Of a DNA stretch of 27,122 nucleotides, positions 1 through 27,122 are shown one piece after another. A model generated the notes under the pieces. The model was not told the DNA's origin. It saw only the letters and a list, made by a program, of their open reading frames with translations, and ran no database searches. How positions within the stretch are numbered: the first letter of the stretch is position 1; each line of letters starts with the position of its first letter. The stretch covers positions 1 through 27,122 of the IMG/VR virus record IMGVR_UViG_3300029858_000001; one strand, given 5' to 3'. The position numbers and the translations under genes are program-made. The DNA comes from a virus.

Positions 1-525
1 GCTGAATGTATGTGCTGCGGTAAAGGCTATGAAGCTGATCCAAGTGGAAATGTAGATGCATTTGTAGAATGTGATAAAGTTGTATGTGCGACCTGTGAAG
101 GCAAAGTTCAGTGCGATGATTGCGGAGCTTGGATTGATAGTGAAGATGCTTGGTTCTGTAGTGAAGATGGTGCAACGTATTGTAGTTGGTGTGCAGATGG
201 TCGCACCCAGGTCTGTAGCTGTTGCGGAGAAACTAAATGGCTTGATTATGATTTCAAGAAGCAGGCTCTTCCCTATATGTTTGAAGTAAAAACTCCTAAT
301 GGTAAGCATCGTCGAGATATTGGAAATCCCATTGATGTTTGTGATGATTGTTACGAAGATTATGATTTTGATGATGTACCGAAGGAGCCAGACTTGTGGG
401 GCGATTTTCAGTATATTGATGTTGACAAGGTAGATAAGAAGGTATGGGAGCCATTTTTGTCCCTTGACAGAATTGCTGATGCCAAGATGCGGCTAAAGGC
501 GATTTACCCTGATGATTATATTTAG
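1..525 (+). CDS. Cys-rich multi-CxxC (zinc-ribbon-like) protein, 5'-truncated at window edge. Its C-terminal architecture resembles the C-termini of 5522-7165, 8682-9680 and 9761-11083
   Basis: Frame is open from nt 1. It has tandem CxxC pairs (CATCEG, CDDCGAW, CSWC, CSCCGE, CDDC). It ends at TAG 523-525. Because TAG is sense elsewhere in this window, the true end may be TAA 577-579. Confidence 0.6.
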   Translation, partial: AECMCCGKGYEADPSGNVDAFVECDKVVCATCEGKVQCDDCGAWIDSEDAWFCSEDGATYCSWCADGRTQVCSCCGETKWLDYDFKKQALPYMFEVKTPNGKHRRDIGNPIDVCDDCYEDYDFDDVPKEPDLWGDFQYIDVDKVDKKVWEPFLSLDRIADAKMRLKAIYPDDYI

Positions 526-604
526 TTTAAATTCTTGCCAAAATTGAATACTCGAAAATTTATAAAAAATTTGATATAATATATATAGAAAGGATGGGAG
601 AGAT

Positions 605-1060
605 ATGGAACGCATTTATAGATTAACATATGGTCCTTATTATGAAAAGCAGGAACTTGGTTATCTTACTGAAGATAAATTGAATGATTATCTTGAAGAG
701 TTGTTTAATTCTACATTGTTTAGAAACTCTGTCTATAGTCATTTTGAAACTCTTAAAGCTGAAAAAGCTCGGTATGAAACTAAACGCCATGAAGCAATTC
801 AGGATATGAATAAATATCTCTCTATCCTTCAGGCCGGAAAAGCAAGTCTTGAATACAAAGACGCCAAGAAACAATATAAGAAATATGAACGTATTGTCAT
901 TGATTGTAACTGCCAAATGAAGAAAATAGATAAGTTAGTTGAAGAACATAATAAATGGACAGCAACTGATTGGCTTCATTGGGCTGATTACAATTGGGAA
1001 TCTATTGAACTTAATGTAGTCAGACCGGTTAATGAGAGGGCAAACGAGGATTGGATGTAA
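605..1060 (+). CDS. hypothetical protein (151 aa)
   Basis: Long ORF with an SD-like GAAAGGATGGGAG upstream. It follows a promoter-like TGaTATAAT extended -10. Confidence 0.6.
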   Translation: MERIYRLTYGPYYEKQELGYLTEDKLNDYLEELFNSTLFRNSVYSHFETLKAEKARYETKRHEAIQDMNKYLSILQAGKASLEYKDAKKQYKKYERIVIDCNCQMKKIDKLVEEHNKWTATDWLHWADYNWESIELNVVRPVNERANEDWM

Positions 1061-1296
1061 TGGAAAAGAAAGAAATGGTAATTAAAATCCTTAAAGAAAG
1101 CGGCACTCTTACTGCAAAGCAAATTTCAGCATTTGCAAAGCGTAAGTATGATTTTGATATTACACCGCAGGGTGCTTCGGGTGTTATGCGTAGTCTCATC
1201 GGTCAGGGGCTGGCGGCGAGTTCTAAAGATGGCAGCAATCAAACACGATATTGGCTTAATGCCTGTACATGGAAGGATATGACTGCAAATGATTAA
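1051..1296 (+). CDS. small putative DNA-binding (HTH/winged-helix-like) protein
   Basis: 81-aa ORF overlapping the previous stop. The segment KEMVIKILKESGTLTAKQIS looks like an HTH. Confidence 0.45.
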   Translation: MDVMEKKEMVIKILKESGTLTAKQISAFAKRKYDFDITPQGASGVMRSLIGQGLAASSKDGSNQTRYWLNACTWKDMTAND

Positions 1297-1519
1297 AAAA
1301 TGTGTTGTAACTATTTTATTAACTGCATTTATTGGGGTACTTCTTATTTCCTCTTGGAAATATACTTGTAATAAAATTCGTATTTTCCCTGATACTCTTT
1401 GGTCTAAAGGCGTTGAAATTCAAAAGCGAGATGGATATAAAATTGATCTTCATCATCCGTATGAAATGGTTGAAACAGAAGAAGGTTATGATTTAATCAT
1501 TCATTTTGTAGAGGAATAA
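1289..1519 (+). CDS. small membrane-anchored protein
   Basis: 76-aa ORF with an N-terminal hydrophobic helix (VVTILLTAFIGVLLISSW). Confidence 0.45.
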   Translation: MIKKCVVTILLTAFIGVLLISSWKYTCNKIRIFPDTLWSKGVEIQKRDGYKIDLHHPYEMVETEEGYDLIIHFVEE

Positions 1520-1520
1520 G

Positions 1521-1673
1521 CATGGCTGAATGTATTTATTTTAGGTATGAAGATACAACTCCTTGGCATGGTGATGTATTTGACCATCCTGATTATGAAT
1601 ATTATTGTGTGAGAAATACAAAAAAGAAAGAAATTTTTCCTTGGACTTGTCTCGAATGTCCTCATTACACTAA
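1521..1673 (+). CDS. small hypothetical ORF (50 aa)
   Basis: ATG preceded by GAGGAATAAGC. It is not in the supplied ORF track because it is under 60 aa. Translated by hand. Confidence 0.25.
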
Positions 1674-1690
1674 AGAAAGAGGAGAAAACC

Positions 1691-1963
1691 ATGATTCATA
1701 AAATGATTGCTTGTTCAAAAGAATGTCTTCGCTTTGCCTGCTGTGATTTCTGCAAGTATGTTATTCAGGATTATTTTTTTAATGAAGATAAAGATGGAAA
1801 TATGCAGATTGTAAATGGCGGACCTGATGGCTGTTCTCTTCATAAAGATAAAGAGCATCAAAGGATTGCTAAAAATTGTGGCTATTGCCAAGATTTCCAT
1901 TGCGTAAATGCAACTGAAAATAATAAAGATAGCTGGGTTGTAAAGGAGTTCGTAGATGACTGA
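1691..1963 (+). CDS. Cys-rich small protein (90 aa)
   Basis: ORF with GAGGAGAAAACC SD. It contains 10 Cys (CCDFC, CGYCQDFHC). Confidence 0.5.
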   Translation: MIHKMIACSKECLRFACCDFCKYVIQDYFFNEDKDGNMQIVNGGPDGCSLHKDKEHQRIAKNCGYCQDFHCVNATENNKDSWVVKEFVDD

Positions 1964-2204
1964 ATATAAATGTAAAGTATATGTGATTGAACCGCAGATA
2001 GGATGGCATGGATTTAGTCTGGTCGCTGCCCTTGATGCTGAACATGCCAATCAAACTATTCGCAAAGCCGCTGGAGAGAGTAGATATTATTGGGGATATT
2101 CACATGTGCGAGAGTATGATGCTATTGATAATGTTTATTCTGATACTATTGGATTTGTATATGAGGGGATTTTTGAAGATGATGAATATAGCAGAATTGA
2201 TTAA
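1956..2204 (+). CDS. hypothetical protein (82 aa)
   Basis: ORF overlapping the stop of the previous gene (ATGACTGA). Confidence 0.45.
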   Translation: MTEYKCKVYVIEPQIGWHGFSLVAALDAEHANQTIRKAAGESRYYWGYSHVREYDAIDNVYSDTIGFVYEGIFEDDEYSRID

Positions 2205-2421
2205 ACTGGTTGAAAAAACTGATTGGAATAAATACCGGAAAAAAGATATTCTTGATTTGGTCAAAGAGCATCCTGAACTTCTGGATATGACACCTGTTCA
2301 GCTTCGTACTAGAGCCAGAGATTTGGATTGGGATGCTGATGGATACATGAATAAAGTTAATAGCCTTGAAAATGAAGCGTCTTTGACCAGAGATTTAATT
2401 GAAATTATGTATGGAGAGTGA
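2179..2421 (+). CDS. hypothetical protein (about 80 aa; the ORF also opens at 2008 but that start overlaps 1956-2204)
   Basis: Internal ATG at 2179 is preceded by GAGGGGATTTTTGAAG. The frame is shared with track ORF 2008-2421. Confidence 0.4.
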   Translation: MMNIAELIKLVEKTDWNKYRKKDILDLVKEHPELLDMTPVQLRTRARDLDWDADGYMNKVNSLENEASLTRDLIEIMYGE

Positions 2422-3233
2422 TAATTATGAATTACCATTCAGATAAATGGGTTATGGATAAAGTAGAAACTCATTTAGAAGCAGCTAATGTTAGAAGCGA
2501 AAATTGGGTTAGTTTAATGGCTTATGGTAGCCAGAATTATGGTCTTGATACTCAATCGTCTGATGTAGATACCCGGCTTATTGTTCTTCCTTCATTTGAA
2601 GATATTGTATTAAATAAGAAGCCGGTATCTTATACCAAGATTCTTCCTAATGATGAACACATTGATTTTAAAGATATTCGTTTGTTCATTGATTGTTTAA
2701 AGAAACAGAATATGGCTTATCTTGAATGTATTTTCACTCCTTATAAAATGGCATCAAGCGAATATTGGAATGAATGGCAGGAGCTGCTCAATGAGCGTGA
2801 AGCTATTGCCCGTTATAATCCTTATAAGGCAGTTAAAACTATGAAGGGTATTGCTATGGAAAAATACCATGCAATGGAACATAGATATCCTATCAAGGTT
2901 CCCCTAATTGATACATATGGTTATGATAGTAAGCAGCTTATGCATTTGTTCCGTATTGAACAGTATCTTGGACGTTATATTGATGGGGTTAAGTATGCTG
3001 ATTGTCTTCCAGCACCAAGGGGTGATTATCTTCTTGCTGTAAAAAATTATCACTATGATCTTGAAGCTGCACGAATTGTAGCTAAAACTGCTATTGACAA
3101 TATTACAAGAGTAGCTGATAATTATTGTGCCAAAACTAAAGATGAAGGTAATAAAGAACTTGAAGATTTTATGAATAATGTCGTTTATAAAATCATGAAG
3201 AAAAGAGTAGTAAAGGAAATGTTAAATGTCTAA
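2418..3233 (+). CDS. Pol-beta superfamily nucleotidyltransferase (MNT-like)
   Basis: Motif GSQNYGLDTQSSDVDTRLIV matches the minimal nucleotidyltransferase signature G-S-x9-13-D-x-D. Confidence 0.6.
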   Translation: MIIMNYHSDKWVMDKVETHLEAANVRSENWVSLMAYGSQNYGLDTQSSDVDTRLIVLPSFEDIVLNKKPVSYTKILPNDEHIDFKDIRLFIDCLKKQNMAYLECIFTPYKMASSEYWNEWQELLNEREAIARYNPYKAVKTMKGIAMEKYHAMEHRYPIKVPLIDTYGYDSKQLMHLFRIEQYLGRYIDGVKYADCLPAPRGDYLLAVKNYHYDLEAARIVAKTAIDNITRVADNYCAKTKDEGNKELEDFMNNVVYKIMKKRVVKEMLNV

Positions 3234-3417
3234 CGAAAATATGACTATTGAAATTGATATTCGAGATATTGAAGAAATTGAAAAGAATATCGAAATTTTA
3301 GCTGAATGGATGACAAATCATTATACACGATTTGGTGCTCAAGCAATTGCACTTACAGCCATTTTTGATAAAGTAGAGGAATTAAAGAAAGAGCTGGCTG
3401 AAGAAGAAAATACATAA
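3226..3417 (+). CDS. small acidic protein (63 aa)
   Basis: ORF overlapping the previous stop. It is Glu-rich. Confidence 0.4.
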   Translation: MSNENMTIEIDIRDIEEIEKNIEILAEWMTNHYTRFGAQAIALTAIFDKVEELKKELAEEENT

Positions 3418-3430
3418 GGAGGAACCTTCA

Positions 3431-4210
3431 ATGTTCAAGGACTATTTGATTAGAGGCGACTGTCATGGTGATTTTACATGGCTTAATGCAAAAATGTTTA
3501 GAATTTTAAATCCAAAAGACTATGCAATCATCATTCTTGGAGATGTTGGTTTTAATACTGGTAGTACATTCCGAGATAATATGAAGAAAGAATACGCAAG
3601 CCAGTTTGGATATTTTATTTATTGTGTGCGGGGCAATCATGAAGTACGTCCTGAGAACATTGAAGGCATGGAGCGTGTTTGGGATAGTAATGTTCAAGCT
3701 AATGTATGGTATGAGCCAGCTTATCCTCTAATTAGATATTTTGATAATTACGGGATTTATTATCTTAAAACTGAAGATAGAGAATATCGTACATTAGTTA
3801 TTGGTGGTGCTTATTCTGTTGATAAATATTATCGTCTTAAAAACAATCTGCTTTGGTGGGAAGATGAACAATTAAGCGATAAAGAAAAGGCTGATGCTGA
3901 AATGCTTATTCGACAAACTAATAAGCATTTTGATCTTGTACTATCACACACATGCCCTTATTCTCTTAGGCCAGTTGATAAATTCCTTTCAGTAGTAGAT
4001 CAATCTACTGTAGATACCTCTATGGAAGAATGGCTTGAAGAAATTAAGAATATGATTACATATGATGTATGGCTTAGTGGTCATTATCATTGCGATAAAT
4101 TTATTAATAAGCATAATATTATCTTTTTTAATTGTATCGACCCTTTGGAAGATATTTTCCTTTGGCATGATAAAATGGATGATACTGTAAATAATATTGA
4201 CCGCTTTTAA
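3431..4210 (+). CDS. calcineurin-like metallophosphoesterase (Ser/Thr phosphatase-like)
   Basis: Motifs GDCHGD, ILGDVGFNTG and VRGNHE match the GDxHG / GDxxDRG / GNHE phosphoesterase signature. The RBS is AGGAGGAACC. Confidence 0.75.
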   Translation: MFKDYLIRGDCHGDFTWLNAKMFRILNPKDYAIIILGDVGFNTGSTFRDNMKKEYASQFGYFIYCVRGNHEVRPENIEGMERVWDSNVQANVWYEPAYPLIRYFDNYGIYYLKTEDREYRTLVIGGAYSVDKYYRLKNNLLWWEDEQLSDKEKADAEMLIRQTNKHFDLVLSHTCPYSLRPVDKFLSVVDQSTVDTSMEEWLEEIKNMITYDVWLSGHYHCDKFINKHNIIFFNCIDPLEDIFLWHDKMDDTVNNIDRF

Positions 4211-4237
4211 ACGATCAATTCTTTTTAGCTATTAAAT

Positions 4238-4266
4238 TTGACTTTTCATATGAAATATAGTATTAT
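4238..4266 (+). promoter_or_regulatory. sigma70-like promoter, TTGACT-17 nt-TATTAT
   Basis: TTGACT lies at 4238-4243 and TATTAT at 4261-4266, with exactly 17-nt spacing. It sits upstream of the 4304 gene. Confidence 0.5.
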
Positions 4267-4303
4267 TTACTAAGTATTTATTTTATATTGAAGGAGAATT
4301 AAT

Positions 4304-4891
4304 ATGCGAAAATTCTTAAATGTCATTCTTGTAATCACTATGGTTGCTTTAATGATGATGCCAGTAAGTGCTTTTAATATAATAAGTTATAGTGCTGATG
4401 GCGGAAGCAGGTCAGAAATCGAATACGGTCTTACAGAATATTGTAATTGCGGAATCGACCATACTAATAAACCCTTTGAATGGTGGACTGATATTACATC
4501 TACTGATAGTCCACAATGGGATTTAATTCATAACTATTTAACTATTCAAGAGAATGGCACATTAGCTACTGATGATGGCTATACCGCTTGTGCTCTTGGA
4601 AGATATTTCGGTAAAATTGGCTCAAAATGGATTTTTATTTGTGAAGACGGTTCAGAGATTAAGGTAGTTAAAGCTGATGAAAAGCAAGACCGCCATACAA
4701 AAAACTGGGATTTAATTCACGGTATTATTTGCGATGAATTAATTGAGCTTGTTGTAGATAGTAAGATTAGTCAAACTTGCCCAACTGGTAATTTCAAAGA
4801 CCTTGAAGGTTTTGAAGGTAATATAATTGGGTGGAAAGAAGTTCTTAATAATGAATTACCTGATTTATTAAAAGGAACAATTTATAAATAA
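4304..4891 (+). CDS. secreted or exported protein with an N-terminal signal peptide
   Basis: The N-terminus MRKFLNVILVITMVALMMMPVSAF is a typical signal peptide. The RBS is GAAGGAG. Confidence 0.6.
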   Translation: MRKFLNVILVITMVALMMMPVSAFNIISYSADGGSRSEIEYGLTEYCNCGIDHTNKPFEWWTDITSTDSPQWDLIHNYLTIQENGTLATDDGYTACALGRYFGKIGSKWIFICEDGSEIKVVKADEKQDRHTKNWDLIHGIICDELIELVVDSKISQTCPTGNFKDLEGFEGNIIGWKEVLNNELPDLLKGTIYK

Positions 4892-4917
4892 AATAATATT
4901 AAACGAGGTAATATAAA

Positions 4918-5418
4918 ATGAGCGTAGTTGCCGCGAAGGTATATGACAATAATATTCAAATGTCTGCGGATAGTATTTTAACTAATGGATGGGAAAAAGA
5001 CCCCAATACTAACTTTACTAAAATTATTTCTTTAAATGATATGATTGTTGGTAGTGTTGGTAATGCGGATGAATGCAGTCTTATGTGGCTATATATGGAA
5101 AATCATCAACCGCTTAATGCCACAGAAAGAGAAATTCTTAATTATTTTACTGAATTTGGTAAATGGAAAGGCGAGATTTCTAGTACTCGTGAGATTAGGA
5201 ATAGTTATTTAATGGCTTTTGGAGGTCATCTTTTTCAGATTTGTGGATATTTGGTTAGAGAAATTAAAGATTATTATGCCATTGGGGCTGGCGCTCCTTA
5301 TGCTTTGACCGCACTTCATCTTGGACATGATTCAGAAGAAGCTGTTAAAGTTTCTTGTGCTATGTGTTGTTTCGTTTGTGAACCTATTGTGACATATAGT
5401 CAAAAAAGAGGCGATTAA
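4918..5418 (+). CDS. HslV / 20S-proteasome beta-subunit-like Ntn-hydrolase
   Basis: Segments VGSVGNADECSL and AIGAGAPYALTAL resemble HslV AGFAGGTADAFTL and AIGSGGPYAQAAARAL. A Ser/Thr follows the Met. Confidence 0.55.
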   Translation: MSVVAAKVYDNNIQMSADSILTNGWEKDPNTNFTKIISLNDMIVGSVGNADECSLMWLYMENHQPLNATEREILNYFTEFGKWKGEISSTREIRNSYLMAFGGHLFQICGYLVREIKDYYAIGAGAPYALTALHLGHDSEEAVKVSCAMCCFVCEPIVTYSQKRGD

Positions 5419-5426
5419 ATATAGAT

Positions 5427-5470
5427 AAAAAGGGATAAAGATTTGATTCTTTATCCCTTTTTGATTTTTA
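5427..5470 (+). terminator. rho-independent terminator
   Basis: Stem AAAAGGGATAAAGA / TCTTTATCCCTTTTT followed by a T-tract. Confidence 0.7.
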
Positions 5471-5521
5471 TAATAAAATATTATAAAATATTTATAGAAA
5501 AAATAAAGGGAGTAAATAATC

Positions 5522-7165
5522 ATGACACCTTATGAAGCATTGACTGCACAAGATAAGGAATATATTACTGAATATATTGAAACATGGGGTGGCATTAATT
5601 CCCCAATTAAGCTTAAAGCACCTCTTAATTATATTCTTGGAGAATGGAATAAGAGTAAGCAAACTTTGTTTAATATCTTTGGCGAAAAGTTAATGCTGGA
5701 GAAGGAAATTCAAGTTGAAGATGGAGATAACAAAAAAATAAGAGAAGTTAGTGAGTATCTCTATAGCTTTAACCCTGGTATTAATTTTATTAAGAATCTT
5801 CGTAAGTTATTTGAGCTTAACGATACTTATTTTGAAAATACTTATGCAACAAAACATGCAATATATAATTTAATTCAAGCTTATCAACTTTTTACTAATA
5901 GAGTTGCTAAAGGATTTACTTATCATAATAAAGATGGTAAAATAGTTAAAGTTCCAGAAGGAGCTAAGGTAATGAAAGTTCTTCAGAAAATGGCTAAAGA
6001 ATTTGATTTGCCTGATTTTGAAATTTTTCGTAATCATATTTCGCGTATCACTGAAGTACGCAAATCTAAAATTAAATTTACTCTATCTATTCATCCTCTG
6101 GATTATATGACTATGAGTGATAATGTGAATGGGTGGGAAAGTTGTATGAACTGGACTCAAGGACCAGGTAGTTATCGTTCTGGTACTATTGAGATGATGA
6201 ATAGTCCATTAGTTGTTGTAGCTTATATTACTACTAAACCTTATTATCCAACAAATACTTCTATTGAATGGACTTCCAAAAGCTGGAGAGAATTGATTAT
6301 TGTTCATCCGAATACTATTTGTTCTGTAAAATCTTATCCTTATTACAATATTGCCTTTGATAAAGCTCTTGTTAATTGGCTTGCTAATCTGGTTGAAGAA
6401 AAAACTGAATGGCGTTATAACAGAAAACAGCCACAAGAGAGTTTGGAAAGTTGTTCTTATATTGAAGCTTGGCAAGATAAAGAAGATGAAGATAATCATT
6501 TCCTGTTGGATTTTGAAACAAATGAAATGTATAATGATTTTGGTAACACAGAAAATTATGGGATTTTTTCAATTAATCCACCAGACAATAAATATCGTAC
6601 ATTCGCAATTAATTATTCTGGTTTGATGACTTGTATGTGCTGTGGCGAGGATGGTTATTGGTCTGATGATACTGAAGCAGTAGTTTGTGAAGACTGTGAT
6701 CCACCCACTTATTGTTATTGCTGTGGCGAACGAGTTAATGCAAATGATGCAATTGAAGTAGATGGTGAATGGGTTTGCGAAGATTGTTATAATGATTTGC
6801 ATAGATGCTTATGCTGTGAGGATGCTCATTTTGATGAAGATTTCACTACTGTATTTGTTGGACATATTGATAATCAAACTATTAATATTGATTATGATGA
6901 GCATTATATTTGTAATGAATGTCTTGCCAATAAAGAATATTTAAAGTATCTCAGAGATACTAATATTAGGGCTGAAACAATTCGATTGGATGGCGGTCCT
7001 TATTATGGTATAGTGGCTCTCTTAATTGAAGAAGATGATTTAAATGTAGAGGCTAAAAAGATAATTTCTAATGATCCTTATTCTACTATAATTACTGATT
7101 ATACTTATGCTATTCGTCGTTATCCTGAGCGTTTTTATAGTTACAATAGGTCAATTGCGATTTAA
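5522..7165 (+). CDS. large protein: N-terminal 'HPLDY...W-SC' domain plus C-terminal multi-CxxC zinc-ribbon array (paralog of 9761-11083)
   Basis: SIHPLDYMTMSDNVNGWESCMNW resembles SVHPLDYLSLSENTHNWRSCHAL in 9761. Repeated CxxC pairs occur in the last 180 aa. Confidence 0.7.
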   Translation: MTPYEALTAQDKEYITEYIETWGGINSPIKLKAPLNYILGEWNKSKQTLFNIFGEKLMLEKEIQVEDGDNKKIREVSEYLYSFNPGINFIKNLRKLFELNDTYFENTYATKHAIYNLIQAYQLFTNRVAKGFTYHNKDGKIVKVPEGAKVMKVLQKMAKEFDLPDFEIFRNHISRITEVRKSKIKFTLSIHPLDYMTMSDNVNGWESCMNWTQGPGSYRSGTIEMMNSPLVVVAYITTKPYYPTNTSIEWTSKSWRELIIVHPNTICSVKSYPYYNIAFDKALVNWLANLVEEKTEWRYNRKQPQESLESCSYIEAWQDKEDEDNHFLLDFETNEMYNDFGNTENYGIFSINPPDNKYRTFAINYSGLMTCMCCGEDGYWSDDTEAVVCEDCDPPTYCYCCGERVNANDAIEVDGEWVCEDCYNDLHRCLCCEDAHFDEDFTTVFVGHIDNQTINIDYDEHYICNECLANKEYLKYLRDTNIRAETIRLDGGPYYGIVALLIEEDDLNVEAKKIISNDPYSTIITDYTYAIRRYPERFYSYNRSIAI

Positions 7166-7236
7166 TTGAAATTTTTAAAATAAAATAATATAATATATAC
7201 ATAAAATAAAGAAAAAATAAAAGGAGTTATTAAATT

Positions 7237-7632
7237 ATGGAAAAGAAATTTACGAAGCGTGAGCTGTATGATGCTCTGATTGGCAAGCTGTGCGGTGAAG
7301 AGGTTGAGGTTGATGCACAGACTCTGGTTGATTTTTGTCAGGCAGAGATTGACCGTATCGACCAGCGTAATGCCAAGGATCGCGAGAAGCGTGAAGCCAA
7401 GAAGGCTGAGCCTGATGTTGCGCGCGAGAAGGTATTTGCGGCACTTGACGAGCAATTCCGTACTGCTAATGTAATTCATGATTCTATTGGTGATGAAGAT
7501 ATTACTCTGGGTAAGGTTCGTCATCGTCTTGCAGGTCTTGTTCGTGATGGTCTGGTGAAGAAGCAGGAGATGAAGATTCCTGGTGGTGAAGGTGAGAAAG
7601 CACGTCACGCTATGTGCTACGCAAAGGTTTAA
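7237..7632 (+). CDS. hypothetical protein in a GC-rich (about 48%) compositionally foreign island
   Basis: Codon usage and GC differ sharply from the flanks (GAGCTG, GCGCGCGAG). The RBS is AAAAGGAG. A strong terminator follows. Confidence 0.6.
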   Translation: MEKKFTKRELYDALIGKLCGEEVEVDAQTLVDFCQAEIDRIDQRNAKDREKREAKKAEPDVAREKVFAALDEQFRTANVIHDSIGDEDITLGKVRHRLAGLVRDGLVKKQEMKIPGGEGEKARHAMCYAKV

Positions 7633-7639
7633 TACATGA

Positions 7640-7668
7640 AGGGTCGGGAAACCGGCCCTTTTGTTTTG
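7640..7668 (+). terminator. rho-independent terminator (GGGTCGG-GAAA-CCGGCCC plus T-tract)
   Basis: GC-rich hairpin with a GAAA tetraloop, followed by TTTTGTTTT. Confidence 0.7.
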
Positions 7669-7799
7669 CCATTTTAGGGTGCTGCTCCAGCCAAGGTCAG
7701 GCGTCTATACCGAACGTCCAAATTAAAAAGCGGTTTAAGAATTTTTTTGACTAAATGTTAATAATATGATAAAATAATATAAAAAAGGAGTAGATAAAA

Positions 7800-8627
7800 A
7801 TGAAAGTTTGTTTAAGACATAACCAAGAAGAACAATATCTCCAAAAGGCAGAATAGGTTGAGGTTAAATGGGCATATATTGACCAACTTCTTGATTTAGT
7901 AGAAAAATATCCTGATAAAGATTTTATCATAGATGCTCCAAAAGGCAAGCCAATGGATTGGAAAAGTATAGCCACTTGTAAGGCCGGCCTGCATTAGGGC
8001 CATACCTTCTATATTCGGCTGCATGATCTAAATCCTTTGCTTACATTACGCTGGATGGAGAAATATGATCTTAAATTTTTTTATAGTGAACCGGCAAAAA
8101 CCTATTATGAGCTGTATAATTTAAAAAAATTAGGTGTATCATATGCTTATATTGATGCTCCTATTTTCTTTGATTTAAATGAAGTAAAAAAAATAGATAT
8201 TCCATTAAGACTTGTACCAAATCGCGCATATATTCAAGGGCATATTCCACAAATGAGTGGCTTACATGGCACTTGGGTTCGTCCAGAAAAACTTGATATT
8301 TATGAACCATATTTTGATGTTTGTGAATTTGAAAATGATGGACCTACACAAGAACGAGCTTTCTACCGCATTTATTTTGAAGATAAGTCTTGGCCAAATG
8401 ACATGAATTCATTAATTTTTGGACTTAATACTAATATTGATGATAGATTAGTATATGAAGGTCTTGATGAAATGCGTCTTAATTGTAAACAAGTATGTGA
8501 AACGCCTAAGCCCTATTGCCAAATGTGTGATAAAGTATTGTACTTTGAACGTGCAGGACGCCAATGGGCTAAGGAGTATATTGCCGAACATGAGGGAGAA
8601 GACCAAGAACAGATAAGCCCTAATTGA
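7800..8627 (+). CDS. hypothetical protein (275 aa) with two in-frame TAG sense codons (7854, 7995)
   Basis: ATG 7800 has the RBS AAAAGGAG. Its frame is continuous with track ORF 8037-8627. The only interruptions are TAG. It ends at TGA. Confidence 0.6.
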
Positions 8628-8681
8628 TTATTTAATAAAATTATTATATAATATTTATATAATAATAGAAGGGAATAAGAA

Positions 8682-9680
8682 ATGGGTAAAAAAGTTTTAG
8701 TTCCTGAATTTACTGAAAATTGTAGGGGGCTTTTGGAAGGACTATTCAAGATTAGTGAAGTAGGTCTTTTGAAAGCTCTCGGTGATTTTGTATCTAATAA
8801 ATATTCTAATGTAGAAATTACAGAAGATTATGTATATGCTGAAGGCAATATTCCTGTTATGCTTATTGCACATGTAGATACTGTATTTAGACAACCAATT
8901 CGTCAATTTACTTATAATGAGAAAAGAGCTGTTTATAAAGGCAAGGAAGGTCTTGGAGCAGACGATAGAGCAGGTGTTTTTGCGATTATTCAGATTTTGC
9001 GTAAAAAGTATAGACCTTATGTTCTTTTTACAACAGATGAAGAAATGGGTGGCTACGGGGCACATATATTTGTTGAAGCACATCCAACAGCTCCAAATAT
9101 TAAGTATATGATTGAACTTGATAGAGCTGGTGAAAGAGATTGCGTCTTCTATGAGTGTGAGAATTTTACATTCATGGATTATGTTGAAAGTTTTGGTTTT
9201 AAGCAAGCGATTGGGTCATTTACAGATATTAGTATTATTATGCCTGAATGGGAAGTCGCTGGAGTAAATTTATCAGTTGGTTATCATCATGAACATACTC
9301 AGAATGAAGATTTACATATTAGAACATTGTATAATACAATTAGTAAAGTATGTAAAATGCTTGATGATATTGAAAATGCAGATAAATATAAGTTTATCCC
9401 CAGCAAGGAATATCTCCAATGGATTACATTGACTAATAAATATCATATGCCTTATGATTTTGATGATGATAAACTTCTTAATTGTAGTTTTTGTAATCAG
9501 TTGTATTATGAGTGGGAAGATTTTCCTCTTGATATTGATGGAGTAAAAGTTCATGTGTGCCCTGAATGTTTAGCACTTGATCCTAATATTCATCAATGTG
9601 AAAAGTGTTATAATTTATTTTATTCAAATAATATGAAGGAAAGAGTATGTGATAAATGTCGAGTCCCTGTTGTAATTTAA
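8682..9680 (+). CDS. M42/M20-like metallopeptidase-fold protein with a C-terminal CxxC zinc-ribbon array
   Basis: Motifs HVDTV, GADDRAG and TTDEEMGG match the HxD / GxDD(R/K)xG / EE motifs of M42/M20 peptidases. The C-terminus has CSFC, CPEC, CEKC and CDKC. Confidence 0.55.
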   Translation: MGKKVLVPEFTENCRGLLEGLFKISEVGLLKALGDFVSNKYSNVEITEDYVYAEGNIPVMLIAHVDTVFRQPIRQFTYNEKRAVYKGKEGLGADDRAGVFAIIQILRKKYRPYVLFTTDEEMGGYGAHIFVEAHPTAPNIKYMIELDRAGERDCVFYECENFTFMDYVESFGFKQAIGSFTDISIIMPEWEVAGVNLSVGYHHEHTQNEDLHIRTLYNTISKVCKMLDDIENADKYKFIPSKEYLQWITLTNKYHMPYDFDDDKLLNCSFCNQLYYEWEDFPLDIDGVKVHVCPECLALDPNIHQCEKCYNLFYSNNMKERVCDKCRVPVVI

Positions 9681-9760
9681 ATGAAATTAAAGAACAAGTA
9701 AAGAAGGTTATTGCCTATTCATAGGGGCTGGATATTAACCTTTTAAATATTGATAAATTA

Positions 9761-11083
9761 ATGAATGATTGGGAAGAGAATAAATGCAAATTTTATAGTA
9801 GGCTTCCTGGTAATAAATTAATTTATCAAAGCCATACGCCTATTACAATGTCTATTTCAGAAGATGATAAAAAAGCTGAATTAGATTGTTTTATTGACAA
9901 TATTCGTTGGCATTATGGTTTATTTGAATTAAAAGATTTTGTTGAAAATAATAGAAAAGATTTTTATAATAATATTTTAAGCGAAGATTATTCAATGAAT
10001 AATGGGACTGTCATTCCAAAAGGAATGAAAATAATTAAAGCATTTAAATATTTTGTAGAAGATAAGGAAATTCTTACTGAAATACAAGATAAAGCTAGTA
10101 TGCTTATTCAAAATACAAAAATTAGTGGATATTTTTGTATGTCAGTTCATCCATTGGATTATCTTAGTTTAAGTGAAAATACACATAATTGGCGGTCATG
10201 CCATGCTCTTGATGGAGAGTATCGTGCTGGTAATTTATCTTATATGGCAGATAATTGTACAATTATATGTTATATTAAGAGTGAACATGACGCGGTTTTA
10301 CCTAGATTCCCAGAGGATATACCATGGGCAGATAAGAAATGGCGTATGCTTCTTCATGTATCTGATGATAATACTATGGTTATTTCAGGTCGGCATTATC
10401 CTTATGAAAGTAAAGGATTACAAGATTTCGCTCTTGAATTATATGAAACATTTTTCGGGCTAGGATACCGTTTTACTGATTGGTGTCATGAAAAATATAA
10501 TACATTTACAATAAATGATAAAATTTTTTCTAATGAGAGTCGTTTATTACCTACTGGATACGTAATGACCCCAGATATTAAGGTTATTGTTGATCCGAAA
10601 AATCCTTTGCACTATAATGATCCTCTCCATTCTACTGTGTATGACTATTGGTTTAGTATTGCTTATAGTGAACCTTATTGGCATGAAGAAGGTATTCCAC
10701 AAGATAAATTAATTCTTCCAAGAACTCGTACTACTACTAAAGTTAACATAGGACATGGGGTAAAATGCTGTATTTGCGGCAAAAATGATTGTGTTTTAAC
10801 AGATACAATGCTTTGTATTGATTGTGAGCTTGAATATGGTACAGAAGAAACAGAAGATTTTACTTTCTGTAGAGAGTGTGGTAGACGTATTTATATTCCT
10901 GAAGCAATATCATTAGATGATGATGATGGTTATGTATGCCGTAGCTGCGGAGATAATTATTAGATATGTGATAATTGTAATATGTATTATGATAAAAAAG
11001 ATTTAATTTATGATGAAGAAAACAATGCTTATTATTGTGAAGCTTGTTTTGATGAAATTTTATTTGATAGGGAGAATGAATAA
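9761..11083 (+). CDS. paralog of 5522-7165 (HPLDY domain plus zinc-ribbon array), read through TAG at 10961
   Basis: After TAG the frame continues in clearly coding, CxxC-containing sequence to TAA 11081. This overlaps the next start (TAATG). Confidence 0.65.
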
Positions 11084-11391
11084 TGGCAAAAGGTAGTATT
11101 GCTAAAGATGCTGTCGTAGAAAAAATTGCAGAAGCATTTGGTGAAGATTTCCTTGGATCTTATGATAAAAAGTATTATGTGCGAGCTAAAGAAAATGGAC
11201 AATATATTCAGATTGCAATTAGTTTAACTTGTCCGAAGACTCCTGTGGAAAATTTTGGTTCTATGGATTTTGGTAATAATGAACTTAATTTTGAAGATGG
11301 AGCAACAATTCAGCCTGCGAAGAAGGCTACAGAAATTAGTCCAGAGGAAGAAGAAAATTTAAGAGCTTTAATTGAGAAATTAGGATTATAA
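11083..11391 (+). CDS. small acidic hypothetical protein
   Basis: 102-aa ORF. Confidence 0.5.
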   Translation: MAKGSIAKDAVVEKIAEAFGEDFLGSYDKKYYVRAKENGQYIQIAISLTCPKTPVENFGSMDFGNNELNFEDGATIQPAKKATEISPEEEENLRALIEKLGL

Positions 11392-11393
11392 TT

Positions 11394-12005
11394 ATGATTT
11401 TAAGAATAATTTATAATGAAAATGAATCTTATGATTATGATTTAGGAGAATACCATACAGATAAATTTAAACTTTTGACAAGTGTTTATCCAGCTTGTGA
11501 AATTAATATATTATATTTCCATGATATTAATGATACAGAAAATTCTAAATTTGATAAAATTGCAAAAGAAATTCAATCAAAACCTTTTTTATTAATTAAA
11601 GAAGTTCAAATTTTAAATAAAAATACTGTTGTTTTTAAACAAAATAGAATGATAAAAAATATTGTTTATAGAGATATTTTTTATTCTGCTGGTCATAATT
11701 TAATTAAAGAAGAAGCTTTAACATTTAAATTCCAAGAAAATTGTAAAGCTATCATTGATAGAGAAAAAGAACAAATTTTTTGTGATAAAGAAAATTGTAT
11801 GTATTTTAAACAAGGACATTGTTTTAATTATAATACAGACCTTTATCAAAGTGGAGAAGAATTTGTTCCTTGTTATCCTTGTTTTCTTGAATGTGATACT
11901 GGATTTAAATTTTCTGAAATTTATTCATTTTATACAAAGTTACAAAATAAGGCAGAAGATGAGGGACATTTACCTTATCAACCTTATACAATAAGAGATA
12001 ATTGA
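11394..12005 (+). CDS. hypothetical protein (203 aa), Cys-containing
   Basis: ORF immediately after the previous stop. Confidence 0.5.
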   Translation: MILRIIYNENESYDYDLGEYHTDKFKLLTSVYPACEINILYFHDINDTENSKFDKIAKEIQSKPFLLIKEVQILNKNTVVFKQNRMIKNIVYRDIFYSAGHNLIKEEALTFKFQENCKAIIDREKEQIFCDKENCMYFKQGHCFNYNTDLYQSGEEFVPCYPCFLECDTGFKFSEIYSFYTKLQNKAEDEGHLPYQPYTIRDN

Positions 12006-12060
12006 AAAAAATAAAAAAATAATATATAATATATATATAAAATAAAGAAAAAAATAAATA

Positions 12061-12194
12061 AAGACTTTAACAGCAAAAAATGGACAGTAAATCCGTCGCA
12101 AATGCTACGTAGGTTCGAATCCTACCCTCCCCACCATTATATGGCGGAGGTAGGGAAGTGGTTAAACCCAACGGAACCAAACCAAATAAGTCTT
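12061..12194 (+). tRNA. circularly permuted type-II tRNA-like unit. The 3' half (12092-12136: TCCGT anticodon-stem strand, long variable arm, T-arm GTAGG-TTCGAAT-CCTAC, acceptor CCTCCCC-A-CCA) precedes the 5' half (12144-12175: acceptor GCGGAGG, TA, D-arm GGG-AAGTGGTTAAA-CCC, anticodon-stem ACGGA). The unit is flanked by the inverted repeat AAGACTT / AAGTCTT.
   Basis: Acceptor complementarity is 6/7. The anticodon-stem halves are perfectly complementary 5-mers (ACGGA/TCCGT). The T-arm is canonical. A 7-bp long-range terminal helix is present. No anticodon could be assigned. Confidence 0.4.
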
Positions 12195-12259
12195 GTTTGA
12201 ATAAAATAATTATTTGATTTTTAATAAAAAATATTATATAATATTTATATAAAAAAAGA

Positions 12260-12377
12260 AAGGCTTTTACAGCAATTTAAACTTTTTTCCGTGGTCGAAT
12301 AACTGGATAATTCATCAGAGTTAATTCTGAAAATAAGGATTCGAATTCCTTCCTTGGAGCAAAGCGTAAAAAGTCTT
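12260..12377 (+). tRNA. tRNA-like gene (core 12288-12359) with a 6-nt anticodon loop GTTAAT, flanked by the inverted repeat AAGGCTTTT / AAAAGTCTT. It shares the leader ACAGCAA with the 12061 unit.
   Basis: D-arm GAAT-AACTGGATA-ATTC, T-arm AAGGA-TTCGAAT-TCCTT, and an acceptor with one mismatch and one wobble. No CCA. The anticodon is not assignable. Confidence 0.35.
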
Positions 12378-12453
12378 GGGTAAATTTCTTAATTTGAAAA
12401 AATTAAAAAAATATAATATAATATATAAGTAATCAATAAGAAATCAAATAAAT

Positions 12454-12602
12454 GCTCTCGTAGCTCAATTGGTCAGAGCCGGCGACTTATCCAAGATTAG
12501 TTTAAATGGTAAAATAGTCTATGCGCAAGAAAGATGTGAGTTCAAGCCTAACATCTTGGGCCAAATCGCCAGATGTGGGTTCAAATCCCGACGGGAGCAC
12601 CA
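12454..12602 (+). tRNA. tRNA (Ile-like, anticodon loop CTTAT|AA, UAU) interrupted by a 73-nt tRNA-like insertion (12491-12563) after anticodon position 36
   Basis: Outer acceptor GCTCTCG / CGGGAGC-A-CCA. D-arm GCTC-AATTGGTCA-GAGC. Anticodon-stem GGCGA / TCGCC is split by the insert. The insert has termini CCAAGAT / ATCTTGG, a T-arm GTGAG-TTCAAGC-CTAAC, and its own G-CCA. Confidence 0.5.
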
Positions 12603-12628
12603 TATTCCAATAGAAAGGAATTAAAATA

Positions 12629-12868
12629 ATGAAGTTGACGAATATTAAACAGGTTGAAGATTTTATTGCAGCGGTTAATCGCGCTCATAGTAATGTATGG
12701 CTGGTAAGTCCGCAGGGTGACAGATACAATATGAAATCTGCACTTTCACAATATATCGCGCTTGGCGCATTACTTGGTCAGCATGGTGATGAACTGGAAC
12801 TTTTCTGTGATAGTAAGCAAGATGAAGGCTTATTTATTGAATTTTTCATAAAATATCCTGAAGTATAA
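12629..12868 (+). CDS. hypothetical protein (79 aa)
   Basis: RBS GAAAGGAATTAAAATAATG. It lies between tRNA genes and the nuclease gene. Confidence 0.5.
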   Translation: MKLTNIKQVEDFIAAVNRAHSNVWLVSPQGDRYNMKSALSQYIALGALLGQHGDELELFCDSKQDEGLFIEFFIKYPEV

Positions 12869-12871
12869 ATT

Positions 12872-13795
12872 ATGCCTAAACTTATTGATATTCCGATAGA
12901 AACTAAATTTAATAGATGGACTGTTCTTAAAAGAGATACTACTAAGAAACGAGGATACTGGTTTTGTTAGTGCGATTGTGGTAATCCTGAAATTAGAAGT
13001 ATAAATATTACTACATTAAAAAGTGGACGTTCAAAATCTTGTGGTAAATGTGGATAGTATGATGAAATTGGTAAGACTTATGGACGTTTAAAAGTTCTTG
13101 AAGTTGATTTAGATTATAAAGAGTAGTATAAGACTAAAGTTTCAGGTTATTATTATAAATGTTAGTGCTCTTGTGAAAATAAAACAATTATTACCGTAAG
13201 TGGCATTAATTTAAGAAATGGACATACAAAATCTTGCGGATGCTTAATTAAAGAAGGGTGTAATAAAAAAGATCTAACAGGTCAAGTTTTTGGGTTTTTA
13301 AAAGTTTTATATCCGACTGAATAGAGGGTATCTTCTTATATCATTTGGCATTGTCGTTGTTTAAATTGTAATAATGAATGTGATGTTTCATCCAGAAATT
13401 TAATTGAAGGAAGAACTAGCTCTTGTGGATGTTTGCGTTCAGTTGGAGAAGCAAATATAAAAAAAATATTGCAAAATAATTAGATAGATTTTTCTTAGGA
13501 AAAAAATTTTTCAGATTTAATTAATCCAGATACTACATATTTATTACGTTATGATTTTTATTTACCTCAATTTAATAGGCTTATAGAATTTGATGGAGAG
13601 TAGCATTTTAAATATAAAAAAAATAATTCTACTTGGAACAATGAAGAAAATTATTTAAAAACAGTGCATAATGATAAAATAAAAAATGATTATGCTAAAT
13701 AGCACAATATTCCATTAGTTCGTATTCCTTACTGGGAACGTGATAATATTACTCTTGATATGTTATTAGGAGATTAGTATTTAATTAACAAATAA
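12872..13795 (+). CDS. free-standing homing-endonuclease-like protein: three tandem Cys4 zinc-finger repeats (W-C-x-C-x-C-G-N ... S-C-G-C) plus a C-terminal Vsr/PD-(D/E)XK-like nuclease domain (YRYDFYLPQFNRLIEFDGEQHF). Contains 10 in-frame TAG sense codons.
   Basis: Hand translation gives a single frame from ATG 12872 to TAA 13793. The only interruptions are TAG. The repeats WFC(TAG)CDCGNPE, YKC(TAG)CSCENK and WHCRCLNCNNE are each followed by SCG(K)C. Confidence 0.65.
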
Positions 13796-13900
13796 TTTAT
13801 TGAATTTTTTGTCCATCATCCTGAAGTTTAATTGAAAAATTAAAAAAAATATTATAAAATATATATACAAAATAAATGAGAAATAAATTCTCATTTGTAT

Positions 13901-13977
13901 GGGACAGTAGCTTACGAGGTCGGAGCATTGGTCTGAAAAACCAAAGGATGGAGGTTCGATACCTCTCTGTCCCACCA
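13901..13977 (+). tRNA. tRNA-Phe (GAA)
   Basis: Acceptor GGGACAG / CTGTCCC. Anticodon loop CTGAAAA. T-arm GGAGG-TTCGATA-CCTCT. The discriminator is A and CCA is encoded. Confidence 0.85.
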
Positions 13978-13978
13978 A

Positions 13979-14058
13979 TTGGTCTTATACATGGGGTTTT
14001 CGATTTGAACTAGGCAGATTAGTCACCTGCCGTTGGCAATAGACCAATTAAAAATAAA
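13979..14058. ncRNA. short structured element / degenerate tRNA-like hairpin enclosed by TTGGTCT / AGACCAA
   Basis: 7-bp terminal helix. It has an internal GGCAG-ATTAGTCAC-CTGCC stem-loop that reads GTGACTAAT on the minus strand. No canonical cloverleaf forms on either strand. Confidence 0.25.
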
Positions 14059-14195
14059 CTGAGGCAAAGGGAAATCGGGTAGCTATGATGAATTTCATAG
14101 TAAAATCCTCTCATAATCAAGCTAATTGGGAGAGGGGTAGCACGGGAACGGGGAGAAGCGTGCTATAAAAGGTGAAATACTTCTTTCCACCATAT

Positions 14196-14271
14196 GCCGG
14201 TGTAGCCGAATGGCATAGGCGAATGATTTAGGATCATTAATCTGAAGGTTCGAGTCCTTTCACCGGTACCA
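14196..14271 (+). tRNA. tRNA with anticodon UAG (decodes CUN Leu codons) but a type-I (short variable arm) body
   Basis: Acceptor GCCGGTG / CACCGGT-A-CCA. Anticodon-stem AATGA / TCATT. Loop TTTAGGA. T-arm GAAGG-TTCGAGT-CCTTT. Confidence 0.65.
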
Positions 14272-14355
14272 ACAGTGAAGTAGTAGCTATACTCACTATA
14301 ATCAAGGCTCGGTGGTTGGTGGCTCCATCGTTATGTAAATAAGTCATATATATAT

Positions 14356-14426
14356 TACTTCTTGGTGTAATGGAAGCATGCTGCCTGAAAGAGGCGGAGG
14401 TATTGGTTCAATTCCAATAGAAGGAT
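14356..14426 (+). tRNA. tRNA-like element lacking a canonical anticodon loop (loop TGAAAGA or GAAAG pentaloop)
   Basis: Acceptor TACTTCT / AGAAGGA with one mismatch. T-arm ATTGG-TTCAATT-CCAAT is perfect. Anticodon-stem CTGCC / GGCGG. No CCA. Confidence 0.35.
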
Positions 14427-14795
14427 TAATTAAAGCTGGGAAATAATAGTCGCCCATAACTAATTATTTAATATAGGACTATTATTAAAGGTTATTTAAG
14501 TTAAAGAAATGCGGTTGAAGTTATTACTAACTTGATTATAAAATAACATGACCGCAAGACGAGTGTTTGAAGCTTGTCTATAAACAAATTCTTCATATGT
14601 TGTCTTTTTATACTTACTCTTTGGTTGTTTCTTGACATATAAGTAAAAACGGAAAGGGAGTTAAAGGTTCAGCTAAAAAACCGGTTTGTTTTTTGATAAG
14701 GTTTTAAAAATTATTAGGTGACAAAATCTTATTTGAGTGACGCTGCTCAGGAGGGTCCGGAACCTCTGAAATGCGTATAATAAAGGAGATAAAAT

Positions 14796-14972
14796 ATGAA
14801 ATTTCAATTAAGGTATTTTCATTGTCCTATTTGTCATTTACAAATGACGGCTCCTAAAACCAAGAATTTCAAAAAATCTTCTTATAAAGGGAAAAAACAT
14901 CGAAAAATAATGTATTGCATTAATTGTAAAAAAGAACAAAATTTTATTTTAGATGAAATTTCTATTGTATAA
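14796..14972 (+). CDS. small zinc-ribbon protein (58 aa; CPIC...CINC)
   Basis: ATG with RBS AAAGGAG. It is not in the ORF track because it is under 60 aa. Hand-translated MKFQLRYFHCPICHLQM...CINCKKEQNFILDEISIV. Confidence 0.45.
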   Translation: MKFQLRYFHCPICHLQMTAPKTKNFKKSSYKGKKHRKIMYCINCKKEQNFILDEISIV

Positions 14973-15011
14973 ATGATGGTGTGGCCTAGCGGTAAGGCAC
15001 CTGCCTTTGAT

Positions 15012-15745
15012 TTAGTAGCATAAGTAATGCAATTTCGAACTGGGTCAAAGAAGGTTAAGAGAATTAATTTAGGAATTAAATAACAGTGAAAGGAGCTGTT
15101 ATTTATGGCTAAAACTAATTCAGAAAATGTATGTAATTTTGTTAGAAATAGAAAAGCTAATTTAATTTCTTTATTTCATAGTAAATGTTGTATTTGTGGT
15201 TTCGATAAATTTCAAGAAGCTTTAGAATTTCATCATATAAATCCTAAAGAAAAAGAAATTTCTCTATCAGCTAATACAATGGTGTCATTAGAACGTCAAA
15301 TCAATGAGGCTAAAAAATGTATTTTAGTTTGTTCTAATTGCCATAAGGGAATACATGCTGGATATTATCAAATTCCTTCTAATTATTAGGATTTATTTGA
15401 TAATGAATAGGCAGAATATTTATTATAGATGAATAAAGAAATTAAAGAAGGTAAAAAACATTATTGCAAACAATGTGGTAAATTATTAAATTCTAATACA
15501 ACTTATTGTTTAGATTGTAGTCATATTATTTAGCGTAAAACAGAAAGACCAGATAGAGAAACTTTAAAGTAGTTAATTCGTAATTAGTCTTTCGTAGCAA
15601 TAGGTAAATAGTATGGAGTAAGTGATAATGCTATTCGCAAATGGTGTGTTTCTATGAATTTACCTACTAAAAAAACAGAAATTAACCTTTATAATGACGT
15701 CTAGTGGGAATAGATATAAGTTCAAATCTTGTTTAAATCACCATA
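15012..15745 (+). mobile_element. intervening sequence (intron-like) inside the tRNA-Gln anticodon loop, carrying a homing endonuclease gene
   Basis: It lies between the exon halves above. It contains ORF 15105-15719. A hairpin AACAG-TGAAAGGAGC-CTGTT presents the SD. Confidence 0.6.
15105..15719 (+). CDS. HNH homing endonuclease (N-terminal HNH: CCICGF...HHINPKE...CSNCH; C-terminal HTH: LIRN(Q)SFVAIGK(Q)YGVSDNAIRKWC) with 7 in-frame TAG sense codons
   Basis: The standard-code ORF is 15105-15389. With TAG read as sense the frame continues to TAA 15717. The frame was verified codon by codon. Confidence 0.7.
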
Positions 15746-15784
15746 AGCAGGGTACCGAGGGTTCAAATCCCTCCACCATCACCA

Positions 15785-16315
15785 GGTCAAGTTTGAGAAA
15801 TTTCATAAAGCATCGCTGACGTTAAATGGCACTTATATGAAAACGCGTAAGTAATATAAGATAGCAAAATTCTCGTAGTTCATCCTATTAGAGAATCTTA
15901 AAGAGTAATGGCAAGATCATATCGCGGGAGACCGTGCGTATGAGATACCAATAAAGGTAGCACATCTTGTGTTGAGCAAGATAAAAGATGGAAAGGATAC
16001 CTGCCATGCTTGGACGGTAAAAGAAGGCGTTGAATGTAATCGAAAAACATTCCGTTGGTTCTTAGGGGAGCGACGTAACAGTGAAACCCGAGGTTTGAGT
16101 CACCTTGTCCAAACGCTATGTATAGTCAAAGTCTAGGCAACAAGGTTTTAATTAGAGTTAATATTGTTTTAATTAAACTCATACTTGTGGAAATCAAGCA
16201 GGTCCACCTTACTGGGCCTACTGTAAAAGCCAGTTTGATATAGCCTCCATACCCAATGAGGATTTTTATAAAAGTCTATTTAATTTTTCGGGCGGTTTAA
16301 TTAGATAGATTAAAT
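15785..16315. ncRNA. about 530-nt non-coding, comparatively GC-richer, hairpin-rich region between tRNA-Gln and tRNA-Val. Candidate structured RNA of unknown class.
   Basis: No ORF in any frame even allowing TAG. TAA/TGA are dense in all frames. Many local helices are present (GTGGA...TCCAC, CCTC...GAGG). It contains a TATAGTC motif reminiscent of group I P7 but no matching GACTA partner. Confidence 0.3.
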
Positions 16316-16392
16316 GCCGAGATAGTGCAACTGGTTAACACGTCGCTTTTACACAGCGAAGAGTCTGAGTTCAAGTCTCAGTCTCGGCACCA
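16316..16392 (+). tRNA. tRNA-Val (UAC)
   Basis: Acceptor GCCGAGA / TCTCGGC-A-CCA. Anticodon-stem TCGCT / AGCGA. Loop TTTACAC. T-arm CTGAG-TTCAAGT-CTCAG. Confidence 0.85.
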
Positions 16393-16457
16393 ACAAATTT
16401 GAAAATTTAAAAAAAATATTATATAATATATATATAATAATAAAGGAGATATTTGAA

Positions 16458-16622
16458 ATGGCAACTACTAAGAAACCTGCAATTAAAATGGATAATACAG
16501 AGTTGAACGAGTATCTTCTGTTTCGCCGTCGTAGATCTATTGTTCCTGCTAAGAAAGGCAAGGGCATGGAATATGATAGAGCAAAGGAAAAAGAAAAGTC
16601 AAGAGATTTGGCTTCTGATTAA
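16458..16622 (+). CDS. small basic protein (54 aa)
   Basis: RBS AAAGGAG. Hand-translated MATTKKPAIKMDNTELNEYLLFRRRRSIVPAKKGKGMEYDRAKEKEKSRDLASD. It is embedded in the tRNA operon. Confidence 0.45.
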   Translation: MATTKKPAIKMDNTELNEYLLFRRRRSIVPAKKGKGMEYDRAKEKEKSRDLASD

Positions 16623-16726
16623 CTTAGGCGGCAAGAACATTTCTGTTCCTTGTAAATATAGCACATACTAATAACTTAGGAGTTGTGCCCTACAGCCAGT
16701 GAGTAGTTTTCAGGCTGGCATTATAT

Positions 16727-16801
16727 GGCCCCATCGACAAGTGGTCAAGTCCCAGGGTTTTCATCCCTGTATCGTCGGTTCGAATCCGGCTGGGGTCACC
16801 A
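16727..16801 (+). tRNA. tRNA-Glu (UUC)
   Basis: Acceptor GGCCCCA / TGGGGTC-A-CCA. Anticodon-stem CAGGG / CCCTG. Loop TTTTCAT. T-arm GTCGG-TTCGAAT-CCGGC. Confidence 0.85.
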
Positions 16802-16899
16802 TTAAGTGTGATATATTCCAAACACGTAGGGTGGTAAGCACACGGGTTTTCTAGAAGCCTTCCCTATGAATATGGGAGACTAGCCTAGTGGTTCAGGCA

Positions 16900-17373
16900 G
16901 CGGACTGTTTCTTCTGACTTACAATGTTGTAGAATTATGTTAAATTCAAAACAAATTGGTAATATCACAGAAATGGAATCAATGCTTGCTTTTTTAAAGT
17001 TAGGTTATAATGTTCTTACTCCTTATGGAGATTGTGAGCGTTATGACTTCGTAGCTGATGTGAATGGAAATTTTTATAAAATTCAATGTAAAACTTCTCA
17101 TGCTTTTGGTGAGAATGAAGGTATTGAATTTAGTTGCAGAAGTTCTCATCGAGCCGAAGGAAAATGTATTAACGAACGATATACAGCAGATGATGTAGAT
17201 TTTTTTGCTACAACATTTAATGGGAAATGTTATTTAGTTCCTTTTAATGAATGTGGTGGCAGTAAAAAATTAAGATTTGTTAATCCAAAAAATGGACAAA
17301 TTCAACGAGTATCATTTGCTGAAAATTATGAATTAGAGAAGGTGTTAATGACATTGTAACTGATGTAAGAAGC
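16900..17373 (+). mobile_element. intervening sequence in the tRNA-Asn anticodon loop carrying a PD-(D/E)XK homing endonuclease gene
   Basis: Bounded by the exon halves above. ORF 16937-17359 occupies nearly all of it. Confidence 0.55.
16937..17359 (+). CDS. PD-(D/E)XK homing endonuclease, I-Ssp6803I-like (known from a cyanobacterial tRNA-fMet intron)
   Basis: Motif ERYDFVADVNGNFYKIQCK fits D...(D/E)xK. The size is 140 aa. It lies inside a tRNA anticodon loop. It has no TAG codons. Confidence 0.55.
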   Translation: MLNSKQIGNITEMESMLAFLKLGYNVLTPYGDCERYDFVADVNGNFYKIQCKTSHAFGENEGIEFSCRSSHRAEGKCINERYTADDVDFFATTFNGKCYLVPFNECGGSKKLRFVNPKNGQIQRVSFAENYELEKVLMTL

Positions 17374-17519
17374 AATCCGCCAAGCAAGGTTCAATTCCTT
17401 GGTTTCCCGCCACCGCACTCGCGGAAAACATACAACTCAACTGGTGCATAGAACTGGATGGAGCGTTCTATTAGTCTGATGCCTGCATTAGATTAAGTTT
17501 TATAACCATCATACTTGGG

Positions 17520-17590
17520 GACATAGTTTATGGTAGGAAAACGTTGAATTTAATTCAAAGTCGAGGGTTCGAATCCCACTCCCGCAACCA
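17520..17590 (+). tRNA. tRNA-like 3' element (GAGGG-TTCGAAT-CCCAC ... TCCCGCA-A-CCA) with an unresolved 5' partner. Possibly another split or degenerate tRNA.
   Basis: Canonical T-loop and a CCA end. No complementary acceptor 5' strand was found within 150 nt. Confidence 0.25.
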
Positions 17591-17713
17591 TATGAAAAGC
17601 CCATACAGCAACTTTTAATAGGATAAATAAGAAATTCTGCAAAAATTTTTTAGAGTTGGTTCAAATCCAGCAAATGATTTTAGGGCTTTGTTAAAATTAT
17701 TAAGGAGAAAATA

Positions 17714-17899
17714 ATGAAGTTTAATCCAGGAGATAAGGTCTGGTGTAAGAGGTACGGTAAGGGTAAGTGCCGCAAGGCTGATAATAAGGATAATTTTATG
17801 ACTTATCTTTTCAGATTTTATGATGGCACTTTAATTTGGATGCCAAAACATCAGGCTGAACATTTTGTAAAAGTTCGTTCCACCGAGGCCACGGTGTGA
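17714..17899 (+). CDS. small hypothetical protein (61 aa)
   Basis: RBS AAGGAG. ORF in the track. Confidence 0.5.
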   Translation: MKFNPGDKVWCKRYGKGKCRKADNKDNFMTYLFRFYDGTLIWMPKHQAEHFVKVRSTEATV

Positions 17900-18059
17900 A
17901 TATAAAGTCCGGTTATAGGAAATCCTGTCATTAGGCGGCAGGCTACCGGTAATCCTTTCTTATATATTTAAATATGTAAGGAACAAAAACTATACAATAG
18001 ATAGAGTTTTTACGCCTTGGCGCAATGCTTGTTTTTTTACTATCTATTTTTTTATACTT

Positions 18060-18151
18060 GTTGGGTTGGCTGAGAGGTCGATAGCGGCTGCCTGCTAAGC
18101 AGTTGTCCCTGGAAACGGGGACCAAAGGTTCAAATCCTTTACCCAACGCCA
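18060..18151 (+). tRNA. tRNA-Ser (GCU), type II
   Basis: Acceptor GTTGGGT / ACCCAAC-G-CCA. Loop CTGCTAA. Long variable arm TGTCCCTGGAAACGGGGACC. T-arm AAAGG-TTCAAAT-CCTTT. Confidence 0.85.
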
Positions 18152-18157
18152 TTATAT

Positions 18158-18245
18158 GTAGGAGTGCCAGAGTGGTCGATTGGGTTAGTCTCCAAAACTA
18201 ATTGTAGCTACACATCCAGGGTTCGAATCCCTTGCTCCTATGCCA
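18158..18245 (+). tRNA. tRNA with anticodon CCA (Trp-decoding) but a type-II body (3-bp D-stem with 11-nt D-loop, 14-nt variable arm TTGTAGCTACACAT)
   Basis: Acceptor GTAGGAG / CTCCTAT-G-CCA. Anticodon-stem TTAGT / ACTAA is perfect. Loop CTCCAAA. Confidence 0.5.
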
Positions 18246-18515
18246 TATATTAAGACTCATTTTCAGCAAACTTTTGCCTGTAAAGGTTCTACATACTTAC
18301 TTATCAAATAATAGATGAAAAAGTATAATAAAGAAAATAAAGTATATTTTGAAAAGTTTTTTCTTTTTAGCTGGTTTAGTAAGCTAAATTCCGTGTTTTT
18401 ATTTTGGCTTTTCAATGAGTCTTGTTTTTTAAAATAATTGGTATCGCTAAGCTTCATGGTAATTGTGGCGTATTTAAATCATAGATAGTTAAGGGTCTAT
18501 AGCCAATTATAATAT

Positions 18516-18604
18516 GCGGAATTAACTTGCCCGGCGGTAAGCCTTGTCTTGAAAACAAGTGGTCCTGTGAAAGGGATGGGGATCGACACCTCAGTTCCGC
18601 GCCA
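18516..18604 (+). tRNA. tRNA-Ser (UGA), type II
   Basis: Acceptor GCGGAAT / GTTCCGC-G-CCA. Anticodon-stem CTTGT / ACAAG. Loop CTTGAAA. Long variable arm. T-arm TGGGG-ATCGACA-CCTCA. Confidence 0.75.
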
Positions 18605-18643
18605 CTCGTTTCAGATTCGTTCATTGCATTTCATCCTTTCTAA

Positions 18644-18680
18644 AAATAAATCCATCTTTAAAGATGGATTTATTTTTTTG
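18644..18680 (+). terminator. rho-independent terminator ending the tRNA array
   Basis: Perfect hairpin AAATCCATCTTTAAAGATGGATTT followed by TTTTTTT. Confidence 0.75.
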
Positions 18681-18783
18681 CTTTTCTTCAAAATTTATAG
18701 TATAATATAAATGGTTAAAAGAGATTAAATGTATTAAGAAATATTTTATTATTATTAGAAATATTTTAAGGAGGATTCTTAAT

Positions 18784-19155
18784 ATGGTTTATGAAATTAC
18801 TTGTACTGATCCTAATGGAGAGAAAAAAACTTTAATTGTTTAGGATACAGACAACATTAAAATAAGTATAGAATATCAAGAAAGTGGAAATCTTCTTACT
18901 TTCGCAAATGATTTTAATCAATAGGCTGAAAAAAGTTCTGATATGGATAATCTTTTTAATTTTCTATCAAAAAAAGATACAGATTTTAGTATCAGCGTTA
19001 ATGTAAATGAAAATAAATTTAGTTATGCTACTTTTAAGTCAATAACTAATATTAAATATACTATTAGTTTAAATCCAACAGAAAATAAAAGACCAGATAC
19101 TAAATTATTTACAGCTATGGTTCAAGCTGAATTTAAAAAAGGAGATGAAGTATAA
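18784..19155 (+). CDS. small protein (123 aa, 2 TAG sense codons), tandem paralog of the next gene
   Basis: RBS AAGGAGG. Frame is continuous with track ORF 18943-19155. Shared motif DFSISVNVNENKFSYATFKSITN. Confidence 0.55.
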
Positions 19156-19541
19156 TGTTGATTTATGATATATCTTTTATAGATAGCAATTCTGAAAAAC
19201 ATAGTATTCCATTCCCAATACCAAATACTAATATTGAAATTTCCTATGGTACAGATCAAAAACGTTATTTAACTTTAACTTATAAATATAATACTACAGA
19301 AGAAAGAGAAGAATACCTAAGCAAAATATAGCAATTTAATTTAAGTTCTAATTCTGATTTTACTATTTCTATTTTAGATGATGATAATTCAGTTTCTTCT
19401 TTTATTTTTACTACTTTTAAAAATTTAAGAGAAGAAGAAGTTCAAAATACTATAAATAAAGATTATATCTATCGAGCTATAGATGATAGTCCTAAATTTG
19501 AATTACATTTATTCTGTCAATTAGGTGAAAATAATGAGTAA
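19155..19541 (+). CDS. small protein (128 aa, 1 TAG), paralog of 18784-19155
   Basis: The start overlaps the previous stop (TAATG). Motif DFTISILDDDNSVSSFIFTTFKN. Confidence 0.5.
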
Positions 19542-20124
19542 AATTTTATGGGATGATTTAAAAACTTTATATACTGAATTAAATACTCAAAGATAGAAAT
19601 TTTAGTTAGATACTGTTAGTGTCCCATCCAATTAGAATAAACAAACTAAAACCAGTGATATATCTACTTTAAAAGATGCTATTCAATCTATGAGTTCTCA
19701 TGCTTAGATTGGGGACAATGCTTCTACTACCTCAGTAATTGTTCCTGATTAGTATAGCCAAATGCGTCAAACCCCAATTACTCAAATGCGAACAGTAATT
19801 AATCGTATTTCTTAGTTAGCATTTAACGCTGGTAATTTTAGTAATCATAATGGTACTAATTTCGGTGGATTCCATAGTAGCCATTTTGGTGGCTTCGATG
19901 GCTTTAATTTTAGTGGATTCCATAGCGGTAATTTTACTAATGTTAATAACAGCAATAATGCTAATGTGAATAATAGTAATAATGCCGGTTTTTATAATAG
20001 TAATAATACTGGTAATAATATTCCATGTTTTAATGGTAATTATAATTTTAACATTAGTAGCCATAGATGTACCAGTTTTAGCTGTCCTAGCTTCAGATGT
20101 TTTAACTGTAGATTTAATCCGTAA
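19534..20124 (+). CDS. Gln(TAG)-rich protein with a low-complexity N/G/F/H/S repeat region (GGFHSSHFGGFDGFNFSGFHSG) and a Cys-rich C-terminus (CFNGNYNFNISSHRCTSFSCPSFRCFNCRFNP). Candidate precursor or substrate of the downstream radical-SAM enzymes.
   Basis: Hand translation with 8 TAG read as sense. It ends at TAA 20122. It lies immediately upstream of rSAM gene 1. Confidence 0.5.
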
Positions 20125-20159
20125 AATAATAATAATAATAACTAAGAAAGGTTATATTA

Positions 20160-21638
20160 ATGGATAAAATTATAAATTGTTTAGATAAAATAAATTGGAA
20201 AACTGTTATAATAGTTTCTGGAGGATGTAATTTAAATTGTAAGTACTGTTTAGTTAATAAATCTAAATCAGGAACTAACTATCCTAATTTTTTAAAAGAT
20301 ACTAATGCTGCGATAGCTAATGGTTCTTACTTAGATACTTTTAAAAAAGCATTTTAGAAATATAATCAAAGTCCTCGCCAAGTTGAAATTATGGAATTAT
20401 GGGGCAATGAACCAACTTTAATGCTTAAAGATTTAAATAAAGTTTGGAAAGACTGGTTAGAAGTTTTTTCTGGATTAAAAGGAATGACTTTTTCAACAAA
20501 CGGAATTGATTGTACTGATGATATATTTAATTTTATTTTAGAAATAGATAAGTATATCGACCATGAAATAGAAATAAGTATTTAGTATTCTTATGATGGC
20601 TTTCAAGGTGAAATAAATGAAAGACAACATAACAAAGAGAAGAAAGATACAGAATAGGATAGCATAGTTATTAATAATTTAATTAATTTAATAACAAAAC
20701 TTAACAGTGTAAAATTACATAATGTTAAAATAGATTTTATTCTTCATGCTGTACTATCTATGTTTATTGTAGATAATTTTAATACAACTGAAGATATTAG
20801 TAAATTTGTTGAACAATATATGGATACACTATATAGAATTAATCAATCTATTATCAACCAAAGAATTATATTCCGTGGAGGAGTATTTTTACATGAAAAT
20901 GCTCATGATTGGACCAGCGATGATGGAATTAATTATTGTAGCTTTATGAGAAAGTTCCAAAATATTTTAAGTGCTAAGAAACATAATTTTAAAAATGAAG
21001 GCGTCCAATATAGACATATTTTTAAAGAAGTTTTTGGAACTTTAGAAGAGGATATAATTAGTTTATGTTATAAAACTAATTGTCGTTCAATTGATACATT
21101 AATAGATAATTTTATAACTAATAAAGATTTACCAATTAATAGTTATTGTAGTTCTTTTGATGGTGTTTTACGAATAGATTATCAAGGAAATCTTTTAGAC
21201 TGCCATGCTTCTTTATATGACCCTTACCTAGAAAAGGATAAATTAACTAATACAATTTTAGATCAGGGTCGATGGATGTGTAAAGAACATGGACGGTATC
21301 TTAATATTCTAAAAAATGATAAAGAAGAAATTGAAAAATTACTTGATTTTTATCTTACTGCTCGTGACCCAACGGTAACTTTATTTGAAACATAGCAAAT
21401 GATAAATAAAATATATTTATTAGCTTTATGTGGATAGGCTAATGAATCTTATCTATATGATTTTAATAAATTAAAACGTCATGCTTTTATACTGGCTAAA
21501 GCATATCAATGCTATAATATATTAAAATGCCGGAATGGCTCTATTTTTGTTAGAGGAAATGAAGAAATAAGATTTTTCTGTAATGGTATTTTAGATATAG
21601 CTGAAGAAAATATAAATAGAGAAATTGGAGATTTTTAA
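20160..21638 (+). CDS. radical SAM enzyme with a SPASM/twitch domain (CNLNCKYC is CxxxCxxC; GNEPTL is the GGEP-like motif; CSSFDGVLRIDYQGNLLDC is Cx12Gx4C). It includes 4-5 TAG sense codons. Track fragments 20160-20357, 20391-20585 and 20760-21395 are one frame.
   Basis: All fragments are in frame 0 and separated only by TAG (20355, 20583, 20655). After TAG 21393 the same frame continues through a Cys-rich tail (ALCGQ, YQCYNILKCRNG, FFCNG) to TAA 21636. The minimal end is 21395. Confidence 0.65.
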
Positions 21639-21640
21639 TA

Positions 21641-23065
21641 ATGACTTATAAAGAACAAGAAAGAGATTTATTAAAATTATATTTAGATACAGCTTTATTA
21701 CCATATCCCACTAATTCAAATTCTGATGGAGACTATTTTTTAAATGAAAATGGATTTGAATTAATAGTACGTCCTTAGTGTAATTAGCATTGTTCATATT
21801 GCTATATAGCTAATTATGGCAAAGAACTTTATCCAACAGTGTTAAATAAAAAGGATACTTTAAAAAATATTGATCTTGTTTTAGATTATGTTTATAATAT
21901 AAGAAAAAATTTCTGTTATAATATAGCTCTGTTTGCCGGAGATATGTTTAATGATGAAATTTTCTTTGATATTGTTGATCTGCTTGAAAAATATCTAAAT
22001 CCTATTTTAATAAAACATCCTGAATATTTTAATAAACAGGGTTTAATTCAATGTCCTTGTAATTTACGATGGGTATATGAAAAACCTCAATTAGTATCAA
22101 GATTTAGAAAAATATATTATCATTTTAAAAATGTTTATAATATATATATGAGTTTTTCTTGGAGTACTGATGGATTACCAGCAATAAAAAATAGAGAAAA
22201 AATTGATATAGATCAACATTATTTTGATACTATTTTTTAGTTTACTAAAGAATTTGGTTTCGGATACCATCCTATGATTAGTGCCGAAAATATTGATGTT
22301 TGGTGTGAAAATATTGATTGGTGGTATGACATGTATAAGAAATTTGATTTAGCTGCTCCTAATGGTTATTATCAACCTTATATGCTTGAAGTACGTAATG
22401 GTAATTGGACTCCAGAAACTATTGAATTACATAATAAATTTCTTGAACATTTTATGAAAAAAAGATTTGAATTATGTGATAGTGATAAAACTAAATTTGT
22501 ACATCATTTATTAATTGGGACTGATGAAGATGGAAATTTACCATTCCCTCAAGGATGTGATCCATTAGATTTAAAATCCAGTAGCTCAACAAGTAGTAAT
22601 TTTGATAAAATGAGCTGTGGTGCTTAGAGTATGATTCATTTTAATTGTACTAATCTATCTTTAGTATTTTGTCATAGAATGTCTTATCCTCTTTACACTG
22701 GTGGGTATTTTAAAACAGATGAAGAGAAAAATCATATTATTGATATAGATCCCTATAATGTAAGTGCATATATAACTATGAAAACGGCAAAAACAACTAC
22801 TTTCCCTTTGTGCGCAAAATGCAAATACTTTAGTCTTTGCAAGTTAGGATGTCTTGGGGCTTAGACTGAAGATAGTGGAGAACCTTATATGCCAATTAAA
22901 GCTGTTTGTGCTTTTAATAAAGTTAAATATGAAAAATTGACTGATTTATATTATCAATATGGTGTTTATGATATAGGAGTTAAAAAAGGTTGGCTCACAA
23001 AAGATAAATCTTGGTTAACATTTATCTACAATCAAGGAATAGAAAGAGGGTATATAAATGAATAA
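21641..23065 (+). CDS. second radical SAM / SPASM enzyme (P(Q)CN(Q)HCSYC is CxxxCxxC with two TAG inside the motif; C-terminal CAKCKYFSLCKLGC is CxxCx5Cx3C). Track fragments 21839, 22274 and 22631 are one frame with 5 TAG.
   Basis: Frame 2 is continuous from ATG 21641 (RBS GGAGAT) to TAA 23063. The interruptions at 21776, 21785, 22238, 22625 and 22862 are all TAG. Confidence 0.65.
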
Positions 23066-23423
23066 AAAAGTTAAATTTTTAATTGCCTTAAATTCTATTA
23101 AAGAAAACTTTGATATTAATAATATAAATGATTATCAAGAATTAATTGATATTTGCAGTCGAATAAATTATGCAAAAGAAAAGGATGAAGATATTCTTTC
23201 ATTCGTTAAAGAAATTATATAGTTAATTGCATTAAAATAGATAGACTCAAAAGAATGTGATTCTTGTTGGCAAGAATATATACCTGATATTCCAATTGAC
23301 AATCAACCTGAAAATGATGATTTTTATAGTCATAGTAATACTTTTTAGAATTTATTTAAATTGGATATATTCAATCCTTTAAATCCAGATTATAAGTATA
23401 CAAATATTTTAAAATTTAATTAA
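23058..23423 (+). CDS. small hypothetical protein (about 121 aa, 3 TAG)
   Basis: ATG overlaps the previous gene's end. Hand-translated in frame 0 to TAA 23421. Confidence 0.4.
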
Positions 23424-23438
23424 AAAGAGAAAAAAATA

Positions 23439-24296
23439 ATGATTTATTTTACTTTACAAAATTTTTATGAAAATCAAAAATTAAATAATATATTTTTCAT
23501 TGTGCAAGATAAATTTTCTGGCTCTTTTAAAGTTCCTGTTAAATTTATTTATACCGCCGGTTCTTTCCCCTATACCTATTGGAACGGCGGTATAAATAAC
23601 AACTTTGGTATTGGCGATAATACTTATGATACAATTATAGAATATTCTAATAATAACCTATTGCCTTTAAGAATTAATTGTAGTAATATTAATTTAAATC
23701 CTAATGATTTTGATGATACTATTATGAATGTAATTTTAAATTTATTAAATAATAGTAGCAATGCTATTGAATTATCAAATTTGGAATTATATGAATATCT
23801 ATATAAAAAGTATCCTAACTTTCATTATATTTTATCGAATAATTTTAACTTAATTAACTCACTAACTCCAGAATTAATTAATAAATTGAATGAAATTTGT
23901 GATTTTTATTTAATTCAAATTCCATTAAATAAAATTAAAGATTTAAATTTCTTAAAAGCAATACAAAATAAAAGGAACATTGAGTTACCTGTTGGAGATA
24001 TTTGTAATTGTACAAGTTTAGACGATTGTAATATTAAAGAACAAATAGCTCAATATAACTATTCAGATTCTTTTACTAAAATAAATTGTTCTAAATGTTC
24101 AGGACTTAATTATAGTTTATCTATAGAAGATATTCAGAATAATTATGTTCCTTTAGGATTTCATAATTTTATTTTACCAGATTATTGTAATTCAAAAAAT
24201 AATAATATAATTAAATTTTTTATTGATTTTTTTATTAAAGATTCTGACAAATTATTGATTTATGAATTTATAGAGGAGCAAATGTATTATGGTTAA
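23439..24296 (+). CDS. U32-family-like protein A (paralog of the next gene; Cys-rich, CNCTSLDDC, CSKCSG)
   Basis: Shares NSLTPE, PLGF(H/E) and YP(N/M)(F/Y)(H/K)Y motifs with 24289-25158. No TAG. Confidence 0.45.
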   Translation: MIYFTLQNFYENQKLNNIFFIVQDKFSGSFKVPVKFIYTAGSFPYTYWNGGINNNFGIGDNTYDTIIEYSNNNLLPLRINCSNINLNPNDFDDTIMNVILNLLNNSSNAIELSNLELYEYLYKKYPNFHYILSNNFNLINSLTPELINKLNEICDFYLIQIPLNKIKDLNFLKAIQNKRNIELPVGDICNCTSLDDCNIKEQIAQYNYSDSFTKINCSKCSGLNYSLSIEDIQNNYVPLGFHNFILPDYCNSKNNNIIKFFIDFFIKDSDKLLIYEFIEEQMYYG

Positions 24297-25158
24297 GTAT
24301 GCAATTCCAGGAATGTATGAATTAGCAAATTTAAATTTTAAACTCTTAGATTTAAAATCTGCTAATCCTGAATATTTTTACGATGACGTAGAAATTGAAA
24401 TTAGTTATGGTAATCCTCAATTTTGTATCTGGGATGGAGGAAGAGTATTTTCTTTTTATAAACAAGCTTCTATTGATATTATAAAAAATATAATTGATAC
24501 ATATAATAATAAATATCATATCCCTATTAGATATGTATTTACAAATAATCAATTAACTCCAAAAGAATATAAAAATAGATTTTGTAATTTATTAATGGAA
24601 GCAGGAAGTAACGGTCCTAATGAAGTAGTAGTCGCTGATGATGATTTTATGCTTTATCTTAAAGAACAATATCCTATGTATAAATATGTATCATCGACTA
24701 CTAAAGTTATTACTGATCCAGAAGAGGCAAAAAAAGAAATTGATAAAAAAGATTATAAACTTACCTGTTTACATTATGATTTAAATTTCAATTTTAAATT
24801 TTTGAATTCTTTAACACCAGAAGAGCGAGCAAAAACAGAGTTTTTAATTAATCCAATCTGTCCTGCTGGTTGTCAATTCAGAAAAGAACATTATAAACTG
24901 AACAGTCAAATGGTTTTAAATTATGGTAAATCTTACACTACTCCTTGGTGCGGAATTACTAAAAATAATTTCTATCCATCTGTTCGTAAAAATCATATGA
25001 GTTATGAACTAATTAAAGAAAAATATGCTCCTTTAGGTTTTGAGCATTATAAAATTGAAGGACGTACTTGGGAAGAGTTAGAGGCAGCTTTAACTTATTG
25101 CGAGTATATGATAAAACCAGAATATCAAAATTACGTACTACCTTATTTAATGGGCTGA
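24289..25158 (+). CDS. peptidase-U32-family protein B (RlhA/UbiU/UbiV/TrhP superfamily)
   Basis: The C-terminal motif GFEHYKIEGRT matches the conserved U32 KIEGR segment (compare E. coli YhbU HSLKIEGRTKS). Cys residues CPAGC and WCG may bind an Fe-S cluster. No TAG. Confidence 0.5.
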   Translation: MVKYAIPGMYELANLNFKLLDLKSANPEYFYDDVEIEISYGNPQFCIWDGGRVFSFYKQASIDIIKNIIDTYNNKYHIPIRYVFTNNQLTPKEYKNRFCNLLMEAGSNGPNEVVVADDDFMLYLKEQYPMYKYVSSTTKVITDPEEAKKEIDKKDYKLTCLHYDLNFNFKFLNSLTPEERAKTEFLINPICPAGCQFRKEHYKLNSQMVLNYGKSYTTPWCGITKNNFYPSVRKNHMSYELIKEKYAPLGFEHYKIEGRTWEELEAALTYCEYMIKPEYQNYVLPYLMG

Positions 25159-25187
25159 TTAATTTAATCAGTCCATCTTTTTTTTTA
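25155..25187 (+). terminator. probable terminator (palindrome CTGATTAA-T-TTAATCAG followed by a T-run)
   Basis: 8-bp perfect hairpin. The T9 run begins 6 nt downstream. Confidence 0.45.
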
Positions 25188-25338
25188 TATATTTTAAAGA
25201 CAGTAGGTTATGAACTGCTCTAGCCGGCTTGGGATGCTAAAACCGAATGCTTAAATTAAAATTCCATTTAAGAAATTTTCGGTCCAATAGGTATAGAGCA
25301 ACATAAAATAATTTTAAATATGAAAGGAGAAGGACAAT

Positions 25339-25452
25339 ATGAAAATGTTTATTCTTTCATATAAGGGCGGCAAAGACGGCGGCGACATTGACAAAGAAGA
25401 TACTTCTAAGTCAACAGGCGGCTGGGATGGCGGCTCTATAGATGATGATTAA
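25339..25452 (+). CDS. 37-aa Gly/Asp-rich peptide (MKMFILSYKGGKDGGDIDKEDTSKSTGGWDGGSIDDD)
   Basis: RBS AAAGGAGAAGG at good spacing. It lies between the U32 genes and the tail-fiber genes. Confidence 0.35.
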   Translation: MKMFILSYKGGKDGGDIDKEDTSKSTGGWDGGSIDDD

Positions 25453-25469
25453 AGAAAGGAGAACACGAG

Positions 25470-26531
25470 ATGGCTGAAATTATTAAGTTAAGACGTGGTA
25501 AATCAACCAGTTGGTCTAAAAAGAATATAGTTCTTGCAGCTGGTGAAATCGGCGTAGAACTTGATACACATTAGATTAAAGTCGGCGATGGTTCAACACC
25601 TTGGAATAAACTATCTTATGTAGGCGGAACTAAAGTTGTTAATGTTCAAGAATACACTGATAATCCAGCAGTTGTAGATGGCGTGCCTTATCAATCTATT
25701 GATGTAGCATTTATGAAGGCTCCAGCAGGAAGTACAATTCGTCTTAATACCAACTTTGATAACAGCGTTTCTATTGATAAAGCATTGACTATTGAATTAA
25801 ATGGTAATGATATTATCAACAATGAAAAAACTCCAATAGATATCAAAGCAAATGGCGATCTAACTATTAAGGGCCAAGGCACTATTGAATGTAATAAGAA
25901 TGAAAATGCCGCAGTTTTTAATAATGGTAATATTACTATTAATAATGGTAAATTACAACGTACTACTGATGTATCAGGCAATGGCTATTATACTGCTGTT
26001 AATCATGGCATTATGACAATTAATGGTGGCATGTTTATGAGTGGTGGCGAGTTTTCTAGTATGATTGAAAATGGCTATTGGGATTATCACGCTGGTAATG
26101 CTACTAATGGTTATGTTCAAGGTCAAAATGCTGAAATGCCTACATTAACTATTAATGATGGTACATTCGCTGGCGGCTTATATGCTATAAAAAATGATGA
26201 TAATGCTGTTTTAAATATTAATGGCGGCACATTCTATAATACTATTCTTGCTAATGGTAAGTCAATGACTATTACTAATGGATATTTTGAAAATAGTAAA
26301 CCAAGCCAAGGGGAATATAATTTTTATCTTCGTAAATTAAGTGAAGATATAAATCCTCAAAATACATACATTAGTGGCGGTACATTTATTACTGCACAAG
26401 ATAAGAATTTCAAGGTTGAGGGTGACCCTCATATTGAAATTAGTGGTGGTCGTTTTAATAGAGAATTAGATCCTTCTTATTTAGCTCCTGGCTATAGACA
26501 AGTACTTGTCAATGGCTTCTATACTGTCTAG
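25470..26531 (+). CDS. tail fiber / receptor-binding protein with a conserved N-terminal domain and a beta-helix-like NGG repeat body (1 TAG at 25572)
   Basis: The N-terminus IKLRRGKSTSWSKKNIVLAAGEIGVELDTH(TAG)IKVGDGSTPWNKLSYVGG parallels the next gene. It has repeats NGGTFYN and NGGMFMSGG. The frame is continuous into track ORF 25683-26531. Confidence 0.6.
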
Positions 26532-26546
26532 AAGGAGGAATAATCT

Positions 26547-27062
26547 ATGGGTGATATCATCAAGTTCAAAAGAGGTCGATCAACTACATGGCGCGAAAAG
26601 AACTTATTGCTTAAGGACGGCGAGCCTGGATTTGAATTAGACACTTATAAACTGAAAATTGGTGATGGTAAAACTTTATGGAATGATTTACCATATATTG
26701 GTGGCGAAAGTGGTATAATTGATCTTCCTGATAATGTAATGGAATTTTTAGGTACAGTTGATGCACTTCCAGCTACCGCTGAGGATGGAGAAATGTGTAT
26801 TTATAATGGTAAATTATATATTTATGATGGTAAATGGACAACTACAGAAACTTCTTCTTCAACACAAAATTCTTTCAATTCTTTAGTAGATGCAATTAAT
26901 TATATCACTTAGCATAATTGTGTTGGTCAAATTGTATCTATCTTTTAGAATAATAAATGGTTGCCTTATATTGTAGATGTAAATAATAATCTTGTACCTA
27001 TTCAATATGGAGAAGATAGTTATGATATTCTTAATGGTGGCAACGCAAATACTCTTAATTAA
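26547..27062 (+). CDS. second tail-fiber-like protein sharing the same N-terminal domain (2 TAG at 26910, 26946)
   Basis: The N-terminus IKFKRGRSTTWREKNLLLKDGEPGFELDTYKLKIGDGKTLWNDLPYIGG parallels the previous gene. The frame continues after TAG to TAA 27060. Confidence 0.55.
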
Positions 27063-27084
27063 TTTTATAGGAGGAAAATGATTT

Positions 27085-27122
27085 ATGGCTGATAAAATTC
27101 TTAATACTCGTATTCAAGTATT
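27085..27122 (+). CDS. start of next gene (truncated by the window end)
   Basis: AGGAGG lies 10 nt upstream of ATG 27085. Confidence 0.4.
   Translation, partial: MADKILNTRIQV

What the first reader, a model, noticed from the sequence alone, without database searches (positions are those of the whole stretch)
1..27122. TAG (amber) is a sense codon throughout this genome segment
Every interruption of otherwise continuous, motif-bearing reading frames is TAG and never TAA or TGA. Examples are HNH nuclease 15105-15719, zinc-finger nuclease 12872-13795 with 10 TAG, both radical-SAM genes with TAG even inside the CxxxCxxC cluster motif, tail-fiber N-domains, and 9761-11083. Fragments listed separately in the ORF track share one frame and are separated only by TAG. 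TAA and TGA end all genes. This matches stop-codon-recoded phages (code-15-like). The inserted amino acid, perhaps Gln, cannot be read from sequence alone.
Basis: seen in the sequence. Interest (0 to 1): 0.85.

Follow-up and report, generated by a model that had tools for sequence, protein, structure and literature searches.

The report
Gut phage reading TAG as glutamine
This is part of an uncultivated gut phage genome that uses the stop codon TAG as an ordinary codon, almost certainly for glutamine, which is a kind of recoding already well documented in gut phages.

Summary
All genes are on the + strand. 49 in-frame TAG codons interrupt otherwise open, homologue-supported reading frames, and none of these frames contains TAA or TGA. 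All 30 gene models end in TAA (25) or TGA (5).

Reading TAG as sense raises long-ORF cover of 12.6-27.1 kb from 43% to 77%. Reading TGA as sense gives only 47%.

Full-length homologues align straight across the TAGs. The best-conserved TAG columns are glutamine:
- EFDGE-Q-H in the nuclease.
- CN-Q-xC, position 329 and GCLGA-Q in the second radical-SAM protein.

A standard-code relative has CAG/CAA at these sites. Close relatives swap TAG with CAG/CAA.

TAG use is uneven: 4 per 3566 codons in the first 12 kb, against 45 per 3365 codons after it. It is densest in two homing-type nucleases.

No tRNA(CUA), release factor or GlnRS lies in the window. None was found in the parts of close relatives that I could reach. 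A more distant syntenic relative does carry a Gln-like tRNA(CUA).

Verdict: a new member of the known code-15 recoded phages.

In passing, two tRNA genes here are split by tRNA-shaped inserts. One of these inserts carries the TAG-rich HNH gene. I could not match these inserts to any described intron class.

The parts
12872..13795 (+). Zn-ribbon repeat plus C-terminal nuclease (EFDGEQH family), 307 aa, with 10 in-frame TAG (12968, 13055, 13124, 13163, 13322, 13481, 13496, 13601, 13700, 13775). It behaves as a free-standing homing-type nuclease.
   Evidence: 2458 homologues, most of them full length. TAG at residue 244 lies opposite an invariant Q, 102/102. L001/L002 have CAG at 12968, and L003 has CAA at four TAG sites. 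The gene is absent from relatives L086 and L088.
15105..15719 (+). HNH endonuclease, 204 aa, with 9 in-frame TAG (15387, 15408, 15426, 15531, 15570, 15585, 15609, 15702, 15711). It is encoded inside the insert that splits a tRNA-Lys gene.
   Evidence: Pfam HNH/HNH_2. 1433 homologues, with 204-aa full-length matches through to the last residues, EWEKI against TAG-W-E-TAG-I. In homologues checked at the DNA level, CAA is the commonest codon opposite TAG.
20160..21638 (+). Radical-SAM protein 1, 492 aa, with 5 in-frame TAG (20355, 20583, 20655, 21393, 21435).
   Evidence: The Pfam Radical_SAM match at residues 17-160 spans two TAGs. The standard-code locus L170 has CAG at 20583 and 21435.
21641..23065 (+). 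Radical-SAM/SPASM-like protein 2 (AslB-like), 474 aa, with 5 in-frame TAG (21776, 21785, 22238, 22625, 22862). One of them lies inside CxxxCxxC.
   Evidence: 30 full-length homologues. Q is opposite TAG in 28/30 at residue 49, 23/30 at residue 329 and 28/30 at residue 408. The standard-code locus L170 has CAG, CAA and CAA at those sites.
18784..20124 (+). Three small late ORFs: 18784-19155 (2 TAG), 19155-19541 (1 TAG) and 19534-20124 (6 TAG). The last has a Cys-rich C-terminus.
   Evidence: The same ORFs, with the same TAGs, occur in the close relative L172. Some sites are exchanged for CAA, AAA or GAA.
23058..25158 (+). Rest of the radical-SAM cassette: 23058-23423 (3 TAG), 23439-24296 (0 TAG) and 24289-25158 (0 TAG).
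   Evidence: Syntenic with L172, L170 and L171.
25470..27062 (+). Two tail-fibre genes with Mtd_N N-terminal domains: 25470-26543 (TAG at 25572 and 26529) and 26547-27062 (TAG at 26910 and 26946).
   Evidence: The Pfam Mtd_N match at residues 5-43 spans the TAG at residue 35. At 26529, L001 has CAG and L172 has AAG.
7800..8627 (+). Gene in the TAG-poor part of the window, 275 aa, with 2 in-frame TAG (7854, 7995).
   Evidence: About 1000 homologues of roughly 260 aa. Their N-termini (MKYCL...ADEI) align with MKVCL...AE-TAG-V, so the gene starts at 7800 and reads through both TAGs. The first TAG lies opposite a near-invariant Glu. Both TAGs are kept in four relatives.
9761..11083 (+). Zn-ribbon protein, paralogue of 5522-7165, with an in-frame TAG at 10961.
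   Evidence: A third CxxC...CxxC ribbon continues in frame after the TAG. The TAG is kept in four relatives.
1..12005 (+). TAG-poor block of 16 genes. It includes an RlaP-type nucleotidyltransferase, a metallophosphoesterase, an HslV-like peptidase and an M28-like peptidase. There are 4 in-frame TAG in 3566 codons.
12454..12602 (+). tRNA gene (mature anticodon loop CUUAUAA, so Ile-UAU) split by a 73-nt tRNA-shaped insert at 12491-12563.
   Evidence: Rfam tRNA, 42.7 bits, with a 76-nt insertion. Boundaries come from the insert rule. A compensatory change occurs in the insert stem in L085/L087.
14975..15784 (+). tRNA-Lys(UUU) gene split between U35 and U36 by a 735-nt tRNA-shaped insert (15009-15743) that carries the HNH ORF.
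   Evidence: The intronless allele L088:21391-21465 has the same body and the loop CUUUUAA. L086 has a 58-nt insert at the same site.
13901..18245 (+). tRNA cluster:
- Phe(GAA) 13901-13977
- Leu(UAG) 14196-14271
- odd tRNA-like 14356-14426
- Val(UAC) 16316-16392
- Glu(UUC) 16727-16801
- Asp(GUC) 16874-17412, with a 464-nt insert encoding a PD-(D/E)XK nuclease
- Ser(GCU) 18060-18151
- Sec-like tRNA with anticodon CCA 18158-18245

None has a CUA anticodon.
   Evidence: ARAGORN, Rfam, Pfam PF11645.

Best explanation
The window is part of a large (about 105-190 kb) uncultivated gut phage that translates TAG as glutamine (genetic code 15). TAA and, less often, TGA are its only terminators.

**Shown**
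- TAG is read through in at least ten genes.
- The residue expected at the conserved TAG positions is Gln.
- TAG and CAA/CAG replace each other between relatives.
- TAG is about 12 times denser in the nuclease, radical-SAM and tail-fibre part of the window than in the first 12 kb.

**Inferred from published recoded phages and from a syntenic relative**
- A phage-encoded amber-suppressor tRNA(CUA) with glutamine identity sits elsewhere in the genome.
- It is charged by the host's glutamine-charging machinery.
- Once made, it lets TAG-containing genes be translated in a host that itself uses the standard code.
- TAG-rich genes (tail fibres, the radical-SAM cassette, homing nucleases) are therefore held back until the suppressor is present.
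For: **Read-through**
- Full-length homologue alignments run across 10, 9, 5 and 2 TAGs.
- Pfam domains span TAG positions.
- ORF cover of 12.6-27.1 kb rises from 43% to 77% only when TAG is sense. No gene ends in TAG.

**Glutamine**
- Q is invariant or nearly so opposite TAG: nuclease residue 244 (102/102); radical-SAM 2 residues 49, 329 and 408 (28/30, 23/30, 28/30).
- In L170, whose gene translates correctly under table 11, these sites are CAG/CAA. The same holds at 20583 and 21435 in radical-SAM 1.
- Among 43 TAG-free loci from GTDB genomes, Q is 41/43 at residue 244. Over all ten TAG columns Q makes up 21% of residues, against a 4.7% background.
- Close relatives exchange TAG with CAG or CAA at 4547, 12650, 12968, 19518, 26124, 26499 and 26529.
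- BLOSUM62 summed over 26 TAG columns gives Q 43.6, E 32.9, K 26.6, with Y, W and L negative.
- CAG is nearly absent from late genes. TAG plus CAA/CAG gives a normal Gln content of 3-6%.

**Mechanism**
- The syntenic relative contig IMGVR_UViG_3300045988_171746 (L153 plus L091) carries a tRNA(CUA) at L091:5958-6031. It has G73 and an unpaired 1-72 position, as in tRNA-Gln.
- tRNA(CUA) genes occur in 10 other TAG-using related loci.

**Literature**
- TAG to Q in gut phages, bias to late genes, and recoded homing-endonuclease genes: 10.1101/2021.08.26.457843.
- Proteomic proof in crAss-like phages: PMC9523058.
Against: - No tRNA(CUA), release factor or GlnRS was found in the window. None was found in close relatives L085-L088, L001, L172, L174/L175 or L177 either. 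Together those cover about 42 kb of the 188-kb contig of the closest long relative.
- The first TAG of gene 7800-8627 lies opposite a near-invariant Glu. HNH residue 200 is mostly Glu.
- Many database homologues were themselves translated with code 15 ('translates_to_query: no'). Their Q residues are therefore partly circular evidence. The DNA-checked subsets are smaller.
- One of the two search patterns used to collect the GTDB loci required Q at residue 244.
- The timing model is inference only. Genes in the TAG-poor block still contain 3-4 TAGs.
- There is no peptide evidence.
Confidence: 0.9

Rival explanations
1. TAG is a sense codon but stands for another residue, such as Glu, Lys, pyrrolysine, Tyr, Trp, Leu or Ser.
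For: K and E are common opposite TAG at variable columns. Two columns are mostly E: 7800-gene residue 19 and HNH residue 200.
Against: The four best-conserved TAG columns are Q, with E and K essentially absent, and they are CAG/CAA in a standard-code relative. Between close relatives, exchanges with CAA/CAG outnumber those with GAA or AAR. Y, W, L and C score strongly negative. I saw no Pyl genes, but I did not search for them systematically.
Confidence: 0.06
2. TAG has two meanings here. It terminates translation early in infection, or at some sites such as 523 near the end of ORF 1-579. It is read as Gln only once a suppressor accumulates, so read-through is partial and regulatory rather than a full reassignment.
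For: TAG density differs 12-fold between the two parts of the window. TAG 523 lies 18 codons before a TAA and just ahead of the next gene's start, so it could act as a stop. The published model proposes such timing (10.1101/2021.08.26.457843).
Against: TAGs near C-termini of the HNH, the nuclease and the fibre genes align with sense residues in homologues. No gene needs TAG as its terminator. Sequence alone says nothing about efficiency or timing.
Confidence: 0.25
3. TAG is a true stop. The fragments are pseudogenes, sequencing errors, or separate short genes.
For: None beyond the formal reading under table 11.
Against: Only TAG interrupts the frames, never TAA or TGA. The TAGs are conserved in position in relatives from independent samples. 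Homologues align across them.
Confidence: 0.01
4. The host itself uses TAG as a sense codon, so the phage simply follows its host's code.
For: No suppressor tRNA was found in the phage DNA I could reach.
Against: The TAG-poor block of genes suggests a need to be readable under the standard code. Related phages carry their own tRNA(CUA). [quoted passage not shown] The host of this phage is unknown.
Confidence: 0.03

Closest known systems
TAG-recoded (code 15) gut phages: crAss-like, Lak, and the Garnet, Amethyst, Topaz and Agate clades (10.1101/2021.08.26.457843; PMC9523058)
   Same: In-frame TAG read as Gln. Low GC (31%). TAA-dominated termination. TAG concentrated in structural or late genes and in homing-endonuclease genes. 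Gut origin. Many phage tRNAs.
   Different: I found no sequence relationship to any of these clades, and I did not test clade membership. There is no megablast match in 50,697 GenBank phage records, and no close relative by protein search either. No suppressor tRNA was seen in the window.
Phassvirus phAss-1 group (PMC10607447)
   Same: A gut phage of about 136 kb with TAG in 41 ORFs and three suppressor tRNA genes. Size class and habitat are similar.
   Different: No DNA or protein match to GenBank phages was found for the window, so it is not a member of that genus.
Group I introns in bacterial tRNA anticodon loops, including HNH-bearing ones at position 35/36 in Patescibacteria (PMC13011429)
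   Same: For the side observation: inserts in the anticodon loop, often right after U35. Some carry HNH or PF11645 PD-(D/E)XK homing endonucleases. ARAGORN misplaces their boundaries and so miscalls the anticodon.
   Different: The tRNA-shaped inserts end in NCCA, not in G. They can be as short as 44-73 nt. They give no Rfam group I match, whereas a true group I intron in a tRNA(CUA) gene of L105 is detected.

Membership tests
Stop-codon-recoded phage, TAG to Gln (genetic code 15) | In-frame TAG inside conserved protein-coding genes, with homologues aligning across them | tested here: met
   Pfam domains spanning TAG.
Stop-codon-recoded phage, TAG to Gln (genetic code 15) | TAG not used as a terminator; TAA/TGA end the genes | tested here: met
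   25 TAA, 5 TGA, 0 TAG. C-terminal TAGs align with sense residues.
Stop-codon-recoded phage, TAG to Gln (genetic code 15) | Residue opposite TAG in standard-code homologues is Gln | tested here: met
   Conserved Q columns. These are CAG/CAA in the table-11 locus L170. Among TAG-free GTDB loci, Q is 41/43 at residue 244. Exceptions: two columns that are mainly Glu.
Stop-codon-recoded phage, TAG to Gln (genetic code 15) | Phage-encoded suppressor tRNA with anticodon CUA | tested here: not met
   None in the window, or in L085-L088, L001, L172, L174, L175 or L177. It is present in the syntenic relative L091 and in other TAG-using loci. Only 27 kb of a genome of at least 105 kb was available. The published survey found suppressors in only about 40% of TAG-recoded genomes.
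Stop-codon-recoded phage, TAG to Gln (genetic code 15) | Recoded codons enriched in late, structural or lysis genes relative to early genes | tested here: met
   4 per 3566 codons against 45 per 3365 codons. The early or late status of the genes is itself inferred from their annotation.
Stop-codon-recoded phage, TAG to Gln (genetic code 15) | Peptides with Gln at TAG positions | not testable with these tools
   Needs proteomics.
Pyrrolysine decoding of TAG | pylT tRNA with pylS and pylBCD genes, and TAG at a few specific sites | tested here: not met
   No tRNA(CUA) in the window. No Pfam match to Pyl genes among the ORFs scanned. TAG occurs at 49 sites in unrelated proteins. Not every small ORF was scanned.
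Group I intron (for the tRNA-shaped inserts at 12491-12563 and 15009-15743) | Insert ends in G; the catalytic core is recognisable (Rfam RF00028); non-coding RNA of roughly 180 nt or more | tested here: not met
   The inserts end in ...NCCA, with boundaries fixed by the intronless allele. No RF00028 match at E up to 1, whereas the L105 control scores 36.5 bits. Inserts of 44-73 nt exist. One feature is met: the 5' exon ends in U.
Archaeal/eukaryal bulge-helix-bulge tRNA intron | Insert at 37/38 with a bulge-helix-bulge motif at the junctions | tested here: not met
   Inserts lie at 34/35 to 36/37. Reading the junctions by eye, I found no 3-nt bulge / 4-bp helix arrangement. No formal search was run.

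The most novel reading that the evidence does not exclude
The tRNA genes of this TAG-recoded phage lineage carry a class of intervening sequence that I could not find described.

**What the inserts look like**
- They sit in the anticodon loop and are themselves tRNA-shaped.
- Each has a 7-bp acceptor-like stem, a D-like hairpin and a T-arm, followed by a discriminator base and CCA.
- The anticodon arm is missing, or is replaced by an HNH gene full of TAG codons.
- The insert ends coincide exactly with the ends a mature tRNA would have.

**Proposed mechanism (untested)**
- Excision is carried out by tRNA end-processing enzymes: RNase P at the 5' end and an RNase Z-like cut after CCA.
- An RNA ligase then reseals the anticodon loop. 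This would be protein-dependent splicing in a bacterial system.
- The TAG codons would keep the homing nuclease silent until the phage has switched the code.

Such inserts also make tRNA finders miscall anticodons. That may help explain why suppressor tRNAs go undetected in many recoded phages.
Probability: 0.35. Interest if true: 0.8.

Novelty: new member of a known kind. Interest (0 to 1): 0.4.

Why it matters
**For annotation.** Under the standard code, more than half of the late region falls apart into fragments. The nucleases, the radical-SAM enzymes and the tail fibres are lost. Any pipeline must use code 15 for this lineage.

**For biology.** This adds a large, uncultivated gut phage lineage to the recoded phages. 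It has no GenBank relative. It repeats two published patterns: TAG concentrated in late genes, and TAG especially dense in selfish nuclease genes. The recoding itself is not new.

**The more unusual material is the tRNA cluster.**
- Three of its tRNA genes are interrupted.
- Two of these carry tRNA-shaped inserts whose boundaries can be fixed exactly from allelic variants.
- Standard tools misread the anticodons of these genes. The same problem could hide suppressor tRNAs elsewhere.

Tried and rejected
1. **Hunt for the suppressor tRNA.**
   - ARAGORN with and without introns, Rfam, and my own scan of the window found none.
   - Walking along relatives with five IMG/VR scans also found none (tRNA scans).
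   - An exact-protein look-up to extend the window leftwards returned only an 897-bp contig.

2. **Is the interrupted tRNA at 12454-12602 the suppressor?** No. Its mature loop is CUUAUAA (Ile-UAU). ARAGORN's 'Trp CCA' is really the CCA tail of the insert.

3. **ARAGORN's 'tRNA-Gln(UUG)' at 14975-15784.** Rejected. The intronless allele shows it is tRNA-Lys(UUU).

4. **Odd tRNA-like genes at 14356-14426, 17517-17584 and 18158-18245.** None offers a CUA anticodon.

5. **Annotated relatives in GenBank phages.** No DNA match, and protein matches only to distant phages.

6. **The radical-SAM 2 protein in IMG/VR.** No relatives found.

7. **Handing in a TAG-containing protein with X to the representative-library search.** I used a TAG-free fragment instead.

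8. **Thermodynamic folding of the short inserts.** Uninformative for the 73-nt one (z = -0.6) and weak for the others. The comparative evidence carries the structure.

9. **An RNA ligase near the interrupted tRNAs.** None was found in the proteins I scanned with Pfam. I also listed the ORFs of L088, L086 and L177 but did not scan them against Pfam. Only an RlaP-type nucleotidyltransferase in the window and an RNA ligase in the unrelated TAG-using locus L003 were seen.

10. **Literature search for tRNA-shaped introns.** Nothing in the held library.

Full report
**The observation.** The window has 31% GC and a steady positive GC skew, and all its genes are on the + strand. If only TAA and TGA are taken as stops, the + strand resolves into long frames containing in-frame TAG.
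- 12872-13795 has 10 TAG and 15105-15719 has 9.
- 19534-20124 has 6, and 20160-21638 and 21641-23065 have 5 each.
- 23058-23423 has 3.
- 18784-19155 and the two tail-fibre genes have 2 each, and 19155-19541 has 1.
- The first 12 kb holds a few more.

None of the 30 gene models ends in TAG: 25 end in TAA and 5 in TGA. Cover of 12601-27122 by ORFs of at least 80 codons is 43% under table 11. It is 77% with TAG as sense and only 47% with TGA as sense. Out of frame, TAA plus TGA make up about 10% of codon positions in these genes. By my arithmetic, frames of 200-490 codons free of both cannot be chance.

**Read-through is real.** The Zn-ribbon nuclease has 2458 homologues, mostly full length. The HNH protein has 1433, with 204-aa matches running to the last residue. 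Radical-SAM protein 2 has 30 full-length homologues. For gene 7800-8627 I searched with its TAG-free C-terminal part. The hits were proteins of about 260 aa whose N-termini align with the window's MKVCL... sequence across both TAGs. The Pfam Radical_SAM and Mtd_N matches also span TAG positions. Nothing ends or gaps at TAG.

**Which amino acid.** A caution applies first. Many database proteins were themselves translated with TAG as Q. The look-ups report 'translates_to_query: no' for P0001, P0009, P0259 and P0242. I therefore checked the DNA.
- *Conserved columns.* The strongest columns opposite TAG are glutamine. Nuclease residue 244 in EFDGE-Q-H is Q in 102/102. Radical-SAM 2 residues 49 (C-N-Q-x-C), 329 and 408 (GCLGA-Q) are Q in 28/30, 23/30 and 28/30.
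- *A standard-code relative.* In L170 the gene translates correctly under table 11. Those three sites are CAG, CAA and CAA, and two TAG sites of radical-SAM 1 are CAG.
- *TAG-free loci.* Among 43 TAG-free loci from GTDB genomes, Q is 41/43 at residue 244. Over all ten columns Q makes up 21% of residues, against a 4.7% background. One of the two search patterns required that Q, so this part is partly circular.
- *Codons in HNH homologues.* In those checked at the DNA level, CAA is the commonest codon opposite TAG.
- *Exchanges between relatives.* Close relatives from other samples swap TAG with CAG or CAA at seven sites, and L003 has CAA at four more. Other exchanges (AAA/AAG, GAA, TGG, ACA, TCA, CGA) are each rarer.
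- *Scoring.* A weighted BLOSUM62 sum over 26 TAG columns gives Q 43.6, E 32.9 and K 26.6. Tyr, Trp, Leu and Cys are strongly negative.
- *Codon usage.* CAG is almost absent from the late genes. TAG plus CAA/CAG restores a normal Gln content.

The main counter-signal is the first TAG of gene 7800-8627, which lies opposite a near-invariant Glu.

**Distribution.** Genes up to 12005 have 4 in-frame TAG in 3566 codons. These genes include an RlaP-type nucleotidyltransferase, a metallophosphoesterase, peptidases and Zn-ribbon proteins. Genes from 12632 onward have 45 in 3365 codons. The densest are two homing-type nucleases, at 3.3% and 4.4% of codons. The published survey of recoded phages reports the same late-gene bias. 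It also reports a preferentially recoded intron endonuclease (10.1101/2021.08.26.457843).

**Mechanism.** The window has no tRNA(CUA), by ARAGORN, Rfam or my own scan. No ORF here matched a release factor or GlnRS in the scans I ran.

Close relatives are IMG/VR contigs of 105-188 kb at 88-94% protein identity. A Hadza gut contig and two Logan/IMG contigs are also close. Where I could reach them, they show no suppressor either. That amounts to about 42 kb of the 188-kb contig.

A more distant relative, contig IMGVR_UViG_3300045988_171746, is syntenic with the window at 30-45% protein identity. It carries a tRNA(CUA) just downstream of its tail-fibre genes. That tRNA has G73 and an unpaired 1-72 position. 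From general knowledge of tRNA identity, these are Gln-like features. Ten other TAG-using loci in my set also have tRNA(CUA) genes.

The most likely mechanism is therefore the published one: a phage suppressor tRNA charged with Gln by host enzymes, with TAG-rich genes translated only once it is present. That step is inferred, not shown. The published survey detected suppressors in only about 40% of TAG-recoded genomes.

**Comparison and novelty.** TAG-to-Gln recoding in gut phages is established, including by proteomics (PMC9523058; 10.1101/2021.08.26.457843; PMC10607447). The window gave no DNA match in 50,697 GenBank phage records. Searches with two of its proteins found nothing for one and only distant matches for the other. 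It is a new member of a known kind.

**Side observation: interrupted tRNA genes.** With introns allowed, ARAGORN reports three split tRNA genes in the window. Its anticodon calls for two of them are wrong.
- *Exact boundaries for tRNA-Lys.* The relative L088 has an uninterrupted tRNA-Lys(UUU). Its body differs by a single base from the exons at 14975-15784, and its loop is CUUUUAA. This fixes the insert as exactly 15009-15743, between U35 and U36.
- *Shape of that insert.* It begins with a 7-nt strand, then TA, then a D-like hairpin. It ends with a T-arm (ATAAG-TTCAAAT-CTTGT), the complementary 7-nt strand, one base and CCA. In effect it is a tRNA cloverleaf whose anticodon arm is replaced by the HNH gene.
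- *The rule generalises.* Taking the insert as tRNA-like nucleotide 1 through CCA gives canonical 7-nt anticodon loops in about 20 cases from related loci. Insert lengths run from 44 to 870 nt.
- *The second case in the window.* The 73-nt insert at 12491-12563 leaves the loop CUUAUAA (Ile-UAU). ARAGORN's 'Trp CCA' is the CCA tail of the insert.
- *Covariation.* Across 18 distinct elements, the acceptor-like and T-like stems are 96.7% paired. 11 of 12 pairs show changes on both sides, and 0 of 500 shuffles reach this. The acceptor pairing was a selection criterion; the T-stem pairing was not.
- *Allelic states at one tRNA-Lys locus.* Three occur among close relatives: no insert (L088), a 58-nt insert (L086), and 735 nt with HNH (the window).
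- *Not a recognised intron type.* The ends (G...CCA) break the group I rule, and Rfam finds no group I core. It does find one in an interrupted tRNA(CUA) gene of L105. I saw no bulge-helix-bulge motif.
- *Literature.* I found no description in the held library. That does not prove none exists.
- *A hypothesis.* Because the insert ends are those of a mature tRNA, RNase P-type and RNase Z-type cuts followed by ligation could remove the insert. This is untested.
- *The third split gene.* tRNA-Asp(GUC) at 16874-17412 has a different 464-nt insert encoding a PF11645 PD-(D/E)XK nuclease. Its ends, U|...G|, fit the group I rule.

**Verdict.** The recoding is of a known kind, and the suppressor has not been located. 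The interrupted tRNA genes deserve their own follow-up.

Noticed in passing
window 15009-15743 (inside tRNA-Lys 14975-15784) and 12491-12563 (inside tRNA 12454-12602): tRNA-shaped inserts in anticodon loops. Each has an acceptor-like 7-bp stem, a D-like hairpin and a T-arm, followed by NCCA. The insert ends coincide with mature tRNA ends. The long insert carries the HNH gene in place of an anticodon arm. Related loci hold about 20 more, 44-870 nt long, with strong covariation. They are neither group I nor bulge-helix-bulge by the tests I could run, and I found no description in the held literature.
   Followed up: partly
window 14975-15784 and 12454-12602; L091 7212-7384 and 9871-10681; L143 and L153: ARAGORN shifts the insert boundaries by 1-2 nt and so miscalls the anticodon. 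It reports Gln(UUG), Trp(CCA), SeC(UCA), Thr, Met and His. Boundaries fixed from alleles give Lys(UUU), Ile(UAU), Glu(UUC) and Asn(GUU). The same error could hide or invent suppressor tRNAs in recoded phages.
   Followed up: yes
window 16874-17412 (insert 16909-17372; ORF 16937-17359): tRNA-Asp(GUC) is split after U35 by a 464-nt insert that is almost entirely an ORF for a PF11645 PD-(D/E)XK endonuclease, the I-Ssp6803I family. The ends fit the group I rule (5' exon ends in U, insert ends in G). Only about 40 nt is non-coding, and Rfam finds no group I core. In L001 the same tRNA-Asp carries an 870-nt tRNA-shaped insert instead.
   Followed up: partly
L105 5879-6141: In a related TAG-using phage, a suppressor tRNA(CUA) gene is itself interrupted after U35 by a 175-nt group I intron (Rfam RF00028, 36.5 bits, E = 7e-8).
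   Followed up: partly
window 12869-13795: The TAG-rich Zn-ribbon nuclease gene is present in the window and in L001/L002. It is missing from L086 and L088, where the flanks are contiguous. Paralogues sit elsewhere in relatives, for example L088 2987-3910. It behaves as a free-standing homing-type nuclease.
   Followed up: partly
window 14356-14426, 18158-18245, 17517-17584: Three odd tRNA-like genes.
- One is conserved in relatives and has loop UGAAAGA (G at position 33, 'anticodon' AAA). L001 has an 8-nt loop there.
- One is 88 nt with a long variable arm, a 6-bp anticodon stem and anticodon CCA. It scores best against the tRNA-Sec model (39 bits).
- One is a weak tRNA match with a 5-nt anticodon loop.

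   Followed up: partly
window 18784-25158; L172, L170, L171; L177 14433-19531: A cassette with two radical-SAM/SPASM-like enzymes, a 196-aa protein with a Cys-rich C-terminus (...HRCTSFSCPSFRCFNCRFNP), and three further conserved proteins. It sits upstream of the tail fibres here but downstream of them in L177. It also occurs, free of TAG, next to a terminase in the standard-code locus L170. It may modify a peptide or a fibre protein. Function unknown.
   Followed up: no
window 2427-3233 and 3431-4210: An RlaP-family 'RNA repair pathway' nucleotidyltransferase lies next to a calcineurin-like phosphoesterase. This may bear on tRNA repair or on joining the split tRNAs. I did not pursue it.
   Followed up: no
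window 7854: This TAG lies opposite a near-invariant Glu (ADEI motif) in about 40 aligned homologues. It is the one conserved column that does not fit Gln.
   Followed up: partly
window 2020 and 6410: Where the window has TGG, some close relatives have in-frame TAG: 2020 in L085, L087 and L088, and 6410 in L085. These may be Trp-to-Gln replacements, or real truncations in TAG-poor genes.
   Followed up: no
window 5522-7165 and 9761-11083: Two paralogous large proteins share an HPLDY...W.SC core and C-terminal CxxC zinc ribbons. Neither has a Pfam or PHROG match. Both are conserved and syntenic in distant relatives L153 and L089.
   Followed up: no

What the first reader, a model, noticed from the sequence alone, without database searches (positions are those of the whole stretch)
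1..27122. TAG density is strongly skewed towards homing-endonuclease and late genes
About 12 kb of early-type genes hold only 3-4 in-frame TAG (7854, 7995, 10961, perhaps 523). The zinc-finger nuclease has 10 per 307 codons and the intron HNH 7 per 205. Late genes 18784-27062 carry about 27 per 2700 codons. The U32 pair, the PD-(D/E)XK endonuclease and the GC-rich gene have none. This fits the proposal that recoding gates late-gene translation on a phage-supplied suppressor. It also suggests the TAG-free genes are recent acquisitions from standard-code genomes.
Basis: partly seen in the sequence, partly recalled or inferred. Interest (0 to 1): 0.6.

Follow-up and report, generated by a model that had tools for sequence, protein, structure and literature searches.

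The report
Uneven amber-codon use in recoded phage
This piece of a roughly 185-kb gut phage reads the stop codon TAG as glutamine and uses it very unevenly between genes, which is a real pattern but one already described for recoded phages.

Summary
The counts are essentially right and far from chance. TAG encodes Gln here: in the zinc-finger nuclease, one TAG sits on a Gln that is invariant in 81 homologues, and another TAG is CAG in an 88%-identical copy.

TAG as a share of Gln codons, by gene group:
- Conserved block 1-12005: 4% (4 of 99).
- Two homing-endonuclease genes: 73%.
- Six genes at 18784-23423: 37%.
- Tail-fibre genes: 24%.
- Paralogous pair 23439-25158: 0 of 16.

The skew recurs across 79 kb of a related contig.

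- The "late block" is not one unit. Window 18647-25149 is a cassette with its own promoter and terminator, and it is missing at this site in four relatives.
- Temporal classes were not established.
- No suppressor tRNA lies in the window. Relatives carry a tRNA(CUA) about 29 kb downstream.
- TAG use tracks codon dialect gene by gene. TAG-using genes lack CAG, and CAG-using genes lack TAG.
- The idea that TAG-free genes are recent imports from standard-code genomes fails for the "U32" pair. That label has no support from Pfam or PHROGs, or from a profile search of PDB sequences.
- The same idea is untestable for the PD-(D/E)XK gene, which has only 4 Gln codons.

Borges et al. already reported both the early/late skew and a preferentially recoded intron endonuclease.

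The parts
1..12005 (+). Conserved, TAG-poor, CAG-using block of 20 ORFs. It includes an RlaP-like nucleotidyltransferase, a metallophosphoesterase, an HslV-like and an M28-like peptidase, and three Zn-ribbon paralogues. Sense TAG at 7854, 7995, 9722 and 10961. TAG 523 is either a stop or a read-through site.
   Evidence: 4 TAG, 63 CAA and 32 CAG in 3,806 codons. Collinear at 89-94% identity in four relatives, with all these TAGs conserved. Third-position substitution bias across the TAGs. Annotation.
7237..7632 (+). The 'GC-rich gene' (47.5% GC, 131 codons): 0 TAG, 4 CAG, 1 CAA.
   Evidence: Present in all four relatives inside the collinear block. It is a compositional outlier but not a recent arrival within this clade. 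Its TAG-free state matches its neighbours.
12872..13795 (+). Free-standing zinc-finger homing endonuclease gene: 10 TAG, 3 CAA, 0 CAG.
   Evidence: PHROG HNH/homing-endonuclease families, E=7e-35. Absent from L002, L004 and L008. TAG codon 244 aligns with an invariant Gln in 81 of 81 homologues. 88%-identical copies in other gut metagenomes keep 9 of the 10 TAGs and have CAG at codon 33.
14975..15784 (+). tRNA gene interrupted in the anticodon loop by a 735-nt insert. The insert carries the HNH ORF 15105-15719 (9 TAG, 4 CAA, 0 CAG).
   Evidence: ARAGORN in intron mode. Pfam HNH_2/HNH. The whole segment 14779-15779 is replaced by a tRNA-Lys(UUU) in a strain that is 99.7% identical over 18225-27122.
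16874..17412 (+). tRNA-Asn(GUU) gene interrupted by a 464-nt insert. The insert carries the PD-(D/E)XK ORF 16937-17359 (0 TAG, 4 CAA).
   Evidence: ARAGORN in intron mode. Pfam PDDEXK_5, E=3e-28. The uninterrupted tRNA-Asn lies at the same place in L185, and the insert is also absent in L007, L009 and L010.
18647..25149 (+). Accessory cassette of eight genes with its own sigma-70-like promoter (about 18683-18712), lying between two terminator hairpins (18642-18677 and 25150-25176). Genes 18784-19155, 19155-19541, 19534-20124, 20160-21638 (radical SAM), 21641-23065 (radical SAM-like CxxxCxxC) and 23058-23423 hold 22 TAG. The paralogues 23439-24296 and 24289-25158 hold none.
   Evidence: Window 18646 joins 25150 directly in L007, L008 and L010, and the block is likewise missing from the more divergent L009. 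Promoter and terminators. Radical_SAM Pfam hit. A copy of the same cassette, 31-42% identical in protein, lies about 15 kb downstream in relatives; there paralogue 2 has 4 TAG and paralogue 1 has 0. The cassette is identical in content in the sibling strain L185.
25470..27062 (+). Two tail-fibre-like genes (25470-26543 and 26547-27062): 2 + 2 TAG, 13 CAA, 0 CAG.
   Evidence: PHROG tail-fibre and structural families. TAGs conserved in L007 and L008. The more distant L009 has CAA at codon 26529.
12002..16429 (+). Repeated strong promoter motif, TTGA-N10-AAAAAATATTATATAATAT. Sites (first base of the 19-mer) at 5473, 8636, 12014, 12226, 12406, 13844 and 16411. Weaker sites at 564 and 7178.
   Evidence: 14 matches against 0.88 expected. 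Alignment. The motif lies upstream of TAG-poor genes and tRNA genes and is absent after 16.4 kb. The same distribution holds in the relative.

Best explanation
The window comes from a large gut phage that reads TAG as glutamine (genetic code 15). A sibling strain is a 185,021-bp contig.

Its genes fall into two codon dialects. One set uses CAA and CAG and almost never TAG. The other uses CAA and TAG and almost never CAG.

The most likely mechanism has three steps.
1. TAG codons arise from CAG by C-to-T change under the strong A+T pressure of this genome.
2. They persist only in genes whose products are not needed until a phage-encoded tRNA(CUA) is present.
3. Genes that must be translated by the unmodified host machinery are kept TAG-free by selection.

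A TAG-laden ORF, such as the two homing-endonuclease ORFs that sit in units driven by early-type promoters, would then be transcribed but stay untranslated until the suppressor accumulates.

Shown here: TAG means Gln; the skew and its replication in relatives; the mutual exclusion of TAG and CAG; a suppressor tRNA in relatives.

Inferred: the timing, and selection as the cause.
For: **TAG means Gln.**
- TAG codon 244 of the HEG aligns with an invariant Gln in 81 of 81 homologues.
- Codon 33 is TAG in the window and CAG in an 88%-identical copy.
- The radical SAM motif reads CN(TAG)HC here and CNQKC in the paralogous cassette.

**TAG is not used as a terminator.** It ends 0 or 1 of about 37 window genes. 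The gene set called on the first 69 kb of the relative has 58 TAA and 15 TGA stops. That count is a consistency check only, because the gene caller treated TAA and TGA as the only stops.

**The skew.**
- Window: 4%, 73%, 37%, 24% and 0% of Gln codons by class.
- First 59 kb of the relative: conserved block 6%, tail-fibre cluster 29%, radical SAM cassette 44%.

**TAG and CAG exclude each other.**
- Spearman rho is -0.63 in the window and -0.61 in the relative, p=7e-7.
- In 79 kb of the relative, 16 CAG-rich genes hold 4 TAG in 170 Gln codons. The 39 CAG-poor genes hold 135 in 422.

**Promoters.** The strong promoter motif lies by TAG-poor genes and tRNA arrays, not inside the TAG-rich tail-fibre and cassette region.

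**Suppressor.** A canonical tRNA(CUA) occurs in the two close relatives L022 (17701-17775) and L020 (16049-16123). It has a weak 1-72 pair and G73.

**Literature.** The same model and pattern are published for other recoded phages (10.1101/2021.08.26.457843; PMC7886860). TAG=Gln has been shown by metaproteomics (PMC9523058).
Against: - No expression or timing data exist, so "early" and "late" are labels.
- The tRNA arrays sit behind the same strong promoter motif as the TAG-poor genes. The suppressor site in relatives lies in one of these arrays. The suppressor may therefore be made early, leaving little delay.
- TAG use is interleaved gene by gene rather than split into two blocks. A PhoH-like gene (4 TAG) and radical SAM genes use TAG. 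Two large fibre genes (1 TAG in 1,286 codons), an SLH protein and a CHAP-domain hydrolase fragment do not.
- Two genes of the TAG-poor block carry TAG within their first 25 codons (7854 and 9722).
- The PD-(D/E)XK endonuclease and several HEGs in the relative carry no TAG.
- The suppressor tRNA was not seen in the window's own genome.
Confidence: 0.55

Rival explanations
1. Mosaic ancestry without regulation. TAG density records how long each gene lineage has lived in code-15 genomes under A+T pressure. Modules exchanged with standard-code phages or bacteria stay CAG-rich and TAG-free. Long-resident or intra-clade mobile genes (HEGs, fibre genes, cassettes) drift from CAG to TAG. On this view the skew is a by-product, not a timing device.
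For: - TAG-free genes have higher GC3 and use CAG. TAG users have GC3 of 0.09-0.20 and almost no CAG.
- The pattern is interleaved at the level of single genes.
- The HNH and Zn-finger HEGs are polymorphic between near-identical strains. Their TAG load must therefore have arrived with them.
- In another gut contig, an EcoRI-like methylase and a GmrSD/HNH gene lie about 1.3 kb downstream of the same HEG. They have 0 TAG and 10 CAG each.
- Within one fibre cluster, neighbouring genes differ sharply.
Against: - The TAG-poor block is conserved and collinear in all relatives at 89-94% identity, yet stays at 4-6% TAG while adjacent genes reach 37-44%. Under pure drift, its 32 CAG codons should leak to TAG.
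- The TAG-free pair has the same extreme A+T composition as its TAG-rich neighbours.
- The association with promoter type is not predicted by this view.
Confidence: 0.3
2. One reading: the TAG-free genes (the "U32" pair, the PD-(D/E)XK endonuclease and the GC-rich gene) are recent acquisitions from standard-code genomes.
For: - The pair's family is common in Firmicutes genomes and prophages.
- The best hit outside the clade is a region of a Clostridiales Family XIII genome that looks largely standard-code.
- The PD-(D/E)XK intron is absent from a strain that is 99.7% identical over 18225-27122.
- The GC-rich gene is a compositional outlier.
Against: - The pair belongs to a cassette whose other six genes carry 22 TAG. 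It shares their GC3 of 0.13-0.14.
- The paralogue-2 homologue in recoded relatives has 3-4 TAG.
- The nearest standard-code homologue is only 57% and 39% identical.
- The GC-rich gene is present in all four relatives.
- The PD-(D/E)XK ORF has only 4 Gln codons, so 0 TAG carries no information (p=0.29).
- The equally mobile HNH element is TAG-rich.
Confidence: 0.08
3. Artefact: the apparent TAG-containing ORFs are mis-called, and TAG is simply a stop codon in an A+T-rich sequence.
For: Long spurious ORFs are easy to obtain in 30% GC DNA when one stop codon is ignored. Treating TAA as sense lengthens ORFs about as much in total.
Against: - TAG-spanning ORFs give full-length matches to radical SAM, HNH, homing-endonuclease and tail-fibre families.
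- TAG aligns with conserved Gln.
- Substitutions across TAGs fall on third codon positions.
- TAG positions are conserved between 31-42% identical paralogues at 5 sites.
Confidence: 0.02

Closest known systems
TAG- or TGA-recoded gut phages described by Borges et al. (bioRxiv 10.1101/2021.08.26.457843; crAss-like, Lak, Garnet, Amethyst, Topaz, Agate, Jade and Sapphire clades)
   Same: - Low-GC phage with an in-frame recoded stop codon.
- The recoded codon is concentrated in structural genes and depleted elsewhere.
- A suppressor tRNA is encoded by the phage clade.
- Proposed translational gating.
- That paper also reports a group I intron endonuclease that is preferentially recoded, with the same interpretation: no endonuclease until late in infection.
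   Different: - Here, within the 79 kb sampled, the TAG-using set is interleaved with TAG-free genes rather than forming a single late unit.
- It includes accessory radical SAM cassettes and a PhoH-like gene.
- Lysis genes could not be assessed.
- The endonuclease enrichment is TAG for Gln in tRNA-associated elements, not TGA for Trp in an intron of an early gene.
- Membership of any named clade was not tested, because no capsid, portal or terminase gene was reached.
Zeta-group crAss-like phages (Yutin et al. 2021, PMC7886860)
   Same: - Genome size of 145-192 kb.
- Alternative code, mostly in late genes.
- Many tRNAs and suppressor tRNAs.
[quoted passage not shown]
   Different: - No crAss signature gene was seen in the 79 kb examined.
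- An SLH-domain protein and a cassette shared with Clostridia point to a Firmicutes host rather than Bacteroidetes. This is an inference.
- The relationship was not tested.
Phassvirus / phAss-1 (PMC10607447)
   Same: Human-gut phage of about 136 kb. TAG is read as Gln in 28% of its ORFs. It has 36 tRNA genes and three tRNA-Sup(CTA) genes.
   Different: A megablast of the window and tblastn searches with two window proteins and one protein of the relative found no match to phAss-1 or any related record in the GenBank phage collection. It is not a close relative.
Late-restricted translation of intron homing endonucleases in phage T4 (I-TevI and relatives). This is from my own knowledge of the literature and was not checked here.
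   Same: In both cases an endonuclease ORF inside or beside an essential gene is transcribed early. It is kept untranslated until late, which protects splicing and limits nuclease toxicity.
   Different: T4 uses late promoters and sequestration of the ribosome-binding site. Here the proposed block is a run of 9-10 in-frame amber codons that need a suppressor tRNA.

Membership tests
Genetic code 15 phage (TAG read as Gln) | In-frame TAG inside ORFs with clear homology to known protein families | tested here: met
   Radical SAM, HNH, homing-endonuclease and tail-fibre ORFs all span TAGs.
Genetic code 15 phage (TAG read as Gln) | TAG positions align with Gln in homologues | tested here: met
   Codon 244 of the HEG aligns with Gln in 81 of 81 homologues. 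Gln is the commonest residue at two further TAG sites. A TAG/CAG difference occurs between 88%-identical copies.
Genetic code 15 phage (TAG read as Gln) | TAG not used as a terminator | tested here: inconclusive
   No window gene needs a TAG stop, except possibly the one ending at 523. The gene caller itself assumed TAA and TGA as the only stops, so the 58 TAA / 15 TGA count in the relative is not an independent test.
Genetic code 15 phage (TAG read as Gln) | Phage-encoded suppressor tRNA with anticodon CUA | tested here: inconclusive
   None in the window. The tRNA-like hits at 12288-12360 and 17517-17584 are degenerate. A canonical tRNA(CUA) is present in the close relatives L020 and L022 and in the more distant L024. 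The window's own genome beyond 27 kb was not available.
Recoding as a late-gene translation gate (Borges/Yutin model) | Early and replication genes are free of the recoded codon | tested here: inconclusive
   The conserved block has 4% TAG among Gln codons, and 6% in the relative. Its temporal class rests only on a sigma-70-like promoter motif. No replication gene was seen.
Recoding as a late-gene translation gate (Borges/Yutin model) | Structural and lysis genes are enriched in the recoded codon | tested here: inconclusive
   - Tail-fibre genes: 24% in the window, 29% in the relative.
- Two large fibre genes there have 1 TAG in 1,286 codons.
- The only lysis-type gene seen, a CHAP fragment, has 0 TAG but only 2 Gln codons.
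- No capsid, portal or terminase gene was reached.
Recoding as a late-gene translation gate (Borges/Yutin model) | The suppressor becomes active before the recoded genes are translated | not testable with these tools
   This needs time-resolved expression data from an infection.
   No Pfam hit at E<=0.01 for either protein. No U32 hit for any of 11 family members at E<=10. No PHROG hit. A profile search of PDB sequences gave only chance hits. The fold was not compared.
Recent acquisition from a standard-code genome (pair 23439-25158) | Composition differs from neighbours, a near-identical homologue exists in a standard-code genome, and the genes are absent from siblings while their neighbours are present | tested here: not met
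   GC3 is 0.13-0.14, like the neighbours. The best standard-code homologue is 57% and 39% identical. The pair is present, with its TAG-rich neighbours, in sibling L185 and absent together with them in other relatives.
Homing endonuclease genes (12872-13795, 15105-15719, 16937-17359) | Nuclease family match plus presence/absence polymorphism at a fixed site between close relatives | tested here: met
   PHROG homing-endonuclease families, and Pfam HNH_2 and PDDEXK_5. Each element is absent from some relatives with intact flanks. Cleavage and homing activity were not tested.

The most novel reading that the evidence does not exclude
TAG and CAG form two mutually exclusive gene-level dialects that divide the genome into two translation regimes. 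Some homing endonucleases have become "code-locked", with 70-77% of their Gln codons as TAG. Such elements could be expressed only inside suppressor-bearing phages and only after the tRNA genes they interrupt or flank have been expressed and spliced. TAG load would then act both as a timing device and as a host-range barrier for selfish elements that move among recoded phages.
Probability: 0.15. Interest if true: 0.55.

Novelty: new member of a known kind. Interest (0 to 1): 0.3.

Why it matters
The window adds a clean, well-replicated example of gene-specific amber use in a large gut phage clade. That clade has no close relative in the GenBank phage collection searched.

Three points go slightly beyond the published picture.
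- TAG and CAG use exclude each other almost completely, gene by gene. This points to CAG-to-TAG conversion as the source of recoded codons.
- Accessory cassettes and a PhoH-like gene also use TAG, not only structural genes.
- Mobile endonuclease elements that differ between strains 99.7% identical over the shared 9 kb carry their TAG load with them.

None of this overturns current understanding. It mainly warns against reading "TAG-free" as "foreign", or "TAG-rich" as "late", without further evidence.

Tried and rejected
- **GenBank phage relatives.** Megablast of 25 kb and tblastn with two window proteins found nothing. A vault-like protein of the relative hits only unannotated huge-phage records. 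No annotated complete relative was therefore available.
- **Exact look-up** of the 547-aa protein in the assembly index: not on record.
- **Promoter-motif scan of IMG/VR**, meant to harvest many loci from the clade at once.
- **Suppressor candidates set aside.**
  - A "tRNA-Stop(tta)" that ARAGORN called in the relative. The exons fit a type II tRNA-Leu(UAA) split between positions 34 and 35, the classical group I intron site. That site is from my own knowledge.
  - The loop "ta" tRNA-like at 12288-12360.
  - The Rfam tRNA hit at 17517-17584, which has a 5-nt anticodon loop and a broken acceptor stem.
- **The "U32" label:** rejected on Pfam, PHROG and PDB-sequence profile searches.
- **HEG enrichment as a general rule:** rejected, because the relative's eight HEG-like ORFs average 27%.
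No capsid, portal, terminase or replication gene was reached.

Full report
**What is in the window.** All convincing genes lie on the + strand. GC is about 31%. With the standard code the second half breaks into fragments. With TAA and TGA as the only stops, long ORFs appear that match known families:
- a zinc-finger homing endonuclease (12872-13795; PHROG E=7e-35);
- an HNH endonuclease (15105-15719);
- a radical SAM enzyme (20160-21638) and a second ORF with the CxxxCxxC motif (21641-23065);
- two tail-fibre-like proteins (25470-27062).

The first 12 kb hold 20 ORFs. These include an RlaP-like nucleotidyltransferase, a metallophosphoesterase, HslV-like and M28-like peptidases and three paralogous zinc-ribbon proteins. 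Between 12 and 18.7 kb lies a tRNA array with mobile elements.

**TAG means glutamine.** I searched with the zinc-finger nuclease, masking its ten TAG positions, and aligned 81 homologues.
- Position 244 is Gln in all 81.
- Gln is the commonest residue at two other TAG sites and the second commonest at two more.
- Copies that are 88% identical, from a Hadza gut metagenome and one other sample, keep nine of the ten TAGs and have CAG at the tenth.
- Across gene 7800-8627, variable sites among relatives fall 16 of 19 on third codon positions through both TAGs.

This agrees with published code 15 (PMC9523058 and PMC7886860).

**Checking the counts.**
- The HNH ORF has 9 TAG, not 7.
- The block 1-12005 has a further sense TAG at 9722. 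The gene starts at 9656, as its two paralogues indicate.
- TAG 523 may be a true stop. The 54 nt between it and the next TAA show no substitution among four relatives and overlap the next promoter.

| Class | TAG / Gln codons | Share |
|---|---|---|
| Block 1-12005 | 4 / 99 | 4% |
| The two TAG-rich HEGs | 19 / 26 | 73% |
| Six genes 18784-23423 | 22 / 60 | 37% |
| Pair 23439-25158 | 0 / 16 | 0% |
| Tail-fibre genes | 4 / 17 | 24% |
| PD-(D/E)XK ORF | 0 / 4 | 0% |

No permutation out of 20,000 reached the observed heterogeneity. Out-of-frame TAG is 11-18 per kb in all the main classes. The skew is real and is not a composition effect.

**Relatives change the picture of the "late block".** IMG/VR holds four contigs of 105-188 kb from one sample that are 88-97% identical to the window.
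- In three of them window position 18646 joins 25150 directly, and the block is also missing from a more divergent fifth contig (L009). The 6.5 kb in between are therefore an accessory cassette. It holds three small genes, two radical SAM genes, one more small gene and the TAG-free pair.
- The cassette has its own TTGCTT-N17-TATAAT promoter and lies between two terminator hairpins.
- A copy of the same cassette, 31-42% identical in protein, lies about 15 kb further downstream in the relatives, next to the fibre genes. There the homologue of the second paralogue has 4 TAG and that of the first has none.
- The pair's family is widespread in Firmicutes genomes. The nearest copy outside the clade is 57% identical, in a Clostridiales Family XIII genome.

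**Mobile elements.**
- The zinc-finger HEG is absent from three relatives with intact flanks.
- A metagenome contig of 185,021 bp (L185) is 99.7% identical to window 18225-27122, cassette included. It has a plain tRNA-Lys(UUU) where the window has the small ORF plus the tRNA with the HNH insert. It also has an uninterrupted tRNA-Asn(GUU) where the window has the PD-(D/E)XK insert.
- Both elements, one TAG-rich and one TAG-free, are therefore recent gains or losses. Their TAG content came with them.
- In the relative, eight HEG-like ORFs together have 15 TAG in 55 Gln codons (27%), no more than other TAG-using genes. Enrichment in HEGs is thus a property of two lineages, not a rule.

**Wider sample.** I merged overlapping loci of contig 3300045988_166471 into 79 kb.
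- The window's pattern recurs in the first 59 kb: conserved block 6%, tail-fibre cluster 29%, radical SAM cassette 44%.
- The arrangement is interleaved rather than two-block.
- TAG users include a PhoH-like ATPase and further radical SAM enzymes.
- TAG-free genes include two large fibre genes, an SLH protein, a DUF2828 RNA-binding-type protein, a vault-like protein, a flotillin-like protein and a CHAP-domain fragment.
- The best single predictor found is CAG use. Sixteen CAG-rich genes hold 4 TAG in 170 Gln codons, while 39 CAG-poor genes hold 135 in 422 (rho -0.61, p=7e-7). In the window rho is -0.63.
- The strong promoter motif accompanies TAG-poor genes and tRNA arrays. It is missing from the TAG-rich fibre and cassette region.

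**Suppressor.** The window has no tRNA with anticodon CUA. Two tRNA-like sequences with UUA-like loops are degenerate. Two close relatives carry a canonical tRNA(CUA) about 29 kb downstream of the window's end, in a second tRNA array. In the third relative that site holds a GIY-YIG gene and an odd tRNA-like sequence with a CUCUAAA loop.

**Explanation.** The best reading is a code-15 phage with two features.
- CAG-to-TAG conversion under A+T pressure is tolerated only in genes that are not needed before the suppressor is active.
- TAG-laden ORFs are silent until then.

A rival of real weight is mosaic ancestry without any regulatory role. Gene-by-gene interleaving, the link with GC3 and the imported TAG load of mobile elements favour it. 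The stability of the TAG-poor block next to TAG-rich genes, and the promoter association, favour selection. The data cannot separate the two.

**Comparison with the literature.** Yutin et al. 2021 report stop-codon reassignment mostly in late genes of crAss-like phages, including a 145-192 kb group rich in introns. Borges et al. report the same skew in eight clades. They also report a group I intron endonuclease that is preferentially recoded, and conclude that in-frame stops prevent endonuclease production until late. The finding is therefore a new instance of a known phenomenon.

**Limits.**
- There are no timing data.
- No capsid, portal, terminase, replication or clear lysis gene was reached.
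- Gene starts were chosen by a simple rule.
- The 79-kb sample comes from a relative, not from the window's own genome.

Noticed in passing
window 12454-12602; L009 4012-4146: tRNA genes carry short inserts (73 nt and about 58 nt) in the anticodon loop. These are far too short for group I introns. The insert ends look like a tRNA 3' half: a GGTTCAAATCC-type hairpin followed by ..CACCA/..GGGCCA. The L009 example folds as a cloverleaf with a nested stem and two hairpins (z=-3.55). The window example is conserved in the relatives.
   Followed up: partly
window 18158-18245: An 88-nt tRNA with a long variable arm (the Leu/Ser/Tyr/Sec shape), G73 and anticodon CCA (Trp codon). Rfam scores it as tRNA-Sec at 39 bits, below the 47-bit threshold. 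It is 100% conserved in a relative. Which amino acid it carries is unclear.
   Followed up: no
window 14975-15784 and 16874-17412: Two tRNA genes are split in the anticodon loop by 735-nt and 464-nt inserts carrying HNH and PD-(D/E)XK endonuclease ORFs. Rfam found no group I intron model match at E<0.1. ARAGORN's anticodon calls for split genes are unreliable: it called Asp, but the uninterrupted allele in L185 is Asn(GUU).
   Followed up: partly
window 12060-12180, 12288-12360, 17517-17584: tRNA-like fragments lie behind copies of the strong promoter.
- A 3' half ending in CCA is followed by a 5'-half-like sequence, in permuted order. It gives weak tmRNA and permuted-tmRNA hits of 14 bits.
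- A tRNA-like sequence has a 6-nt GTTAAT loop.
- Another tRNA-like sequence has a 5-nt loop and a broken acceptor stem.
   Followed up: partly
window 13978-14195, 14427-14790, 15785-16315: Conserved non-coding stretches with somewhat higher GC lie between tRNA genes (up to 99% identical in relatives). None matches an Rfam family. A preprint on theta (minimal HDV-like) ribozymes next to phage tRNAs (10.1101/2023.06.13.544163) is a lead that I did not follow.
   Followed up: no
window 1-579, 5522-7165, 9656-11083: Three paralogous proteins of about 475-575 aa share a SIHPLDY..S.N...W.SC motif and C-terminal CxxC zinc-ribbon repeats. They match no Pfam or PHROG family. Only the third carries internal TAGs.
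   Followed up: no
window 18784-25158; L021 5500-11000; L026 5300-10900: A conserved phage cassette consists of a small Gly/Asn/Cys-rich protein, two radical SAM enzymes and two paralogous Cys-motif proteins. In relatives of the window phage it sits next to the tail-fibre genes, and the window's strain appears to have a second copy. It is also found in other large phages and in Clostridia genomes. Its function is unknown; peptide or fibre modification is only a guess.
   Followed up: partly
L021 about 18000-18940 (contig 3300045988_166471): Relatives L020 and L022 have a canonical tRNA(CUA) at this site. This contig instead has a GIY-YIG endonuclease gene, followed by a tRNA-like sequence with a CUCUAAA anticodon loop and a non-canonical T loop. 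ARAGORN does not call it.
   Followed up: partly
L200 6324-16988 and 21753-22376: The relative encodes an SLH-domain protein, a DUF2828/DUF7788 RNA-binding-type protein, a major-vault-protein-like protein (829 aa, conserved at 62-100% in 15 viral contigs), a flotillin/SPFH protein and a CHAP-domain hydrolase. All are TAG-free, and the vault-like, flotillin-like and DUF2828-type genes are CAG-rich. The SLH domain suggests a Gram-positive or S-layer host.
   Followed up: partly
window 11394-12005: This very A+T-rich gene (22% GC, 9 CAA, 0 TAG) is replaced in four relatives by about 3 kb holding three TAG-rich genes (16 TAG in 826 codons). A variable slot therefore sits at the edge of the TAG-poor block.
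   Followed up: partly

What the first reader, a model, noticed from the sequence alone, without database searches (positions are those of the whole stretch)
12000..18680. No canonical amber-suppressor tRNA (anticodon CUA) is recognisable in the tRNA array
The readable anticodons are GAA, UAG (reads CUN, not UAG), UUG, UAC, UUC, GUU, GCU, CCA, UGA and an Ile-like UAU. None is CUA. Yet TAG is pervasively sense. The suppressor is either outside this window, host-encoded, or hidden in one of the non-canonical tRNA-like genes. The 13979-14058 hairpin exposes GACTAAT in a loop on the minus strand. The 12061 and 12260 units have unreadable anticodon regions.
Basis: seen in the sequence. Interest (0 to 1): 0.7.

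Follow-up and report, generated by a model that had tools for sequence, protein, structure and literature searches.

The report
Phage tRNA array lacking amber suppressor
This gut phage reads the stop codon TAG as an amino acid, yet its 7-kb tRNA cluster has no tRNA able to read TAG; the "unreadable" tRNA-like genes are instead decoy-like Y RNAs and tRNAs split by small mobile tRNA-shaped inserts, so the real TAG reader is still missing.

Summary
ARAGORN, Rfam and two custom scans find no CUA-anticodon tRNA in the window. ARAGORN finds none in the arrays of 11 related phages or in about 60 kb around the array of the closest relative. TAG is sense and stands in for CAG (Gln): late genes have 28 TAG and 3 CAG, early genes 5 TAG and 31 CAG.

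One listed anticodon is wrong. "UUG" is Lys-UUU, split after U35 by a 735-nt tRNA-shaped insert carrying an HNH gene; a relative has the intact gene.

The elements proposed as hidden suppressors are not suppressors.
- 12061-12194 is a circularly permuted, tRNA-Tyr-derived, YrlA-like Y RNA. Twelve of 27 pairs covary. In 10 relatives a Ro60-fold DUF2828 gene sits beside it, but none is in this window.
- 12260, 17596 and 18253 share its terminal stem and CAGCAA motif.
- The 13979-14058 hairpin loop is not conserved.

Removing the tRNA-shaped inserts gives UAU, UUU or UUC, never CUA.

One candidate remains: an invariant 69-nt element (16805-16873) with a UUCUAGA loop. It has no T arm, no covariation and G37.

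The decoder is most likely elsewhere in the roughly 185-kb genome, which is unproven.

The parts
12061..12194 (+). Unit 1: circularly permuted, tRNA-Tyr-derived, YrlA-like Y RNA. Order: terminal stem AAGACTT / ACAGCAA motif / CAGTAAA-TCCGT / V region / T arm / acceptor 3' strand-ACCA / TTATAT / acceptor 5' strand / D arm / ACGGA / AAGTCTT.
   Evidence: Homologues in IMG/VR contigs. 13-sequence alignment: 92.6% of cells paired, 12/27 pairs compensatory, 0/500 shuffles reach this. 80% identical to an element just 5' of the TROVE gene of Rhizobium phage RHph_Y65. No Rfam hit.
12260..12377 (+). Unit 2: same terminal stem (AAGGCTTTT/AAAAGTCTT) and CAGCAA motif, enclosing a normally ordered cloverleaf without CCA; loop GUUAAUU.
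   Evidence: Read from the sequence. Unit family scan. The L020 orthologue has loop GUAAAAU.
12454..12602 (+). tRNA with anticodon UAU (Ile-like), interrupted between positions 36 and 37 by a 73-nt tRNA-shaped insert (12491-12563: CCAAGAT...ATCTTGG-G-CCA).
   Evidence: Rfam tRNA 42.7 bits with a 76-nt insertion. 98% conserved in L020 and L022, with a G-C to A-U compensatory change in the inner acceptor stem.
13901..13977 (+). tRNA-Phe(GAA)
13978..14049 (+).
   Evidence: Inner stem covaries (GGCAG, GGTAG, AATAG) while the loop is replaced in L020.
14060..14195 (+). Structured element F: three conserved hairpins. CCACCA lies in a 3' hairpin, so it is not a tRNA 3' end.
   Evidence: Fold z = -2.1. 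Two compensatory pairs.
14196..14271 (+). tRNA-Leu(UAG), which reads CUN. Absent from L020.
14356..14426 (+). tRNA-like RNA with a non-anticodon loop (UGAAAGA) and no CCA.
   Evidence: Rfam 38.1 bits. The L020 orthologue has a 5-nt loop and a covarying closing pair.
14975..15784 (+). tRNA-Lys(UUU). Exon 1 is 14975-15008 and exon 2 is 15744-15784. It is split between U35 and U36 by a 735-nt tRNA-shaped insert (15009-15743: GATTTAG...TTAAATC-A-CCA) carrying an HNH ORF (15105-15719, 9 TAG).
   Evidence: Uninterrupted orthologues in L032, L053 and L056; 58-nt ORF-less inserts in L020, L022, L050 and L054. HNH by Pfam. Inner acceptor and T stems 100% paired, 5/12 pairs compensatory.
15786..16315 (+). 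About 530 nt of conserved, G+C-richer non-coding sequence; possibly a large ncRNA.
   Evidence: 96-99% identical in L031 and L032. No Rfam hit.
16316..16392 (+). tRNA-Val(UAC)
16727..16801 (+). tRNA-Glu(UUC)
16805..16873 (+). Invariant 69-nt element with hairpin GGGTT-UUCUAGA-AGCCT (16844-16860; CUA at 16851-16853). This is the only remaining in-array candidate for a non-canonical UAG reader.
   Evidence: Near-identical in the 13 loci examined (hairpin invariant, three single-base differences outside it), with differing flanks. Fold z about 0. No Rfam tRNA hit.
16874..17412 (+). tRNA-Asn(GUU). Exons are 16874-16909 and 17374-17412. It is split between positions 36 and 37 by a 464-nt insert carrying a PD-(D/E)XK homing endonuclease ORF (16937-17359).
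   Evidence: PDDEXK_5, E = 3e-28. Read from the sequence. A homologous insert sits in tRNA-Thr of L008.
17517..17590 (+). Non-canonical tRNA. Its anticodon arm is 2 nt short and its central triplet is UUA. The acceptor stem is degenerate here (3/7 pairs).
   Evidence: Rfam 32.6 bits. Relatives score about 48.5 bits, pair 6/7 and end in ACCA.
17596..17689 (+). Unit 3: stem AAAGCCC/GGGCTTT plus ACAGCAA, with a CUGCAAA hairpin and a T-arm-like hairpin.
18060..18151 (+). tRNA-Ser(GCU)
18158..18245 (+). Type-II, Sec/allo-tRNA-like tRNA (9-bp acceptor stem, 4-bp T stem) with anticodon CCA.
   Evidence: Rfam tRNA-Sec 39 bits, below the cut-off of 47. 100% identical in L032.
18253..18422 (+). Unit 4: stem AGACTCATT/AATGAGTCT plus TTCAGCAA.
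18516..18604 (+). tRNA-Ser(UGA) with 8/4 allo-tRNA-like geometry; missed by ARAGORN and Rfam.
   Evidence: Read from the sequence and its fold. 98% identical in L020. 90% identical over 50 nt to Lak phages.
2427..4207 (+). RNA-repair context: RlaP nucleotidyltransferase (2427-3230) and metallophosphoesterase (3431-4207).
   Evidence: Pfam and PHROGs. Role of RlaP from PMC7824862.

Best explanation
The window is the early/late junction of a TAG-to-Gln recoded gut phage of roughly 185 kb. Its tRNA array decodes A/U-rich sense codons (UAU, GAA, UAG, UUU, UAC, UUC, GUU, GCU, CCA, UGA) and truly contains no CUA tRNA.

The elements with 'unreadable' anticodons are not decoders.

(1) Units at 12061, 12260, 17596 and 18253 are Y-RNA-like small RNAs, several (12061, 12260) behind their own sigma70-type promoter. 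Each has a terminal stem (AAGAC.../...GTCTT) followed by a CAGCAA motif. This is probably the handle for a Ro60-like (DUF2828 + vWA) protein. The stem carries a variable payload, and in unit 1 the payload is a circularly permuted tRNA-Tyr body, as in YrlA.

(2) Three tRNAs (Ile-UAU, Lys-UUU, Asn-GUU) are split in the anticodon loop by mobile inserts. Two of these inserts are themselves tRNA-shaped minihelices running exactly from G+1 to NCCA. The inference is that RNase P and 3'-end processing cut them out, and that an RNA ligase reseals the nicked loop.

Shown: the absence of CUA, the structures, the insert boundaries, and the synteny with the Ro60-like gene in relatives.

Inferred: Ro binding, RNA-level excision and ligation, and that the UAG decoder is a conventional tRNA-Gln(CUA) encoded in the part of the genome not sampled.
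For: - No CUA tRNA; relatives; the nested-insert scan of about 0.6 Mb gives only UAU, UUU and UUC.
- TAG replaces CAG in late genes, and GEQH aligns with GE[TAG]H.
- Unit 1 structure covaries, whereas the local anticodon hairpin does not.
- The distal part of the terminal stem covaries across many units (TT/AA, AG/CT, GA/TC, CT/AG, AA/TT, GC/GC).
- A DUF2828+DUF7788 gene lies about 50 nt from unit-1 homologues in 9 contigs, 1.5 kb away in L008 and 0.8 kb upstream in L006.
- Sub-threshold Rfam YrlA hits fall on sister units in L020, L021, L022 and L001.
- YrlA architecture, and RNase P cleavage with CCA addition, are documented in PMC4201824.
- Insert boundaries come from empty-site orthologues, and inner-stem covariation.
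- RlaP and a phosphoesterase are encoded in the window, and RlaP accompanies RNA ligases (PMC7824862).
Against: - No Ro60/DUF2828 gene was found in the window or in about 60 kb of its closest relatives.
- The YrlA GNCGAAN0-1G motif is absent, and unit 1 itself has no Rfam YrlA hit.
- Sequence-only comparisons do not link DUF2828 to TROVE beyond the vWA motif, and the model has only moderate confidence (pLDDT 64.8).
- No RNA ligase was found in the window.
- No RNA data show excision or ligation.
- No CUA tRNA was actually found anywhere, so 'elsewhere in the genome' is by elimination. It is somewhat odd for a phage with a 7-kb tRNA array.
Confidence: 0.6

Rival explanations
1. The invariant 69-nt element (16805-16873) is the missing UAG decoder. 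It would be a T-arm-less, tRNA-sized RNA. Two stacked helices (ATATTC/GAATAT plus GTAGGG/CCCTAT, 12 bp) would mimic the acceptor/T stack, and a 5-bp stem would present a UUCUAGA loop with CUA at positions 34-36.
For: - It is the only canonical-looking Y-U-CUA-R-N loop on the + strand of the array.
- It is tRNA-sized. It usually sits directly between the CCA end of one tRNA and the 5' end of the next, so tRNA processing would release it.
- The hairpin is invariant in all 13 related loci examined, and the rest of the element shows only three single-base differences, although the flanks differ. That is more conserved than most true tRNAs of the array.
Against: - It has no T or D arm and no Rfam tRNA signal even when searched alone.
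- Its fold is no better than shuffles (z -0.05 to -0.8) and competes with a 7-bp stem with a CUA triloop.
- It shows no covariation. The one L020 change (T16871C) would break a proposed acceptor pair.
- G37 after A36 is atypical for tRNAs that read U-starting codons (established tRNA knowledge).
- TTCTAGAA is a DNA palindrome, so a protein site is possible.
- About 0.6 such hairpins are expected by chance.
Confidence: 0.08
2. There is no dedicated phage suppressor. UAG is read by a host tRNA, either near-cognate tRNA-Gln(CUG) or a host CUA tRNA such as tRNA-Pyl, perhaps helped by phage inhibition of RF1.
For: - Published surveys report recoded phages without suppressor tRNA genes (PMC10607447).
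- No CUA tRNA was found in about 60 kb of relatives.
Against: - There are 28 TAGs in 10 late genes, and up to 8-10 per gene. Inefficient near-cognate reading compounds multiplicatively and could not give full-length protein.
- Replacement of CAG by TAG argues for Gln rather than Pyl.
Confidence: 0.14
3. The 17517-type tRNA (central triplet UUA, with U33 and A37) is an ochre/amber-type suppressor that reads UAG by wobble.
For: It is conserved in the relatives examined (two sequence variants), with a 6/7 acceptor stem and encoded ACCA, and scores about 48.5 bits against Rfam tRNA there.
Against: - It would read UAA best, yet 28 of 34 genes counted end in TAA with tidy gene junctions.
- Its anticodon arm is 2 nt short.
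- The window's own copy has a 3/7 acceptor stem, although this phage still uses TAG.
Confidence: 0.04
4. Unit 1 is a genuine permuted tRNA-Tyr gene, as in Cyanidioschyzon merolae. Leader and trailer would be joined to give a circular intermediate, and the ends processed to give a decoding tRNA-Tyr(GUA).
For: - The order is 3' half, ACCA, 6-nt spacer, 5' half.
- Leader and trailer pair.
- CUGUAAA is kept in 11 relatives.
Against: - In the window the loop is CAGUAAA, so U33 is lost.
- The divergent members L006 and L001 keep the fold but not the anticodon loop.
- The C2-C71 mismatch is fixed.
- The same terminal stem and CAGCAA motif carry non-tRNA payloads.
- There is synteny with a Ro60-like gene.
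- I could not draw a bulge-helix-bulge motif at the junction.
- Some relatives also carry a normal tRNA-Tyr.
Confidence: 0.08

Closest known systems
YrlA-type bacterial and phage Y RNAs bound by Ro60/Rsr (Chen et al. 2014, PMC4201824; Rfam RF02553)
   Same: - A terminal stem is formed by the 5' and 3' ends.
- There is an internal loop with a short conserved 5' motif.
- The tRNA-like domain has the order V, T arm, acceptor stem closed by a loop, D arm.
- The RNA lies within a few hundred nt to 1.5 kb of, and co-oriented with, a Ro60-fold gene in relatives.
- Several paralogous units occur per genome.
- CCA lies at the acceptor 3' strand, as produced in M. smegmatis YrlA.
   Different: - The motif is (A/T)CAGCAA, not GNCGAAN0-1G.
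- The partner is a DUF2828+DUF7788 protein rather than a Pfam TROVE protein.
- The tRNA-like domain is a recognisable tRNA-Tyr copy with its anticodon-loop sequence retained.
- ACCA is encoded.
- The units sit inside a tRNA array, several (e.g. 12061, 12260) behind their own promoter.
- No Ro-like gene lies in this window.
Circularly permuted tRNA genes (Cyanidioschyzon merolae, some green algae, Thermofilum)
   Same: The 3' half lies upstream of the 5' half in one transcript, with leader and trailer pairing.
   Different: Those genes use a bulge-helix-bulge junction cut by the splicing endonuclease and yield decoding tRNAs. Here I could not draw a BHB, bacteria lack that endonuclease, and the anticodon loop is not conserved across the family.
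Homing-endonuclease-bearing group I introns in bacterial and phage tRNA anticodon loops (for example I-Ssp6803I in cyanobacterial tRNA-fMet)
   Same: The inserts lie in the anticodon loop, carry HNH or PD-(D/E)XK homing endonuclease ORFs, show presence/absence polymorphism between close relatives, and leave the exons intact.
   Different: There is no room for, and no Rfam match to, a group I ribozyme, and no omega-G. Two insert types begin at G+1 of a 7-bp acceptor stem and end at NCCA. They look like RNase P and 3'-processing substrates, and ORF-less forms are only 58-73 nt.
TAG-to-Gln (code 15) recoded gut phages: crAss-like, Lak, phAss-1 (Borges et al. preprint 10.1101/2021.08.26.457843; PMC10607447)
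   Same: In-frame TAG is concentrated in late genes and homing endonuclease genes, early genes are nearly TAG-free, and there is a large tRNA complement.
   Different: Those phages usually carry one to three tRNA-Sup(CUA) genes. None is present in this array or its neighbourhood.
allo-tRNAs and tRNA-Sec-like tRNAs (my recollection of Mukai et al. 2017; not retrieved here)
   Same: 18158-18245 and 18516-18604 have 9/4 or 8/4 acceptor/T geometry, long variable arms and a long D stem.
   Different: Their anticodons are CCA and UGA, not a stop-codon reader. Identity and charging are untested.

Membership tests
Amber suppressor tRNA (tRNA-Sup CUA) | Cloverleaf tRNA with CUA at positions 34-36 of a 7-nt anticodon loop | tested here: not met
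   ARAGORN and Rfam find none. The hairpin scan gives only 16844-16860, which lacks T and D arms. Insert-removed loops are UAU, UUU and UUC.
Amber suppressor tRNA (tRNA-Sup CUA) | Present somewhere in the phage genome | tested here: inconclusive
   None was found in the arrays of 11 relatives or in about 60 kb of contig 152007. About two thirds of the genome is unsampled.
YrlA / bacterial Y RNA | Terminal stem from paired 5' and 3' ends plus a tRNA-like domain in the order V-T-AS-D | tested here: met
   Unit 1: 92.6% of cells paired, 12/27 pairs compensatory, 0/500 shuffles.
YrlA / bacterial Y RNA | Encoded within about 4 kb of, and on the same strand as, a Ro60 orthologue | tested here: inconclusive
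YrlA / bacterial Y RNA | GNCGAAN0-1G motif near the 5' end | tested here: not met
   The conserved motif is (A/T)CAGCAA.
YrlA / bacterial Y RNA | Reaches the Rfam RF02553 gathering score | tested here: not met
   No hit for units 1 and 2. Sister units in relatives score 28-37 bits against a cut-off of 69.
YrlA / bacterial Y RNA | Bound by the Ro60 protein | not testable with these tools
   Needs RIP or EMSA.
Permuted tRNA gene (C. merolae type) | BHB motif at the leader-trailer junction and a mature contiguous decoding tRNA | tested here: inconclusive
   I could not draw a BHB. The anticodon-loop sequence is lost in L006 and L001 and mutated (A33) in the window. The mature RNA is not testable here.
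Group I intron in tRNA | Ribozyme core (P3-P9) and terminal G | tested here: not met
   No RF00028 hit at E <= 10. The ORFs fill the inserts. No G precedes the 3' exons. Some forms are only 58 nt.
Code-15 (TAG=Gln) recoded phage | In-frame TAG at Gln positions, biased to late genes | tested here: met

The most novel reading that the evidence does not exclude
UAG is decoded by a non-canonical RNA encoded in the array itself. The most concrete candidate is the invariant 69-nt element at 16805-16873, acting as a T-arm-less amber suppressor released by the processing of its neighbouring tRNAs.

A second, independent novel reading is that the G+1...NCCA tRNA-shaped inserts in the Ile, Lys and Glu tRNAs are a new class of mobile tRNA intron, removed by RNase P and 3'-end processing and resealed by an RNA ligase. 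I put that second reading at about 0.35 on its own.
Probability: 0.1. Interest if true: 0.9.

Novelty: new variant of a known kind. Interest (0 to 1): 0.6.

Why it matters
Stop-codon recoding in phages is thought to work as a timing switch that depends on a phage suppressor tRNA. This lineage of about 185-kb human-gut phages has heavy TAG use, a large tRNA array and no recognisable CUA tRNA nearby. It is a clean test case for how recoding is executed: a distant suppressor, a non-canonical decoder, or something else.

The same array offers three further things.
- It shows that tRNA-looking genes in phage arrays can be Ro60-type Y RNA partners derived from a real tRNA.
- It links the abundant DUF2828 family (at least 8000 homologues) to a Ro60-like fold with candidate RNA partners.
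- It has tRNA-shaped inserts with exact G+1/CCA boundaries. These suggest a ribozyme-free, RNase-P-dependent way for a mobile element to sit harmlessly in a tRNA gene.

Annotation pipelines would misread all of these.

Tried and rejected
**Searches that found nothing**
- Megablast of 1-12000 against phages: no match.
- A malformed query.
- Relatives of the 203-aa ORF in IMG/VR: none.
- Exact look-up of the 547-aa protein: not on record, so the source contig could not be recovered.
- MT839136 holds no tRNAs.
- Literature searches found no description of nested or tRNA-shaped introns in phages, or of DUF2828 as Ro-like. One search was wasted by a loose query.
- No RNA ligase or TROVE gene in the window.

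**Readings I dropped**
- L016 598-718 first looked like an intron-bearing Sup-CUA. Re-indexing gives UAG with C33. The insert is the GGTCT/AGACC + ACAGCAG module, so it is a Y-RNA-like chimera and not a suppressor.
- Joining the unit-1 halves to make ACCUAAA (CUA) fails because the 5'-half nucleotides vary (ACC, ACT, GCC, ACG).
- The Gln-UUG reading of 14975-15784 is refuted by the L032 orthologue.
- Element F is not a tRNA ending in CCACCA: its 5' pairing partner is not conserved in L032.

**Sequence tests that failed**
- hhalign and hmmsearch against PDB sequences did not link DUF2828 to TROVE. Only the fold search did.

**Genome walk**
- Walking the relatives' genomes with all 8 viral scans covered about 60 kb and found no extra tRNA cluster.

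Full report
**What was checked first.** ARAGORN on the whole window finds eight tRNAs, all on the + strand between 13901 and 18245, with anticodons gaa, tag, aaa, caa, tac, ttc, gct and cca. Rfam at gathering score adds a 146-nt tRNA at 12454-12599 and a weak one at 17517-17584. A permissive run over 11500-19500 adds nothing tRNA-like. A brute-force scan for any stem of at least 4 bp closing a loop with CTA in anticodon position, on both strands, gives one canonical-looking Y-U-CUA-R-N loop with a 5-bp stem on the + strand of the array. It lies at 16844-16860. By my estimate from base composition, about 0.6 such hairpins are expected by chance in the window. So the core observation, no canonical CUA tRNA, is correct.

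**TAG is sense and means Gln.** Counting TAG as sense raises + strand ORF coverage from 15.8 kb to 23.2 kb. A codon census gives these counts.

| Gene set | Genes | TAG | CAG | CAA |
|---|---|---|---|---|
| Early (10-12005) | 19 | 5 | 31 | 62 |
| Late (18.7-27 kb) | 10 | 28 | 3 | 64 |

The two endonuclease ORFs inside the array carry 10 and 9 TAGs. TAG has therefore replaced CAG. At the best-conserved alignable site, FDGE[TAG]HF matches YDGEQHF of a Bacillus phage homologue. Of the 34 genes counted, 28 end in TAA and 6 in TGA. With 5-10 TAGs in single genes, an efficient dedicated decoder is needed.

**Correcting the anticodon list.** The closest relative, IMG/VR contig 3300045988_152007 (locus L032), is 91-100% identical across the array. 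It carries the same tRNA uninterrupted, with loop CUUUUAA. In the window a 735-nt element sits exactly between U35 and U36. It starts with G of a 7-bp stem (GATTTAG) and ends TTAAATC-A-CCA. It has a T arm just upstream of that end and encloses an HNH ORF.

Other relatives carry 58-nt ORF-less versions at the same site, in three different tRNA-Lys backgrounds. Three genomes have the empty site. Across five short copies the inner acceptor and T stems are 100% paired, and 5 of 12 pairs show compensatory change.

The same kind of element splits the 12454-12602 tRNA, at 12491-12563. It is 98% conserved in two relatives, with one G-C to A-U compensatory change, and its removal leaves CUUAUAA. In relatives it also splits a tRNA-Glu, where removal leaves CUUUCAA.

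tRNA-Asn(GUU) is split between positions 36 and 37 by a different insert, which carries a PD-(D/E)XK endonuclease. A homologous insert sits in tRNA-Thr of L008.

None of these inserts has room for a group I ribozyme, and none matches Rfam. A systematic scan of all fetched DNA (about 0.6 Mb) for such nested elements reconstructs only UAU, UUU and UUC loops, never CUA.

**The 'unreadable' units.** Unit 1 (12061-12194) reads in this order:
- terminal stem strand AAGACTT
- ACAGCAA motif
- CAGTAAA-TCCGT
- V region
- T arm
- acceptor 3' strand, then ACCA
- TTATAT
- acceptor 5' strand
- D arm
- ACGGA
- terminal stem strand AAGTCTT

It is a circularly permuted copy of a tRNA-Tyr. The D arm is identical to that of true phage tRNA-Tyr genes, and relatives keep CUGUAAA. 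A 13-sequence alignment supports the permuted fold: 92.6% of cells are paired, 12 of 27 pairs are compensatory, and 0 of 500 shuffles reach this. The long-range ACGGA/TCCGT helix has three compensatory pairs. The alternative local anticodon hairpin has no covariation and is broken in the two divergent members.

An 80%-identical element lies just upstream of the TROVE (Ro60) gene of Rhizobium phage RHph_Y65. Sub-threshold Rfam YrlA hits lie nearby.

The architecture matches YrlA as described by Chen et al. (PMC4201824). That paper also reports RNase P cleavage and CCA addition at the acceptor stem-loop. Here ACCA is encoded.

Units at 12260, 17596 and 18253 share the terminal stem plus CAGCAA, as do many in relatives. 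The outer AAGAC/GTCTT is conserved and the inner base pairs covary freely. Their payloads differ:
- a complete cloverleaf whose loop is not conserved (GUUAAUU here, GUAAAAU in L020)
- a half-tRNA
- simple hairpins

In some relatives the same module is grafted into the anticodon region of an otherwise normal tRNA body. I therefore read these as Y-RNA-like tRNA mimics, not decoders.

There are caveats:
- The window and about 60 kb of its closest relatives encode no Ro-like protein.
- The published 5' motif is replaced.
- Rfam does not recognise unit 1.

The window does encode an RlaP nucleotidyltransferase and a metallophosphoesterase. These are RNA-repair partners of RNA ligases in jumbo phages (PMC7824862).

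**Other named elements.** The 13979-14058 hairpin does present GTGACTAAT on the minus strand. In L020 its stem covaries (GGCAG, GGTAG, AATAG) while the loop is replaced by CUAAUUA. No anticodon is conserved there, and nothing else is transcribed from the minus strand.

Element F (14060-14195) is three conserved hairpins, and its CCACCA is part of a hairpin. The 'aaa' tRNA at 14356 has a loop of variable length.

The 17517 tRNA has a central UUA triplet in an arm that is 2 nt short. It is well formed in relatives but has a 3/7 acceptor stem here. A UUA reader would also suppress TAA, the main stop codon.

**The one candidate left.** The CUA loop at 16851-16853 lies in a 69-nt element. Its hairpin is invariant in all 13 further loci examined, nine of them human-gut ENA contigs, and the rest of the element shows only three single-base differences. 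This holds although the tRNAs on either side differ, and in one contig no tRNA flanks it. That degree of conservation points to function.

Against a decoder role:
- The element has no T or D arm.
- Searched alone, it matches no Rfam tRNA.
- It folds no better than shuffles, and an alternative 7-bp stem with a CUA triloop competes.
- It has G37 after A36.
- It contains the DNA palindrome TTCTAGAA.

I keep it as a low-probability rival.

**Where is the decoder?** ARAGORN finds no CUA tRNA in the arrays of 11 relatives. It finds no tRNA at all from about 20 kb upstream of the window-equivalent start to about 18 kb past the array. That is about 60 kb of the 188-kb contig 152007.

By elimination, a conventional tRNA-Gln(CUA) elsewhere is the most likely answer. 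It is known that some recoded phages show none (PMC10607447).

**Verdict.** The specific hidden-suppressor candidates are explained otherwise, and those explanations (Tyr-derived Y RNA mimics tied to a Ro60-fold DUF2828 protein, and tRNA-shaped mobile inserts with exact G+1/CCA boundaries) are the more interesting content of the region.

Noticed in passing
window 12491-12563 and 15009-15743; L020 5709-5766; L022 9497-9554; L050 9586-9643; L054 571-628; L055 3695-3752; L053 near 10162: A family of tRNA-shaped inserts (7-bp acceptor stem, T arm, discriminator, CCA; 58-73 nt, or 600-735 nt when carrying an ORF, which is HNH in the window copy). They are inserted in the anticodon loops of Ile-UAU, Lys-UUU and Glu-UUC tRNAs. 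Removal from G+1 to CCA always restores a canonical 7-nt loop. Empty sites exist in close relatives. This may be a ribozyme-free mobile tRNA intron processed by RNase P.
   Followed up: yes
window 16910-17373; L008 about 3526-3995: PD-(D/E)XK (PDDEXK_5, I-Ssp6803I-like) homing endonuclease ORFs are inserted between positions 36 and 37 of tRNA-Asn and tRNA-Thr. They have only about 15-30 nt of non-coding sequence at each end, and those ends pair with each other. There is no group I core. How they are spliced, if at all, is unknown.
   Followed up: partly
window 18158-18245 and 18516-18604: Two type-II tRNAs have tRNA-Sec/allo-tRNA-like geometry (9/4 and 8/4 acceptor/T stems, long D stem). Their anticodons are CCA and UGA. 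The CCA one would read UGG with a non-Trp-like body. It is 100% conserved in L032. The UGA one is shared with Lak megaphages (90% over 50 nt).
   Followed up: partly
window 15786-16315: About 530 nt of non-coding, G+C-richer sequence, 96-99% conserved in relatives. No ORF is free of stops and no Rfam family matches. It may be a large structured RNA inside the tRNA array.
   Followed up: partly
window 18700-25150: A 6.4-kb block is absent from relatives L020, L031 and L032, where the end of the array joins directly to 25150. It includes one Pfam-confirmed radical-SAM gene (20160-21638) and a second with a CxxxCxxC motif but no Pfam hit (21641-23065). It looks like an inserted accessory module and is itself TAG-recoded.
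   Followed up: partly
window about 12005-12050, 12205-12255, 12390-12440, 13830-13880, 16395-16445, also 5458-5515, 7161-7215, 8621-8670: A repeated promoter-like block of about 45 nt (TTGAAAAA/TTGACA ... TATAAT-rich) precedes units 1 and 2, the Ile-UAU and Phe tRNAs (12454, 13901), a small ORF (16460) and several early genes. It is shared with relatives.
   Followed up: partly
L014 1784-1912 (minus strand): An Rfam RAGATH-33 RNA (122.7 bits, above the gathering score) lies next to tRNA-Leu(UAA) in a related phage's array.
   Followed up: no
L006 3608-3728 and 3738-3850; L016 598-718: These are otherwise normal tRNA bodies (Thr-GGU, Gly-UCC and one other). They carry a 40-50-nt hairpin plus (A/T)CAGCA module inserted 5' of the anticodon. 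This is the Y-RNA handle in a third topology.
   Followed up: partly
window 5522-7165 and 9656-11083: Two paralogous large proteins share an HPLDY...W.SC core and C-terminal zinc-ribbon repeats. They have no Pfam family and only an unknown-function PHROG.
   Followed up: no
window 16874-16909 compared with L020 9542-9615 and L021/L022: Three quite different tRNA-Asn(GUU) genes occupy the same slot between flanks that are 99-100% conserved. This suggests cassette-like replacement of individual tRNAs.
   Followed up: no

What the first reader, a model, noticed from the sequence alone, without database searches (positions are those of the whole stretch)
12061..12194. Apparent circularly permuted tRNA enclosed by a long-range terminal helix
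The 3' half of a type-II-like tRNA (T-arm, CCTCCCC-A-CCA, anticodon-stem strand TCCGT) lies 5' of its own 5' half (GCGGAGG, D-arm, ACGGA). The spacing is TTATAT. Acceptor complementarity is 6/7 and the anticodon-stem is 5/5. The unit's two ends form a 7-bp helix (AAGACTT / AAGTCTT) that would juxtapose the broken anticodon loop. Such permuted or split arrangements are known from a red alga and Nanoarchaeum, not from phages. A repair or ligation pathway such as a phage RNA ligase, or function as a nicked two-piece tRNA, would be needed.
Basis: partly seen in the sequence, partly recalled or inferred. Interest (0 to 1): 0.7.

Follow-up and report, generated by a model that had tools for sequence, protein, structure and literature searches.

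The report
Phage Y-RNA-like permuted tRNA mimic
The "back-to-front tRNA" is real and conserved, but it belongs to a very large family of phage small RNAs (absent from Rfam and from the papers I could search) that mimic tRNA the way bacterial Y RNAs do and usually sit next to a gene for a Ro60-like RNA-binding protein, so it is more likely a protein-bound tRNA look-alike than a broken tRNA awaiting ligation.

Summary
Window 12061-12194 carries a tRNA-Tyr in permuted order, enclosed by a 7-bp helix.

It is not an isolated oddity. It belongs to a widespread RNA family with this layout: terminal helix P1 (AAGACnn/nnGTCTT-G), a near-invariant unpaired CAGCAA, T-arm, loop-capped acceptor-like stem, D-arm.
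- A covariance model built without the finding's clade finds it end to end (57.3 bits, E 8e-11).
- 23 of 24 base pairs covary across 100 distinct copies.

This is the topology of bacterial and phage YrlA Y RNAs, which the literature already describes as "circularly permuted tRNAs". The protein-binding module differs, however: CAGCAA rather than GNCGAA.

In three collections the RNA lies immediately upstream of, and on the same strand as, a DUF2828-DUF7788-vWA gene. That protein's predicted fold matches Ro60/Rsr best.

The finding's clade derives from a phage tRNA-Tyr. It keeps a 7-bp acceptor stem, A73-CCA and an intact anticodon-like hairpin, so RNase P cleavage into a two-piece, CCA-ended RNA is plausible. 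No ligase is required, and none was found.

Caveat: no Ro-like gene occurs in the ~42 kb reachable in the window's own phage.

Verdict: a new variant of a known kind, of moderate to high interest.

The parts
12002..12030 (+). sigma-70-type promoter (TTGAAA, 17 nt, TATAAT) about 30 nt upstream of P1
   Evidence: 11 of 12 consensus matches. Similar promoters precede the sibling unit (12214-12242) and the next tRNA (12394-12422).
12060..12196 (+). the whole structured RNA: a member of the P1-CAGCAA-T/AS/D family (Y-RNA-like tRNA mimic)
   Evidence: model R1, built without this clade, matches full length at 57.3 bits, E 8e-11; identical in 10 related contigs.
12061..12067 (+). P1 5' strand AAGACTT
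   Evidence: P1 pairs 97.8-100% across the family, and the variable positions covary.
12071..12076 (+). unpaired conserved motif CAGCAA, the presumed protein-contact or tertiary motif
   Evidence: each position 96-100% conserved in 100 distinct model-found copies, including 33 that do not match the text pattern.
12080..12096 (+). anticodon-arm-like hairpin ATGGA-CAGTAAA-TCCGT (tRNA-Tyr loop with A33 in place of U33)
   Evidence: it forms in the MFE fold. Relatives L125 and L261 have the canonical CTGTAAA.
12097..12108 (+). long (type II) variable region CGCAAATGCTAC
   Evidence: aligns with the variable arm of conventional phage tRNA-Tyr.
12109..12125 (+). T-arm GTAGG-TTCGAAT-CCTAC
   Evidence: 5 bp. 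L078, L136, L125 and L261 have GCAGG in place of GTAGG, with the matching CCTGC in L078, L136 and L125 (compensatory).
12126..12136 (+). acceptor 3' strand CCTCCCC + A73 + CCA
   Evidence: CCA at exactly this position in 39 of 133 family units.
12137..12143 (+). 7-nt loop TTATATG capping the acceptor stem. The predicted RNase P site lies between 12143 and 12144 (inferred).
   Evidence: Inference by analogy with M. smegmatis YrlA (PMC4201824).
12144..12150 (+). acceptor 5' strand GCGGAGG (6/7 with 12126-32)
   Evidence: L261 has GGGGAGA/TCTCCCC, 7/7, with pair 7:66 changed on both sides.
12153..12169 (+). D-arm GGG-AAGTGGTTAAA-CCC (3-bp stem, as in type II tRNAs)
12171..12175 (+). ACGGA: second copy of the anticodon-stem 5' strand. 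It can pair with TCCGT to form a YrlA-type AC stem.
   Evidence: ACGGA/TCCGT in the window versus ATGGA/TCCAT in L261 (compensatory); an AC-stem analogue is enriched family-wide.
12188..12195 (+). P1 3' strand AAGTCTT plus the conserved unpaired G
   Evidence: G 94% conserved.
12259..12379 (+). sibling unit: same P1 and ACAGCAA, but the enclosed tRNA-like module is in normal order (D arm, anticodon-like arm, T arm) and has no CCA
   Evidence: 24.6 bits, E 0.002.
17595..17691 (+). sibling unit: P1 (AAGCCC/GGGCTT), ACAGCAA and only a T-arm
   Evidence: 29 bits, E 2e-4.
18252..18424 (+). probable sibling unit: 9-bp P1 (AAGACTCAT/ATGAGTCTT-G), TCAGCAA, long AT-rich interior
   Evidence: Not reached by model R1, so this is tentative.
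2418..3233 (+). RlaP-family nucleotidyltransferase (RNA-repair context gene)
   Evidence: (PF10127, 29.5 bits). In L261 its homologue lies in the same neighbourhood as the RNA and the Ro-like gene.
3431..4210 (+). calcineurin-like metallophosphoesterase (RNA end-healing context gene)
   Evidence: PF00149, E 1.6e-12.

Best explanation
Window 12060-12196 encodes a ~135-nt non-coding RNA transcribed from its own sigma-70-type promoter. It belongs to a large, structurally conserved family of phage and prophage RNAs built like bacterial YrlA Y RNAs.

Architecture (shown by comparative analysis):
- The 5' and 3' ends pair in a terminal helix P1 (AAGACnn/nnGTCTT-G).
- P1 is followed by a near-invariant unpaired CAGCAA.
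- The interior folds into a tRNA-like module in circularly permuted order: variable region, T-arm, acceptor-like stem closed by a loop, then D-arm.

Protein partner (inferred): P1 plus CAGCAA is the docking site for a Ro60-like protein of the DUF2828-DUF7788-vWA family. In most lineages that gene lies immediately downstream on the same strand. The tRNA-like module would be the effector part, presenting a tRNA shape to tRNA-binding enzymes, nucleases or repair factors.

This clade:
- Shown: the module was recruited from a phage tRNA-Tyr. It still has a 7-bp acceptor stem, A73-CCA, a type II variable arm and an anticodon-like hairpin.
- Inferred, by analogy with M. smegmatis YrlA: RNase P cuts 5' of G12144 and 3' trimming exposes CCA. 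The result would be a two-piece, tRNA-shaped RNA held together by the acceptor stem and P1.

No ligation is needed for this. The biological role is most likely in the phage's RNA repair, quality-control or anti-defence toolkit, alongside RlaP, a phosphoesterase and a PNK-like kinase. That role is inferred, not shown.
For: Family membership and fold:
- R1, built without this clade, hits the unit full length at 57.3 bits, E 8e-11.
- RNAalifold independently recovers P1, T, AS and D.
- Seed alignment: 98.4% of cells paired versus 30-46% with partners slid.
- 100 distinct model-found copies: 95.3% paired, 23 of 24 pairs with double changes, slid 35-44%.
- Of raw 5' pattern matches, 59% are closed by a 7/7 complement versus 6% in the control.
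- CAGCAA is 96-100% conserved.

The RNA is also present, unannotated, in cultured Enterococcus phages.

Protein linkage:
- 83 of the 261 sequences held encode the DUF2828 protein. All 119 RNA copies in them are on the gene's strand, median 156 nt upstream.
- Reciprocally, all 48 model hits in protein-derived loci are upstream and on the same strand, and 28 of 32 loci have the RNA.
- In genome assemblies 51 of 120 loci have the gene, 61 of 61 RNA copies share its strand, and the median offset is 193 nt.
- Relatives of this very unit are linked to the gene in L125 and L261.

Protein is Ro60-like:
- Foldseek top 10 are all Ro60/Rsr over the full length.
- An invariant DxSGSM MIDAS motif is present.

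Precedent:
- R1 matches the T/AS/D core of the canonical YrlA upstream of Bxz1 Ro60.

Clade details: compensatory changes and retained A73-CCA; 74% identity to a conventional phage tRNA-Tyr; CCA positional peak in 39 of 133 units.
Against: - No Ro-like gene was found in the ~42 kb reachable in the window's own phage. Its nearest IMG/VR relative did not appear in the protein-based scan. The partner may lie elsewhere in the 187-kb genome, be host-encoded, or be absent.
- The Ro60 similarity rests on a moderate model (pLDDT 70, TM about 0.33). There is no sequence-level match to Ro60 or TROVE.
- The conserved motif (CAGCAA) differs from the published Ro-binding motif (GNCGAA/CGAA), and R1 does not match the protein-binding module of a canonical YrlA.
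- No transcript, processing or binding data exist.
- The seed alignment was filtered for intact stems, so its percentage paired is inflated. The T-stem, the model-found set and the slide controls are not affected by this.
- Two folds compete in this unit (local hairpin versus distal AC stem), and the data do not decide between them.
Confidence: 0.65

Rival explanations
1. A true permuted tRNA-Tyr gene. The transcript is circularised or ligated, or used as a nicked two-piece molecule. It is then cut at the acceptor end by RNase P and a 3' nuclease to yield a tRNA-Tyr that is charged and decodes UAY codons.
For: - The rejoined halves are called tRNA-Tyr(GTA).
- The clade keeps G1-C72, A73, CCA, a type II variable arm and a GUA anticodon-like loop. 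L125 and L261 have the canonical CUGUAAA loop.
- No conventional tRNA-Tyr was seen in the window-lineage arrays that I hold.
- End-healing enzymes are encoded nearby.
Against: - The rest of the family has capped acceptor stems and mostly no anticodon loop, so the scaffold is not a tRNA-maturation device.
- Four of the six clade members, including the window, have A33 instead of U33.
- L261 has a conventional tRNA-Tyr as well as the permuted unit.
- There is no bulge-helix-bulge motif. The AC stem and P1 are separated by 15-nt and 12-nt loops (read from the sequence).
- No RNA ligase was found in ~42 kb.
- P1 and CAGCAA would remain attached as a bulky extra arm at position 26/27 or in the anticodon region.
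Confidence: 0.08
2. The P1/CAGCAA module is not a Ro-like protein site. It is some other signal, such as a processing or stability stem for RNAs made in tRNA arrays, a binding site for another factor (for example a repair enzyme), or part of a small ribozyme or mobile element. On this view the linkage to DUF2828 genes reflects co-regulation rather than binding.
For: - The window's phage has four units but no Ro-like gene in 42 kb.
- Many copies sit inside tRNA arrays kilobases from the gene (upper quartile above 2.6 kb).
- The motif differs from known Ro-binding motifs (PMC4201824; PMC12135203).
- Inner modules are highly variable: T/AS/D, normal-order tRNA-like, T-arm only, or none.
Against: - The RNA-gene linkage is tight, always on the same strand and reciprocal in three collections. 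This is the pattern that defines Y RNA/Ro60 pairs.
- A constant terminal module combined with variable effector modules is the hallmark of Y RNAs.
- No ribozyme family was detected.
- The helix sequence varies with compensation, which argues against a DNA-level inverted repeat recognised by a transposase.
Confidence: 0.2
3. A decayed remnant of a tandem tRNA-Tyr duplication (pseudogene) with no function. The flanking helix is fortuitous.
For: - Tandem duplication followed by loss of the outer halves is the simplest origin. It is supported by the duplicated anticodon-stem 5' strand, ATGGA and ACGGA.
- The acceptor stem has a C.C mismatch and the loop has A33.
Against: - Compensatory changes preserve the T-stem, the acceptor stem and the AC pairing across the clade.
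- The unit has its own strong promoter.
- P1 and CAGCAA are shared with hundreds of independent copies.
- The covariance model gives E 8e-11.
Confidence: 0.02

Closest known systems
YrlA (Y RNA-like A) of bacteria and phages (Chen et al. 2014, PMC4201824; Wang et al. 2018, bioRxiv 10.1101/312249)
   Same: - A terminal stem is made from the 5' and 3' ends and carries a conserved, largely single-stranded protein-binding motif.
- The interior is a tRNA mimic in the order V loop, T-arm, loop-capped acceptor-like stem, D-arm, described in the literature as resembling a circularly permuted tRNA.
- It is encoded just upstream of, and on the same strand as, a ring-forming RNA-binding protein with a vWA domain, often with RNA-repair genes.
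- My family model matches the T/AS/D core of the canonical YrlA upstream of Bxz1 Ro60.
   Different: - The protein-binding module is different: a short AT-rich P1 (AAGAC/GTCTT-G) plus CAGCAA, instead of GNCGAAN0-1G in a long stem. R1 does not align to that part of the Bxz1 YrlA.
- The linked protein is DUF2828-DUF7788-vWA, not Pfam TROVE + vWA_Ro60.
- There are multiple copies per genome, scattered through tRNA arrays.
- No Rfam model matches.
Mycobacterium smegmatis YrlA (7-bp acceptor stem, cleaved by RNase P, CCA added; PMC4201824)
   Same: The finding has a 7-bp acceptor-like stem capped by a short loop, the feature held responsible for RNase P cleavage. The expected products are a 5' piece ending in CCA and a 3' piece starting at G+1, held together by base pairing.
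   Different: Here CCA is encoded rather than added. An anticodon-like hairpin and a type II variable arm are also retained. Cleavage has not been tested.
Yrl1/Yrl2 of Thermus phage phiLo with phage Ro60 (PMC12135203)
   Same: Phage-encoded Y-like RNAs lie upstream of a phage Ro60-type gene. The layout is a 5'-3' stem flanking a conserved bulge motif. That study reports that the phage Ro60 and Yrl form a RYPER-like complex with host PNPase and suggests this helps the phage escape host defences.
   Different: Those RNAs carry a CGAA motif and go with a canonical TROVE protein. In the passages of that paper I read, no tRNA-like module is mentioned.
Permuted tRNA genes of Cyanidioschyzon merolae, some green algae and Thermofilum (own knowledge: Soma et al. 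2007; Chan et al. 2011)
   Same: The 3' half, with CCA-proximal acceptor strand and T-arm, lies upstream of the 5' half. A short intervening sequence separates them. A terminal helix is formed by leader and trailer.
   Different: Those genes rely on a bulge-helix-bulge motif, the splicing endonuclease and RtcB-type ligation through a circular intermediate, and they give a contiguous decoding tRNA. Here there is no BHB motif, the setting is bacterial/phage, and the scaffold is shared with RNAs that cannot be tRNAs.
Deinococcus radiodurans Yrn1 (PMC4201824)
   Same: This is relevant to the sibling unit at 12259-12379. It is a Y RNA whose tRNA-like arms are in the normal order (D then T), with the terminal stem in the acceptor position.
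   Different: Yrn1 has a metazoan-like Ro-binding helix. The window unit has P1 plus CAGCAA.
Two-piece (circularly permuted) tmRNA
   Same: The gene order is permuted, with T-arm, acceptor 3' strand and CCA before the acceptor 5' strand. Processing gives two base-paired pieces.
   Different: There is no tag reading frame and no pseudoknots. Rfam tmRNA_permuted scores 13.9 bits against a threshold of 47, and ARAGORN finds no tmRNA.

Membership tests
P1-CAGCAA-T/AS/D phage RNA family (defined here; model R1) | Full-length significant match to a covariance model built from other members | tested here: met
   57.3 bits, E 8e-11, model positions 1-119. The model excluded the finding's clade.
P1-CAGCAA-T/AS/D phage RNA family (defined here; model R1) | Terminal helix AAGACnn/nnGTCTT followed by G; unpaired CAGCAA 3-6 nt after the 5' strand | tested here: met
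   AAGACTT/AAGTCTT-G, with CAGCAA at 12071-76. Family conservation.
P1-CAGCAA-T/AS/D phage RNA family (defined here; model R1) | Order T-arm, capped acceptor-like stem, 2 nt, D-arm | tested here: met
P1-CAGCAA-T/AS/D phage RNA family (defined here; model R1) | Encoded near, and on the strand of, a DUF2828-DUF7788-vWA gene | tested here: not met
   None in the window or in L263/L304, about 42 kb of the same phage. Met for clade relatives L125 and L261. The rest of the 187-kb genome could not be reached.
YrlA Y RNA (Chen et al. 2014) | tRNA-like module in the order V, T, AS (capped), D on a stem formed by the RNA's two ends | tested here: met
   R1 matches the same core in the Bxz1 YrlA.
YrlA Y RNA (Chen et al. 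2014) | GNCGAAN0-1G motif near the 5' end | tested here: not met
   the motif is (A/T)CAGCAA. There is no GNCGAA in 12037-12100.
YrlA Y RNA (Chen et al. 2014) | Encoded within about 4 kb of a TROVE-domain Ro60 orthologue on the same strand | tested here: not met
   No TROVE hit in any window protein. The linked protein in relatives is DUF2828/DUF7788, while Bxz1 gp220 gives TROVE + vWA_Ro60.
YrlA Y RNA (Chen et al. 2014) | Bound by Rsr/Ro60; modified by TruB and DusA | not testable with these tools
   Needs immunoprecipitation or EMSA and modification mapping.
Permuted tRNA gene (C. merolae / archaeal type) | 3' half upstream of 5' half, together forming a complete cloverleaf | tested here: met
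   ARAGORN calls tRNA-Tyr(GTA) on the rejoined sequence.
Permuted tRNA gene (C. merolae / archaeal type) | Bulge-helix-bulge motif (3-nt bulge, 4-bp helix, 3-nt bulge) at the leader/trailer junction | tested here: not met
   Read from the sequence: 15-nt and 12-nt unpaired stretches separate ACGGA/TCCGT from P1. The MFE fold shows no BHB.
Permuted tRNA gene (C. merolae / archaeal type) | Circular intermediate and a contiguous mature tRNA | not testable with these tools
   Needs circular RT-PCR or tRNA-seq.
Canonical tRNA (Rfam RF00005 / ARAGORN) | Detected as a tRNA in the native gene order | tested here: not met
Permuted tmRNA (Rfam RF04321) | Score at or above the gathering threshold; tag reading frame | tested here: not met
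   13.9 bits against 47, and only the T-arm/acceptor part aligns; no tmRNA.
Ro60/Rsr protein family (for the partner protein in relatives) | HEAT-repeat ring plus C-terminal vWA with MIDAS | tested here: inconclusive

The most novel reading that the evidence does not exclude
In the finding's clade the Y-RNA-like scaffold carries a complete, selectable tRNA-Tyr: G1-C72, A73-CCA, a type II variable arm and a GUA anticodon arm (canonical CUGUAAA in L125 and L261). RNase P and 3' trimming would convert it into a two-piece molecule that TyrRS can charge.

That would make it either a working split tRNA-Tyr tethered to a Ro-like protein, or a chargeable decoy that soaks up host tRNA-Tyr-directed defence nucleases. 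More broadly, the roughly 30% of family members with an encoded N73-CCA would be a hidden class of protein-tethered, aminoacylatable tRNA mimics in phages.
Probability: 0.15. Interest if true: 0.85.

Novelty: new variant of a known kind. Interest (0 to 1): 0.6.

Why it matters
Y RNAs and Ro60 are best known from animals and a few bacteria, and their function in bacteria and phages remains poorly understood. This analysis points to a second, much larger RNA-protein pairing of the same design.
- The protein is a divergent Ro60-like family (DUF2828/DUF7788) with at least about 8,000 sequence clusters.
- Its cognate tRNA-mimic RNAs have their own recognition module. They occur in several copies per genome inside phage tRNA arrays and next to RNA-repair genes.

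The RNA matches no Rfam 15 family and is unannotated in cultured Enterococcus phages, so it could be studied experimentally straight away.

It gives DUF2828/DUF7788 a testable function. It also shows that phages repeatedly convert real tRNAs (here tRNA-Tyr) into permuted mimics. This bears on the tRNA-centred arms race between phages and bacterial defence nucleases.

For genome annotation, it explains "half-tRNA" signals that standard tRNA finders miss.

Tried and rejected
Searches that led nowhere:
- Megablast of 8 kb against deposited phages gave no hit.
- Viral-contig scans with the upstream flanking protein and with the exact T-arm/acceptor sequence gave nothing.
- Rfam at gathering and permissive thresholds found no family for the unit, only weak partial tmRNA and plastid-UTR hits on the T-arm.

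Readings rejected:
- Archaeal-type BHB intron or permuted tRNA: no BHB geometry.
- Group I permuted intron-exon: the flanks are too short and there is no Rfam intron hit.
- Retron, ribozyme or MITE: no supporting motif, and the helix covaries.
- Two-piece tmRNA: rejected.

Ro60 relationship at sequence level: not found. The PDB searches with a single sequence and with a profile gave no Ro60 hit, and NCBIfam gave nothing.

Literature:
- Nothing was found on DUF2828 in connection with RNA, or on permuted tRNAs in phages.
- The Burroughs & Aravind 2016 RNA-repair survey is not held, so I cannot exclude that it already links DUF2828-type proteins to tRNA-like RNAs.
- The Chen 2014 supplements are not held.

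Search for the Ro-like gene or a ligase in the window's own phage:
- Walking upstream and downstream and the IMG/VR protein scan reached about 42 kb and found neither.
- One tblastn ran on a missing file and was repeated correctly.

Still ambiguous: which of the two competing folds forms, the local hairpin or the distal AC stem.
Full report
**1. The observation**

The window is AT-rich phage DNA. Genes from about 12.8 kb onward carry many in-frame TAG codons, whereas the genes upstream of 12 kb carry none. A tRNA array runs from 12.0 to 18.6 kb.
- AAGACTT at 12061-67 and TCCGT at 12092-96
- a 12-nt variable region
- T-arm GTAGG-TTCGAAT-CCTAC at 12109-25
- CCTCCCC-A-CCA at 12126-36
- TTATAT plus one G at 12137-43
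- GCGGAGG at 12144-50
- a 3-bp D-arm at 12153-69
- ACGGA at 12171-75 and AAGTCTT at 12188-94

ARAGORN and Rfam see no tRNA in the native order. Once the halves are rejoined, ARAGORN calls tRNA-Tyr(GTA).

The description needs two corrections. First, the 5' part holds an intact hairpin, ATGGA-CAGTAAA-TCCGT. This is the tRNA-Tyr anticodon arm with A33 in place of U33, so the loop is not broken and the 5' strand of the anticodon stem is present twice. Second, the terminal helix is not unique to this unit.

**2. Not an artefact and not decay**

The unit is identical in ten related metagenomic contigs from phages of about 185 kb, and 98.9% identical in an eleventh. Six clade members were aligned:
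- A73-CCA is kept in all six.
- The T-stem 5' strand is GTAGG in the window and L012 but GCAGG in the other four. L078, L136 and L125 carry the matching CCTGC, a double change; in L261 the 3' strand is less clear.
- The acceptor stem is GCGGAGG/CCTCCCC in the window and GGGGAGA/TCTCCCC in L261. Pair 7:66 has changed on both sides, and the 2:71 mismatch is repaired.
- ACGGA/TCCGT in the window becomes ATGGA/TCCAT in L261.
- L125 and L261 have the canonical CUGUAAA loop.

The rejoined sequence is 74% identical to a conventional tRNA-Tyr in relative L261, with an identical CCCTCCCCACCA end. The unit therefore derives from a phage tRNA-Tyr. L261 carries both the conventional gene and the permuted unit.

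**3. The unit belongs to a family**

The same frame recurs in the window at 12259-12379, 17595-17691 and probably 18252-18424. It also recurs in divergent relatives with quite different inner sequences. The frame is AAGACnn, then (A/T)CAGCAA, then an inner module, then nnGTCTT-G.

Of 364 distinct raw 5' matches, 59% are closed by a perfect 7-nt complement 70-220 nt downstream, against 6% for a shuffled control. Of 171 closed units, 116 parse as T-arm, a 7-8 bp stem capped by a short loop (often a tetraloop), 2 nt, then D-arm.

RNAalifold recovers P1, T, AS and D on a MAFFT alignment without my input, with 17 of 24 pairs showing double changes.

| Alignment | Cells paired | With partners slid | Covariation score |
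|---|---|---|---|
| Seed, 34 sequences | 98.4% | 30-46% | 0.761 (slid 0.06-0.15) |
| Model-found, 100 distinct | 95.3% | 35-44% | 0.791 (slid 0.07-0.14) |

In the model-found set 23 of 24 pairs have double changes. One caveat applies: the seed set was filtered for intact P1, AS and D stems. The T-stem, the model-found set and the slide controls are free of that bias.

The unpaired CAGCAA is 96-100% conserved at each position. This holds even in the 33 copies that do not match the text pattern. The 3' G is 94% conserved.

A covariance model built without the finding's clade finds window 12060-12196 end to end at 57.3 bits, E 8e-11.

**4. What kind of RNA this is**

The layout is that of bacterial Y RNAs of the YrlA type: a terminal stem from the two RNA ends, a conserved single-stranded motif beside it, and an interior tRNA mimic in the order V, T, capped acceptor, D.
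- Chen et al. 2014 (PMC4201824) found such RNAs next to Ro60 genes in 254 bacteria and 22 phages.
- Wang et al. 2018 (bioRxiv 10.1101/312249) solved the tRNA-like domain. [quoted passage not shown]
- M. smegmatis YrlA has a 7-bp acceptor stem. It is cut by RNase P and receives CCA.

So the topology is not new for phages.

The protein-binding module is different, however. The published motif is GNCGAAN0-1G (CGAA in Thermus phage phiLo, PMC12135203). This family has CAGCAA next to a short AT-rich P1.

I tested this directly on mycobacteriophage Bxz1. Its gp220 is a canonical TROVE + vWA_Ro60 protein, and a canonical YrlA lies upstream of it. My model matches only the T/AS/D core of that YrlA (positions 43-104, 22.7 bits, E 7e-4) and not the terminal module.

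**5. The partner protein**

In cultured Enterococcus phage EA1, three tandem units lie 263 nt upstream of a 510-aa "RNA-binding protein", on the same strand. That protein is Pfam DUF2828 + DUF7788 + vWA.

| Source of loci | Loci with the gene or RNA | Strand and position of the RNA |
|---|---|---|
| All 261 sequences held, mostly fetched by the RNA pattern | 83 encode a homologue | 119 of 119 RNA copies on the gene's strand; median 156 nt upstream |
| Loci fetched by the protein alone | 28 of 32 with ≥41% identity carry the RNA | 48 of 48 model hits upstream and on the same strand |
| Genome assemblies | 51 of 120 have the gene | 61 of 61 RNA copies on its strand; median offset 193 nt |

The protein family is very large, with at least 7,997 clusters. 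It has an invariant DxSGSM MIDAS-type motif.

Sequence searches do not connect it to Ro60. An AlphaFold2 model (pLDDT 70) does:
- Its ten best Foldseek matches in the PDB are all Ro60/Rsr over the full length.

I take this as moderate evidence for a divergent Ro60-like protein.

Relatives of the finding itself are linked to this gene. In L125 the tRNA array containing an 84%-identical unit runs straight into it. In L261 the RNA (7225-7362), the gene (10001-11548) and homologues of the window's RlaP and metallophosphoesterase (15.9-17.7 kb) form one neighbourhood.

**6. What is missing**

I could reach about 42 kb of the window's own phage through L263 and L304, both from contig ERZ28658370 scaffold_77 (187 kb). 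That stretch contains no DUF2828 homologue and no recognisable RNA ligase. It does encode a PNK-like AAA_33 protein, RlaP and a metallophosphoesterase. The other ~145 kb could not be examined.

**7. Mechanism**

Shown by comparative analysis: a conserved four-helix fold with a conserved unpaired motif, its own promoter, and genomic coupling to a Ro60-like gene in most lineages.

Inferred:
- P1 and CAGCAA dock the Ro-like protein.
- The tRNA-shaped module engages tRNA-binding partners.
- In this clade, the 7-bp acceptor stem and the encoded A73-CCA make RNase P cleavage at 12143/12144 and 3' trimming likely. The product would be two pieces held together by the acceptor stem and P1.

Across the family, CCA sits exactly at the tRNA position in 39 of 133 units, a sharp positional peak. 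A free CCA end therefore seems to matter for a subset.

Two folds compete in this unit, and both stay compatible across the clade:
- the local hairpin ATGGA/TCCGT
- a YrlA-type AC stem, ACGGA/TCCGT

An AC-stem analogue is enriched family-wide: 53 of 113 units have at least 4 of 5 pairs, against 17 of 113 in shuffled controls.

**8. Rival readings**

- A decoding permuted tRNA-Tyr is unlikely. The scaffold is shared with RNAs that have no anticodon loop. The window lineage has A33. A relative keeps a conventional tRNA-Tyr. There is no BHB motif and no ligase.
- A decayed duplication is excluded by the covariation and the family membership.
- The P1/CAGCAA module could serve some factor other than the Ro-like protein. 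That remains possible, especially because the window's phage lacks the gene nearby.

**9. Verdict**

The claims of novelty in phages and of a need for ligation do not.

The feature is a new variant of a known kind: a Y-RNA-like tRNA mimic with a distinct recognition module and a divergent Ro60-like partner. It matches no Rfam 15 family and is unannotated in the cultured phages that carry it. I found no paper describing it, but one key survey (Burroughs & Aravind 2016) was not available to check.

Noticed in passing
window 12454-12602 (insert 12491-12563): A tRNA nested inside a tRNA. The outer gene has a 73-nt insert in its anticodon loop. The insert itself looks like a small tRNA, with a 7-bp CCAAGAT/ATCTTGG stem, D-like and T-like arms, and G + CCA at its end. 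Deleting exactly this insert leaves a 7-nt loop CTTAT^AA, and ARAGORN then calls tRNA-Ile(TAT). If RNase P and a 3' nuclease excise the inner element, the outer halves would need ligation.
   Followed up: partly
window 14975-15784: The two halves of a tRNA-Gln(TTG) are separated by about 736 nt. This stretch consists almost entirely of an HNH endonuclease ORF (15105-15719, nine in-frame TAG). Only about 120 nt are non-coding, which is too little for a group I ribozyme core, and there is no Rfam intron hit. ARAGORN miscalls the 3' part as tRNA-Leu(caa).
   Followed up: partly
window 16874-17412: A second tRNA is split by a PD-(D/E)XK homing-endonuclease ORF (16937-17359). About 100 nt of the insert lie outside the ORF. 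The joined halves give a tRNA call, but its identity depends on the splice site chosen. Related contigs carry many GIY-YIG, HNH and PD-(D/E)XK genes in their tRNA arrays.
   Followed up: partly
window 12872-27062 versus 1-12005: In-frame TAG is frequent in genes downstream of the tRNA array and absent upstream of it, suggesting TAG reassignment in late genes. No CTA-anticodon tRNA was called in the window. Relatives L013, L016, L019 and L261 do have a tRNA(cta).
   Followed up: partly
window 10-579 (C-terminus of a 572-aa protein), 5522-7165, 9656-11083: Three paralogous proteins share an S-x-HPLDY-x3-S-x-N-x3-W-x-SC motif and C-terminal CxxC zinc-ribbon repeats. They have no Pfam hit; one matches phrog_18912 (unknown function). 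They flank the RNA-repair genes and the RNA array.
   Followed up: partly
L263:1670-2206; window 2418-3233 and 3431-4210: A polynucleotide-kinase-like AAA_33 protein, an RlaP nucleotidyltransferase and a metallophosphoesterase lie within about 9 kb of each other. This resembles an RNA end-healing set, but no ligase is detectable in the reachable 42 kb.
   Followed up: partly
window 13980-14195, 14270-14355, 15785-16310, 16800-16870, 17400-17515: GC-richer, apparently structured non-coding stretches follow several tRNAs. They might be ribozymes or other ncRNAs (HDV-like theta ribozymes are known downstream of tRNAs in recoded gut phages, PMC10879173). No Rfam hit was found.
   Followed up: no
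L260 8740-9180 (Enterococcus phage EA1): Each of the three tandem RNA units is preceded by a second conserved element, GGTTTTG(A/G)…ATAGTTCC…GGAAC ATAAAGAA, which contains a hairpin. It may be a promoter, an operator or a processing site.
   Followed up: no
window 14356-14426: ARAGORN calls a tRNA-Phe with the unusual anticodon AAA, and Rfam scores it only 38 bits. The same gene is present in many of the related contigs.
   Followed up: no

What the first reader, a model, noticed from the sequence alone, without database searches (positions are those of the whole stretch)
12454..12602. An Ile-like tRNA carrying a 73-nt tRNA-shaped insertion, with its own encoded CCA, inside the anticodon loop
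Removing 12491-12565 gives a clean loop CTTATAA flanked by anticodon-stem GGCGA / TCGCC. The insert begins and ends with a perfect 7-bp acceptor-like helix (CCAAGAT / ATCTTGG). It has a good T-arm, a D-arm, discriminator G and CCA, but no foldable anticodon arm. The insert sits after position 36, at the same relative site as the two endonuclease-bearing inserts. It may be a miniature, ORF-less relative of those elements, or a nested tRNA-like RNA excised from the host tRNA.
Basis: seen in the sequence. Interest (0 to 1): 0.75.

Follow-up and report, generated by a model that had tools for sequence, protein, structure and literature searches.

The report
tRNA-shaped intron inside phage tRNA-Ile
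A gut-phage isoleucine tRNA gene is split in its anticodon loop by a 73-base insert that is a complete tRNA look-alike ending in CCA. This design recurs in many related phages and suggests an intron that is cut out by ordinary tRNA-trimming enzymes and resealed by an RNA ligase.

Summary
The outer gene (12454-12602) is tRNA-Ile(UAU). The insert is 12491-12563, which is 73 nt including discriminator G and CCA, and it sits between nt 36 and 37.

An uninterrupted homologue (L004) has the loop CTTATAA. The same insert occurs in 16 other loci (15 distinct contigs) from independent assemblies, always at this site and in two different outer tRNA bodies. Three of its seven acceptor pairs show compensatory changes. 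The insert alone passes the Rfam tRNA threshold (32.6 bits against 29).

It belongs to a wider class. Ten insert families in Ile, Lys, Thr and Glu tRNAs of related phages each run exactly from acceptor nt 1 to N73-CCA, with no target duplication. Three empty-site alleles fix the boundaries. Two long members carry an HNH endonuclease, including the window's own 735-nt insert in tRNA-Lys(UUU). No known ribozyme and no bulge-helix-bulge motif is present.

Best explanation, inferred and not shown:
- RNase P cuts at the insert's 5' end.
- An RNase Z/BN-type enzyme cuts just after CCA.
- A phage Rnl-type ligase reseals the anticodon loop.

RNA-repair genes flank the tRNA array, but no ligase is seen in the window itself. 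Devoto et al. (2019) noted "enigmatic" Lak-phage tRNA introns, one of them tRNA-like. I found no published mechanism.

The parts
12394..12422 (+). Promoter-like site (TTGAAA-17-TATAAT, 11 of 12 matches), about 32 nt upstream of the tRNA
   Evidence: The region is AT-rich and the number of such matches equals the shuffle expectation, so this is weak evidence.
12454..12490 (+). 5' exon of tRNA-Ile(UAU): acceptor GCTCTCG, D arm, anticodon stem GGCGA, and loop nt 32-36 (CTTAT)
12491..12563 (+). 73-nt tRNA-like insert ('tRNA-mimic intron'). Parts: acceptor 5' strand 12491-12497; D arm 12500-12515; short anticodon-like arm 12517-12531; T arm 12536-12552; acceptor 3' strand 12553-12559; discriminator G 12560; CCA 12561-12563
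   Evidence: Rfam tRNA 32.6 bits for the insert alone. ARAGORN 97.6 at lowered threshold. Compensatory changes at 3 of 7 acceptor pairs across 7 distinct alleles, with 0 of 500 shuffles reaching the observed value. Boundaries fixed by the uninterrupted homologue L004.
12564..12602 (+). 3' exon of tRNA-Ile(UAU): A37 A38, anticodon stem TCGCC, variable loop, T arm, acceptor CGGGAGC, A73, and encoded CCA
14975..15784 (+). tRNA-Lys(UUU), miscalled Gln by ARAGORN, interrupted at 35|36 by a 735-nt insert (15009-15743) of the same design: GATTTAG...ATAAG-TTCAAAT-CTTGT-TTAAATC-A-CCA. It carries an HNH endonuclease ORF (15105-15719, with in-frame TAG read as a sense codon)
   Evidence: The empty-site ortholog with an identical tRNA body and loop CTTTTAA is in L008. 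The spliced gene scores 120.6 as tRNA-Lys.
2418..4210 (+). RNA-repair genes about 9 kb upstream of the tRNA array: an RlaP nucleotidyltransferase (2418-3233) and a calcineurin-like metallophosphoesterase (3431-4210). These are candidate accessory factors; their link to the insert is inferred
   Evidence: Pfam PF10127 at 7.6e-7 and PF00149 at 1.6e-12; PHROGs. In 54 of 70 related loci an Rnl-type RNA ligase lies within a few kb of RlaP.

Best explanation
The 73-nt insert is a mobile, ORF-less 'tRNA-mimic intron' inside a functional phage tRNA-Ile(UAU) gene. The precursor folds as a normal cloverleaf, and a second, independent tRNA-like domain (acceptor/T-arm minihelix, D arm, G73-CCA) projects from its anticodon loop.

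Proposed pathway:
1. Host RNase P treats the inner domain as a pre-tRNA and cuts between U36 and C1' (12490|12491). This leaves a 3'-OH on the 5' exon.
2. A tRNA 3'-end endonuclease that spares CCA cuts right after A76' (12563|12564). Candidates are an RNase Z/BN-type enzyme, as described for Thermotoga RNase Z and E. coli RNase BN. This leaves a 5'-phosphate on the 3' exon.
3. The two halves stay held together by the outer acceptor, D, T and anticodon stems.
4. An ATP-dependent Rnl-type RNA ligase seals the nick in the anticodon loop. This is the reaction T4 Rnl1 performs on nuclease-nicked tRNA-Lys.
5. The result is mature tRNA-Ile(UAU) and a free 73-nt CCA-ended RNA.

At the DNA level the element family spreads by homing. 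Long members encode an HNH endonuclease, and the 73-nt form is a derivative that has lost or never had the ORF.

Shown here: the anatomy, the exact boundaries, the conservation and covariation, the family, the presence/absence polymorphism, and the absence of any known ribozyme or BHB motif.

Inferred: every enzymatic step.
For: 1. The boundaries equal the tRNA-like ends.
- In ten insert families the inserted unit runs exactly from acceptor nt 1 to N73-CCA. All have 7 of 7 acceptor pairs, a 5-bp T stem (4 of 5 in this one), a 7-nt T loop and no target-site duplication.
- The hosts are Ile-UAU (two families), Lys-UUU (six), Thr-UGU (one) and Glu-UUC (one). Insertion positions are 34|35, 35|36 and 36|37.
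- Empty-site alleles confirm the boundaries for Ile (L004), Lys (L008) and Glu (window 16727-16801 empty, L020 filled).
- This common denominator, a 12-bp acceptor/T minihelix plus NCCA, is the minimal substrate of bacterial RNase P and of tRNA 3'-end enzymes (established knowledge). It also explains why CCA is always the last three bases.

2. Selection acts on RNA structure.
- Acceptor variants are CCAAGAT/ATCTTGG, CCAAAAT/ATTTTGG, CCAAGAT/ATTTTGG (a G.U intermediate) and CTAAGAC/GTCTTAG.
- Double changes occur at pairs 2-71, 5-68 and 7-66, with 0 of 500 shuffles reaching the observed value.

3. The outer tRNA looks maintained.
- Two different outer bodies carry the insert. Their anticodon stems differ by a compensatory G:C to A:U change.
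- All ten in-silico spliced genes are strong tRNAs, with ARAGORN scores of 116-126.
- In the 24-tRNA array of L005 the interrupted gene is the only UAU tRNA.

4. There is no self-splicing machinery.
- The insert is only 73 nt, and Rfam finds no group I, group II or small-ribozyme match at E<=5 over 12300-18400.

5. The proposed chemistry is coherent and the enzymes are available in the clade.
- RNase P and RNase Z leave a 3'-OH and a 5'-phosphate, which are the ends Rnl-type ligases join (established knowledge).
- 54 of 70 loci around RlaP homologues encode an Rnl-type ligase. One type hits PF09414 at 4e-16. The profile of the other type hits Naegleria RNA ligase at E=0.009 and T4 Rnl2 at E=0.026, and carries a KMHG motif.
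- Contig 151351, which has this same Ile insert, is among the ligase-encoding loci (L005, L090, L098).
- A PNK-like kinase, metallophosphoesterases, RlaP and a Thg1-like protein accompany the ligase.

6. The family shows the hallmarks of mobility.
- HNH ORFs sit in two long members.
- Filled and empty alleles occur among close relatives.

7. The nucleotide at -1 is U in 9 of 10 families and C in one. U is the RNase P-preferred -1 base. This is weak evidence, because these anticodon loops are pyrimidine-rich.
Against: - No RNA data exist. Neither excision nor ligation has been observed.
- No ligase homologue is seen in the window or in the roughly 60 kb available from its closest relatives (HMM search). 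About 85% of the roughly 185-kb genome is unseen.
- The cut exactly after CCA is the weakest step. In many bacteria RNase Z is inhibited by CCA, and CCA-bearing precursors are trimmed by exonucleases from a downstream cut. That route would destroy the 3' exon.
- The host and its enzymes are unknown. The only hint is a 4.4-kb contig binned with a Clostridium MAG.
- Two families (F4, F5) have non-canonical T loops (GGCAGGA, GGCAGCA), so a full tRNA elbow is not universal.
- The Lak-phage introns in Devoto et al. Table S6 carry about 27 nt of extra 5' sequence before their tRNA-like part and lack CCA. RNase P alone cannot explain those.
- The PD-(D/E)XK hairpin inserts in the same arrays need some other endonuclease.
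- The repair genes could exist purely to counter host anticodon nucleases.
- The ViennaRNA minimum-free-energy fold of the 149-nt precursor is not the nested cloverleaf (-41.5 against -34.9 kcal/mol).
Confidence: 0.45

Rival explanations
1. It is an RNA-level intron, but a dedicated and still unidentified endonuclease removes it, not RNase P/Z. The enzyme would be phage- or host-encoded and would leave 2',3'-cyclic-phosphate and 5'-OH ends. The phage PNK-like kinase, phosphoesterase and Rnl ligase would then heal and seal the ends, as in the yeast/plant Trl1 pathway or T4 Pnk+Rnl1. On this view the tRNA shape is only a recognition handle or an evolutionary leftover.
For: - The clade carries a full heal-and-seal toolkit: AAA_33/PNK-like kinase, metallophosphoesterases and a ligase.
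- The healing enzymes would be unnecessary for RNase P/Z ends.
- The PD-(D/E)XK hairpin inserts in the same arrays and the Lak introns with 5' extensions cannot be released by RNase P alone. A common, different nuclease would be more economical.
Against: - No candidate endonuclease was found. The Pfam and PHROGs scans covered only a subset of the ORFs, returned no splicing-endonuclease hit, and several large ORFs have no annotation.
- This model does not explain why all ten families end precisely in N73-CCA and start at acceptor nt 1.
- There is no bulge-helix-bulge motif.
Confidence: 0.2
2. There is no splicing. The insert is a selfish DNA insertion that has inactivated the tRNA-Ile gene. It could be a homing-endonuclease relic, a MITE-like element with 7-bp inverted ends, or a retro-copy of a CCA-ended tRNA-like RNA. 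Any function resides in the inner RNA or nowhere.
For: - A 7-bp terminal inverted repeat would also covary if a protein bound both DNA ends.
- In-silico removal of any clean insertion restores the original loop, so canonical loops alone do not prove splicing.
- Phage tRNA arrays are partly redundant.
- No RNA data exist.
Against: - There is no target-site duplication at any of three filled/empty comparisons.
- The element is more than its inverted ends. It passes the Rfam tRNA threshold and has D and T arms.
- The outer tRNA stays intact in two diverged bodies, with a compensatory anticodon-stem change among interrupted alleles. Spliced scores are 116-126 in ten families.
- The interrupted gene is the only Ile-UAU tRNA in the arrays seen.
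- It persists across phages with different synteny (L005 against the window).
- Homing endonuclease genes normally persist in needed genes only when carried on a spliceable element (established knowledge).
Confidence: 0.15
3. The halves are released by RNase P and 3' processing but never rejoined. The gene is a device for making the 73-nt tRNA-like RNA and/or tRNA halves, for example as decoys for host anticodon nucleases or other tRNA-directed defences, or as regulators.
For: - The central 18 nt of the insert (TATGCGCAAGAAAGATGT) are invariant in all 17 copies, while the stems vary. This hints at a function of the inner RNA itself.
- No ligase is seen in the window's subclade.
- T4 also makes small stable tRNA-like RNAs of unknown role from its tRNA cluster (my own knowledge).
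Against: - This does not explain conservation of a complete outer cloverleaf with a proper UAU loop, nor the choice of anticodon loops of AT-rich-codon tRNAs as hosts.
- The alleles are closely related (mean column identity 97%), so the invariance is weak evidence.
Confidence: 0.12
4. It is a sequencing or assembly artefact, or a chimeric join of two tRNA genes.
For: tRNA arrays are repetitive and can mis-assemble.
Against: - The same nested gene is present in 16 further loci (15 distinct contigs) from different projects: IMG/VR 3300045988, several ENA ERZ assemblies, OJAW01000005, ORSB01002749 and a MAG.
- These copies carry allelic variation, including compensatory pairs.
Confidence: 0.01

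Closest known systems
'Enigmatic' tRNA introns of Lak megaphages (Devoto et al. 2019, Nat Microbiol, PMC6784885; bioRxiv 10.1101/356790)
   Same: - They are inserts in the anticodon loops of phage tRNA genes of gut phages that recode TAG.
- One (Thr-TGT) was noted to be predicted as a tRNA itself.
- They are highly conserved where present, and alleles with and without the insert exist.
- They gave no Rfam ribozyme hit, and no mechanism was proposed.
   Different: - Going by their Table S6 sequences (my reading), the Lak introns are 79-114 nt.
- They begin with a hairpin-containing extension of about 27 nt and have the tRNA-like part only at the 3' end.
- They end in N-(C)A or CTA, not CCA, and their host tRNAs lack an encoded CCA.
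- Here the insert is nothing but the tRNA-like unit, from nt 1 through CCA, in a different phage clade of roughly 100-200 kb. HNH-bearing long forms exist and the boundary rule is explicit.
Group I introns in bacterial and organellar tRNA anticodon loops (e.g. cyanobacterial tRNA-Leu(UAA) and tRNA-fMet, Azoarcus tRNA-Ile; Patescibacteria, PMC13011429)
   Same: - They sit in the anticodon loop at positions 34-37, not at the archaeal/eukaryal 37|38.
- They are often mobile through homing endonucleases. The PD-(D/E)XK family PF11645, which I recall as the family of I-Ssp6803I, is also found in this window's tRNA-Asn insert.
- ORF-less and ORF-bearing forms coexist.
   Different: - Group I introns are self-splicing ribozymes of about 200 nt or more, with P1-P9 and a terminal G.
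- This insert is 73 nt, ends in A, has no Rfam group I match and folds as a tRNA.
Archaeal/eukaryal protein-spliced (bulge-helix-bulge) tRNA introns and split tRNAs
   Same: They are short tRNA introns without ribozyme activity. Cellular proteins remove them and an RNA ligase rejoins the halves.
   Different: - This insert has no 3-4-3 bulge-helix-bulge at its junctions.
- Its site is 36|37.
- It occurs in a bacterial-phage context.
- The recognition element proposed here is a tRNA mimic inside the intron, not an exon-intron helix.
tRNA-like elements used as RNase P/RNase Z processing signals (MALAT1 mascRNA, plant tRNA-snoRNA precursors, the mitochondrial tRNA punctuation model, engineered polycistronic tRNA-gRNA arrays); from my own knowledge
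   Same: A tRNA-shaped module embedded in a longer transcript is released by the tRNA end-processing enzymes, and this defines the ends of the flanking RNAs.
   Different: In none of these are the flanks rejoined. Here the flanks are the two halves of another tRNA and would have to be ligated.
T4 Pnk/Rnl1 repair of anticodon-loop-nicked tRNA-Lys, and RlaP-associated RNA repair systems (bioRxiv 10.64898/2025.12.29.696909)
   Same: - A phage-encoded ligase seals a break in a tRNA anticodon loop.
- The window and its relatives carry RlaP, a phosphoesterase, a PNK-like kinase and, in relatives, an Rnl ligase next to the tRNA arrays.
   Different: Those systems repair damage inflicted by host nucleases. 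Here the break would be a programmed consequence of intron release.

Membership tests
Genuine decoding tRNA (the inner 73-nt unit) | Cloverleaf that reaches the Rfam tRNA gathering score | tested here: met
   32.6 bits against a gathering score of 29 for 12491-12560. ARAGORN calls it only at a lowered threshold (97.6).
Genuine decoding tRNA (the inner 73-nt unit) | 5-bp anticodon stem, 7-nt loop with U33 and a purine at position 37 | tested here: not met
   The stem is 3 bp plus a G.A and the arm is 15 nt rather than 17. The loop is AUGCGCA, with C at position 37. The other nine families also have aberrant or missing anticodon arms.
tRNA-Ile(UAU) (the outer gene) | Canonical cloverleaf with the loop CUUAUAA after removal of the insert | tested here: met
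   The spliced sequence scores 117.2 as tRNA-Ile(tat) in ARAGORN. The uninterrupted homologue L004 3855-3930 has the same anticodon arm.
Group I intron | Ribozyme core (P3-P9, about 200 nt or more), a G at the intron's 3' end, and a match to the covariance model | tested here: not met
   The insert is 73 nt and its last base is A. There is no Intron_gpI match at the gathering score or at E<=5.
Group II intron or small self-cleaving ribozymes | A match to the Rfam models (group II domains, hammerhead, twister, HDV-like and others) | tested here: not met
   No such match at E<=5 in 12300-18400. Models interrupted by large insertions could be missed, but that does not apply to a 73-nt insert.
Bulge-helix-bulge (archaeal/eukaryal) tRNA intron | Two 3-nt bulges flanking a 4-bp exon-intron helix, with the splice sites in the bulges | tested here: not met
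   Both junctions lie in the single-stranded outer loop (CUUAU| and |AA). They flank a 7-bp helix whose two strands are both intronic.
Bulge-helix-bulge (archaeal/eukaryal) tRNA intron | Presence of an EndA-type splicing endonuclease | tested here: inconclusive
   No such Pfam hit appeared among the window and neighbouring ORFs that were scanned. Not all ORFs were scanned, and most of the genome is unseen.
Lak-phage type 'enigmatic' tRNA introns (Devoto 2019) | A non-ribozyme insert in a phage tRNA anticodon loop that contains a tRNA-like fold, is conserved across genomes and is polymorphic for presence | tested here: met
   The architecture differs: this insert has no 5' extension and ends in CCA.
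MITE/IS-type DNA transposon | Terminal inverted repeats plus a target-site duplication | tested here: not met
   Inverted ends of 7 bp are present, but there is no duplication at the filled against empty sites for Ile, Lys and Glu.
Homing-endonuclease-mobilised intron family | ORF-bearing relatives of the same design (one at the same loop position, 36|37, of tRNA-Glu), and filled and empty alleles in close relatives | tested here: met
   HNH ORFs sit in the 735-nt (window, L025) and 863-nt (L020) members. Empty alleles are seen in L008 and in the window. The 73-nt member itself has no ORF, and no empty allele of its exact outer body was found.
RNase P / RNase Z substrate (tRNA-like processing module) | A 7-bp acceptor stacked on a 5-bp T stem with a 3' N73-CCA | tested here: met
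   All ten families have this design.
RNase P / RNase Z substrate (tRNA-like processing module) | Actual cleavage at nt 1 and after CCA | not testable with these tools
   This needs enzymology or RNA end-mapping.

The most novel reading that the evidence does not exclude
These inserts are a distinct, so far unformalised class of intron: 'tRNA-mimic introns'. They have no catalytic RNA and no BHB motif. They are excised because they imitate a pre-tRNA, so that RNase P makes the 5' cut and a CCA-sparing tRNA 3'-endonuclease makes the 3' cut. They survive only in genomes that carry an anticodon-loop-sealing RNA ligase. They spread as homing elements (HNH) among phage tRNA genes. Because the tRNA becomes usable only once the ligase is present, splicing could also time the supply of Ile-AUA, Lys-AAA, Glu-GAA and Thr-ACA decoding for the TAG-recoded late genes next to the array.
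Probability: 0.4. Interest if true: 0.9.

Novelty: new variant of a known kind. Interest (0 to 1): 0.8.

Why it matters
Bacterial-world tRNA introns are currently taken to be self-splicing group I ribozymes, and protein-spliced tRNA introns are treated as an archaeal and eukaryal trait. An intron removed by RNase P and a 3'-end nuclease and then resealed by a repair ligase would be a third route.

- It would give a concrete, testable answer to the 'enigmatic' phage tRNA introns reported in 2019.
- It would assign a housekeeping, non-defensive role to the RNA-repair modules (Rnl, PNK, RlaP) that are common in large phages.
- It would show how a homing endonuclease can colonise essential RNA genes without a ribozyme.

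There is also a practical consequence. Standard annotation misses or mislabels these genes: ARAGORN called this one Trp(CCA) and the Lys gene Gln(UUG). tRNA repertoires and codon-usage inferences for recoded gut phages are therefore biased. The design is also a ready-made template for co-expressing two RNAs from one tRNA gene.

Tried and rejected
- **ARAGORN's own reading** (tRNA-Trp CCA, intron after nt 34). Rejected because the uninterrupted homologue reads CTTATAA and the rule-based splice scores higher (117.2 against 109.7).
- **ARAGORN's Gln(UUG) and Met(CAU) readings** of the Lys gene and its L001 counterpart. Rejected because of the empty-site ortholog in L008.
- **ARAGORN's Asp(GUC) reading** of 16874-17412. 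Rejected because the empty-site orthologs read CTGTTAA, which is Asn.
- **Group I, group II or a small ribozyme.** No Rfam match.
- **BHB motif.** Checked by hand for the 73-nt insert and the PD-(D/E)XK insert; absent.
- **INPHARED phage genomes.** No close relative.
- **Synteny search with the neighbouring 203-aa protein.** Nothing found.
- **Exact-protein look-up to extend the window.** Returned only an 897-bp contig.
- **Search for a ligase in the window's own lineage.**
  - Pfam and PHROGs on the flanking ORFs found none.
  - HMMs of both ligase types against six-frame translations of the window and its closest relatives found none.
  - The question remains open.
- **The 547-aa 'HPLDY' paralogue as a hidden ligase.** It has no similarity to the ligase, to PDB chains or to any named family.
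- **Host identification through the genome collection.** Returned only a 4.4-kb contig in a Clostridium MAG, which is probably a mis-binned phage fragment.
- **Census of 200 further loci fetched around ligase genes.** No new nested tRNAs, apart from re-finding the copy in L178.
- **Literature.** Seven full-text searches found no paper describing a mechanism. Subscription-only papers are not covered.
Full report
**1. What is in the sequence**

The window is AT-rich phage DNA. Genes up to about 12 kb use the standard code. Several later ORFs make sense only if TAG is read as a sense codon: 12872-13795 has ten in-frame TAGs, and the same holds for 19.1-23.4 kb. Between these regions lies a + strand tRNA array with encoded CCA ends.

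ARAGORN without intron search misses the gene at 12454-12602. With intron search it finds a tRNA carrying a 73-nt insert, and Rfam's tRNA model spans 12454-12599 at 42.7 bits.

Reading the sequence gives this layout:
- **5' exon:** GCTCTCG-TA-GCTC-AATTGGTCA-GAGC-C-GGCGA-CTTAT
- **Insert:** 12491-12563
- **3' exon:** AA-TCGCC-AGAT-GTGGG-TTCAAAT-CCCGA-CGGGAGC-A-CCA

The insert reads CCAAGAT-TA-GTTT-AAATGGTA-AAAT-A-GTCT-ATGCGCA-AGAA-AGAT-GTGAG-TTCAAGC-CTAAC-ATCTTGG-G-CCA.

- The insert is 12491-12563. The range 12491-12565 would also delete A37 and A38.
- A stunted anticodon-like arm does exist.

The insert alone reaches the Rfam tRNA threshold (32.6 bits against 29).

**2. Identity of the outer gene and exact boundaries**

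A 20-mer from the 5' exon finds an uninterrupted tRNA in IMG/VR (L004 3855-3930). It has the same anticodon arm and the loop CTTATAA. The outer gene is therefore tRNA-Ile(UAU), not the Trp(CCA) that ARAGORN reports.

The bases on either side of each junction differ, so the boundaries cannot slide. Spliced in silico, the gene scores 117.2 as tRNA-Ile.

**3. It is real, conserved and structured**

The same nested gene occurs in 16 further loci (15 distinct contigs):
- six IMG/VR loci from five contigs of 105-201 kb;
- eight contigs from ENA human-gut assemblies;
- one small contig (L178) in a Clostridium MAG;
- one further contig, L005, in a 24-tRNA array with different neighbours.

The insert is always at CTTAT|AA. 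Two different outer tRNA bodies carry it:
- type A: GCTCTCG..., with anticodon stem GGCGA/TCGCC;
- type B: GGGGTCG..., with anticodon stem GGCAA/TTGCC.

Seven distinct alleles exist. The inner acceptor helix appears in four forms: CCAAGAT/ATCTTGG, CCAAAAT/ATTTTGG, CCAAGAT/ATTTTGG and CTAAGAC/GTCTTAG.

Counted formally, three of seven acceptor pairs and one outer anticodon-stem pair change on both sides. Pairing is 95.8%, none of 500 shuffles reaches the observed covariation, and slid-register controls collapse to 30-55% pairing. The alleles are close relatives (97% mean column identity), so this is good but not overwhelming evidence.

**4. It is one member of a class with a strict rule**

RlaP homologues brought in 70 loci of about 20 kb each from a large clade of roughly 100-200 kb phages. 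A census with ARAGORN and a boundary test found ten insert families, counting the window's:

| Host tRNA | Position | Insert length (nt) |
|---|---|---|
| Ile-UAU | 36\|37 | 73 (this one) |
| Ile-UAU | 34\|35 | 75 |
| Lys-UUU | 34\|35 | 56 and 68 |
| Lys-UUU | 35\|36 | 58, 75, 86 and 735 |
| Thr-UGU | 34\|35 | 87 |
| Glu-UUC | 36\|37 | 863 |

In all ten the insert starts with the first base of a 7-bp acceptor helix (7 of 7 pairs). A 5-bp T stem and 7-nt T loop abut the 3' strand, and the insert ends with N73-CCA. None of about 37 spurious intron calls shows this combination.

Empty-site alleles fix the boundaries in three cases:
- Ile: L004.
- Lys: L008 has an identical tRNA body with the loop CTTTTAA, against the window's 14975-15784.
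- Glu: the window's 16727-16801 is empty, and its ortholog in L020 is filled.

There is no target-site duplication. All ten spliced genes score 116-126 in ARAGORN.

Six families share the motif AGAT(R)T just before the T stem. The 73-nt insert's ends are most similar to the HNH-bearing Glu insert (14 of 22 and 23 of 34 positions). Common descent is therefore plausible.

**5. The window's other two interrupted tRNAs**

*The gene at 14975-15784.* This is tRNA-Lys(UUU), not Gln. Its 735-nt insert (15009-15743) is a long member of the class:
- It has the design GATTTAG...ATAAG-TTCAAAT-CTTGT-TTAAATC-A-CCA.
- An HNH endonuclease ORF lies between the D-like hairpin and the T arm (Pfam HNH_2 at 1.6e-5).
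- The ORF is read with nine TAG sense codons, and its stop codon overlaps the T stem.
- L001, L003 and L019 carry a 58-nt ORF-less version at the same loop position, in the same anticodon arm, of the syntenic tRNA, whose acceptor and T arm differ.

*The gene at 16874-17412.* This is tRNA-Asn(GUU). Empty-site orthologs in L001, L005 and L025 read CTGTTAA.
- Its 464-nt insert (16910-17373) sits at 36|37 and encodes a PD-(D/E)XK endonuclease (PF11645, 3e-28).
- It is a different kind of element: a long hairpin with no T arm and no CCA.
- About ten similar inserts of 454-483 nt occur in other tRNAs of the clade.

**6. What it is not**

- It is not a group I or II intron or a known small ribozyme, and 73 nt is far too short for the former.
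- It is not a BHB intron. Both junctions lie in the open outer loop.
- It is not a transposon with a target duplication.
- It is not a decoding tRNA. Its anticodon arm is one pair short, it has C at position 37, and the other families have still more aberrant arms.
- It is not an assembly artefact.

**7. How it most likely works**

The one feature shared by all ten families is a 12-bp acceptor/T minihelix with 3' NCCA. That is the minimal substrate of bacterial RNase P, whose RNA pairs with the RCCA end, and of the tRNA 3'-end enzymes (established knowledge). The element's DNA ends coincide to the base with the mature ends of that mimic. Nothing requires this for a mere DNA parasite. It is exactly what is needed if tRNA end-processing must regenerate the interrupted loop.

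I therefore propose three steps:
1. RNase P cuts at 12490|12491.
2. An endonuclease cuts immediately after CCA, at 12563|12564. Thermotoga RNase Z and E. coli RNase BN are precedents for CCA-sparing cleavage (my own knowledge).
3. An Rnl-type ligase seals the resulting 3'-OH/5'-phosphate nick.

The enzymatic context fits:
- The window encodes RlaP, an RNA-ligase-associated nucleotidyltransferase that acts on damaged tRNA 3' ends (bioRxiv 10.64898/2025.12.29.696909), and next to it a metallophosphoesterase.
- A close relative adds a PNK-like kinase just upstream.
- In 54 of 70 related loci an RNA ligase lies within a few kb of RlaP. One type hits PF09414. The profile of the other hits Naegleria RNA ligase and T4 Rnl2 and carries a KMHG motif.
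- Contig 151351, which has the same Ile insert, is among them.

The weak points are these:
- No RNA data exist.
- No ligase is visible in the window's own lineage within the DNA available.
- The post-CCA cut is uncertain.
- The host is unknown.
- The Lak introns and the PD-(D/E)XK hairpin inserts cannot be released by RNase P alone.

I put 0.45 on the full pathway. I put about 0.65-0.7 on the broader statement that this is an RNA-level intron excised at the mimic's ends and rejoined by a ligase.

**8. Comparison with what is known**

The closest precedent is Devoto et al. 2019. They reported tRNA introns in Lak megaphages, called them enigmatic, and noted that one is itself predicted as a tRNA.

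Their Table S6 shows a related but different build: a 5' hairpin extension, a tRNA-like 3' part and no CCA.

I found no paper proposing a mechanism or stating the boundary rule, within the limits of the library.

Relative to the mechanistically defined intron classes, the proposed route would be new. As an observation it is a new variant of something already seen.

**9. Verdict**

The finding is confirmed and is of high interest. It needed corrections to the coordinates, to which endonuclease insert is kin, and to the insertion positions.

Noticed in passing
window 16874-17412 (insert 16910-17373); also L031 188-730, L033 76-622, L038 1977-2534, L059 871-1418, 2229-2771 and 3704-4242, L074 987-1534, L084 751-1281, L022 592-1122, L008 c936-1492: This is a second, different class of tRNA anticodon-loop insert, 454-483 nt long. 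Almost all of it is a PD-(D/E)XK (PF11645) endonuclease ORF enclosed in a long hairpin whose base pairs across the splice sites. It has no tRNA-like ends, no CCA and no room for a ribozyme. Several share short motifs near the ends (CAAAC...GCATTG; a CUGA/UGAUG-like internal loop in the window's copy). How these could be removed from the tRNA is unexplained.
   Followed up: partly
window 12872-13795, 15105-15719, 19155-23423, 25470-27062, against 1-12005: There are in-frame TAG codons (up to 10 per ORF) in the later genes and in the intron HNH ORF, but none in the early genes. This is the pattern of TAG-to-sense recoding confined to late genes. No CUA-anticodon suppressor tRNA was found in the window; relative L005 has one at 9032-9106.
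   Followed up: partly
window 5522-7165, 9761-10963 and 10-579 (the C-terminus of a third copy; full length in L028 6453-8117): Three paralogous proteins of 400-550 aa share a 'S(I/V)HPLDY..S.N...W.SC' motif and Cys-rich C-termini. They sit between the RNA-repair genes and the tRNA array. They have no Pfam or PDB match. One matches PHROG 18912 (unknown function). More than 1900 homologues exist in gut assemblies.
   Followed up: partly
window 17517-17584: A weak tRNA (Rfam 32.6 bits; ARAGORN 87.9 at lowered threshold) has the anticodon UUA, which would read UAA and possibly UAG. This is odd in a genome that appears to use TAA as a stop.
   Followed up: no
window 18158-18245: An 88-nt 'tRNA-Trp(CCA)' has a long extra arm. 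Rfam scores it better as tRNA-Sec (39 bits, below the gathering score of 47) than as tRNA (33.8 bits).
   Followed up: no
window 12288-12360 and L178rc 2214-2285: A tRNA-like element with a short (6-nt) anticodon loop and no CCA lies just upstream of the interrupted tRNA-Ile. ARAGORN scores it 99.0 in the window at lowered threshold and 108.6 in L178.
   Followed up: no
window 20160-21638 and 21641-23065: Two adjacent proteins of about 480 aa carry CxxxCxxC motifs typical of radical SAM enzymes (CNLNCKYC, CNQHCSYC). Both contain recoded TAG codons.
   Followed up: no
L051 15154-15984, L078 13293-14123, L045 6089-6862 and other RlaP loci: Related phages also encode a Thg1-like 3'-5' nucleotidyltransferase (PF04446, 8e-31), an RNase T-like exonuclease and an HD-domain protein near the ligase/RlaP/PNK cluster and the tRNA arrays. 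Together these form an unusually complete tRNA repair toolkit.
   Followed up: no
Devoto et al. 2019, Supplementary Table S6: All four listed Lak introns (Tyr, Phe, Thr, Gly), not only the Thr one flagged by the authors, end in an acceptor/T-arm tRNA-like module preceded by a hairpin-containing leader of about 27 nt.
   Followed up: partly

What the first reader, a model, noticed from the sequence alone, without database searches (positions are those of the whole stretch)
14975..15784. tRNA-Gln(UUG) gene split in its anticodon loop by a roughly 735-nt element encoding a stop-codon-recoded HNH homing endonuclease
Exon halves 14975-15011 and 15746-15784 are perfectly complementary (acceptor 7/7, anticodon-stem 5/5) and rebuild a textbook tRNA-Gln. 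The insert encodes an HNH plus HTH endonuclease. Its full length exists only if 7 TAG codons are read as sense, so the mobile element is adapted to the phage's own genetic code. In bacteria and phages, only group I introns are known to interrupt tRNA anticodon loops. Here the non-ORF parts of the insert (about 93 nt 5', about 30 nt 3') look too short for a canonical group I core unless the ORF overlaps it. No clean U-G / omega-G junction is evident. If TAG suppressor supply is low, the endonuclease would be truncated after the HNH motif, which is a possible regulatory coupling.
Basis: partly seen in the sequence, partly recalled or inferred. Interest (0 to 1): 0.85.

Follow-up and report, generated by a model that had tools for sequence, protein, structure and literature searches.

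The report
Homing-endonuclease gene inside tRNA-shaped tRNA intron
A gut-phage lysine tRNA gene is split in its anticodon by a 735-base insert that is folded like a tRNA (ending in CCA exactly at the junction) and carries a stop-codon-recoded HNH homing endonuclease gene; it is not a group I intron, so it points to an undescribed way of removing introns from bacterial-virus tRNAs.

Summary
The split tRNA and the recoded HNH gene are real, but three details change. An intron-less allele in a sibling phage reads CUUUUAA, so the gene is tRNA-Lys(UUU), not tRNA-Gln(UUG). The insert is exactly 15009-15743, between U35 and U36. The ORF has 9 in-frame TAG codons, not 7.

The insert is not a group I intron. 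Rfam gives no hit, although it does detect a real tRNA group I intron in a control locus. The last base is A, not G. Sibling phages carry ORF-less inserts of only 58 or 44 nt at the same site.

All these inserts are tRNA mimics. The first 7 nt pair with a 3' strand, a T arm with a UUCAAAU-type loop follows, then one base and CCA as the last three bases. Across 11 distinct inserts, 96% of the 12 helix positions pair and 11 of 12 pairs show double changes.

The HNH ORF is looped out of the mimic's anticodon arm. A second insert in the window (73 nt, in a tRNA with anticodon UAU) passes the Rfam tRNA threshold.

The only precedent I found is the 'enigmatic' tRNA introns of Lak megaphages. My best reading is a mobile tRNA-mimic intron. 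It would be cut out by tRNA end-processing enzymes (RNase P, then a cut after CCA) and the exons ligated. That mechanism is inferred, not shown.

The parts
14975..15008 (+). Outer tRNA-Lys(UUU) 5' exon (positions 1-35): acceptor GATGGTG, D arm GCCT-AGCGGTA-AGGC, anticodon stem CCTGC, loop C32 U33 U34 U35.
   Evidence: ARAGORN intron mode. Intron-less allele in L003 fixes the end at U35. The same exon carries a 58-nt insert in L047.
15009..15743 (+). 735-nt insert (intron) between U35 and U36. It begins GAUUUAG and ends UUAAAUC-A-CCA.
   Evidence: It is precisely absent from L003: BLAST joins 15008 directly to 15744. It is identical in L075. ARAGORN, at 90% of its default threshold, calls the whole insert [1,735] a cloverleaf with its own 663-nt insertion.
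15009..15036 (+). 5' part of the inner tRNA mimic: acceptor 5' strand 15009-15015; U8 A9 at 15016-15017; D-like hairpin GCAU-AAGUA-AUGC at 15018-15030; A at 15031; anticodon-stem 5' strand AUUUC at 15032-15036.
   Evidence: ARAGORN cloverleaf. The ORF-less 58-nt inserts have a comparable hairpin with the same AAGUA loop.
15039..15058 (+). 5' strand of a predicted extension of the inner anticodon arm. ACUGG (15039-43), GUC (15044-46) and AAGGUUAA (15051-58) pair with 15701-05, 15696-98 and 15682-89 respectively. This loops the ORF out.
   Evidence: RNAfold of an ORF-deleted construct plus direct reading. Prediction only; there is no comparative support.
15079..15103 (+). Hairpin AAUAACAG/CUGUUAUU that presents the Shine-Dalgarno AAGGAG (15090-15095) in its loop, directly before the ATG at 15105.
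   Evidence: Read from the sequence. The spurious Corona_pk3 hit marks the same hairpin.
15105..15719 (+). HNH homing-endonuclease ORF, 204 codons plus TAA. It has 9 in-frame TAG codons, the first at codon 95. HNH motif at residues 28-86, then a CxxC...CxxC zinc ribbon and a conserved C-terminal DNA-binding-like segment.
   Evidence: Pfam and PHROGs. Full-length alignment to homologues. TAG coordinates.
15700..15743 (+). 3' part of the inner tRNA mimic: loop UCUAGUG 15700-06; anticodon-stem 3' strand GGAAU 15707-11; variable AGAU 15712-15; T arm AUAAG-UUCAAAU-CUUGU 15716-32; acceptor 3' strand UUAAAUC 15733-39; discriminator A 15740; CCA 15741-43. It overlaps the last codons of the ORF.
   Evidence: ARAGORN. 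In a motif scan this tRNA-3'-end signature occurs only at tRNA 3' ends and the two intron ends: 11 hits against 0.055 expected. Covariation.
15744..15784 (+). Outer tRNA-Lys 3' exon: U36 A37 A38, anticodon stem GCAGG, variable GTACC, T arm GAGGG-TTCAAAT-CCCTC, acceptor CACCATC, A73, encoded CCA.

Best explanation
The locus is a nested element. A phage tRNA-Lys(UUU) gene is interrupted between anticodon bases U35 and U36. The insert is a mobile tRNA-mimic intron, and an HNH homing-endonuclease gene written in the phage's TAG-sense late code is looped out of the mimic's anticodon arm.

Shown:
- The exact insertion point.
- The tRNA-like fold of the insert, with its mature-type 5' end and its N73-CCA 3' end at the two junctions.
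- A family of ORF-less 44-, 58- and 73-nt versions in sibling phages, with covarying helices.
- Presence/absence polymorphism of the insert at this site.
- Relatives of the HNH gene lying free-standing next to tRNA-Lys genes.

Inferred mechanism:
1. The features the inserts conserve are the ones bacterial RNase P recognises: a 7-bp acceptor stacked on a 5-bp T stem, the T loop, U at -1 (G+1:C72 in the Lys inserts; C1:G72 in the 73-nt insert), and RCCA. RNase P would therefore cut at the 5' junction.
2. An RNase Z/BN-type activity that cleaves directly after an encoded CCA would cut at the 3' junction.
3. The two tRNA halves stay paired. Their 3'-OH and 5'-phosphate ends would be sealed by an RNA ligase, as T4 Rnl1 seals broken tRNA-Lys anticodon loops. 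This restores the CUUUUAA loop.
4. At the DNA level, the HNH enzyme would be made full length only once TAG is decoded, late in infection. It would cut intron-less tRNA-Lys alleles of co-infecting relatives, and repair would copy the insert in.
For: - Insertion point and identity.
- Independent assembly with the identical insert.
- Inner cloverleaf spanning exactly nt 1-735.
- The minihelix-CCA signature is found only at tRNA 3' ends and intron 3' ends (11 hits, 0.055 expected).
- Same-site ORF-less inserts of 58 nt (L047 has the same exons; L038, L044, L058, L062, L066 and L074 have other exons) and 44 nt (L007, L008).
- Covariation: the first 7 and last 28 nt of 11 distinct inserts give 96.2% paired cells, 11 of 12 pairs with changes on both sides, and 0 of 500 shuffles as good. 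Slid registers give 28-50% pairing.
- The MFE fold of the 133-nt L047 precursor is the nested double cloverleaf, z = -3.0.
- The 73-nt insert scores 32.6 bits on Rfam tRNA (cut-off 29).
- The junction position in the outer tRNA differs between hosts (35/36 in Lys, 36/37 in the UAU tRNA), but it always coincides with the ends of the inner tRNA. This fits excision directed by the intron.
- The outer tRNAs look functional. The exons are intact and invariant while the inserts vary. AAA and AAT, the codons read by the two ORF-intron tRNAs, are the two commonest codons of the late genes.
- HNH relatives sit beside tRNA-Lys genes in L003, L047, L006, L007, L008 and L009.
- RNA end-healing-type genes lie nearby: RlaP nucleotidyltransferase, metallophosphoesterase and an AAA_33 kinase.
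Against: - There is no RNA evidence of any kind. Cleavage by RNase P, the cut after CCA and exon ligation are all inferences.
- No RNA ligase or RNase Z gene was seen in the roughly 44 kb of this genome that I could inspect.
- In Bacillus-type hosts, an encoded CCA inhibits RNase Z.
- The kinase and phosphoesterase genes nearby would suit 5'-OH and cyclic-phosphate ends, not RNase P/Z products.
- The Lak-phage introns (PMC6784885, Table S6) have the tRNA-like module at the 3' junction but a 26-30-nt hairpin leader at the 5' junction. RNase P alone cannot explain those.
- The PD-(D/E)XK insert in tRNA-Asn of this same window is not tRNA-like, so at least one other route would be needed.
- The insert's identity between the window and L075 says little about recent homing, because the flanks 14400-16200 are also about 99.5% identical.
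- The covariation alignment is built from fixed end offsets. That is objective, but several rows are close relatives.
Confidence: 0.42

Rival explanations
1. Selfish insertion without splicing. The HNH gene and its tRNA-like ends have invaded a dispensable phage tRNA gene. RNase P and 3' processing merely release the endonuclease mRNA, capped and stabilised by tRNA-like ends, from the tRNA-array transcript. The tRNA-Lys is destroyed into halves. The ORF-less 44-73-nt forms are decayed remnants, or protective disruptions of the endonuclease target site.
For: - No ligase was found.
- Phage tRNA genes are often dispensable.
- The tRNA-Lys at this locus is swapped among at least three unrelated bodies plus an intron-less one in sibling phages. 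This suggests an arms race over a target site more than strict conservation.
- In L038 an HNH gene has simply replaced the anticodon region of another tRNA.
Against: - The exons show no decay in any of 11 insert-bearing copies, while the inserts themselves vary.
- Three different tRNAs in one phage carry precise anticodon-loop inserts, and removing each leaves an exact 7-nt loop.
- The interrupted tRNAs read the most used late codons.
- The ORF-less inserts keep covarying helices, so they are under selection as RNA.
Confidence: 0.25
2. The insert is spliced, but by another protein pathway. An unidentified endonuclease (phage or host) would leave 2',3'-cyclic phosphate and 5'-OH ends. These would be healed by the phage kinase and phosphoesterase and then sealed, as in Trl1- or RtcB-type tRNA splicing. 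The tRNA-like fold would serve recognition, folding or another role.
For: - AAA_33 P-loop kinase, RlaP nucleotidyltransferase and metallophosphoesterase genes are clustered 8-12 kb upstream.
- The PD-(D/E)XK insert in tRNA-Asn (16910-17373) and its relative in Enterococcus phage EFP01 lack tRNA-like ends and lack group I features.
- The Lak introns have a 5' leader.
- A single shared pathway for all of these would not depend on RNase P.
Against: - No candidate endonuclease or ligase was identified.
- There is no bulge-helix-bulge motif (read).
- The junctions track the ends of the inner tRNA rather than a fixed position in the outer tRNA.
Confidence: 0.2
3. Canonical or degenerate group I intron with the endonuclease ORF in a peripheral loop, which is the only described kind of tRNA intron in bacteria and phages.
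For: - It sits in the anticodon loop, follows a U and carries a homing endonuclease.
- A possible P1 (CCUUU with GAAGG at 15050-54) would give a U.G pair at the junction.
Against: - No RF00028 match even at E<=10, while the same tool finds a 195-nt tRNA group I intron in L020.
- The last base is A, and there is no G within 12 nt of the 3' junction.
- Only 96 + 24 nt are non-coding.
- The GAAGG is predicted to sit in an 8-bp long-range helix instead.
- Inserts of the same architecture at the same site are 44 and 58 nt long, far below any group I core.
Confidence: 0.03
4. Archaeal-type bulge-helix-bulge intron in an archaeal virus.
For: Archaeal BHB introns can carry homing endonucleases and are removed by proteins.
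Against: - The junctions lie in a 4-nt/7-nt internal loop, not in two 3-nt bulges 4 bp apart.
- The signals are bacterial: TTGAAA-N17-TATAAT promoters before the tRNA clusters, AGGAG ribosome-binding sites, and CCA encoded in every tRNA.
- The nearest relative of a neighbouring insert is in an Enterococcus phage.
Confidence: 0.02

Closest known systems
'Enigmatic' tRNA introns of Lak megaphages (Devoto et al. 2019, PMC6784885; Table S6)
   Same: - They occur in TAG-recoded gut phages and interrupt tRNA anticodon loops.
- They have no Rfam match.
- One was noted there as possibly encoding a tRNA.
- Reading their Table S6, all four (Tyr, Phe, Thr, Gly) end in an acceptor + T-arm module whose discriminator lies 0-1 nt from the 3' junction.
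- The same intron is found identical across cohorts.
   Different: - Lak introns have a 26-30-nt 5' leader with a hairpin before the tRNA-like part, and no CCA.
- None carries an ORF.
- Here the mimic's 5' end is the junction itself, the 3' end is CCA, and one member carries an HNH gene.
- No mechanism was proposed for the Lak introns.
Group I introns in bacterial tRNA anticodon loops with homing endonucleases (e.g. Synechocystis tRNA-fMet intron with I-Ssp6803I; cyanobacterial tRNA-Leu(UAA) intron)
   Same: - Anticodon-loop position after a U.
- An endonuclease ORF looped out of a structured RNA.
- Presence/absence polymorphism.
   Different: - No ribozyme core and no omega-G.
- ORF-less relatives of only 44-73 nt.
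- A tRNA fold instead of P1-P9.
Free-standing homing endonucleases in phage tRNA clusters, and 'collaborative homing' (T4 SegB; cyanophage F-CphI with the psbA intron). Cited from my own knowledge.
   Same: Relatives of this HNH lie free-standing next to tRNA-Lys genes. Some of those genes are intron-less (L003, L006, L009) and some carry an ORF-less insert (L047, L007, L008). This is the arrangement proposed as the precursor of composite mobile introns.
   Different: - Here the endonuclease gene has ended up inside the insert.
- The insert is not a self-splicing intron.
tRNA-like processing signals cut by RNase P and RNase Z (plant mitochondrial t-elements, MALAT1 mascRNA), and anticodon-loop repair by T4 Pnkp/Rnl1. 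Cited from my own knowledge.
   Same: - A minihelix with RCCA is the minimal RNase P substrate.
- A break in the tRNA-Lys anticodon loop is the natural substrate of T4 Rnl1.
   Different: In no known system are these steps combined to splice an intron. Neither cleavage nor ligation has been shown here.

Membership tests
Group I intron | Match to the group I covariance model / conserved P3-P9 core | tested here: not met
   No RF00028 hit at gathering score or at E<=10. The positive control L020 scores 58.5 bits.
Group I intron | Terminal guanosine (omega-G) at the intron's 3' end | tested here: not met
   The intron ends ...AUCACCA. The junction is fixed by the intron-less allele.
Group I intron | U at -1 forming a U.G pair with an internal guide sequence (P1) | tested here: inconclusive
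   U35 precedes the junction and GAAGG (15050-54) could pair with it. However, that segment is predicted to sit in another helix, and there is no comparative support.
Group I intron | Enough non-coding RNA for a catalytic core (about 140 nt or more) | tested here: not met
   Only 96 + 24 nt are non-coding. Same-site relatives are 44 and 58 nt long.
HNH endonuclease (Pfam PF01844 / PF13391) | Profile match above the curated cut-off, with the His-Asn-His / CxxC motif | tested here: met
   HNH_2 scores 25.1 bits (cut-off 21) and HNH 23.5 bits (cut-off 21.4). The motifs CCICG...EFHH.NP...CSNCH are invariant in the alignment.
Homing endonuclease / mobile intron | Presence/absence of the element at one precise site among close relatives | tested here: met
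   The same exons occur with 0 nt (L003), 58 nt (L047) and 735 nt (window, L075) inserted between U35 and U36.
Homing endonuclease / mobile intron | The enzyme cleaves the intron-less allele | not testable with these tools
   Needs a cleavage assay on the L003-type tRNA-Lys DNA.
tRNA (outer gene) | Cloverleaf with a 7-nt anticodon loop once the insert is removed | tested here: met
   ARAGORN intron mode. The intron-less allele scores 77 bits on RF00005 and is called tRNA-Lys(ttt).
tRNA-like element (inner) | 7-bp acceptor + 5-bp T stem + TΨC-type loop + N73-CCA | tested here: met
   ARAGORN cloverleaf [1,735] at 90% of the default threshold. Motif scan. Covariation.
tRNA-like element (inner) | Functional anticodon arm (a decoding tRNA) | tested here: not met
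   The arm is interrupted by 663 nt here, degenerate in the 73-nt form, and absent in the 44- and 58-nt forms.
Lak-type 'enigmatic' phage tRNA intron | Non-group-I insert in the anticodon loop of a tRNA of a TAG-recoded phage, with a tRNA-like module abutting the 3' junction | tested here: met
Lak-type 'enigmatic' phage tRNA intron | 5' hairpin leader + A-rich linker before the tRNA-like module; discriminator without CCA | tested here: not met
   Here the acceptor 5' strand starts at the junction and CCA is encoded.
Archaeal/eukaryal BHB tRNA intron | Two 3-nt bulges separated by a 4-bp helix at the splice sites | tested here: not met
   The junctions face each other across a 4/7-nt internal loop (fold).
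Code 15 (TAG = Gln) phage | In-frame TAG in late genes at sense positions | tested here: met
   TAG-sense ORFs lie downstream of 12.8 kb and none in the early genes. TAG is 15.5 per thousand in late genes and 1.8 per thousand in early genes. TAG aligns with Q at 3 of 9 positions. That the amino acid is Gln is by analogy only.

The most novel reading that the evidence does not exclude
Phages of bacteria have a class of tRNA introns that are not ribozymes. They are tRNA mimics, excised by the cell's own tRNA end-processing enzymes (RNase P at the 5' junction, an RNase Z/BN-type cut after CCA or after the discriminator). The exons are then ligated. This would be a protein/RNP-dependent tRNA splicing pathway in the bacterial world. 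The mimic can also host a homing endonuclease gene and so behave as a mobile intron. The window's element, the 44/58/73-nt inserts and the Lak 'enigmatic' introns would all be members.
Probability: 0.35. Interest if true: 0.92.

Novelty: new variant of a known kind. Interest (0 to 1): 0.8.

Why it matters
Bacterial and phage tRNA introns are taught as group I ribozymes. Protein-dependent tRNA splicing is considered an archaeal and eukaryotic trait. If this element is spliced, it needs neither a ribozyme nor a BHB endonuclease.

The element's conserved features are the recognition features of RNase P. That turns the unexplained Lak-phage introns into a concrete hypothesis that can be tested in vitro.

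It also shows a homing endonuclease gene using a tRNA mimic, rather than a self-splicing intron or an intein, as its vehicle. Among sibling phages the intermediate stages are preserved: a free-standing endonuclease next to an intron-less gene, a free-standing endonuclease next to an ORF-less insert, and the endonuclease inside the insert.

There are practical consequences:
- Standard bacterial-mode tRNA finders miss these genes.
- Intron-aware finders mis-assign the anticodon. ARAGORN calls this tRNA Gln, and calls its 58-nt-insert relatives Met.
- tRNA inventories of recoded phages are therefore wrong.

Tried and rejected
- Group I: three Rfam scans were negative, with a positive control. A manual P1 candidate was rejected for lack of omega-G and lack of a core.
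- BHB motif: not present.
- Exact-match search for the insert's 3' end in IMG/VR found nothing. A 20-mer across the 3' junction hit only an unrelated coding region (L005).
- I tried to use the 100% identity of the insert between the window and L075 as evidence of recent homing. I dropped it because the flanks 14400-16200 are also about 99.5% identical.
- RNA ligase or RNase Z: none among the window ORFs, nor within about 7 kb upstream or 10 kb downstream. The rest of the ~187-kb genome could not be reached with the look-up rules.
- No close relative among GenBank phages.
- Literature searches found no description of tRNA-mimic introns beyond the Lak paper.
- RNAfold of an artificial ORF-deleted version of the window's precursor did not return the inner acceptor helix as the MFE. 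The natural 133-nt L047 precursor did.
- An alternative register of the inner loop (G-U-CUA-G-U) would be an amber-suppressor anticodon. I set it aside because it weakens the stem and the loop is interrupted by 663 nt.
Full report
**Observation**

The sequence at 14975-15784 holds two tRNA halves with perfect stems, separated by 735 nt.
- ARAGORN in its default mode misses the gene. It reports only a spurious 'tRNA-Leu' built on the 3' half.
- In intron mode it calls 14975-15784 with a 735-nt intron. It also calls two more interrupted tRNAs in the window: 12454-12602 (73 nt) and 16874-17412 (464 nt).

The insert carries an ORF at 15105-15719.
- The ORF matches Pfam HNH_2 and HNH above their cut-offs, and several PHROG HNH families.
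- Under the standard code it stops after 94 codons.
- With TAG read as sense it runs 204 codons to TAA at 15717. It then aligns end to end, at 52-54% identity, with standard-code homologues from other phage tRNA arrays. TAG falls on Q in a homologue at three positions.
- There are nine in-frame TAGs, not seven.
- TAG-sense reading is a property of the phage's late genes in general.

**Which tRNA, and where exactly**

Taken alone, the sequence allows five ways of closing a 7-nt loop: Met, Ile, Lys or Gln anticodons, with two of the five giving Gln.
- I searched IMG/VR for the predicted intron-less junction with a free anticodon. This found a sibling phage (L003, 188-kb contig) with the same gene, one D-loop difference and the same flanks, and with the loop CTTTTAA.
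- That is tRNA-Lys(UUU).
- It fixes the insert uniquely at 15009-15743, between U35 and U36.
But the acceptor stem, A73 and the intron-less allele all say Lys.
- A human-gut metagenome contig (L075) carries the identical 735-nt insert in the same gene, so the structure is not an assembly artefact.

**Not a group I intron**

- Rfam finds no group I or group II match in the insert at any threshold.
- The same search detects a 195-nt group I intron in a tRNA of an unrelated phage locus (L020, 58.5 bits).
- The insert ends in A. The nearest upstream G is 12 nt away.
- The only P1-like pairing uses a segment that is predicted to form another helix.

**What the insert is**

The first seven bases (GAUUUAG) pair with UUAAAUC near the 3' end. 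That strand is preceded by a T arm (AUAAG-UUCAAAU-CUUGU) and followed by A and CCA. The CCA is the last three bases before the 3' exon.
- Given the insert alone, ARAGORN (at 90% of its default threshold) calls the whole 735 nt a cloverleaf: acceptor, D-like hairpin, anticodon stem, T arm and CCA. A 663-nt insertion holding the ORF sits in the anticodon arm.
- A scan of the window for [5-bp stem, TTCRANY loop, 7 nt, N, CCA] gives 11 hits. All are on the + strand. They are tRNA 3' ends, one unannotated tRNA-like 3' end at 12109-12136, and the 3' ends of two inserts. Shuffled windows give 0.055.

**The same design recurs**

- The 73-nt insert in the neighbouring tRNA (loop CUUAU|...|AA, anticodon UAU) begins with CCAAGAU and ends with AUCUUGG-G-CCA. 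On its own it scores 32.6 bits on the Rfam tRNA model, above the cut-off of 29.
- L047 has the same tRNA-Lys exons with a 58-nt insert at the same U35|U36 site: GUGAGAU...AUUGG-UUCAAAU-CCAGU-AUCUCGC-A-CCA.
- Six other contigs have a different tRNA-Lys body with a variant of that 58-nt insert.
- L007 and L008 have a third tRNA-Lys body with a 44-nt acceptor + T-arm minihelix ending in ACCA or GCCA.

**Covariation**

I took the first 7 and last 28 nt of the 11 distinct inserts. These are fixed offsets, with no alignment freedom.
- The 12 predicted pairs are formed in 96.2% of cells.
- 11 of 12 pairs show changes on both sides.
- No shuffle out of 500 reaches this.
- Sliding the partner strand by 1-3 positions drops pairing to 28-50%.
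- Caveat: several rows are close relatives.

**Folds**

- The natural 133-nt L047 precursor folds, as its MFE, into the nested double cloverleaf (z = -3.0).
- In the window's element, the 5' UTR and the last codons of the ORF are predicted to extend the inner anticodon stem by about 16 bp. This loops the ORF out.
- That extension is a prediction only.

**Mobility and the endonuclease**

Sibling phages preserve several states at this one locus:
- Free-standing HNH gene immediately upstream of an intron-less tRNA-Lys (L003).
- The same, with a 58-nt insert (L047).
- No upstream HNH, but an HNH inside the insert (window, L075).
- Other tRNA-Lys bodies, with or without inserts (L038, L044, L046).

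Homologues with 52-54% protein identity lie free-standing next to tRNA-Lys genes in L006-L009. This is the pattern expected if endonucleases that target tRNA-Lys DNA first collaborate with, and then move into, an insert that protects the site.

I could not show recent transfer from sequence identity, because the local flanks are equally conserved.

**How it probably works**

The features the inserts conserve are the recognition set of bacterial RNase P (established knowledge, not tested here):
- Coaxial acceptor and T helices.
- The T loop.
- U at -1; G+1:C72 in the Lys inserts (C1:G72 in the 73-nt insert).
- R73-CCA.

The D and anticodon arms, which RNase P does not need, are dispensable or replaced in these inserts. 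The junction position in the outer tRNA varies (35/36 or 36/37), but it always coincides with the ends of the inner mimic.

My proposal has three steps:
1. RNase P cuts at the 5' junction.
2. An RNase Z/BN-type enzyme cuts after CCA. E. coli RNase BN and Thermotoga RNase Z do this; Bacillus RNase Z is inhibited by CCA.
3. An RNA ligase seals the resulting 3'-OH/5'-P nick in the anticodon loop.

Arguments that the outer tRNAs are used:
- The exons show no decay while the inserts vary.
- The tRNAs with ORF-bearing inserts read AAA and AAT, the two commonest late codons.

Arguments against, or missing:
- There are no RNA data.
- No ligase was found in the ~44 kb examined.
- The nearby kinase, phosphoesterase and RlaP genes would fit a cyclic-phosphate/5'-OH pathway better.

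I therefore give the full mechanism 0.42. I keep two serious rivals: no splicing (0.25) and splicing by another protein pathway (0.20).

**Comparison with what is known**

The only precedent I found is the Lak megaphage paper (PMC6784885). It reported 'enigmatic' introns in tRNAs of TAG-recoded phages and noted that one might encode a tRNA.
- Reading its Table S6, all four Lak introns end in an acceptor + T-arm module whose discriminator lies at, or 1 nt from, the 3' junction. I take them to be the same kind of element.
- They differ in having a 5' hairpin leader, no CCA and no ORF.
- I found no later paper that explains them.

The element here is thus a new variant of a known kind that has been reported but not understood. 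It is the first with a homing endonuclease gene and with both ends at the junctions.

Noticed in passing
window 12454-12602 (insert 12491-12563): A second interrupted tRNA (loop CUUAU|..|AA, anticodon UAU) carries a 73-nt insert that is itself a tRNA-like cloverleaf ending in G-CCA (Rfam tRNA 32.6 bits). L003 has the same insert in a completely different tRNA body. The acceptor pair G5-C changes to A5-U in L033 and L038, via G.U in L003.
   Followed up: partly
window 16874-17412 (insert 16910-17373; ORF 16937-17359): tRNA-Asn(GUU) is split between U36 and A37 by a 464-nt insert, almost filled by a PD-(D/E)XK endonuclease ORF (PF11645, the I-Ssp6803I family, 3e-28). An intron-less allele exists in L022, L044 and L075. 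The insert is neither tRNA-like nor group I: it ends in C, has only about 41 non-coding nt, and gives no Rfam hit. Its ends can pair with each other.
   Followed up: partly
L088 1470-2005 (Enterococcus phage EFP01, KY549443 105242-105777): A cultured Herelleviridae phage has a tRNA-Asn(GUU) with a 463-nt insert at the same U36|A37 site. The insert is 68% identical in DNA to the window's PD-(D/E)XK insert. In GenBank the region is annotated only as a hypothetical protein and no tRNA is annotated. This phage is an experimental handle on that insert type.
   Followed up: partly
L038 8009-8965: In a sibling phage the short-variable-arm tRNA with anticodon UAG (window 14196-14271) has lost its anticodon region to a ~900-nt HNH gene. 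An intact long-arm tRNA-Leu(UAG) (8567-8651) is embedded in frame in that gene's inter-domain linker, and its TAG anticodon is read through as sense.
   Followed up: partly
window ~12089-12185: A tRNA 3'-half-like element (TCCGT...GTAGG-TTCGAAT-CCTAC-CCTCCCC-A-CCA) is followed, after 6 nt, by a tRNA 5'-half-like element (GGCGGAGG-TA-GGGA...CCC-A-ACGGA). The halves are complementary to each other. This could be a circularly permuted tRNA or a two-piece tmRNA-like gene. The T stem covaries (UA to CG) in L003 and L038. There is no ARAGORN or Rfam call.
   Followed up: partly
window 12869-13795: A 307-aa homing-endonuclease-like ORF (PHROG HNH / intron-encoded nuclease families, 7e-35) has 10 in-frame TAGs. 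It is absent from L003, L033, L038 and L044, whose flanks join directly: a free-standing mobile gene in the tRNA array.
   Followed up: partly
window 15785-16315: About 530 nt between tRNA-Lys and tRNA-Val have no credible ORF and no Rfam hit, yet are up to 98.7% identical in sibling phages. L047 has a ~2.5-kb insertion here. Possibly a large structured RNA.
   Followed up: no
window 17517-17590 and 18158-18245: Two odd tRNAs. The first is a weak one (Rfam 32.6 bits) whose loop AUUUAAU would give anticodon UUA, i.e. ochre/amber-reading. The second is a long-variable-arm tRNA with anticodon CCA that scores 39 bits on the tRNA-Sec model. No tRNA with a CUA anticodon was found in the window, although TAG is read as sense.
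   Followed up: no
L046 (reverse strand) 3588-3760: A chimera. The 5' part of tRNA-Val(UAC) runs into the last 28 nt of the 58-nt insert and then into the 3' exon of tRNA-Lys. The insert's T arm and acceptor are near-identical to the 3' end of tRNA-Val, so the 58-nt insert probably derives from that tRNA, and the two recombine.
   Followed up: partly
window 2427-3233 and 3431-4210; L089 2674-3210: RlaP-type nucleotidyltransferase (PF10127), calcineurin-like phosphoesterase and, about 7 kb upstream of the window, an AAA_33 P-loop kinase. Together they look like an RNA end-healing set. No ligase was identified.
   Followed up: partly
window 5516-7165, 9656-11083 (and L089 5834-7552): Three paralogous large proteins share an S(I/V)HPLDY..(M/L)S(D/E)N..W(E/R)SC motif and several C-terminal CxxC zinc ribbons. 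They have no Pfam match (one hits PHROG 18912, function unknown).
   Followed up: no
window 20142-23065: Two adjacent radical-SAM-like proteins (CxxxCxxC motifs) with 5 and 6 in-frame TAGs lie in a ~6.5-kb block (18647-25149). The block is missing from several sibling phages (L044, L058, L074, L075).
   Followed up: no

What the first reader, a model, noticed from the sequence alone, without database searches (positions are those of the whole stretch)
15785..16315. 530-nt GC-enriched non-coding, hairpin-dense region between tRNA-Gln and tRNA-Val
It cannot encode protein in any frame even with TAG as sense. It is markedly less AT-rich than intergenic DNA elsewhere and is full of local helices. 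It lies inside a tRNA operon, where large ncRNAs are often co-transcribed. It has no tRNA ends, no tmRNA signature (no 5' GGGG or T-arm at the ends) and no clear group I P7 pair.
Basis: seen in the sequence. Interest (0 to 1): 0.55.

Follow-up and report, generated by a model that had tools for sequence, protein, structure and literature searches.

The report
Mosaic of new phage tRNA-array RNAs
The 531-base gap between two phage tRNA genes is not one large RNA but at least three separate non-coding RNA cassettes, and one of them, about 160 nt long, belongs to a previously undescribed folded RNA family of unknown function.

Summary
The region (15785-16315) is non-coding and lies inside a tRNA transcription unit of a TAG-recoded human-gut phage. 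It is not a single 530-nt RNA. Related contigs show at least three cassettes that occur independently: A (15785-15988), B (15989-16149) and C (16155-16315).

B is the solid result. I found 17 distinct sequences in about 10 lineages, always on the tRNA strand and often abutting tRNA ends. In the 16 sequences counted, 99.1% of helix cells were paired and 16 of 27 pairs showed compensatory double changes (0 of 500 shuffles; slid controls 4 or fewer). A loop-loop pseudoknot is probable. B matches no Rfam 15 family even at E<=10. A has moderate support and C has weak support.

Folding-energy z-scores are not significant (-0.4 to -1.4), so "hairpin-dense" is not beyond chance. GC enrichment is modest (0.377 against 0.309). 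The upstream gene is an intron-split tRNA-Lys(UUU), not tRNA-Gln.

Sister phages carry ROOL, tmRNA and skipping-rope RNAs in the same arrays, which places these cassettes among the orphan tRNA-cluster RNAs. The most likely mechanism is co-transcription with the tRNAs, release by tRNA-processing enzymes, and action in trans. Function is unknown.

The parts
13832..13860 (+). Promoter-like motif (TTGAAAAATTAAAAAAAATATTATAAAAT) that opens the tRNA transcription unit containing the region
   Evidence: The same motif recurs at 12394 and 16399.
14975..15784 (+). Upstream neighbour: tRNA-Lys(UUU). 5' exon 14975-15008, 735-nt insertion 15009-15743 with an HNH ORF (15105-15719, TAG read as sense), 3' exon 15744-15784 ending in CCA
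   Evidence: The intact allele in L031 joins window 15008 directly to 15744. Pfam HNH match. ARAGORN's 'tRNA-Leu(caa) 15690-15784' is a mis-call.
15785..15911 (+). Module A1: a long-range helix encloses two hairpins, followed by a third hairpin. The loop at 15839-15853 carries the palindrome ACGCGT
   Evidence: Conserved in three lineages (the window group; L063/L059/L084; L098). Compensatory changes at 3 pairs and 99.8% of cells paired.
15912..15988 (+). Module A2: three hairpins, including an 11-pair stem with a GAGA tetraloop at 15918-15942. Absent from L098
   Evidence: All substitutions keep pairing (U-G to C-G and similar), but there are no double changes.
15989..16149 (+). Module B: a new ~160-nt structured RNA family (the covariance-model match extends to 16154).
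- P0: 15990-15991 with 16088-16089
- P1: 15996-15998 with 16029-16031, and 16000-16002 with 16025-16027
- P2: 16007-16010 with 16016-16019
- P3: 16032-16037 with 16047-16052
- Conserved core: 16053-16101
- P5: 16102-16110 with 16136-16146
   Evidence: Model R1/R2 hits at 193-199 bits. 17 distinct members. In the 16 counted, 99.1% of cells paired, 16 of 27 pairs with double changes, 0 of 500 shuffles, slid controls 4 or fewer. Coordinates.
16011..16015 (+). P2 loop UGGAC, the 5' partner of the proposed pseudoknot
   Evidence: Complementary to the 3' end of the P5 loop in all 17 members. The summed match over 8 representative sequences exceeded 2000 of 2000 loop shuffles.
16131..16135 (+). GUCUA at the 3' end of the P5 loop, the 3' partner of the proposed pseudoknot
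   Evidence: The partner reads GUCCG in L011, GUCCA in L100, AGUCA in L040 and GUCA in L024, matching the loop in each.
16155..16315 (+). Module C: an AT-rich hairpin, a ~60-nt two-hairpin core C1 (16184-16244), a short hairpin, and a long AT-rich hairpin just before tRNA-Val
   Evidence: Present only in close relatives (L031, L081, L036). C1 resembles the whole spacer between two tRNA-Gly genes in L010, with ACUG/CAGU changed to AUCG/CGAU. In L036 a tRNA-Val separates C from B.
16316..16392 (+). Downstream neighbour: tRNA-Val(UAC), the last gene of the unit
   Evidence: 65.2 bits.
16399..16427 (+). Next copy of the promoter-like motif, which starts the following unit

Best explanation
The spacer is a mosaic of at least three independent non-coding RNA cassettes (A, B, C) in the tRNA gene array of a TAG-recoded gut phage of about 190-200 kb.

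They are transcribed with the tRNAs from the upstream phage promoter. The enzymes that mature the flanking tRNAs then cut them out: RNase P at the 5' end of the next tRNA, and 3'-end processing of the preceding tRNA.

B is the founding member of a new family. It is a compact RNA of about 160 nt with five helices, a probable loop-loop pseudoknot, and a long invariant stretch for which I could assign no helix. That build is typical of RNAs that bind a protein, a ligand or another RNA, or that catalyse a reaction. I infer that B acts in trans as a stable RNA during infection, most plausibly in the tRNA, translation or anti-defence business that the rest of the array serves.

Shown: non-coding status, modularity, strand, conservation, secondary structure, and boundaries at tRNA ends. 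Inferred: co-transcription, excision by tRNA-processing enzymes, stability, and action in trans. Unknown: the molecular target.
For: Modularity:
- B occurs alone between two tRNAs in L041 and L077. It sits directly after tRNA-Pro in L085 and after tRNA-Gln in L100, and 19-33 nt after tRNA-Thr (L011), tRNA-Tyr (L049) or tRNA-Lys (L040).
- A tRNA-Val lies between B and C in L036.
- A is truncated in L098.

Boundaries:
- The next tRNA starts 3-8 nt after helix P5 in 10 of 18 loci.
- The previous tRNA ends 1-3 nt before B in 3 loci by ARAGORN, plus 4-5 nt by eye in L041.

Structure of B:
- On the MAFFT alignment, 12 of 35 predicted pairs show compensatory changes.
- On the model alignment, 99.1% of cells are paired, 16 of 27 pairs show double changes, 0 of 500 shuffles reach this, and slid controls give 1-4.
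- L100 adds C-G to U-A in P1.
- The remote member L024 (19 bits with R1, 68 bits with R2, which was built with L024 included) keeps every helix with different sequence.
- An invariant U-G pair and many other G-U pairs would be A-C mismatches on the other strand, so the + strand RNA is the functional molecule.

Transcription: promoter motifs flank the unit and none lies inside it. In L024 a perfect TTGACA-17-TATAAT promoter precedes B.

Context: sister arrays carry ROOL, tmRNA and skipping-rope RNAs.

Precedent: T4 RNAC and RNAD come from the T4 tRNA region and have unknown roles (PMC3014915). GOLLD and ROOL lie near tRNAs and in prophages (PMC5737381).
Against: - There are no expression data, so a discrete stable species is not shown.
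- MFE z-scores are unremarkable.
- No protein family tracks the presence of B in the loci I held, so no partner is identified.
- B is absent from 27 of 29 twelve-kb array segments of related phages, so it is dispensable for the phage family.
- The central 49 nt has no assigned fold.
- Support for the pseudoknot rests mostly on conserved complementarity, with only one or two independent covarying events.
- The alignments for A and C are shallow: three lineages for A, and two for C (the window group and L010).
Confidence: 0.6

Rival explanations
1. The region is one large ornate RNA of about 530 nt, a divergent relative or analogue of ROOL or GOLLD.
For: The length is close to ROOL's (574 model positions). 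ROOL is present in the tRNA arrays of sister phages: L085 at 315 bits and L049 at 185 bits. In the window lineage and L081, A, B and C are contiguous.
Against: There is no ROOL or GOLLD match even at E<=10. L085 and L049 carry both ROOL and B as separate genes with tRNAs between them. A, B and C occur separately, and in L036 a tRNA interrupts them.
Confidence: 0.07
2. The cassettes are cis-acting parts of the tRNA precursor. They act as folding insulators or guides for RNases that help neighbouring tRNAs mature, and are degraded afterwards with no function in trans.
For: They always lie between or next to tRNAs on the same strand, with boundaries at tRNA ends. No partner protein was found. They are dispensable in many relatives.
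Against: Many tRNAs in the same arrays are separated by only 1-6 nt and evidently need no such element. In two lineages B is followed by a promoter or an ORF rather than a tRNA (L085, L011). A 15-nt block with no assigned pairing, invariant across lineages that have rewritten every helix, is more constraint than a spacer needs.
Confidence: 0.17
3. The region is decaying debris: remnants of introns, homing-endonuclease elements or dead tRNA genes left by rearrangements in a recombination-prone array.
For: The array is in flux. There is an HNH-bearing insertion in the adjacent tRNA-Lys, a tRNA-like insert inside another tRNA, and differing cassette orders among near-identical relatives.
Against: Compensatory substitutions and invariant blocks across about 10 lineages show purifying selection on an RNA fold for B and, more weakly, for A. 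There is no similarity to tRNA, group I or group II models. This remains possible for the AT-rich parts of C.
Confidence: 0.05
4. The region works at the DNA level, as a protein-binding site, origin or packaging signal, or it encodes a small peptide.
For: The palindromes ACGCGT, ATGCAT and GCGCGT in module A could be a site for a dimeric DNA-binding protein. An ORF of 55 codons with a GTG start lies at 15969-16136.
Against: Strand-specific G-U pairs, including one that is invariant, indicate RNA. Indels of 1 and 2 nt between homologues break the ORF. The compensatory changes fit helices, not codons.
Confidence: 0.03

Closest known systems
ROOL RNA (Rfam RF03087) and GOLLD RNA (RF01998)
   Same: Both are orphan structured RNAs of phages and prophages that sit next to tRNA genes and are probably co-transcribed with them (PMC5737381). 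ROOL itself occurs in the tRNA arrays of sister phages that also carry module B (L085, L049). The palindromic hairpin loop in module A recalls the kissing contacts by which these RNAs oligomerise (PMC12286853 is listed; the structural detail is from my own knowledge).
   Different: There is no sequence or structure match at E<=10. The cassettes here are 60-200 nt, not 570-800 nt. B and ROOL coexist as separate genes, so B is not a ROOL fragment.
Phage T4 RNAC and RNAD (stable 'species 1 and 2' RNAs of the T4 tRNA region)
   Same: These are small non-tRNA RNAs encoded among phage tRNA genes and transcribed with them, with roles still unknown (PMC3014915). This is the closest analogy for how the cassettes are made.
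   Different: I made no direct sequence comparison with T4. INPHARED, which includes T4-like phages, gave no DNA match to 15600-16500. The phage lineage, host and genetic code all differ.
Skipping-rope RNA (RF02924) and YrlA / Y-RNA-like RNA (RF02553)
   Same: These are other small structured RNAs in the same kind of array in a B-carrying relative: L049 1627-1693 at 44.3 bits, and a sub-threshold YrlA-like hit at L049 3486-3552.
   Different: Neither model touches A, B or C in any locus.
tmRNA (RF00023)
   Same: tmRNA is encoded in the tRNA array of a related phage (L003 7534-7870, 80 bits). Its size is similar to A plus B.
   Different: The region has no tRNA-like domain, no tag reading frame, and no hit from ARAGORN or Rfam. 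The only tmRNA-like signal is the T-arm of the neighbouring tRNA-Lys.
Candidate structured RNAs from bulk surveys of phage and gut metagenomes (Fremin and co-workers, PMC10690425 and PMC8040213)
   Same: The source data (IMG/VR, human gut) and the kind of evidence (covariation) are the same. B could be among the roughly 10,000 unnamed candidates.
   Different: I could not check this. No supplement text is held for PMC10690425. The B core strings are absent from the 200 searchable supplement files of PMC8040213 and from all full texts searched.

Membership tests
ROOL RNA (RF03087) | A match to the ROOL covariance model at or above 99.1 bits (multi-junction fold of about 580 nt) | tested here: not met
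   No hit in the window at gathering score or at E<=10 over 15500-16500. The same search method finds ROOL at 315 and 185 bits in L085 and L049.
GOLLD RNA (RF01998) | A match to the GOLLD covariance model | tested here: not met
   No hit.
tmRNA (RF00023, permuted RF04321) | A tRNA-like domain (acceptor stem plus T-arm ending in CCA) and an internal tag reading frame | tested here: not met
   ARAGORN finds none in the window. Rfam gives only a 14.8-bit T-arm match at 15756-15773, which belongs to tRNA-Lys.
Group I intron (RF00028) | A conserved P3-P9 catalytic core, and insertion within a host gene with a U before the 5' splice site and a terminal G | tested here: not met
   No Rfam hit at E<=10. 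The region lies between two complete genes, not inside one.
tRNA or tRNA pseudogene | A cloverleaf detectable by ARAGORN or the Rfam tRNA model | tested here: not met
   Nothing within 15785-16315.
RNase P RNA | The conserved P4 helix (CR-I and CR-V) and a match to any Rfam RNase P model | tested here: not met
   No hit at E<=10. A resemblance by eye (GGAAAG..., ACAG..AACCCG) does not survive. Those positions vary among members (GGAAUAA, AUAGG), and the 5' segment pairs locally in P1 with covariation.
T-box leader or other riboswitch | A match to an Rfam model, and a position in the 5' UTR of a regulated gene | tested here: not met
   No Rfam hit. In 10 of 18 loci a tRNA, not an ORF, starts within 8 nt downstream. 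The single-stranded AAAGA and UGGU do not change with the identity of the neighbouring tRNA.
New family 'module B' (defined here) | Helices P1, P2, P3 and P5 in this order, with the blocks UACCUGCC, AAAGAAGGNGUUGA, GGGAGCGACG and AAACCC, located in a phage tRNA array on the tRNA strand | tested here: met
   The window copy scores 198.8 bits with R1 and 193 bits with R2. Note that it was one of the sequences used to build the models. Independent members L098 and L100, which were not used to build R1, score 186.6 and 138 bits with R1.

The most novel reading that the evidence does not exclude
Module B would be a new functional class of RNA: a tRNA-directed binder or decoy, or a ribozyme, that recoded gut phages deploy together with their tRNA sets. 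Module A, with its covarying palindromic loop, would self-associate as ROOL and GOLLD do. More broadly, the tRNA arrays of these phages would be "RNA cassette islands" in which many unrelated structured RNAs are shuffled between tRNA genes and borrow the tRNA-processing machinery for their own maturation. The cassettes seen so far are ROOL, tmRNA, skipping-rope, a YrlA-like element, A, B, C1 and the element at 13978-14078.
Probability: 0.2. Interest if true: 0.8.

Novelty: new member of a known kind. Interest (0 to 1): 0.5.

Why it matters
Phage tRNA clusters have been known since T4 to hide non-tRNA RNAs whose roles remain unknown. ROOL and GOLLD, the best-known examples, now have cryo-EM structures but still no function.

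This locus adds a compact, strongly covarying and apparently pseudoknotted RNA of about 160 nt to that set. B is small enough for chemical probing, binding assays and structure determination.

The locus also shows that in one family of uncultivated, TAG-recoded gut phages such RNAs behave as interchangeable cassettes bounded by tRNA processing sites. If B targets tRNAs, tRNA-cleaving defence nucleases or the translation apparatus, it would bear on how recoded phages take over translation.

If the cassettes turn out to be mere processing spacers, the result is ordinary.

Tried and rejected
- **Rfam 15.** I ran it at gathering score on the window, at E<=10 on 15500-16500, at E<=1 on 12380-15800, and at E<=5 on four loci with divergent B copies. 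Nothing overlaps A, B or C.
- **Single-sequence thermodynamics**. No significant z-score, so this was dropped as evidence.
- **INPHARED.** A blastn of the region and a tblastn of a 547-aa neighbouring protein both gave no match. The phage family is not among deposited genomes.
- **RNase P-like reading of B** (GGAAAG... and ACAG..AACCCG). Rejected, because those positions vary and the 5' part pairs locally.
- **T-box-like reading** (AAA/AAG "specifier" and UGGU against the tRNA NCCA end). Rejected as unsupported. There is no covariation with the neighbouring tRNA, and UGGU is lost in L024.
- **ykkC-like and twister-like resemblances by eye.** No Rfam support.
- **Alternative partners for the P2 loop.** GUCCA in the 5' strand of P5 and GUUUGAG in the junction both fail in L011, L040 and L024.
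- **A hairpin in the core** (CGUUG..CGACG / GUUCU..GGAGC) proposed by RNAalifold has no support, with G-G and gaps at the variable pair.
- **Search for a protein that co-occurs with B**. Only syntenic phage genes turned up.
- **Pattern scans.** Many chance hits were discarded: L030, L032, L033, L037-L039, L042-L048, L050-L058, L060-L062, L064-L070, L072, L076, L078, L079, L082, L083, L087-L097, L099. One scan used a gap range one base too long and missed the true copies.
- **Model R2.** It found no further remote members in 29 array segments of related phages without B.

Full report
**Setting.** The window is AT-rich (GC 0.309) phage-like DNA with essentially all genes on the + strand. TAG is read as sense: treating it so raises the summed + strand ORF length from 5373 to 7820 aa. 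Related contigs are 138-201 kb viral genomes, several labelled human gut. Neither the region nor a 547-aa neighbouring protein has a match in INPHARED.

The finding lies in a tRNA array. A repeated promoter-like motif (TTGAAAA-TTAAAAAAAATAT-TATAAT) occurs at 12394, 13832 and 16399. So 13860-16392 looks like one transcription unit ending with tRNA-Val, and no promoter-like or terminator-like site lies inside 15785-16315 on the + strand.

**The observation.**
- The 531 nt are non-coding. Every frame has at least 5 stops with TAG as sense, and the longest open stretch is 80 codons. Homologues carry 1- and 2-nt indels inside the only ORF-like stretch.
- GC is 0.377, about the 91st percentile of 531-nt windows, and the excess is concentrated in the middle (B, 0.434).
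- "Hairpin-dense" is not supported thermodynamically. Z-scores are -1.05 for the whole region, and -0.41, -0.39 and -1.38 for the three parts.
- Rfam 15 finds nothing in the region at gathering score or at E<=10.
- The upstream gene is mislabelled. The acceptor 5' strand GATGGTG lies at 14975. The 96%-identical relative L031 joins window 15008 directly to 15744, giving an intact tRNA with loop CTTTTAA, which is tRNA-Lys(UUU). A 735-nt insertion carrying an HNH ORF splits the window's copy.

**The region is a mosaic.** Homologues were gathered through a neighbouring PD-(D/E)XK protein and through exact-pattern scans of IMG/VR, metagenomes and GTDB genomes. They show that the three parts travel separately.

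| Loci | Arrangement |
|---|---|
| window, L031, L081 | A - B - C (in the window and L081, then tRNA-Val) |
| L036 | A - B - tRNA-Val - C - tRNA-Val |
| L071, L073, L075 | A - B - tRNA-Val |
| L063, L059 | A - B - tRNA-Ala |
| L084 | A - B (sequence shows a tRNA-Ala start after B; ARAGORN does not call it) |
| L041, L077 | tRNA-Lys - B - tRNA-Ala |
| L098 | tRNA-Lys - first ~125 nt of A - B - tRNA-Lys(CUU) |
| L085 | tRNA-Pro - B - promoter |
| L011, L080 | tRNA-Thr - B - ORF |
| L049 | tRNA-Tyr - B - tRNA-Thr |
| L040 | tRNA-Lys - B - tRNA-Glu |
| L100 | tRNA-Gln - B |
| L024 | promoter - B-like - tRNA-Leu |

B is always on the tRNA strand. The next tRNA begins 3-8 nt after B's last helix in 10 of 18 loci. 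The previous tRNA ends 1-3 nt before B in three loci, and 4-5 nt before it in L041.

**Module B (15989-16149).** Seventeen distinct sequences in about ten lineages share the blocks UACCUGCC, AAAGAAGGNGUUGA, GGGAGCGACG and AAACCC, while every helix has been rewritten.
- RNAalifold on an unbiased MAFFT alignment gives 12 pairs with compensatory changes.
- On the covariance-model alignment of 16 of these sequences, 99.1% of cells pair. Sixteen of 27 pairs show double changes, 0 of 500 shuffles reach this, and partners slid by 1-3 columns give only 1-4.
- Examples. P3 reads GAAUG/CAUUC, GACAG/CUGUC or GAGUA/UACUC. P5 reads ACCUUGU/ACAAGGU, CCAUAU/AUAUGG, GAGCUGU/ACAGCUU or AGCUGUU/AACAGCU. P2 has four pair types per position. 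P1 changes from C-G to U-A in L100.
- The remote member L024 scores only 19 bits with model R1, yet it aligns end to end with all helices intact.
- G-U pairs, one of them invariant, assign the RNA to the + strand.
- The P2 loop (UGGAC, or UGACU in L040 and L024) is complementary to the last bases of the P5 loop (GUCUA, GUCCG, GUCCA, AGUCA or GUCA) in all 17 sequences. No loop shuffle reaches the summed match, computed over 8 representative sequences (0 of 2000). Independent covariation for this pseudoknot is limited to one or two events.
- The most conserved 49 nt (16053-16101) have no helix I could support.
- No Rfam family overlaps B in the window or in divergent copies. The core strings occur in no searchable paper or supplement.

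**Modules A and C.**
- A (15785-15988) is found only next to B and in three lineages. All but one of 410 helix cells pair, three pairs show double changes against 0-1 in slid controls, and the rest vary on one side or not at all. This is moderate support.
- A's second hairpin has a 15-nt loop with the palindrome ACGCGU. L098 has AUGCAU, where two changes keep the palindrome, and L063 and L059 have GCGCGU. This fits loop-loop self-association but rests on a single double change.
- C is present only in close relatives. Its core C1 resembles the entire spacer between two tRNA-Gly genes in L010, with ACUG/CAGU replaced by AUCG/CGAU. This is weak support. The AT-rich hairpins of C may be mere spacer.

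**Context and mechanism.** Rfam on related loci finds ROOL (L085 at 315 bits, L049 at 185 bits), tmRNA (L003 at 80 bits), skipping-rope (L049) and a sub-threshold YrlA-like element in the same arrays. In L085 and L049, ROOL and B coexist with tRNAs between them. Another spacer of the window's unit (13978-14078) is also a conserved cassette with compensatory changes in L040.

These arrays are therefore hubs for structured RNAs bounded by tRNA processing sites. The closest precedents are T4 RNAC and RNAD (PMC3014915) and the tRNA-adjacent ROOL and GOLLD (PMC5737381).

I conclude that the cassettes are co-transcribed with the tRNAs and released by RNase P and tRNA 3'-end processing. This is inferred from the boundaries and the promoters. 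I also conclude that B acts in trans as a stable folded RNA, which is inferred from its invariant unassigned core and its pseudoknot. No protein partner emerged, and B is absent from 27 of 29 array segments of relatives. Its target is unknown. A purely cis-acting role in processing remains the main rival.

**Verdict.** This is a real feature whose main component is a new RNA family, in a known genomic niche for orphan phage RNAs. The single-large-RNA reading is not supported. Interest is moderate. It would be high if B proves to be a tRNA-directed or catalytic RNA, or if A self-assembles.

Noticed in passing
window 14975-15784: tRNA-Lys(UUU) is split in its anticodon loop, after CUUU, by a 735-nt insertion (15009-15743). 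The insertion holds a 204-aa HNH endonuclease ORF (15105-15719, with in-frame TAG codons). The relative L031 has the uninterrupted gene. The insertion ends in ...CACCA rather than G, and no group I model matches it, so the way it is removed, if it is, is unclear. L081 and probably L041 carry the same kind of split.
   Followed up: partly
window 12454-12599 (insert at 12491-12563): A tRNA inside a tRNA. The outer tRNA scores 42.7 bits with the Rfam tRNA model. Its anticodon loop contains a 73-nt insert that ARAGORN, at a relaxed threshold, folds as a complete cloverleaf with a 7-bp acceptor stem, a T-arm, anticodon GCG and an encoded GCCA end. Similar over-long tRNAs occur at L010 39-164, 171-288 and 583-697, and at L031 4015-4159.
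   Followed up: partly
window 13978-14078 (also 14272-14355 and 14427-14795): Other non-tRNA spacers of the same transcription unit are conserved too. The ~100 nt after tRNA-Phe recur in L040 6909-7003 with compensatory changes in a hairpin (GGCAG..CUGCC, GGUAG..CUACC, GAUAG..CUAUC). This suggests further RNA cassettes.
   Followed up: partly
L085 6007-6586 (-), L049 1-418 (-), L003 7534-7870 (+), L049 1627-1693 (-), L049 3486-3552 (-): The tRNA arrays of related phages encode ROOL RNA (315 and 185 bits), a tmRNA (80 bits), a skipping-rope RNA (44 bits) and a sub-threshold YrlA-like element (37 bits). The window itself has none of these.
   Followed up: yes
window 15839-15853: The hairpin loop GAAAACGCGUAAGUA in module A contains the 6-nt palindrome ACGCGU. 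L098 has AUGCAU at the same place, where two changes preserve the palindrome. L063 and L059 have GCGCGU. This may be a kissing-loop dimerisation site, or a DNA-level palindrome.
   Followed up: partly
window 12394-12422, 13832-13860, 16399-16427 (also 12002-12030, 7166-7194): A recurring, very AT-rich promoter-like motif (TTGAAAA..TTAAAAAAAATAT..TATAAT) precedes tRNA blocks and small ORFs. The same motif follows module B in L085.
   Followed up: partly
window 2418-4210 and 20160-23065: Two neighbouring genes suggest RNA repair: an RlaP-like nucleotidyltransferase of the "RNA repair pathway DNA polymerase beta family" and a calcineurin-like phosphoesterase. Further on are two large paralogous ORFs. 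The first has a Pfam Radical SAM match; the second was not searched but shows a radical-SAM-type CxxxCxxC motif (CSYCYIANYGKE) by eye. The repair genes fit a phage that contends with tRNA damage.
   Followed up: no
window 14356-14426 and 17517-17584: Two weak or odd tRNA calls. One is tRNA-Phe(AAA) at 38 bits. The other is a 32.6-bit tRNA seen only by Rfam. No suppressor tRNA(CUA) lies in this window although TAG is sense. Related arrays have one, which ARAGORN labels 'tRNA-Pyl(cta)' in L010 and L011.
   Followed up: no
L098 (JAUNFB010000037.1, 13 kb): A contig binned in an Erysipelotrichia MAG carries ten tRNAs plus A1 and B (186.6 bits). It is probably a phage contig. If the binning is meaningful, it hints at a Firmicutes host.
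   Followed up: no
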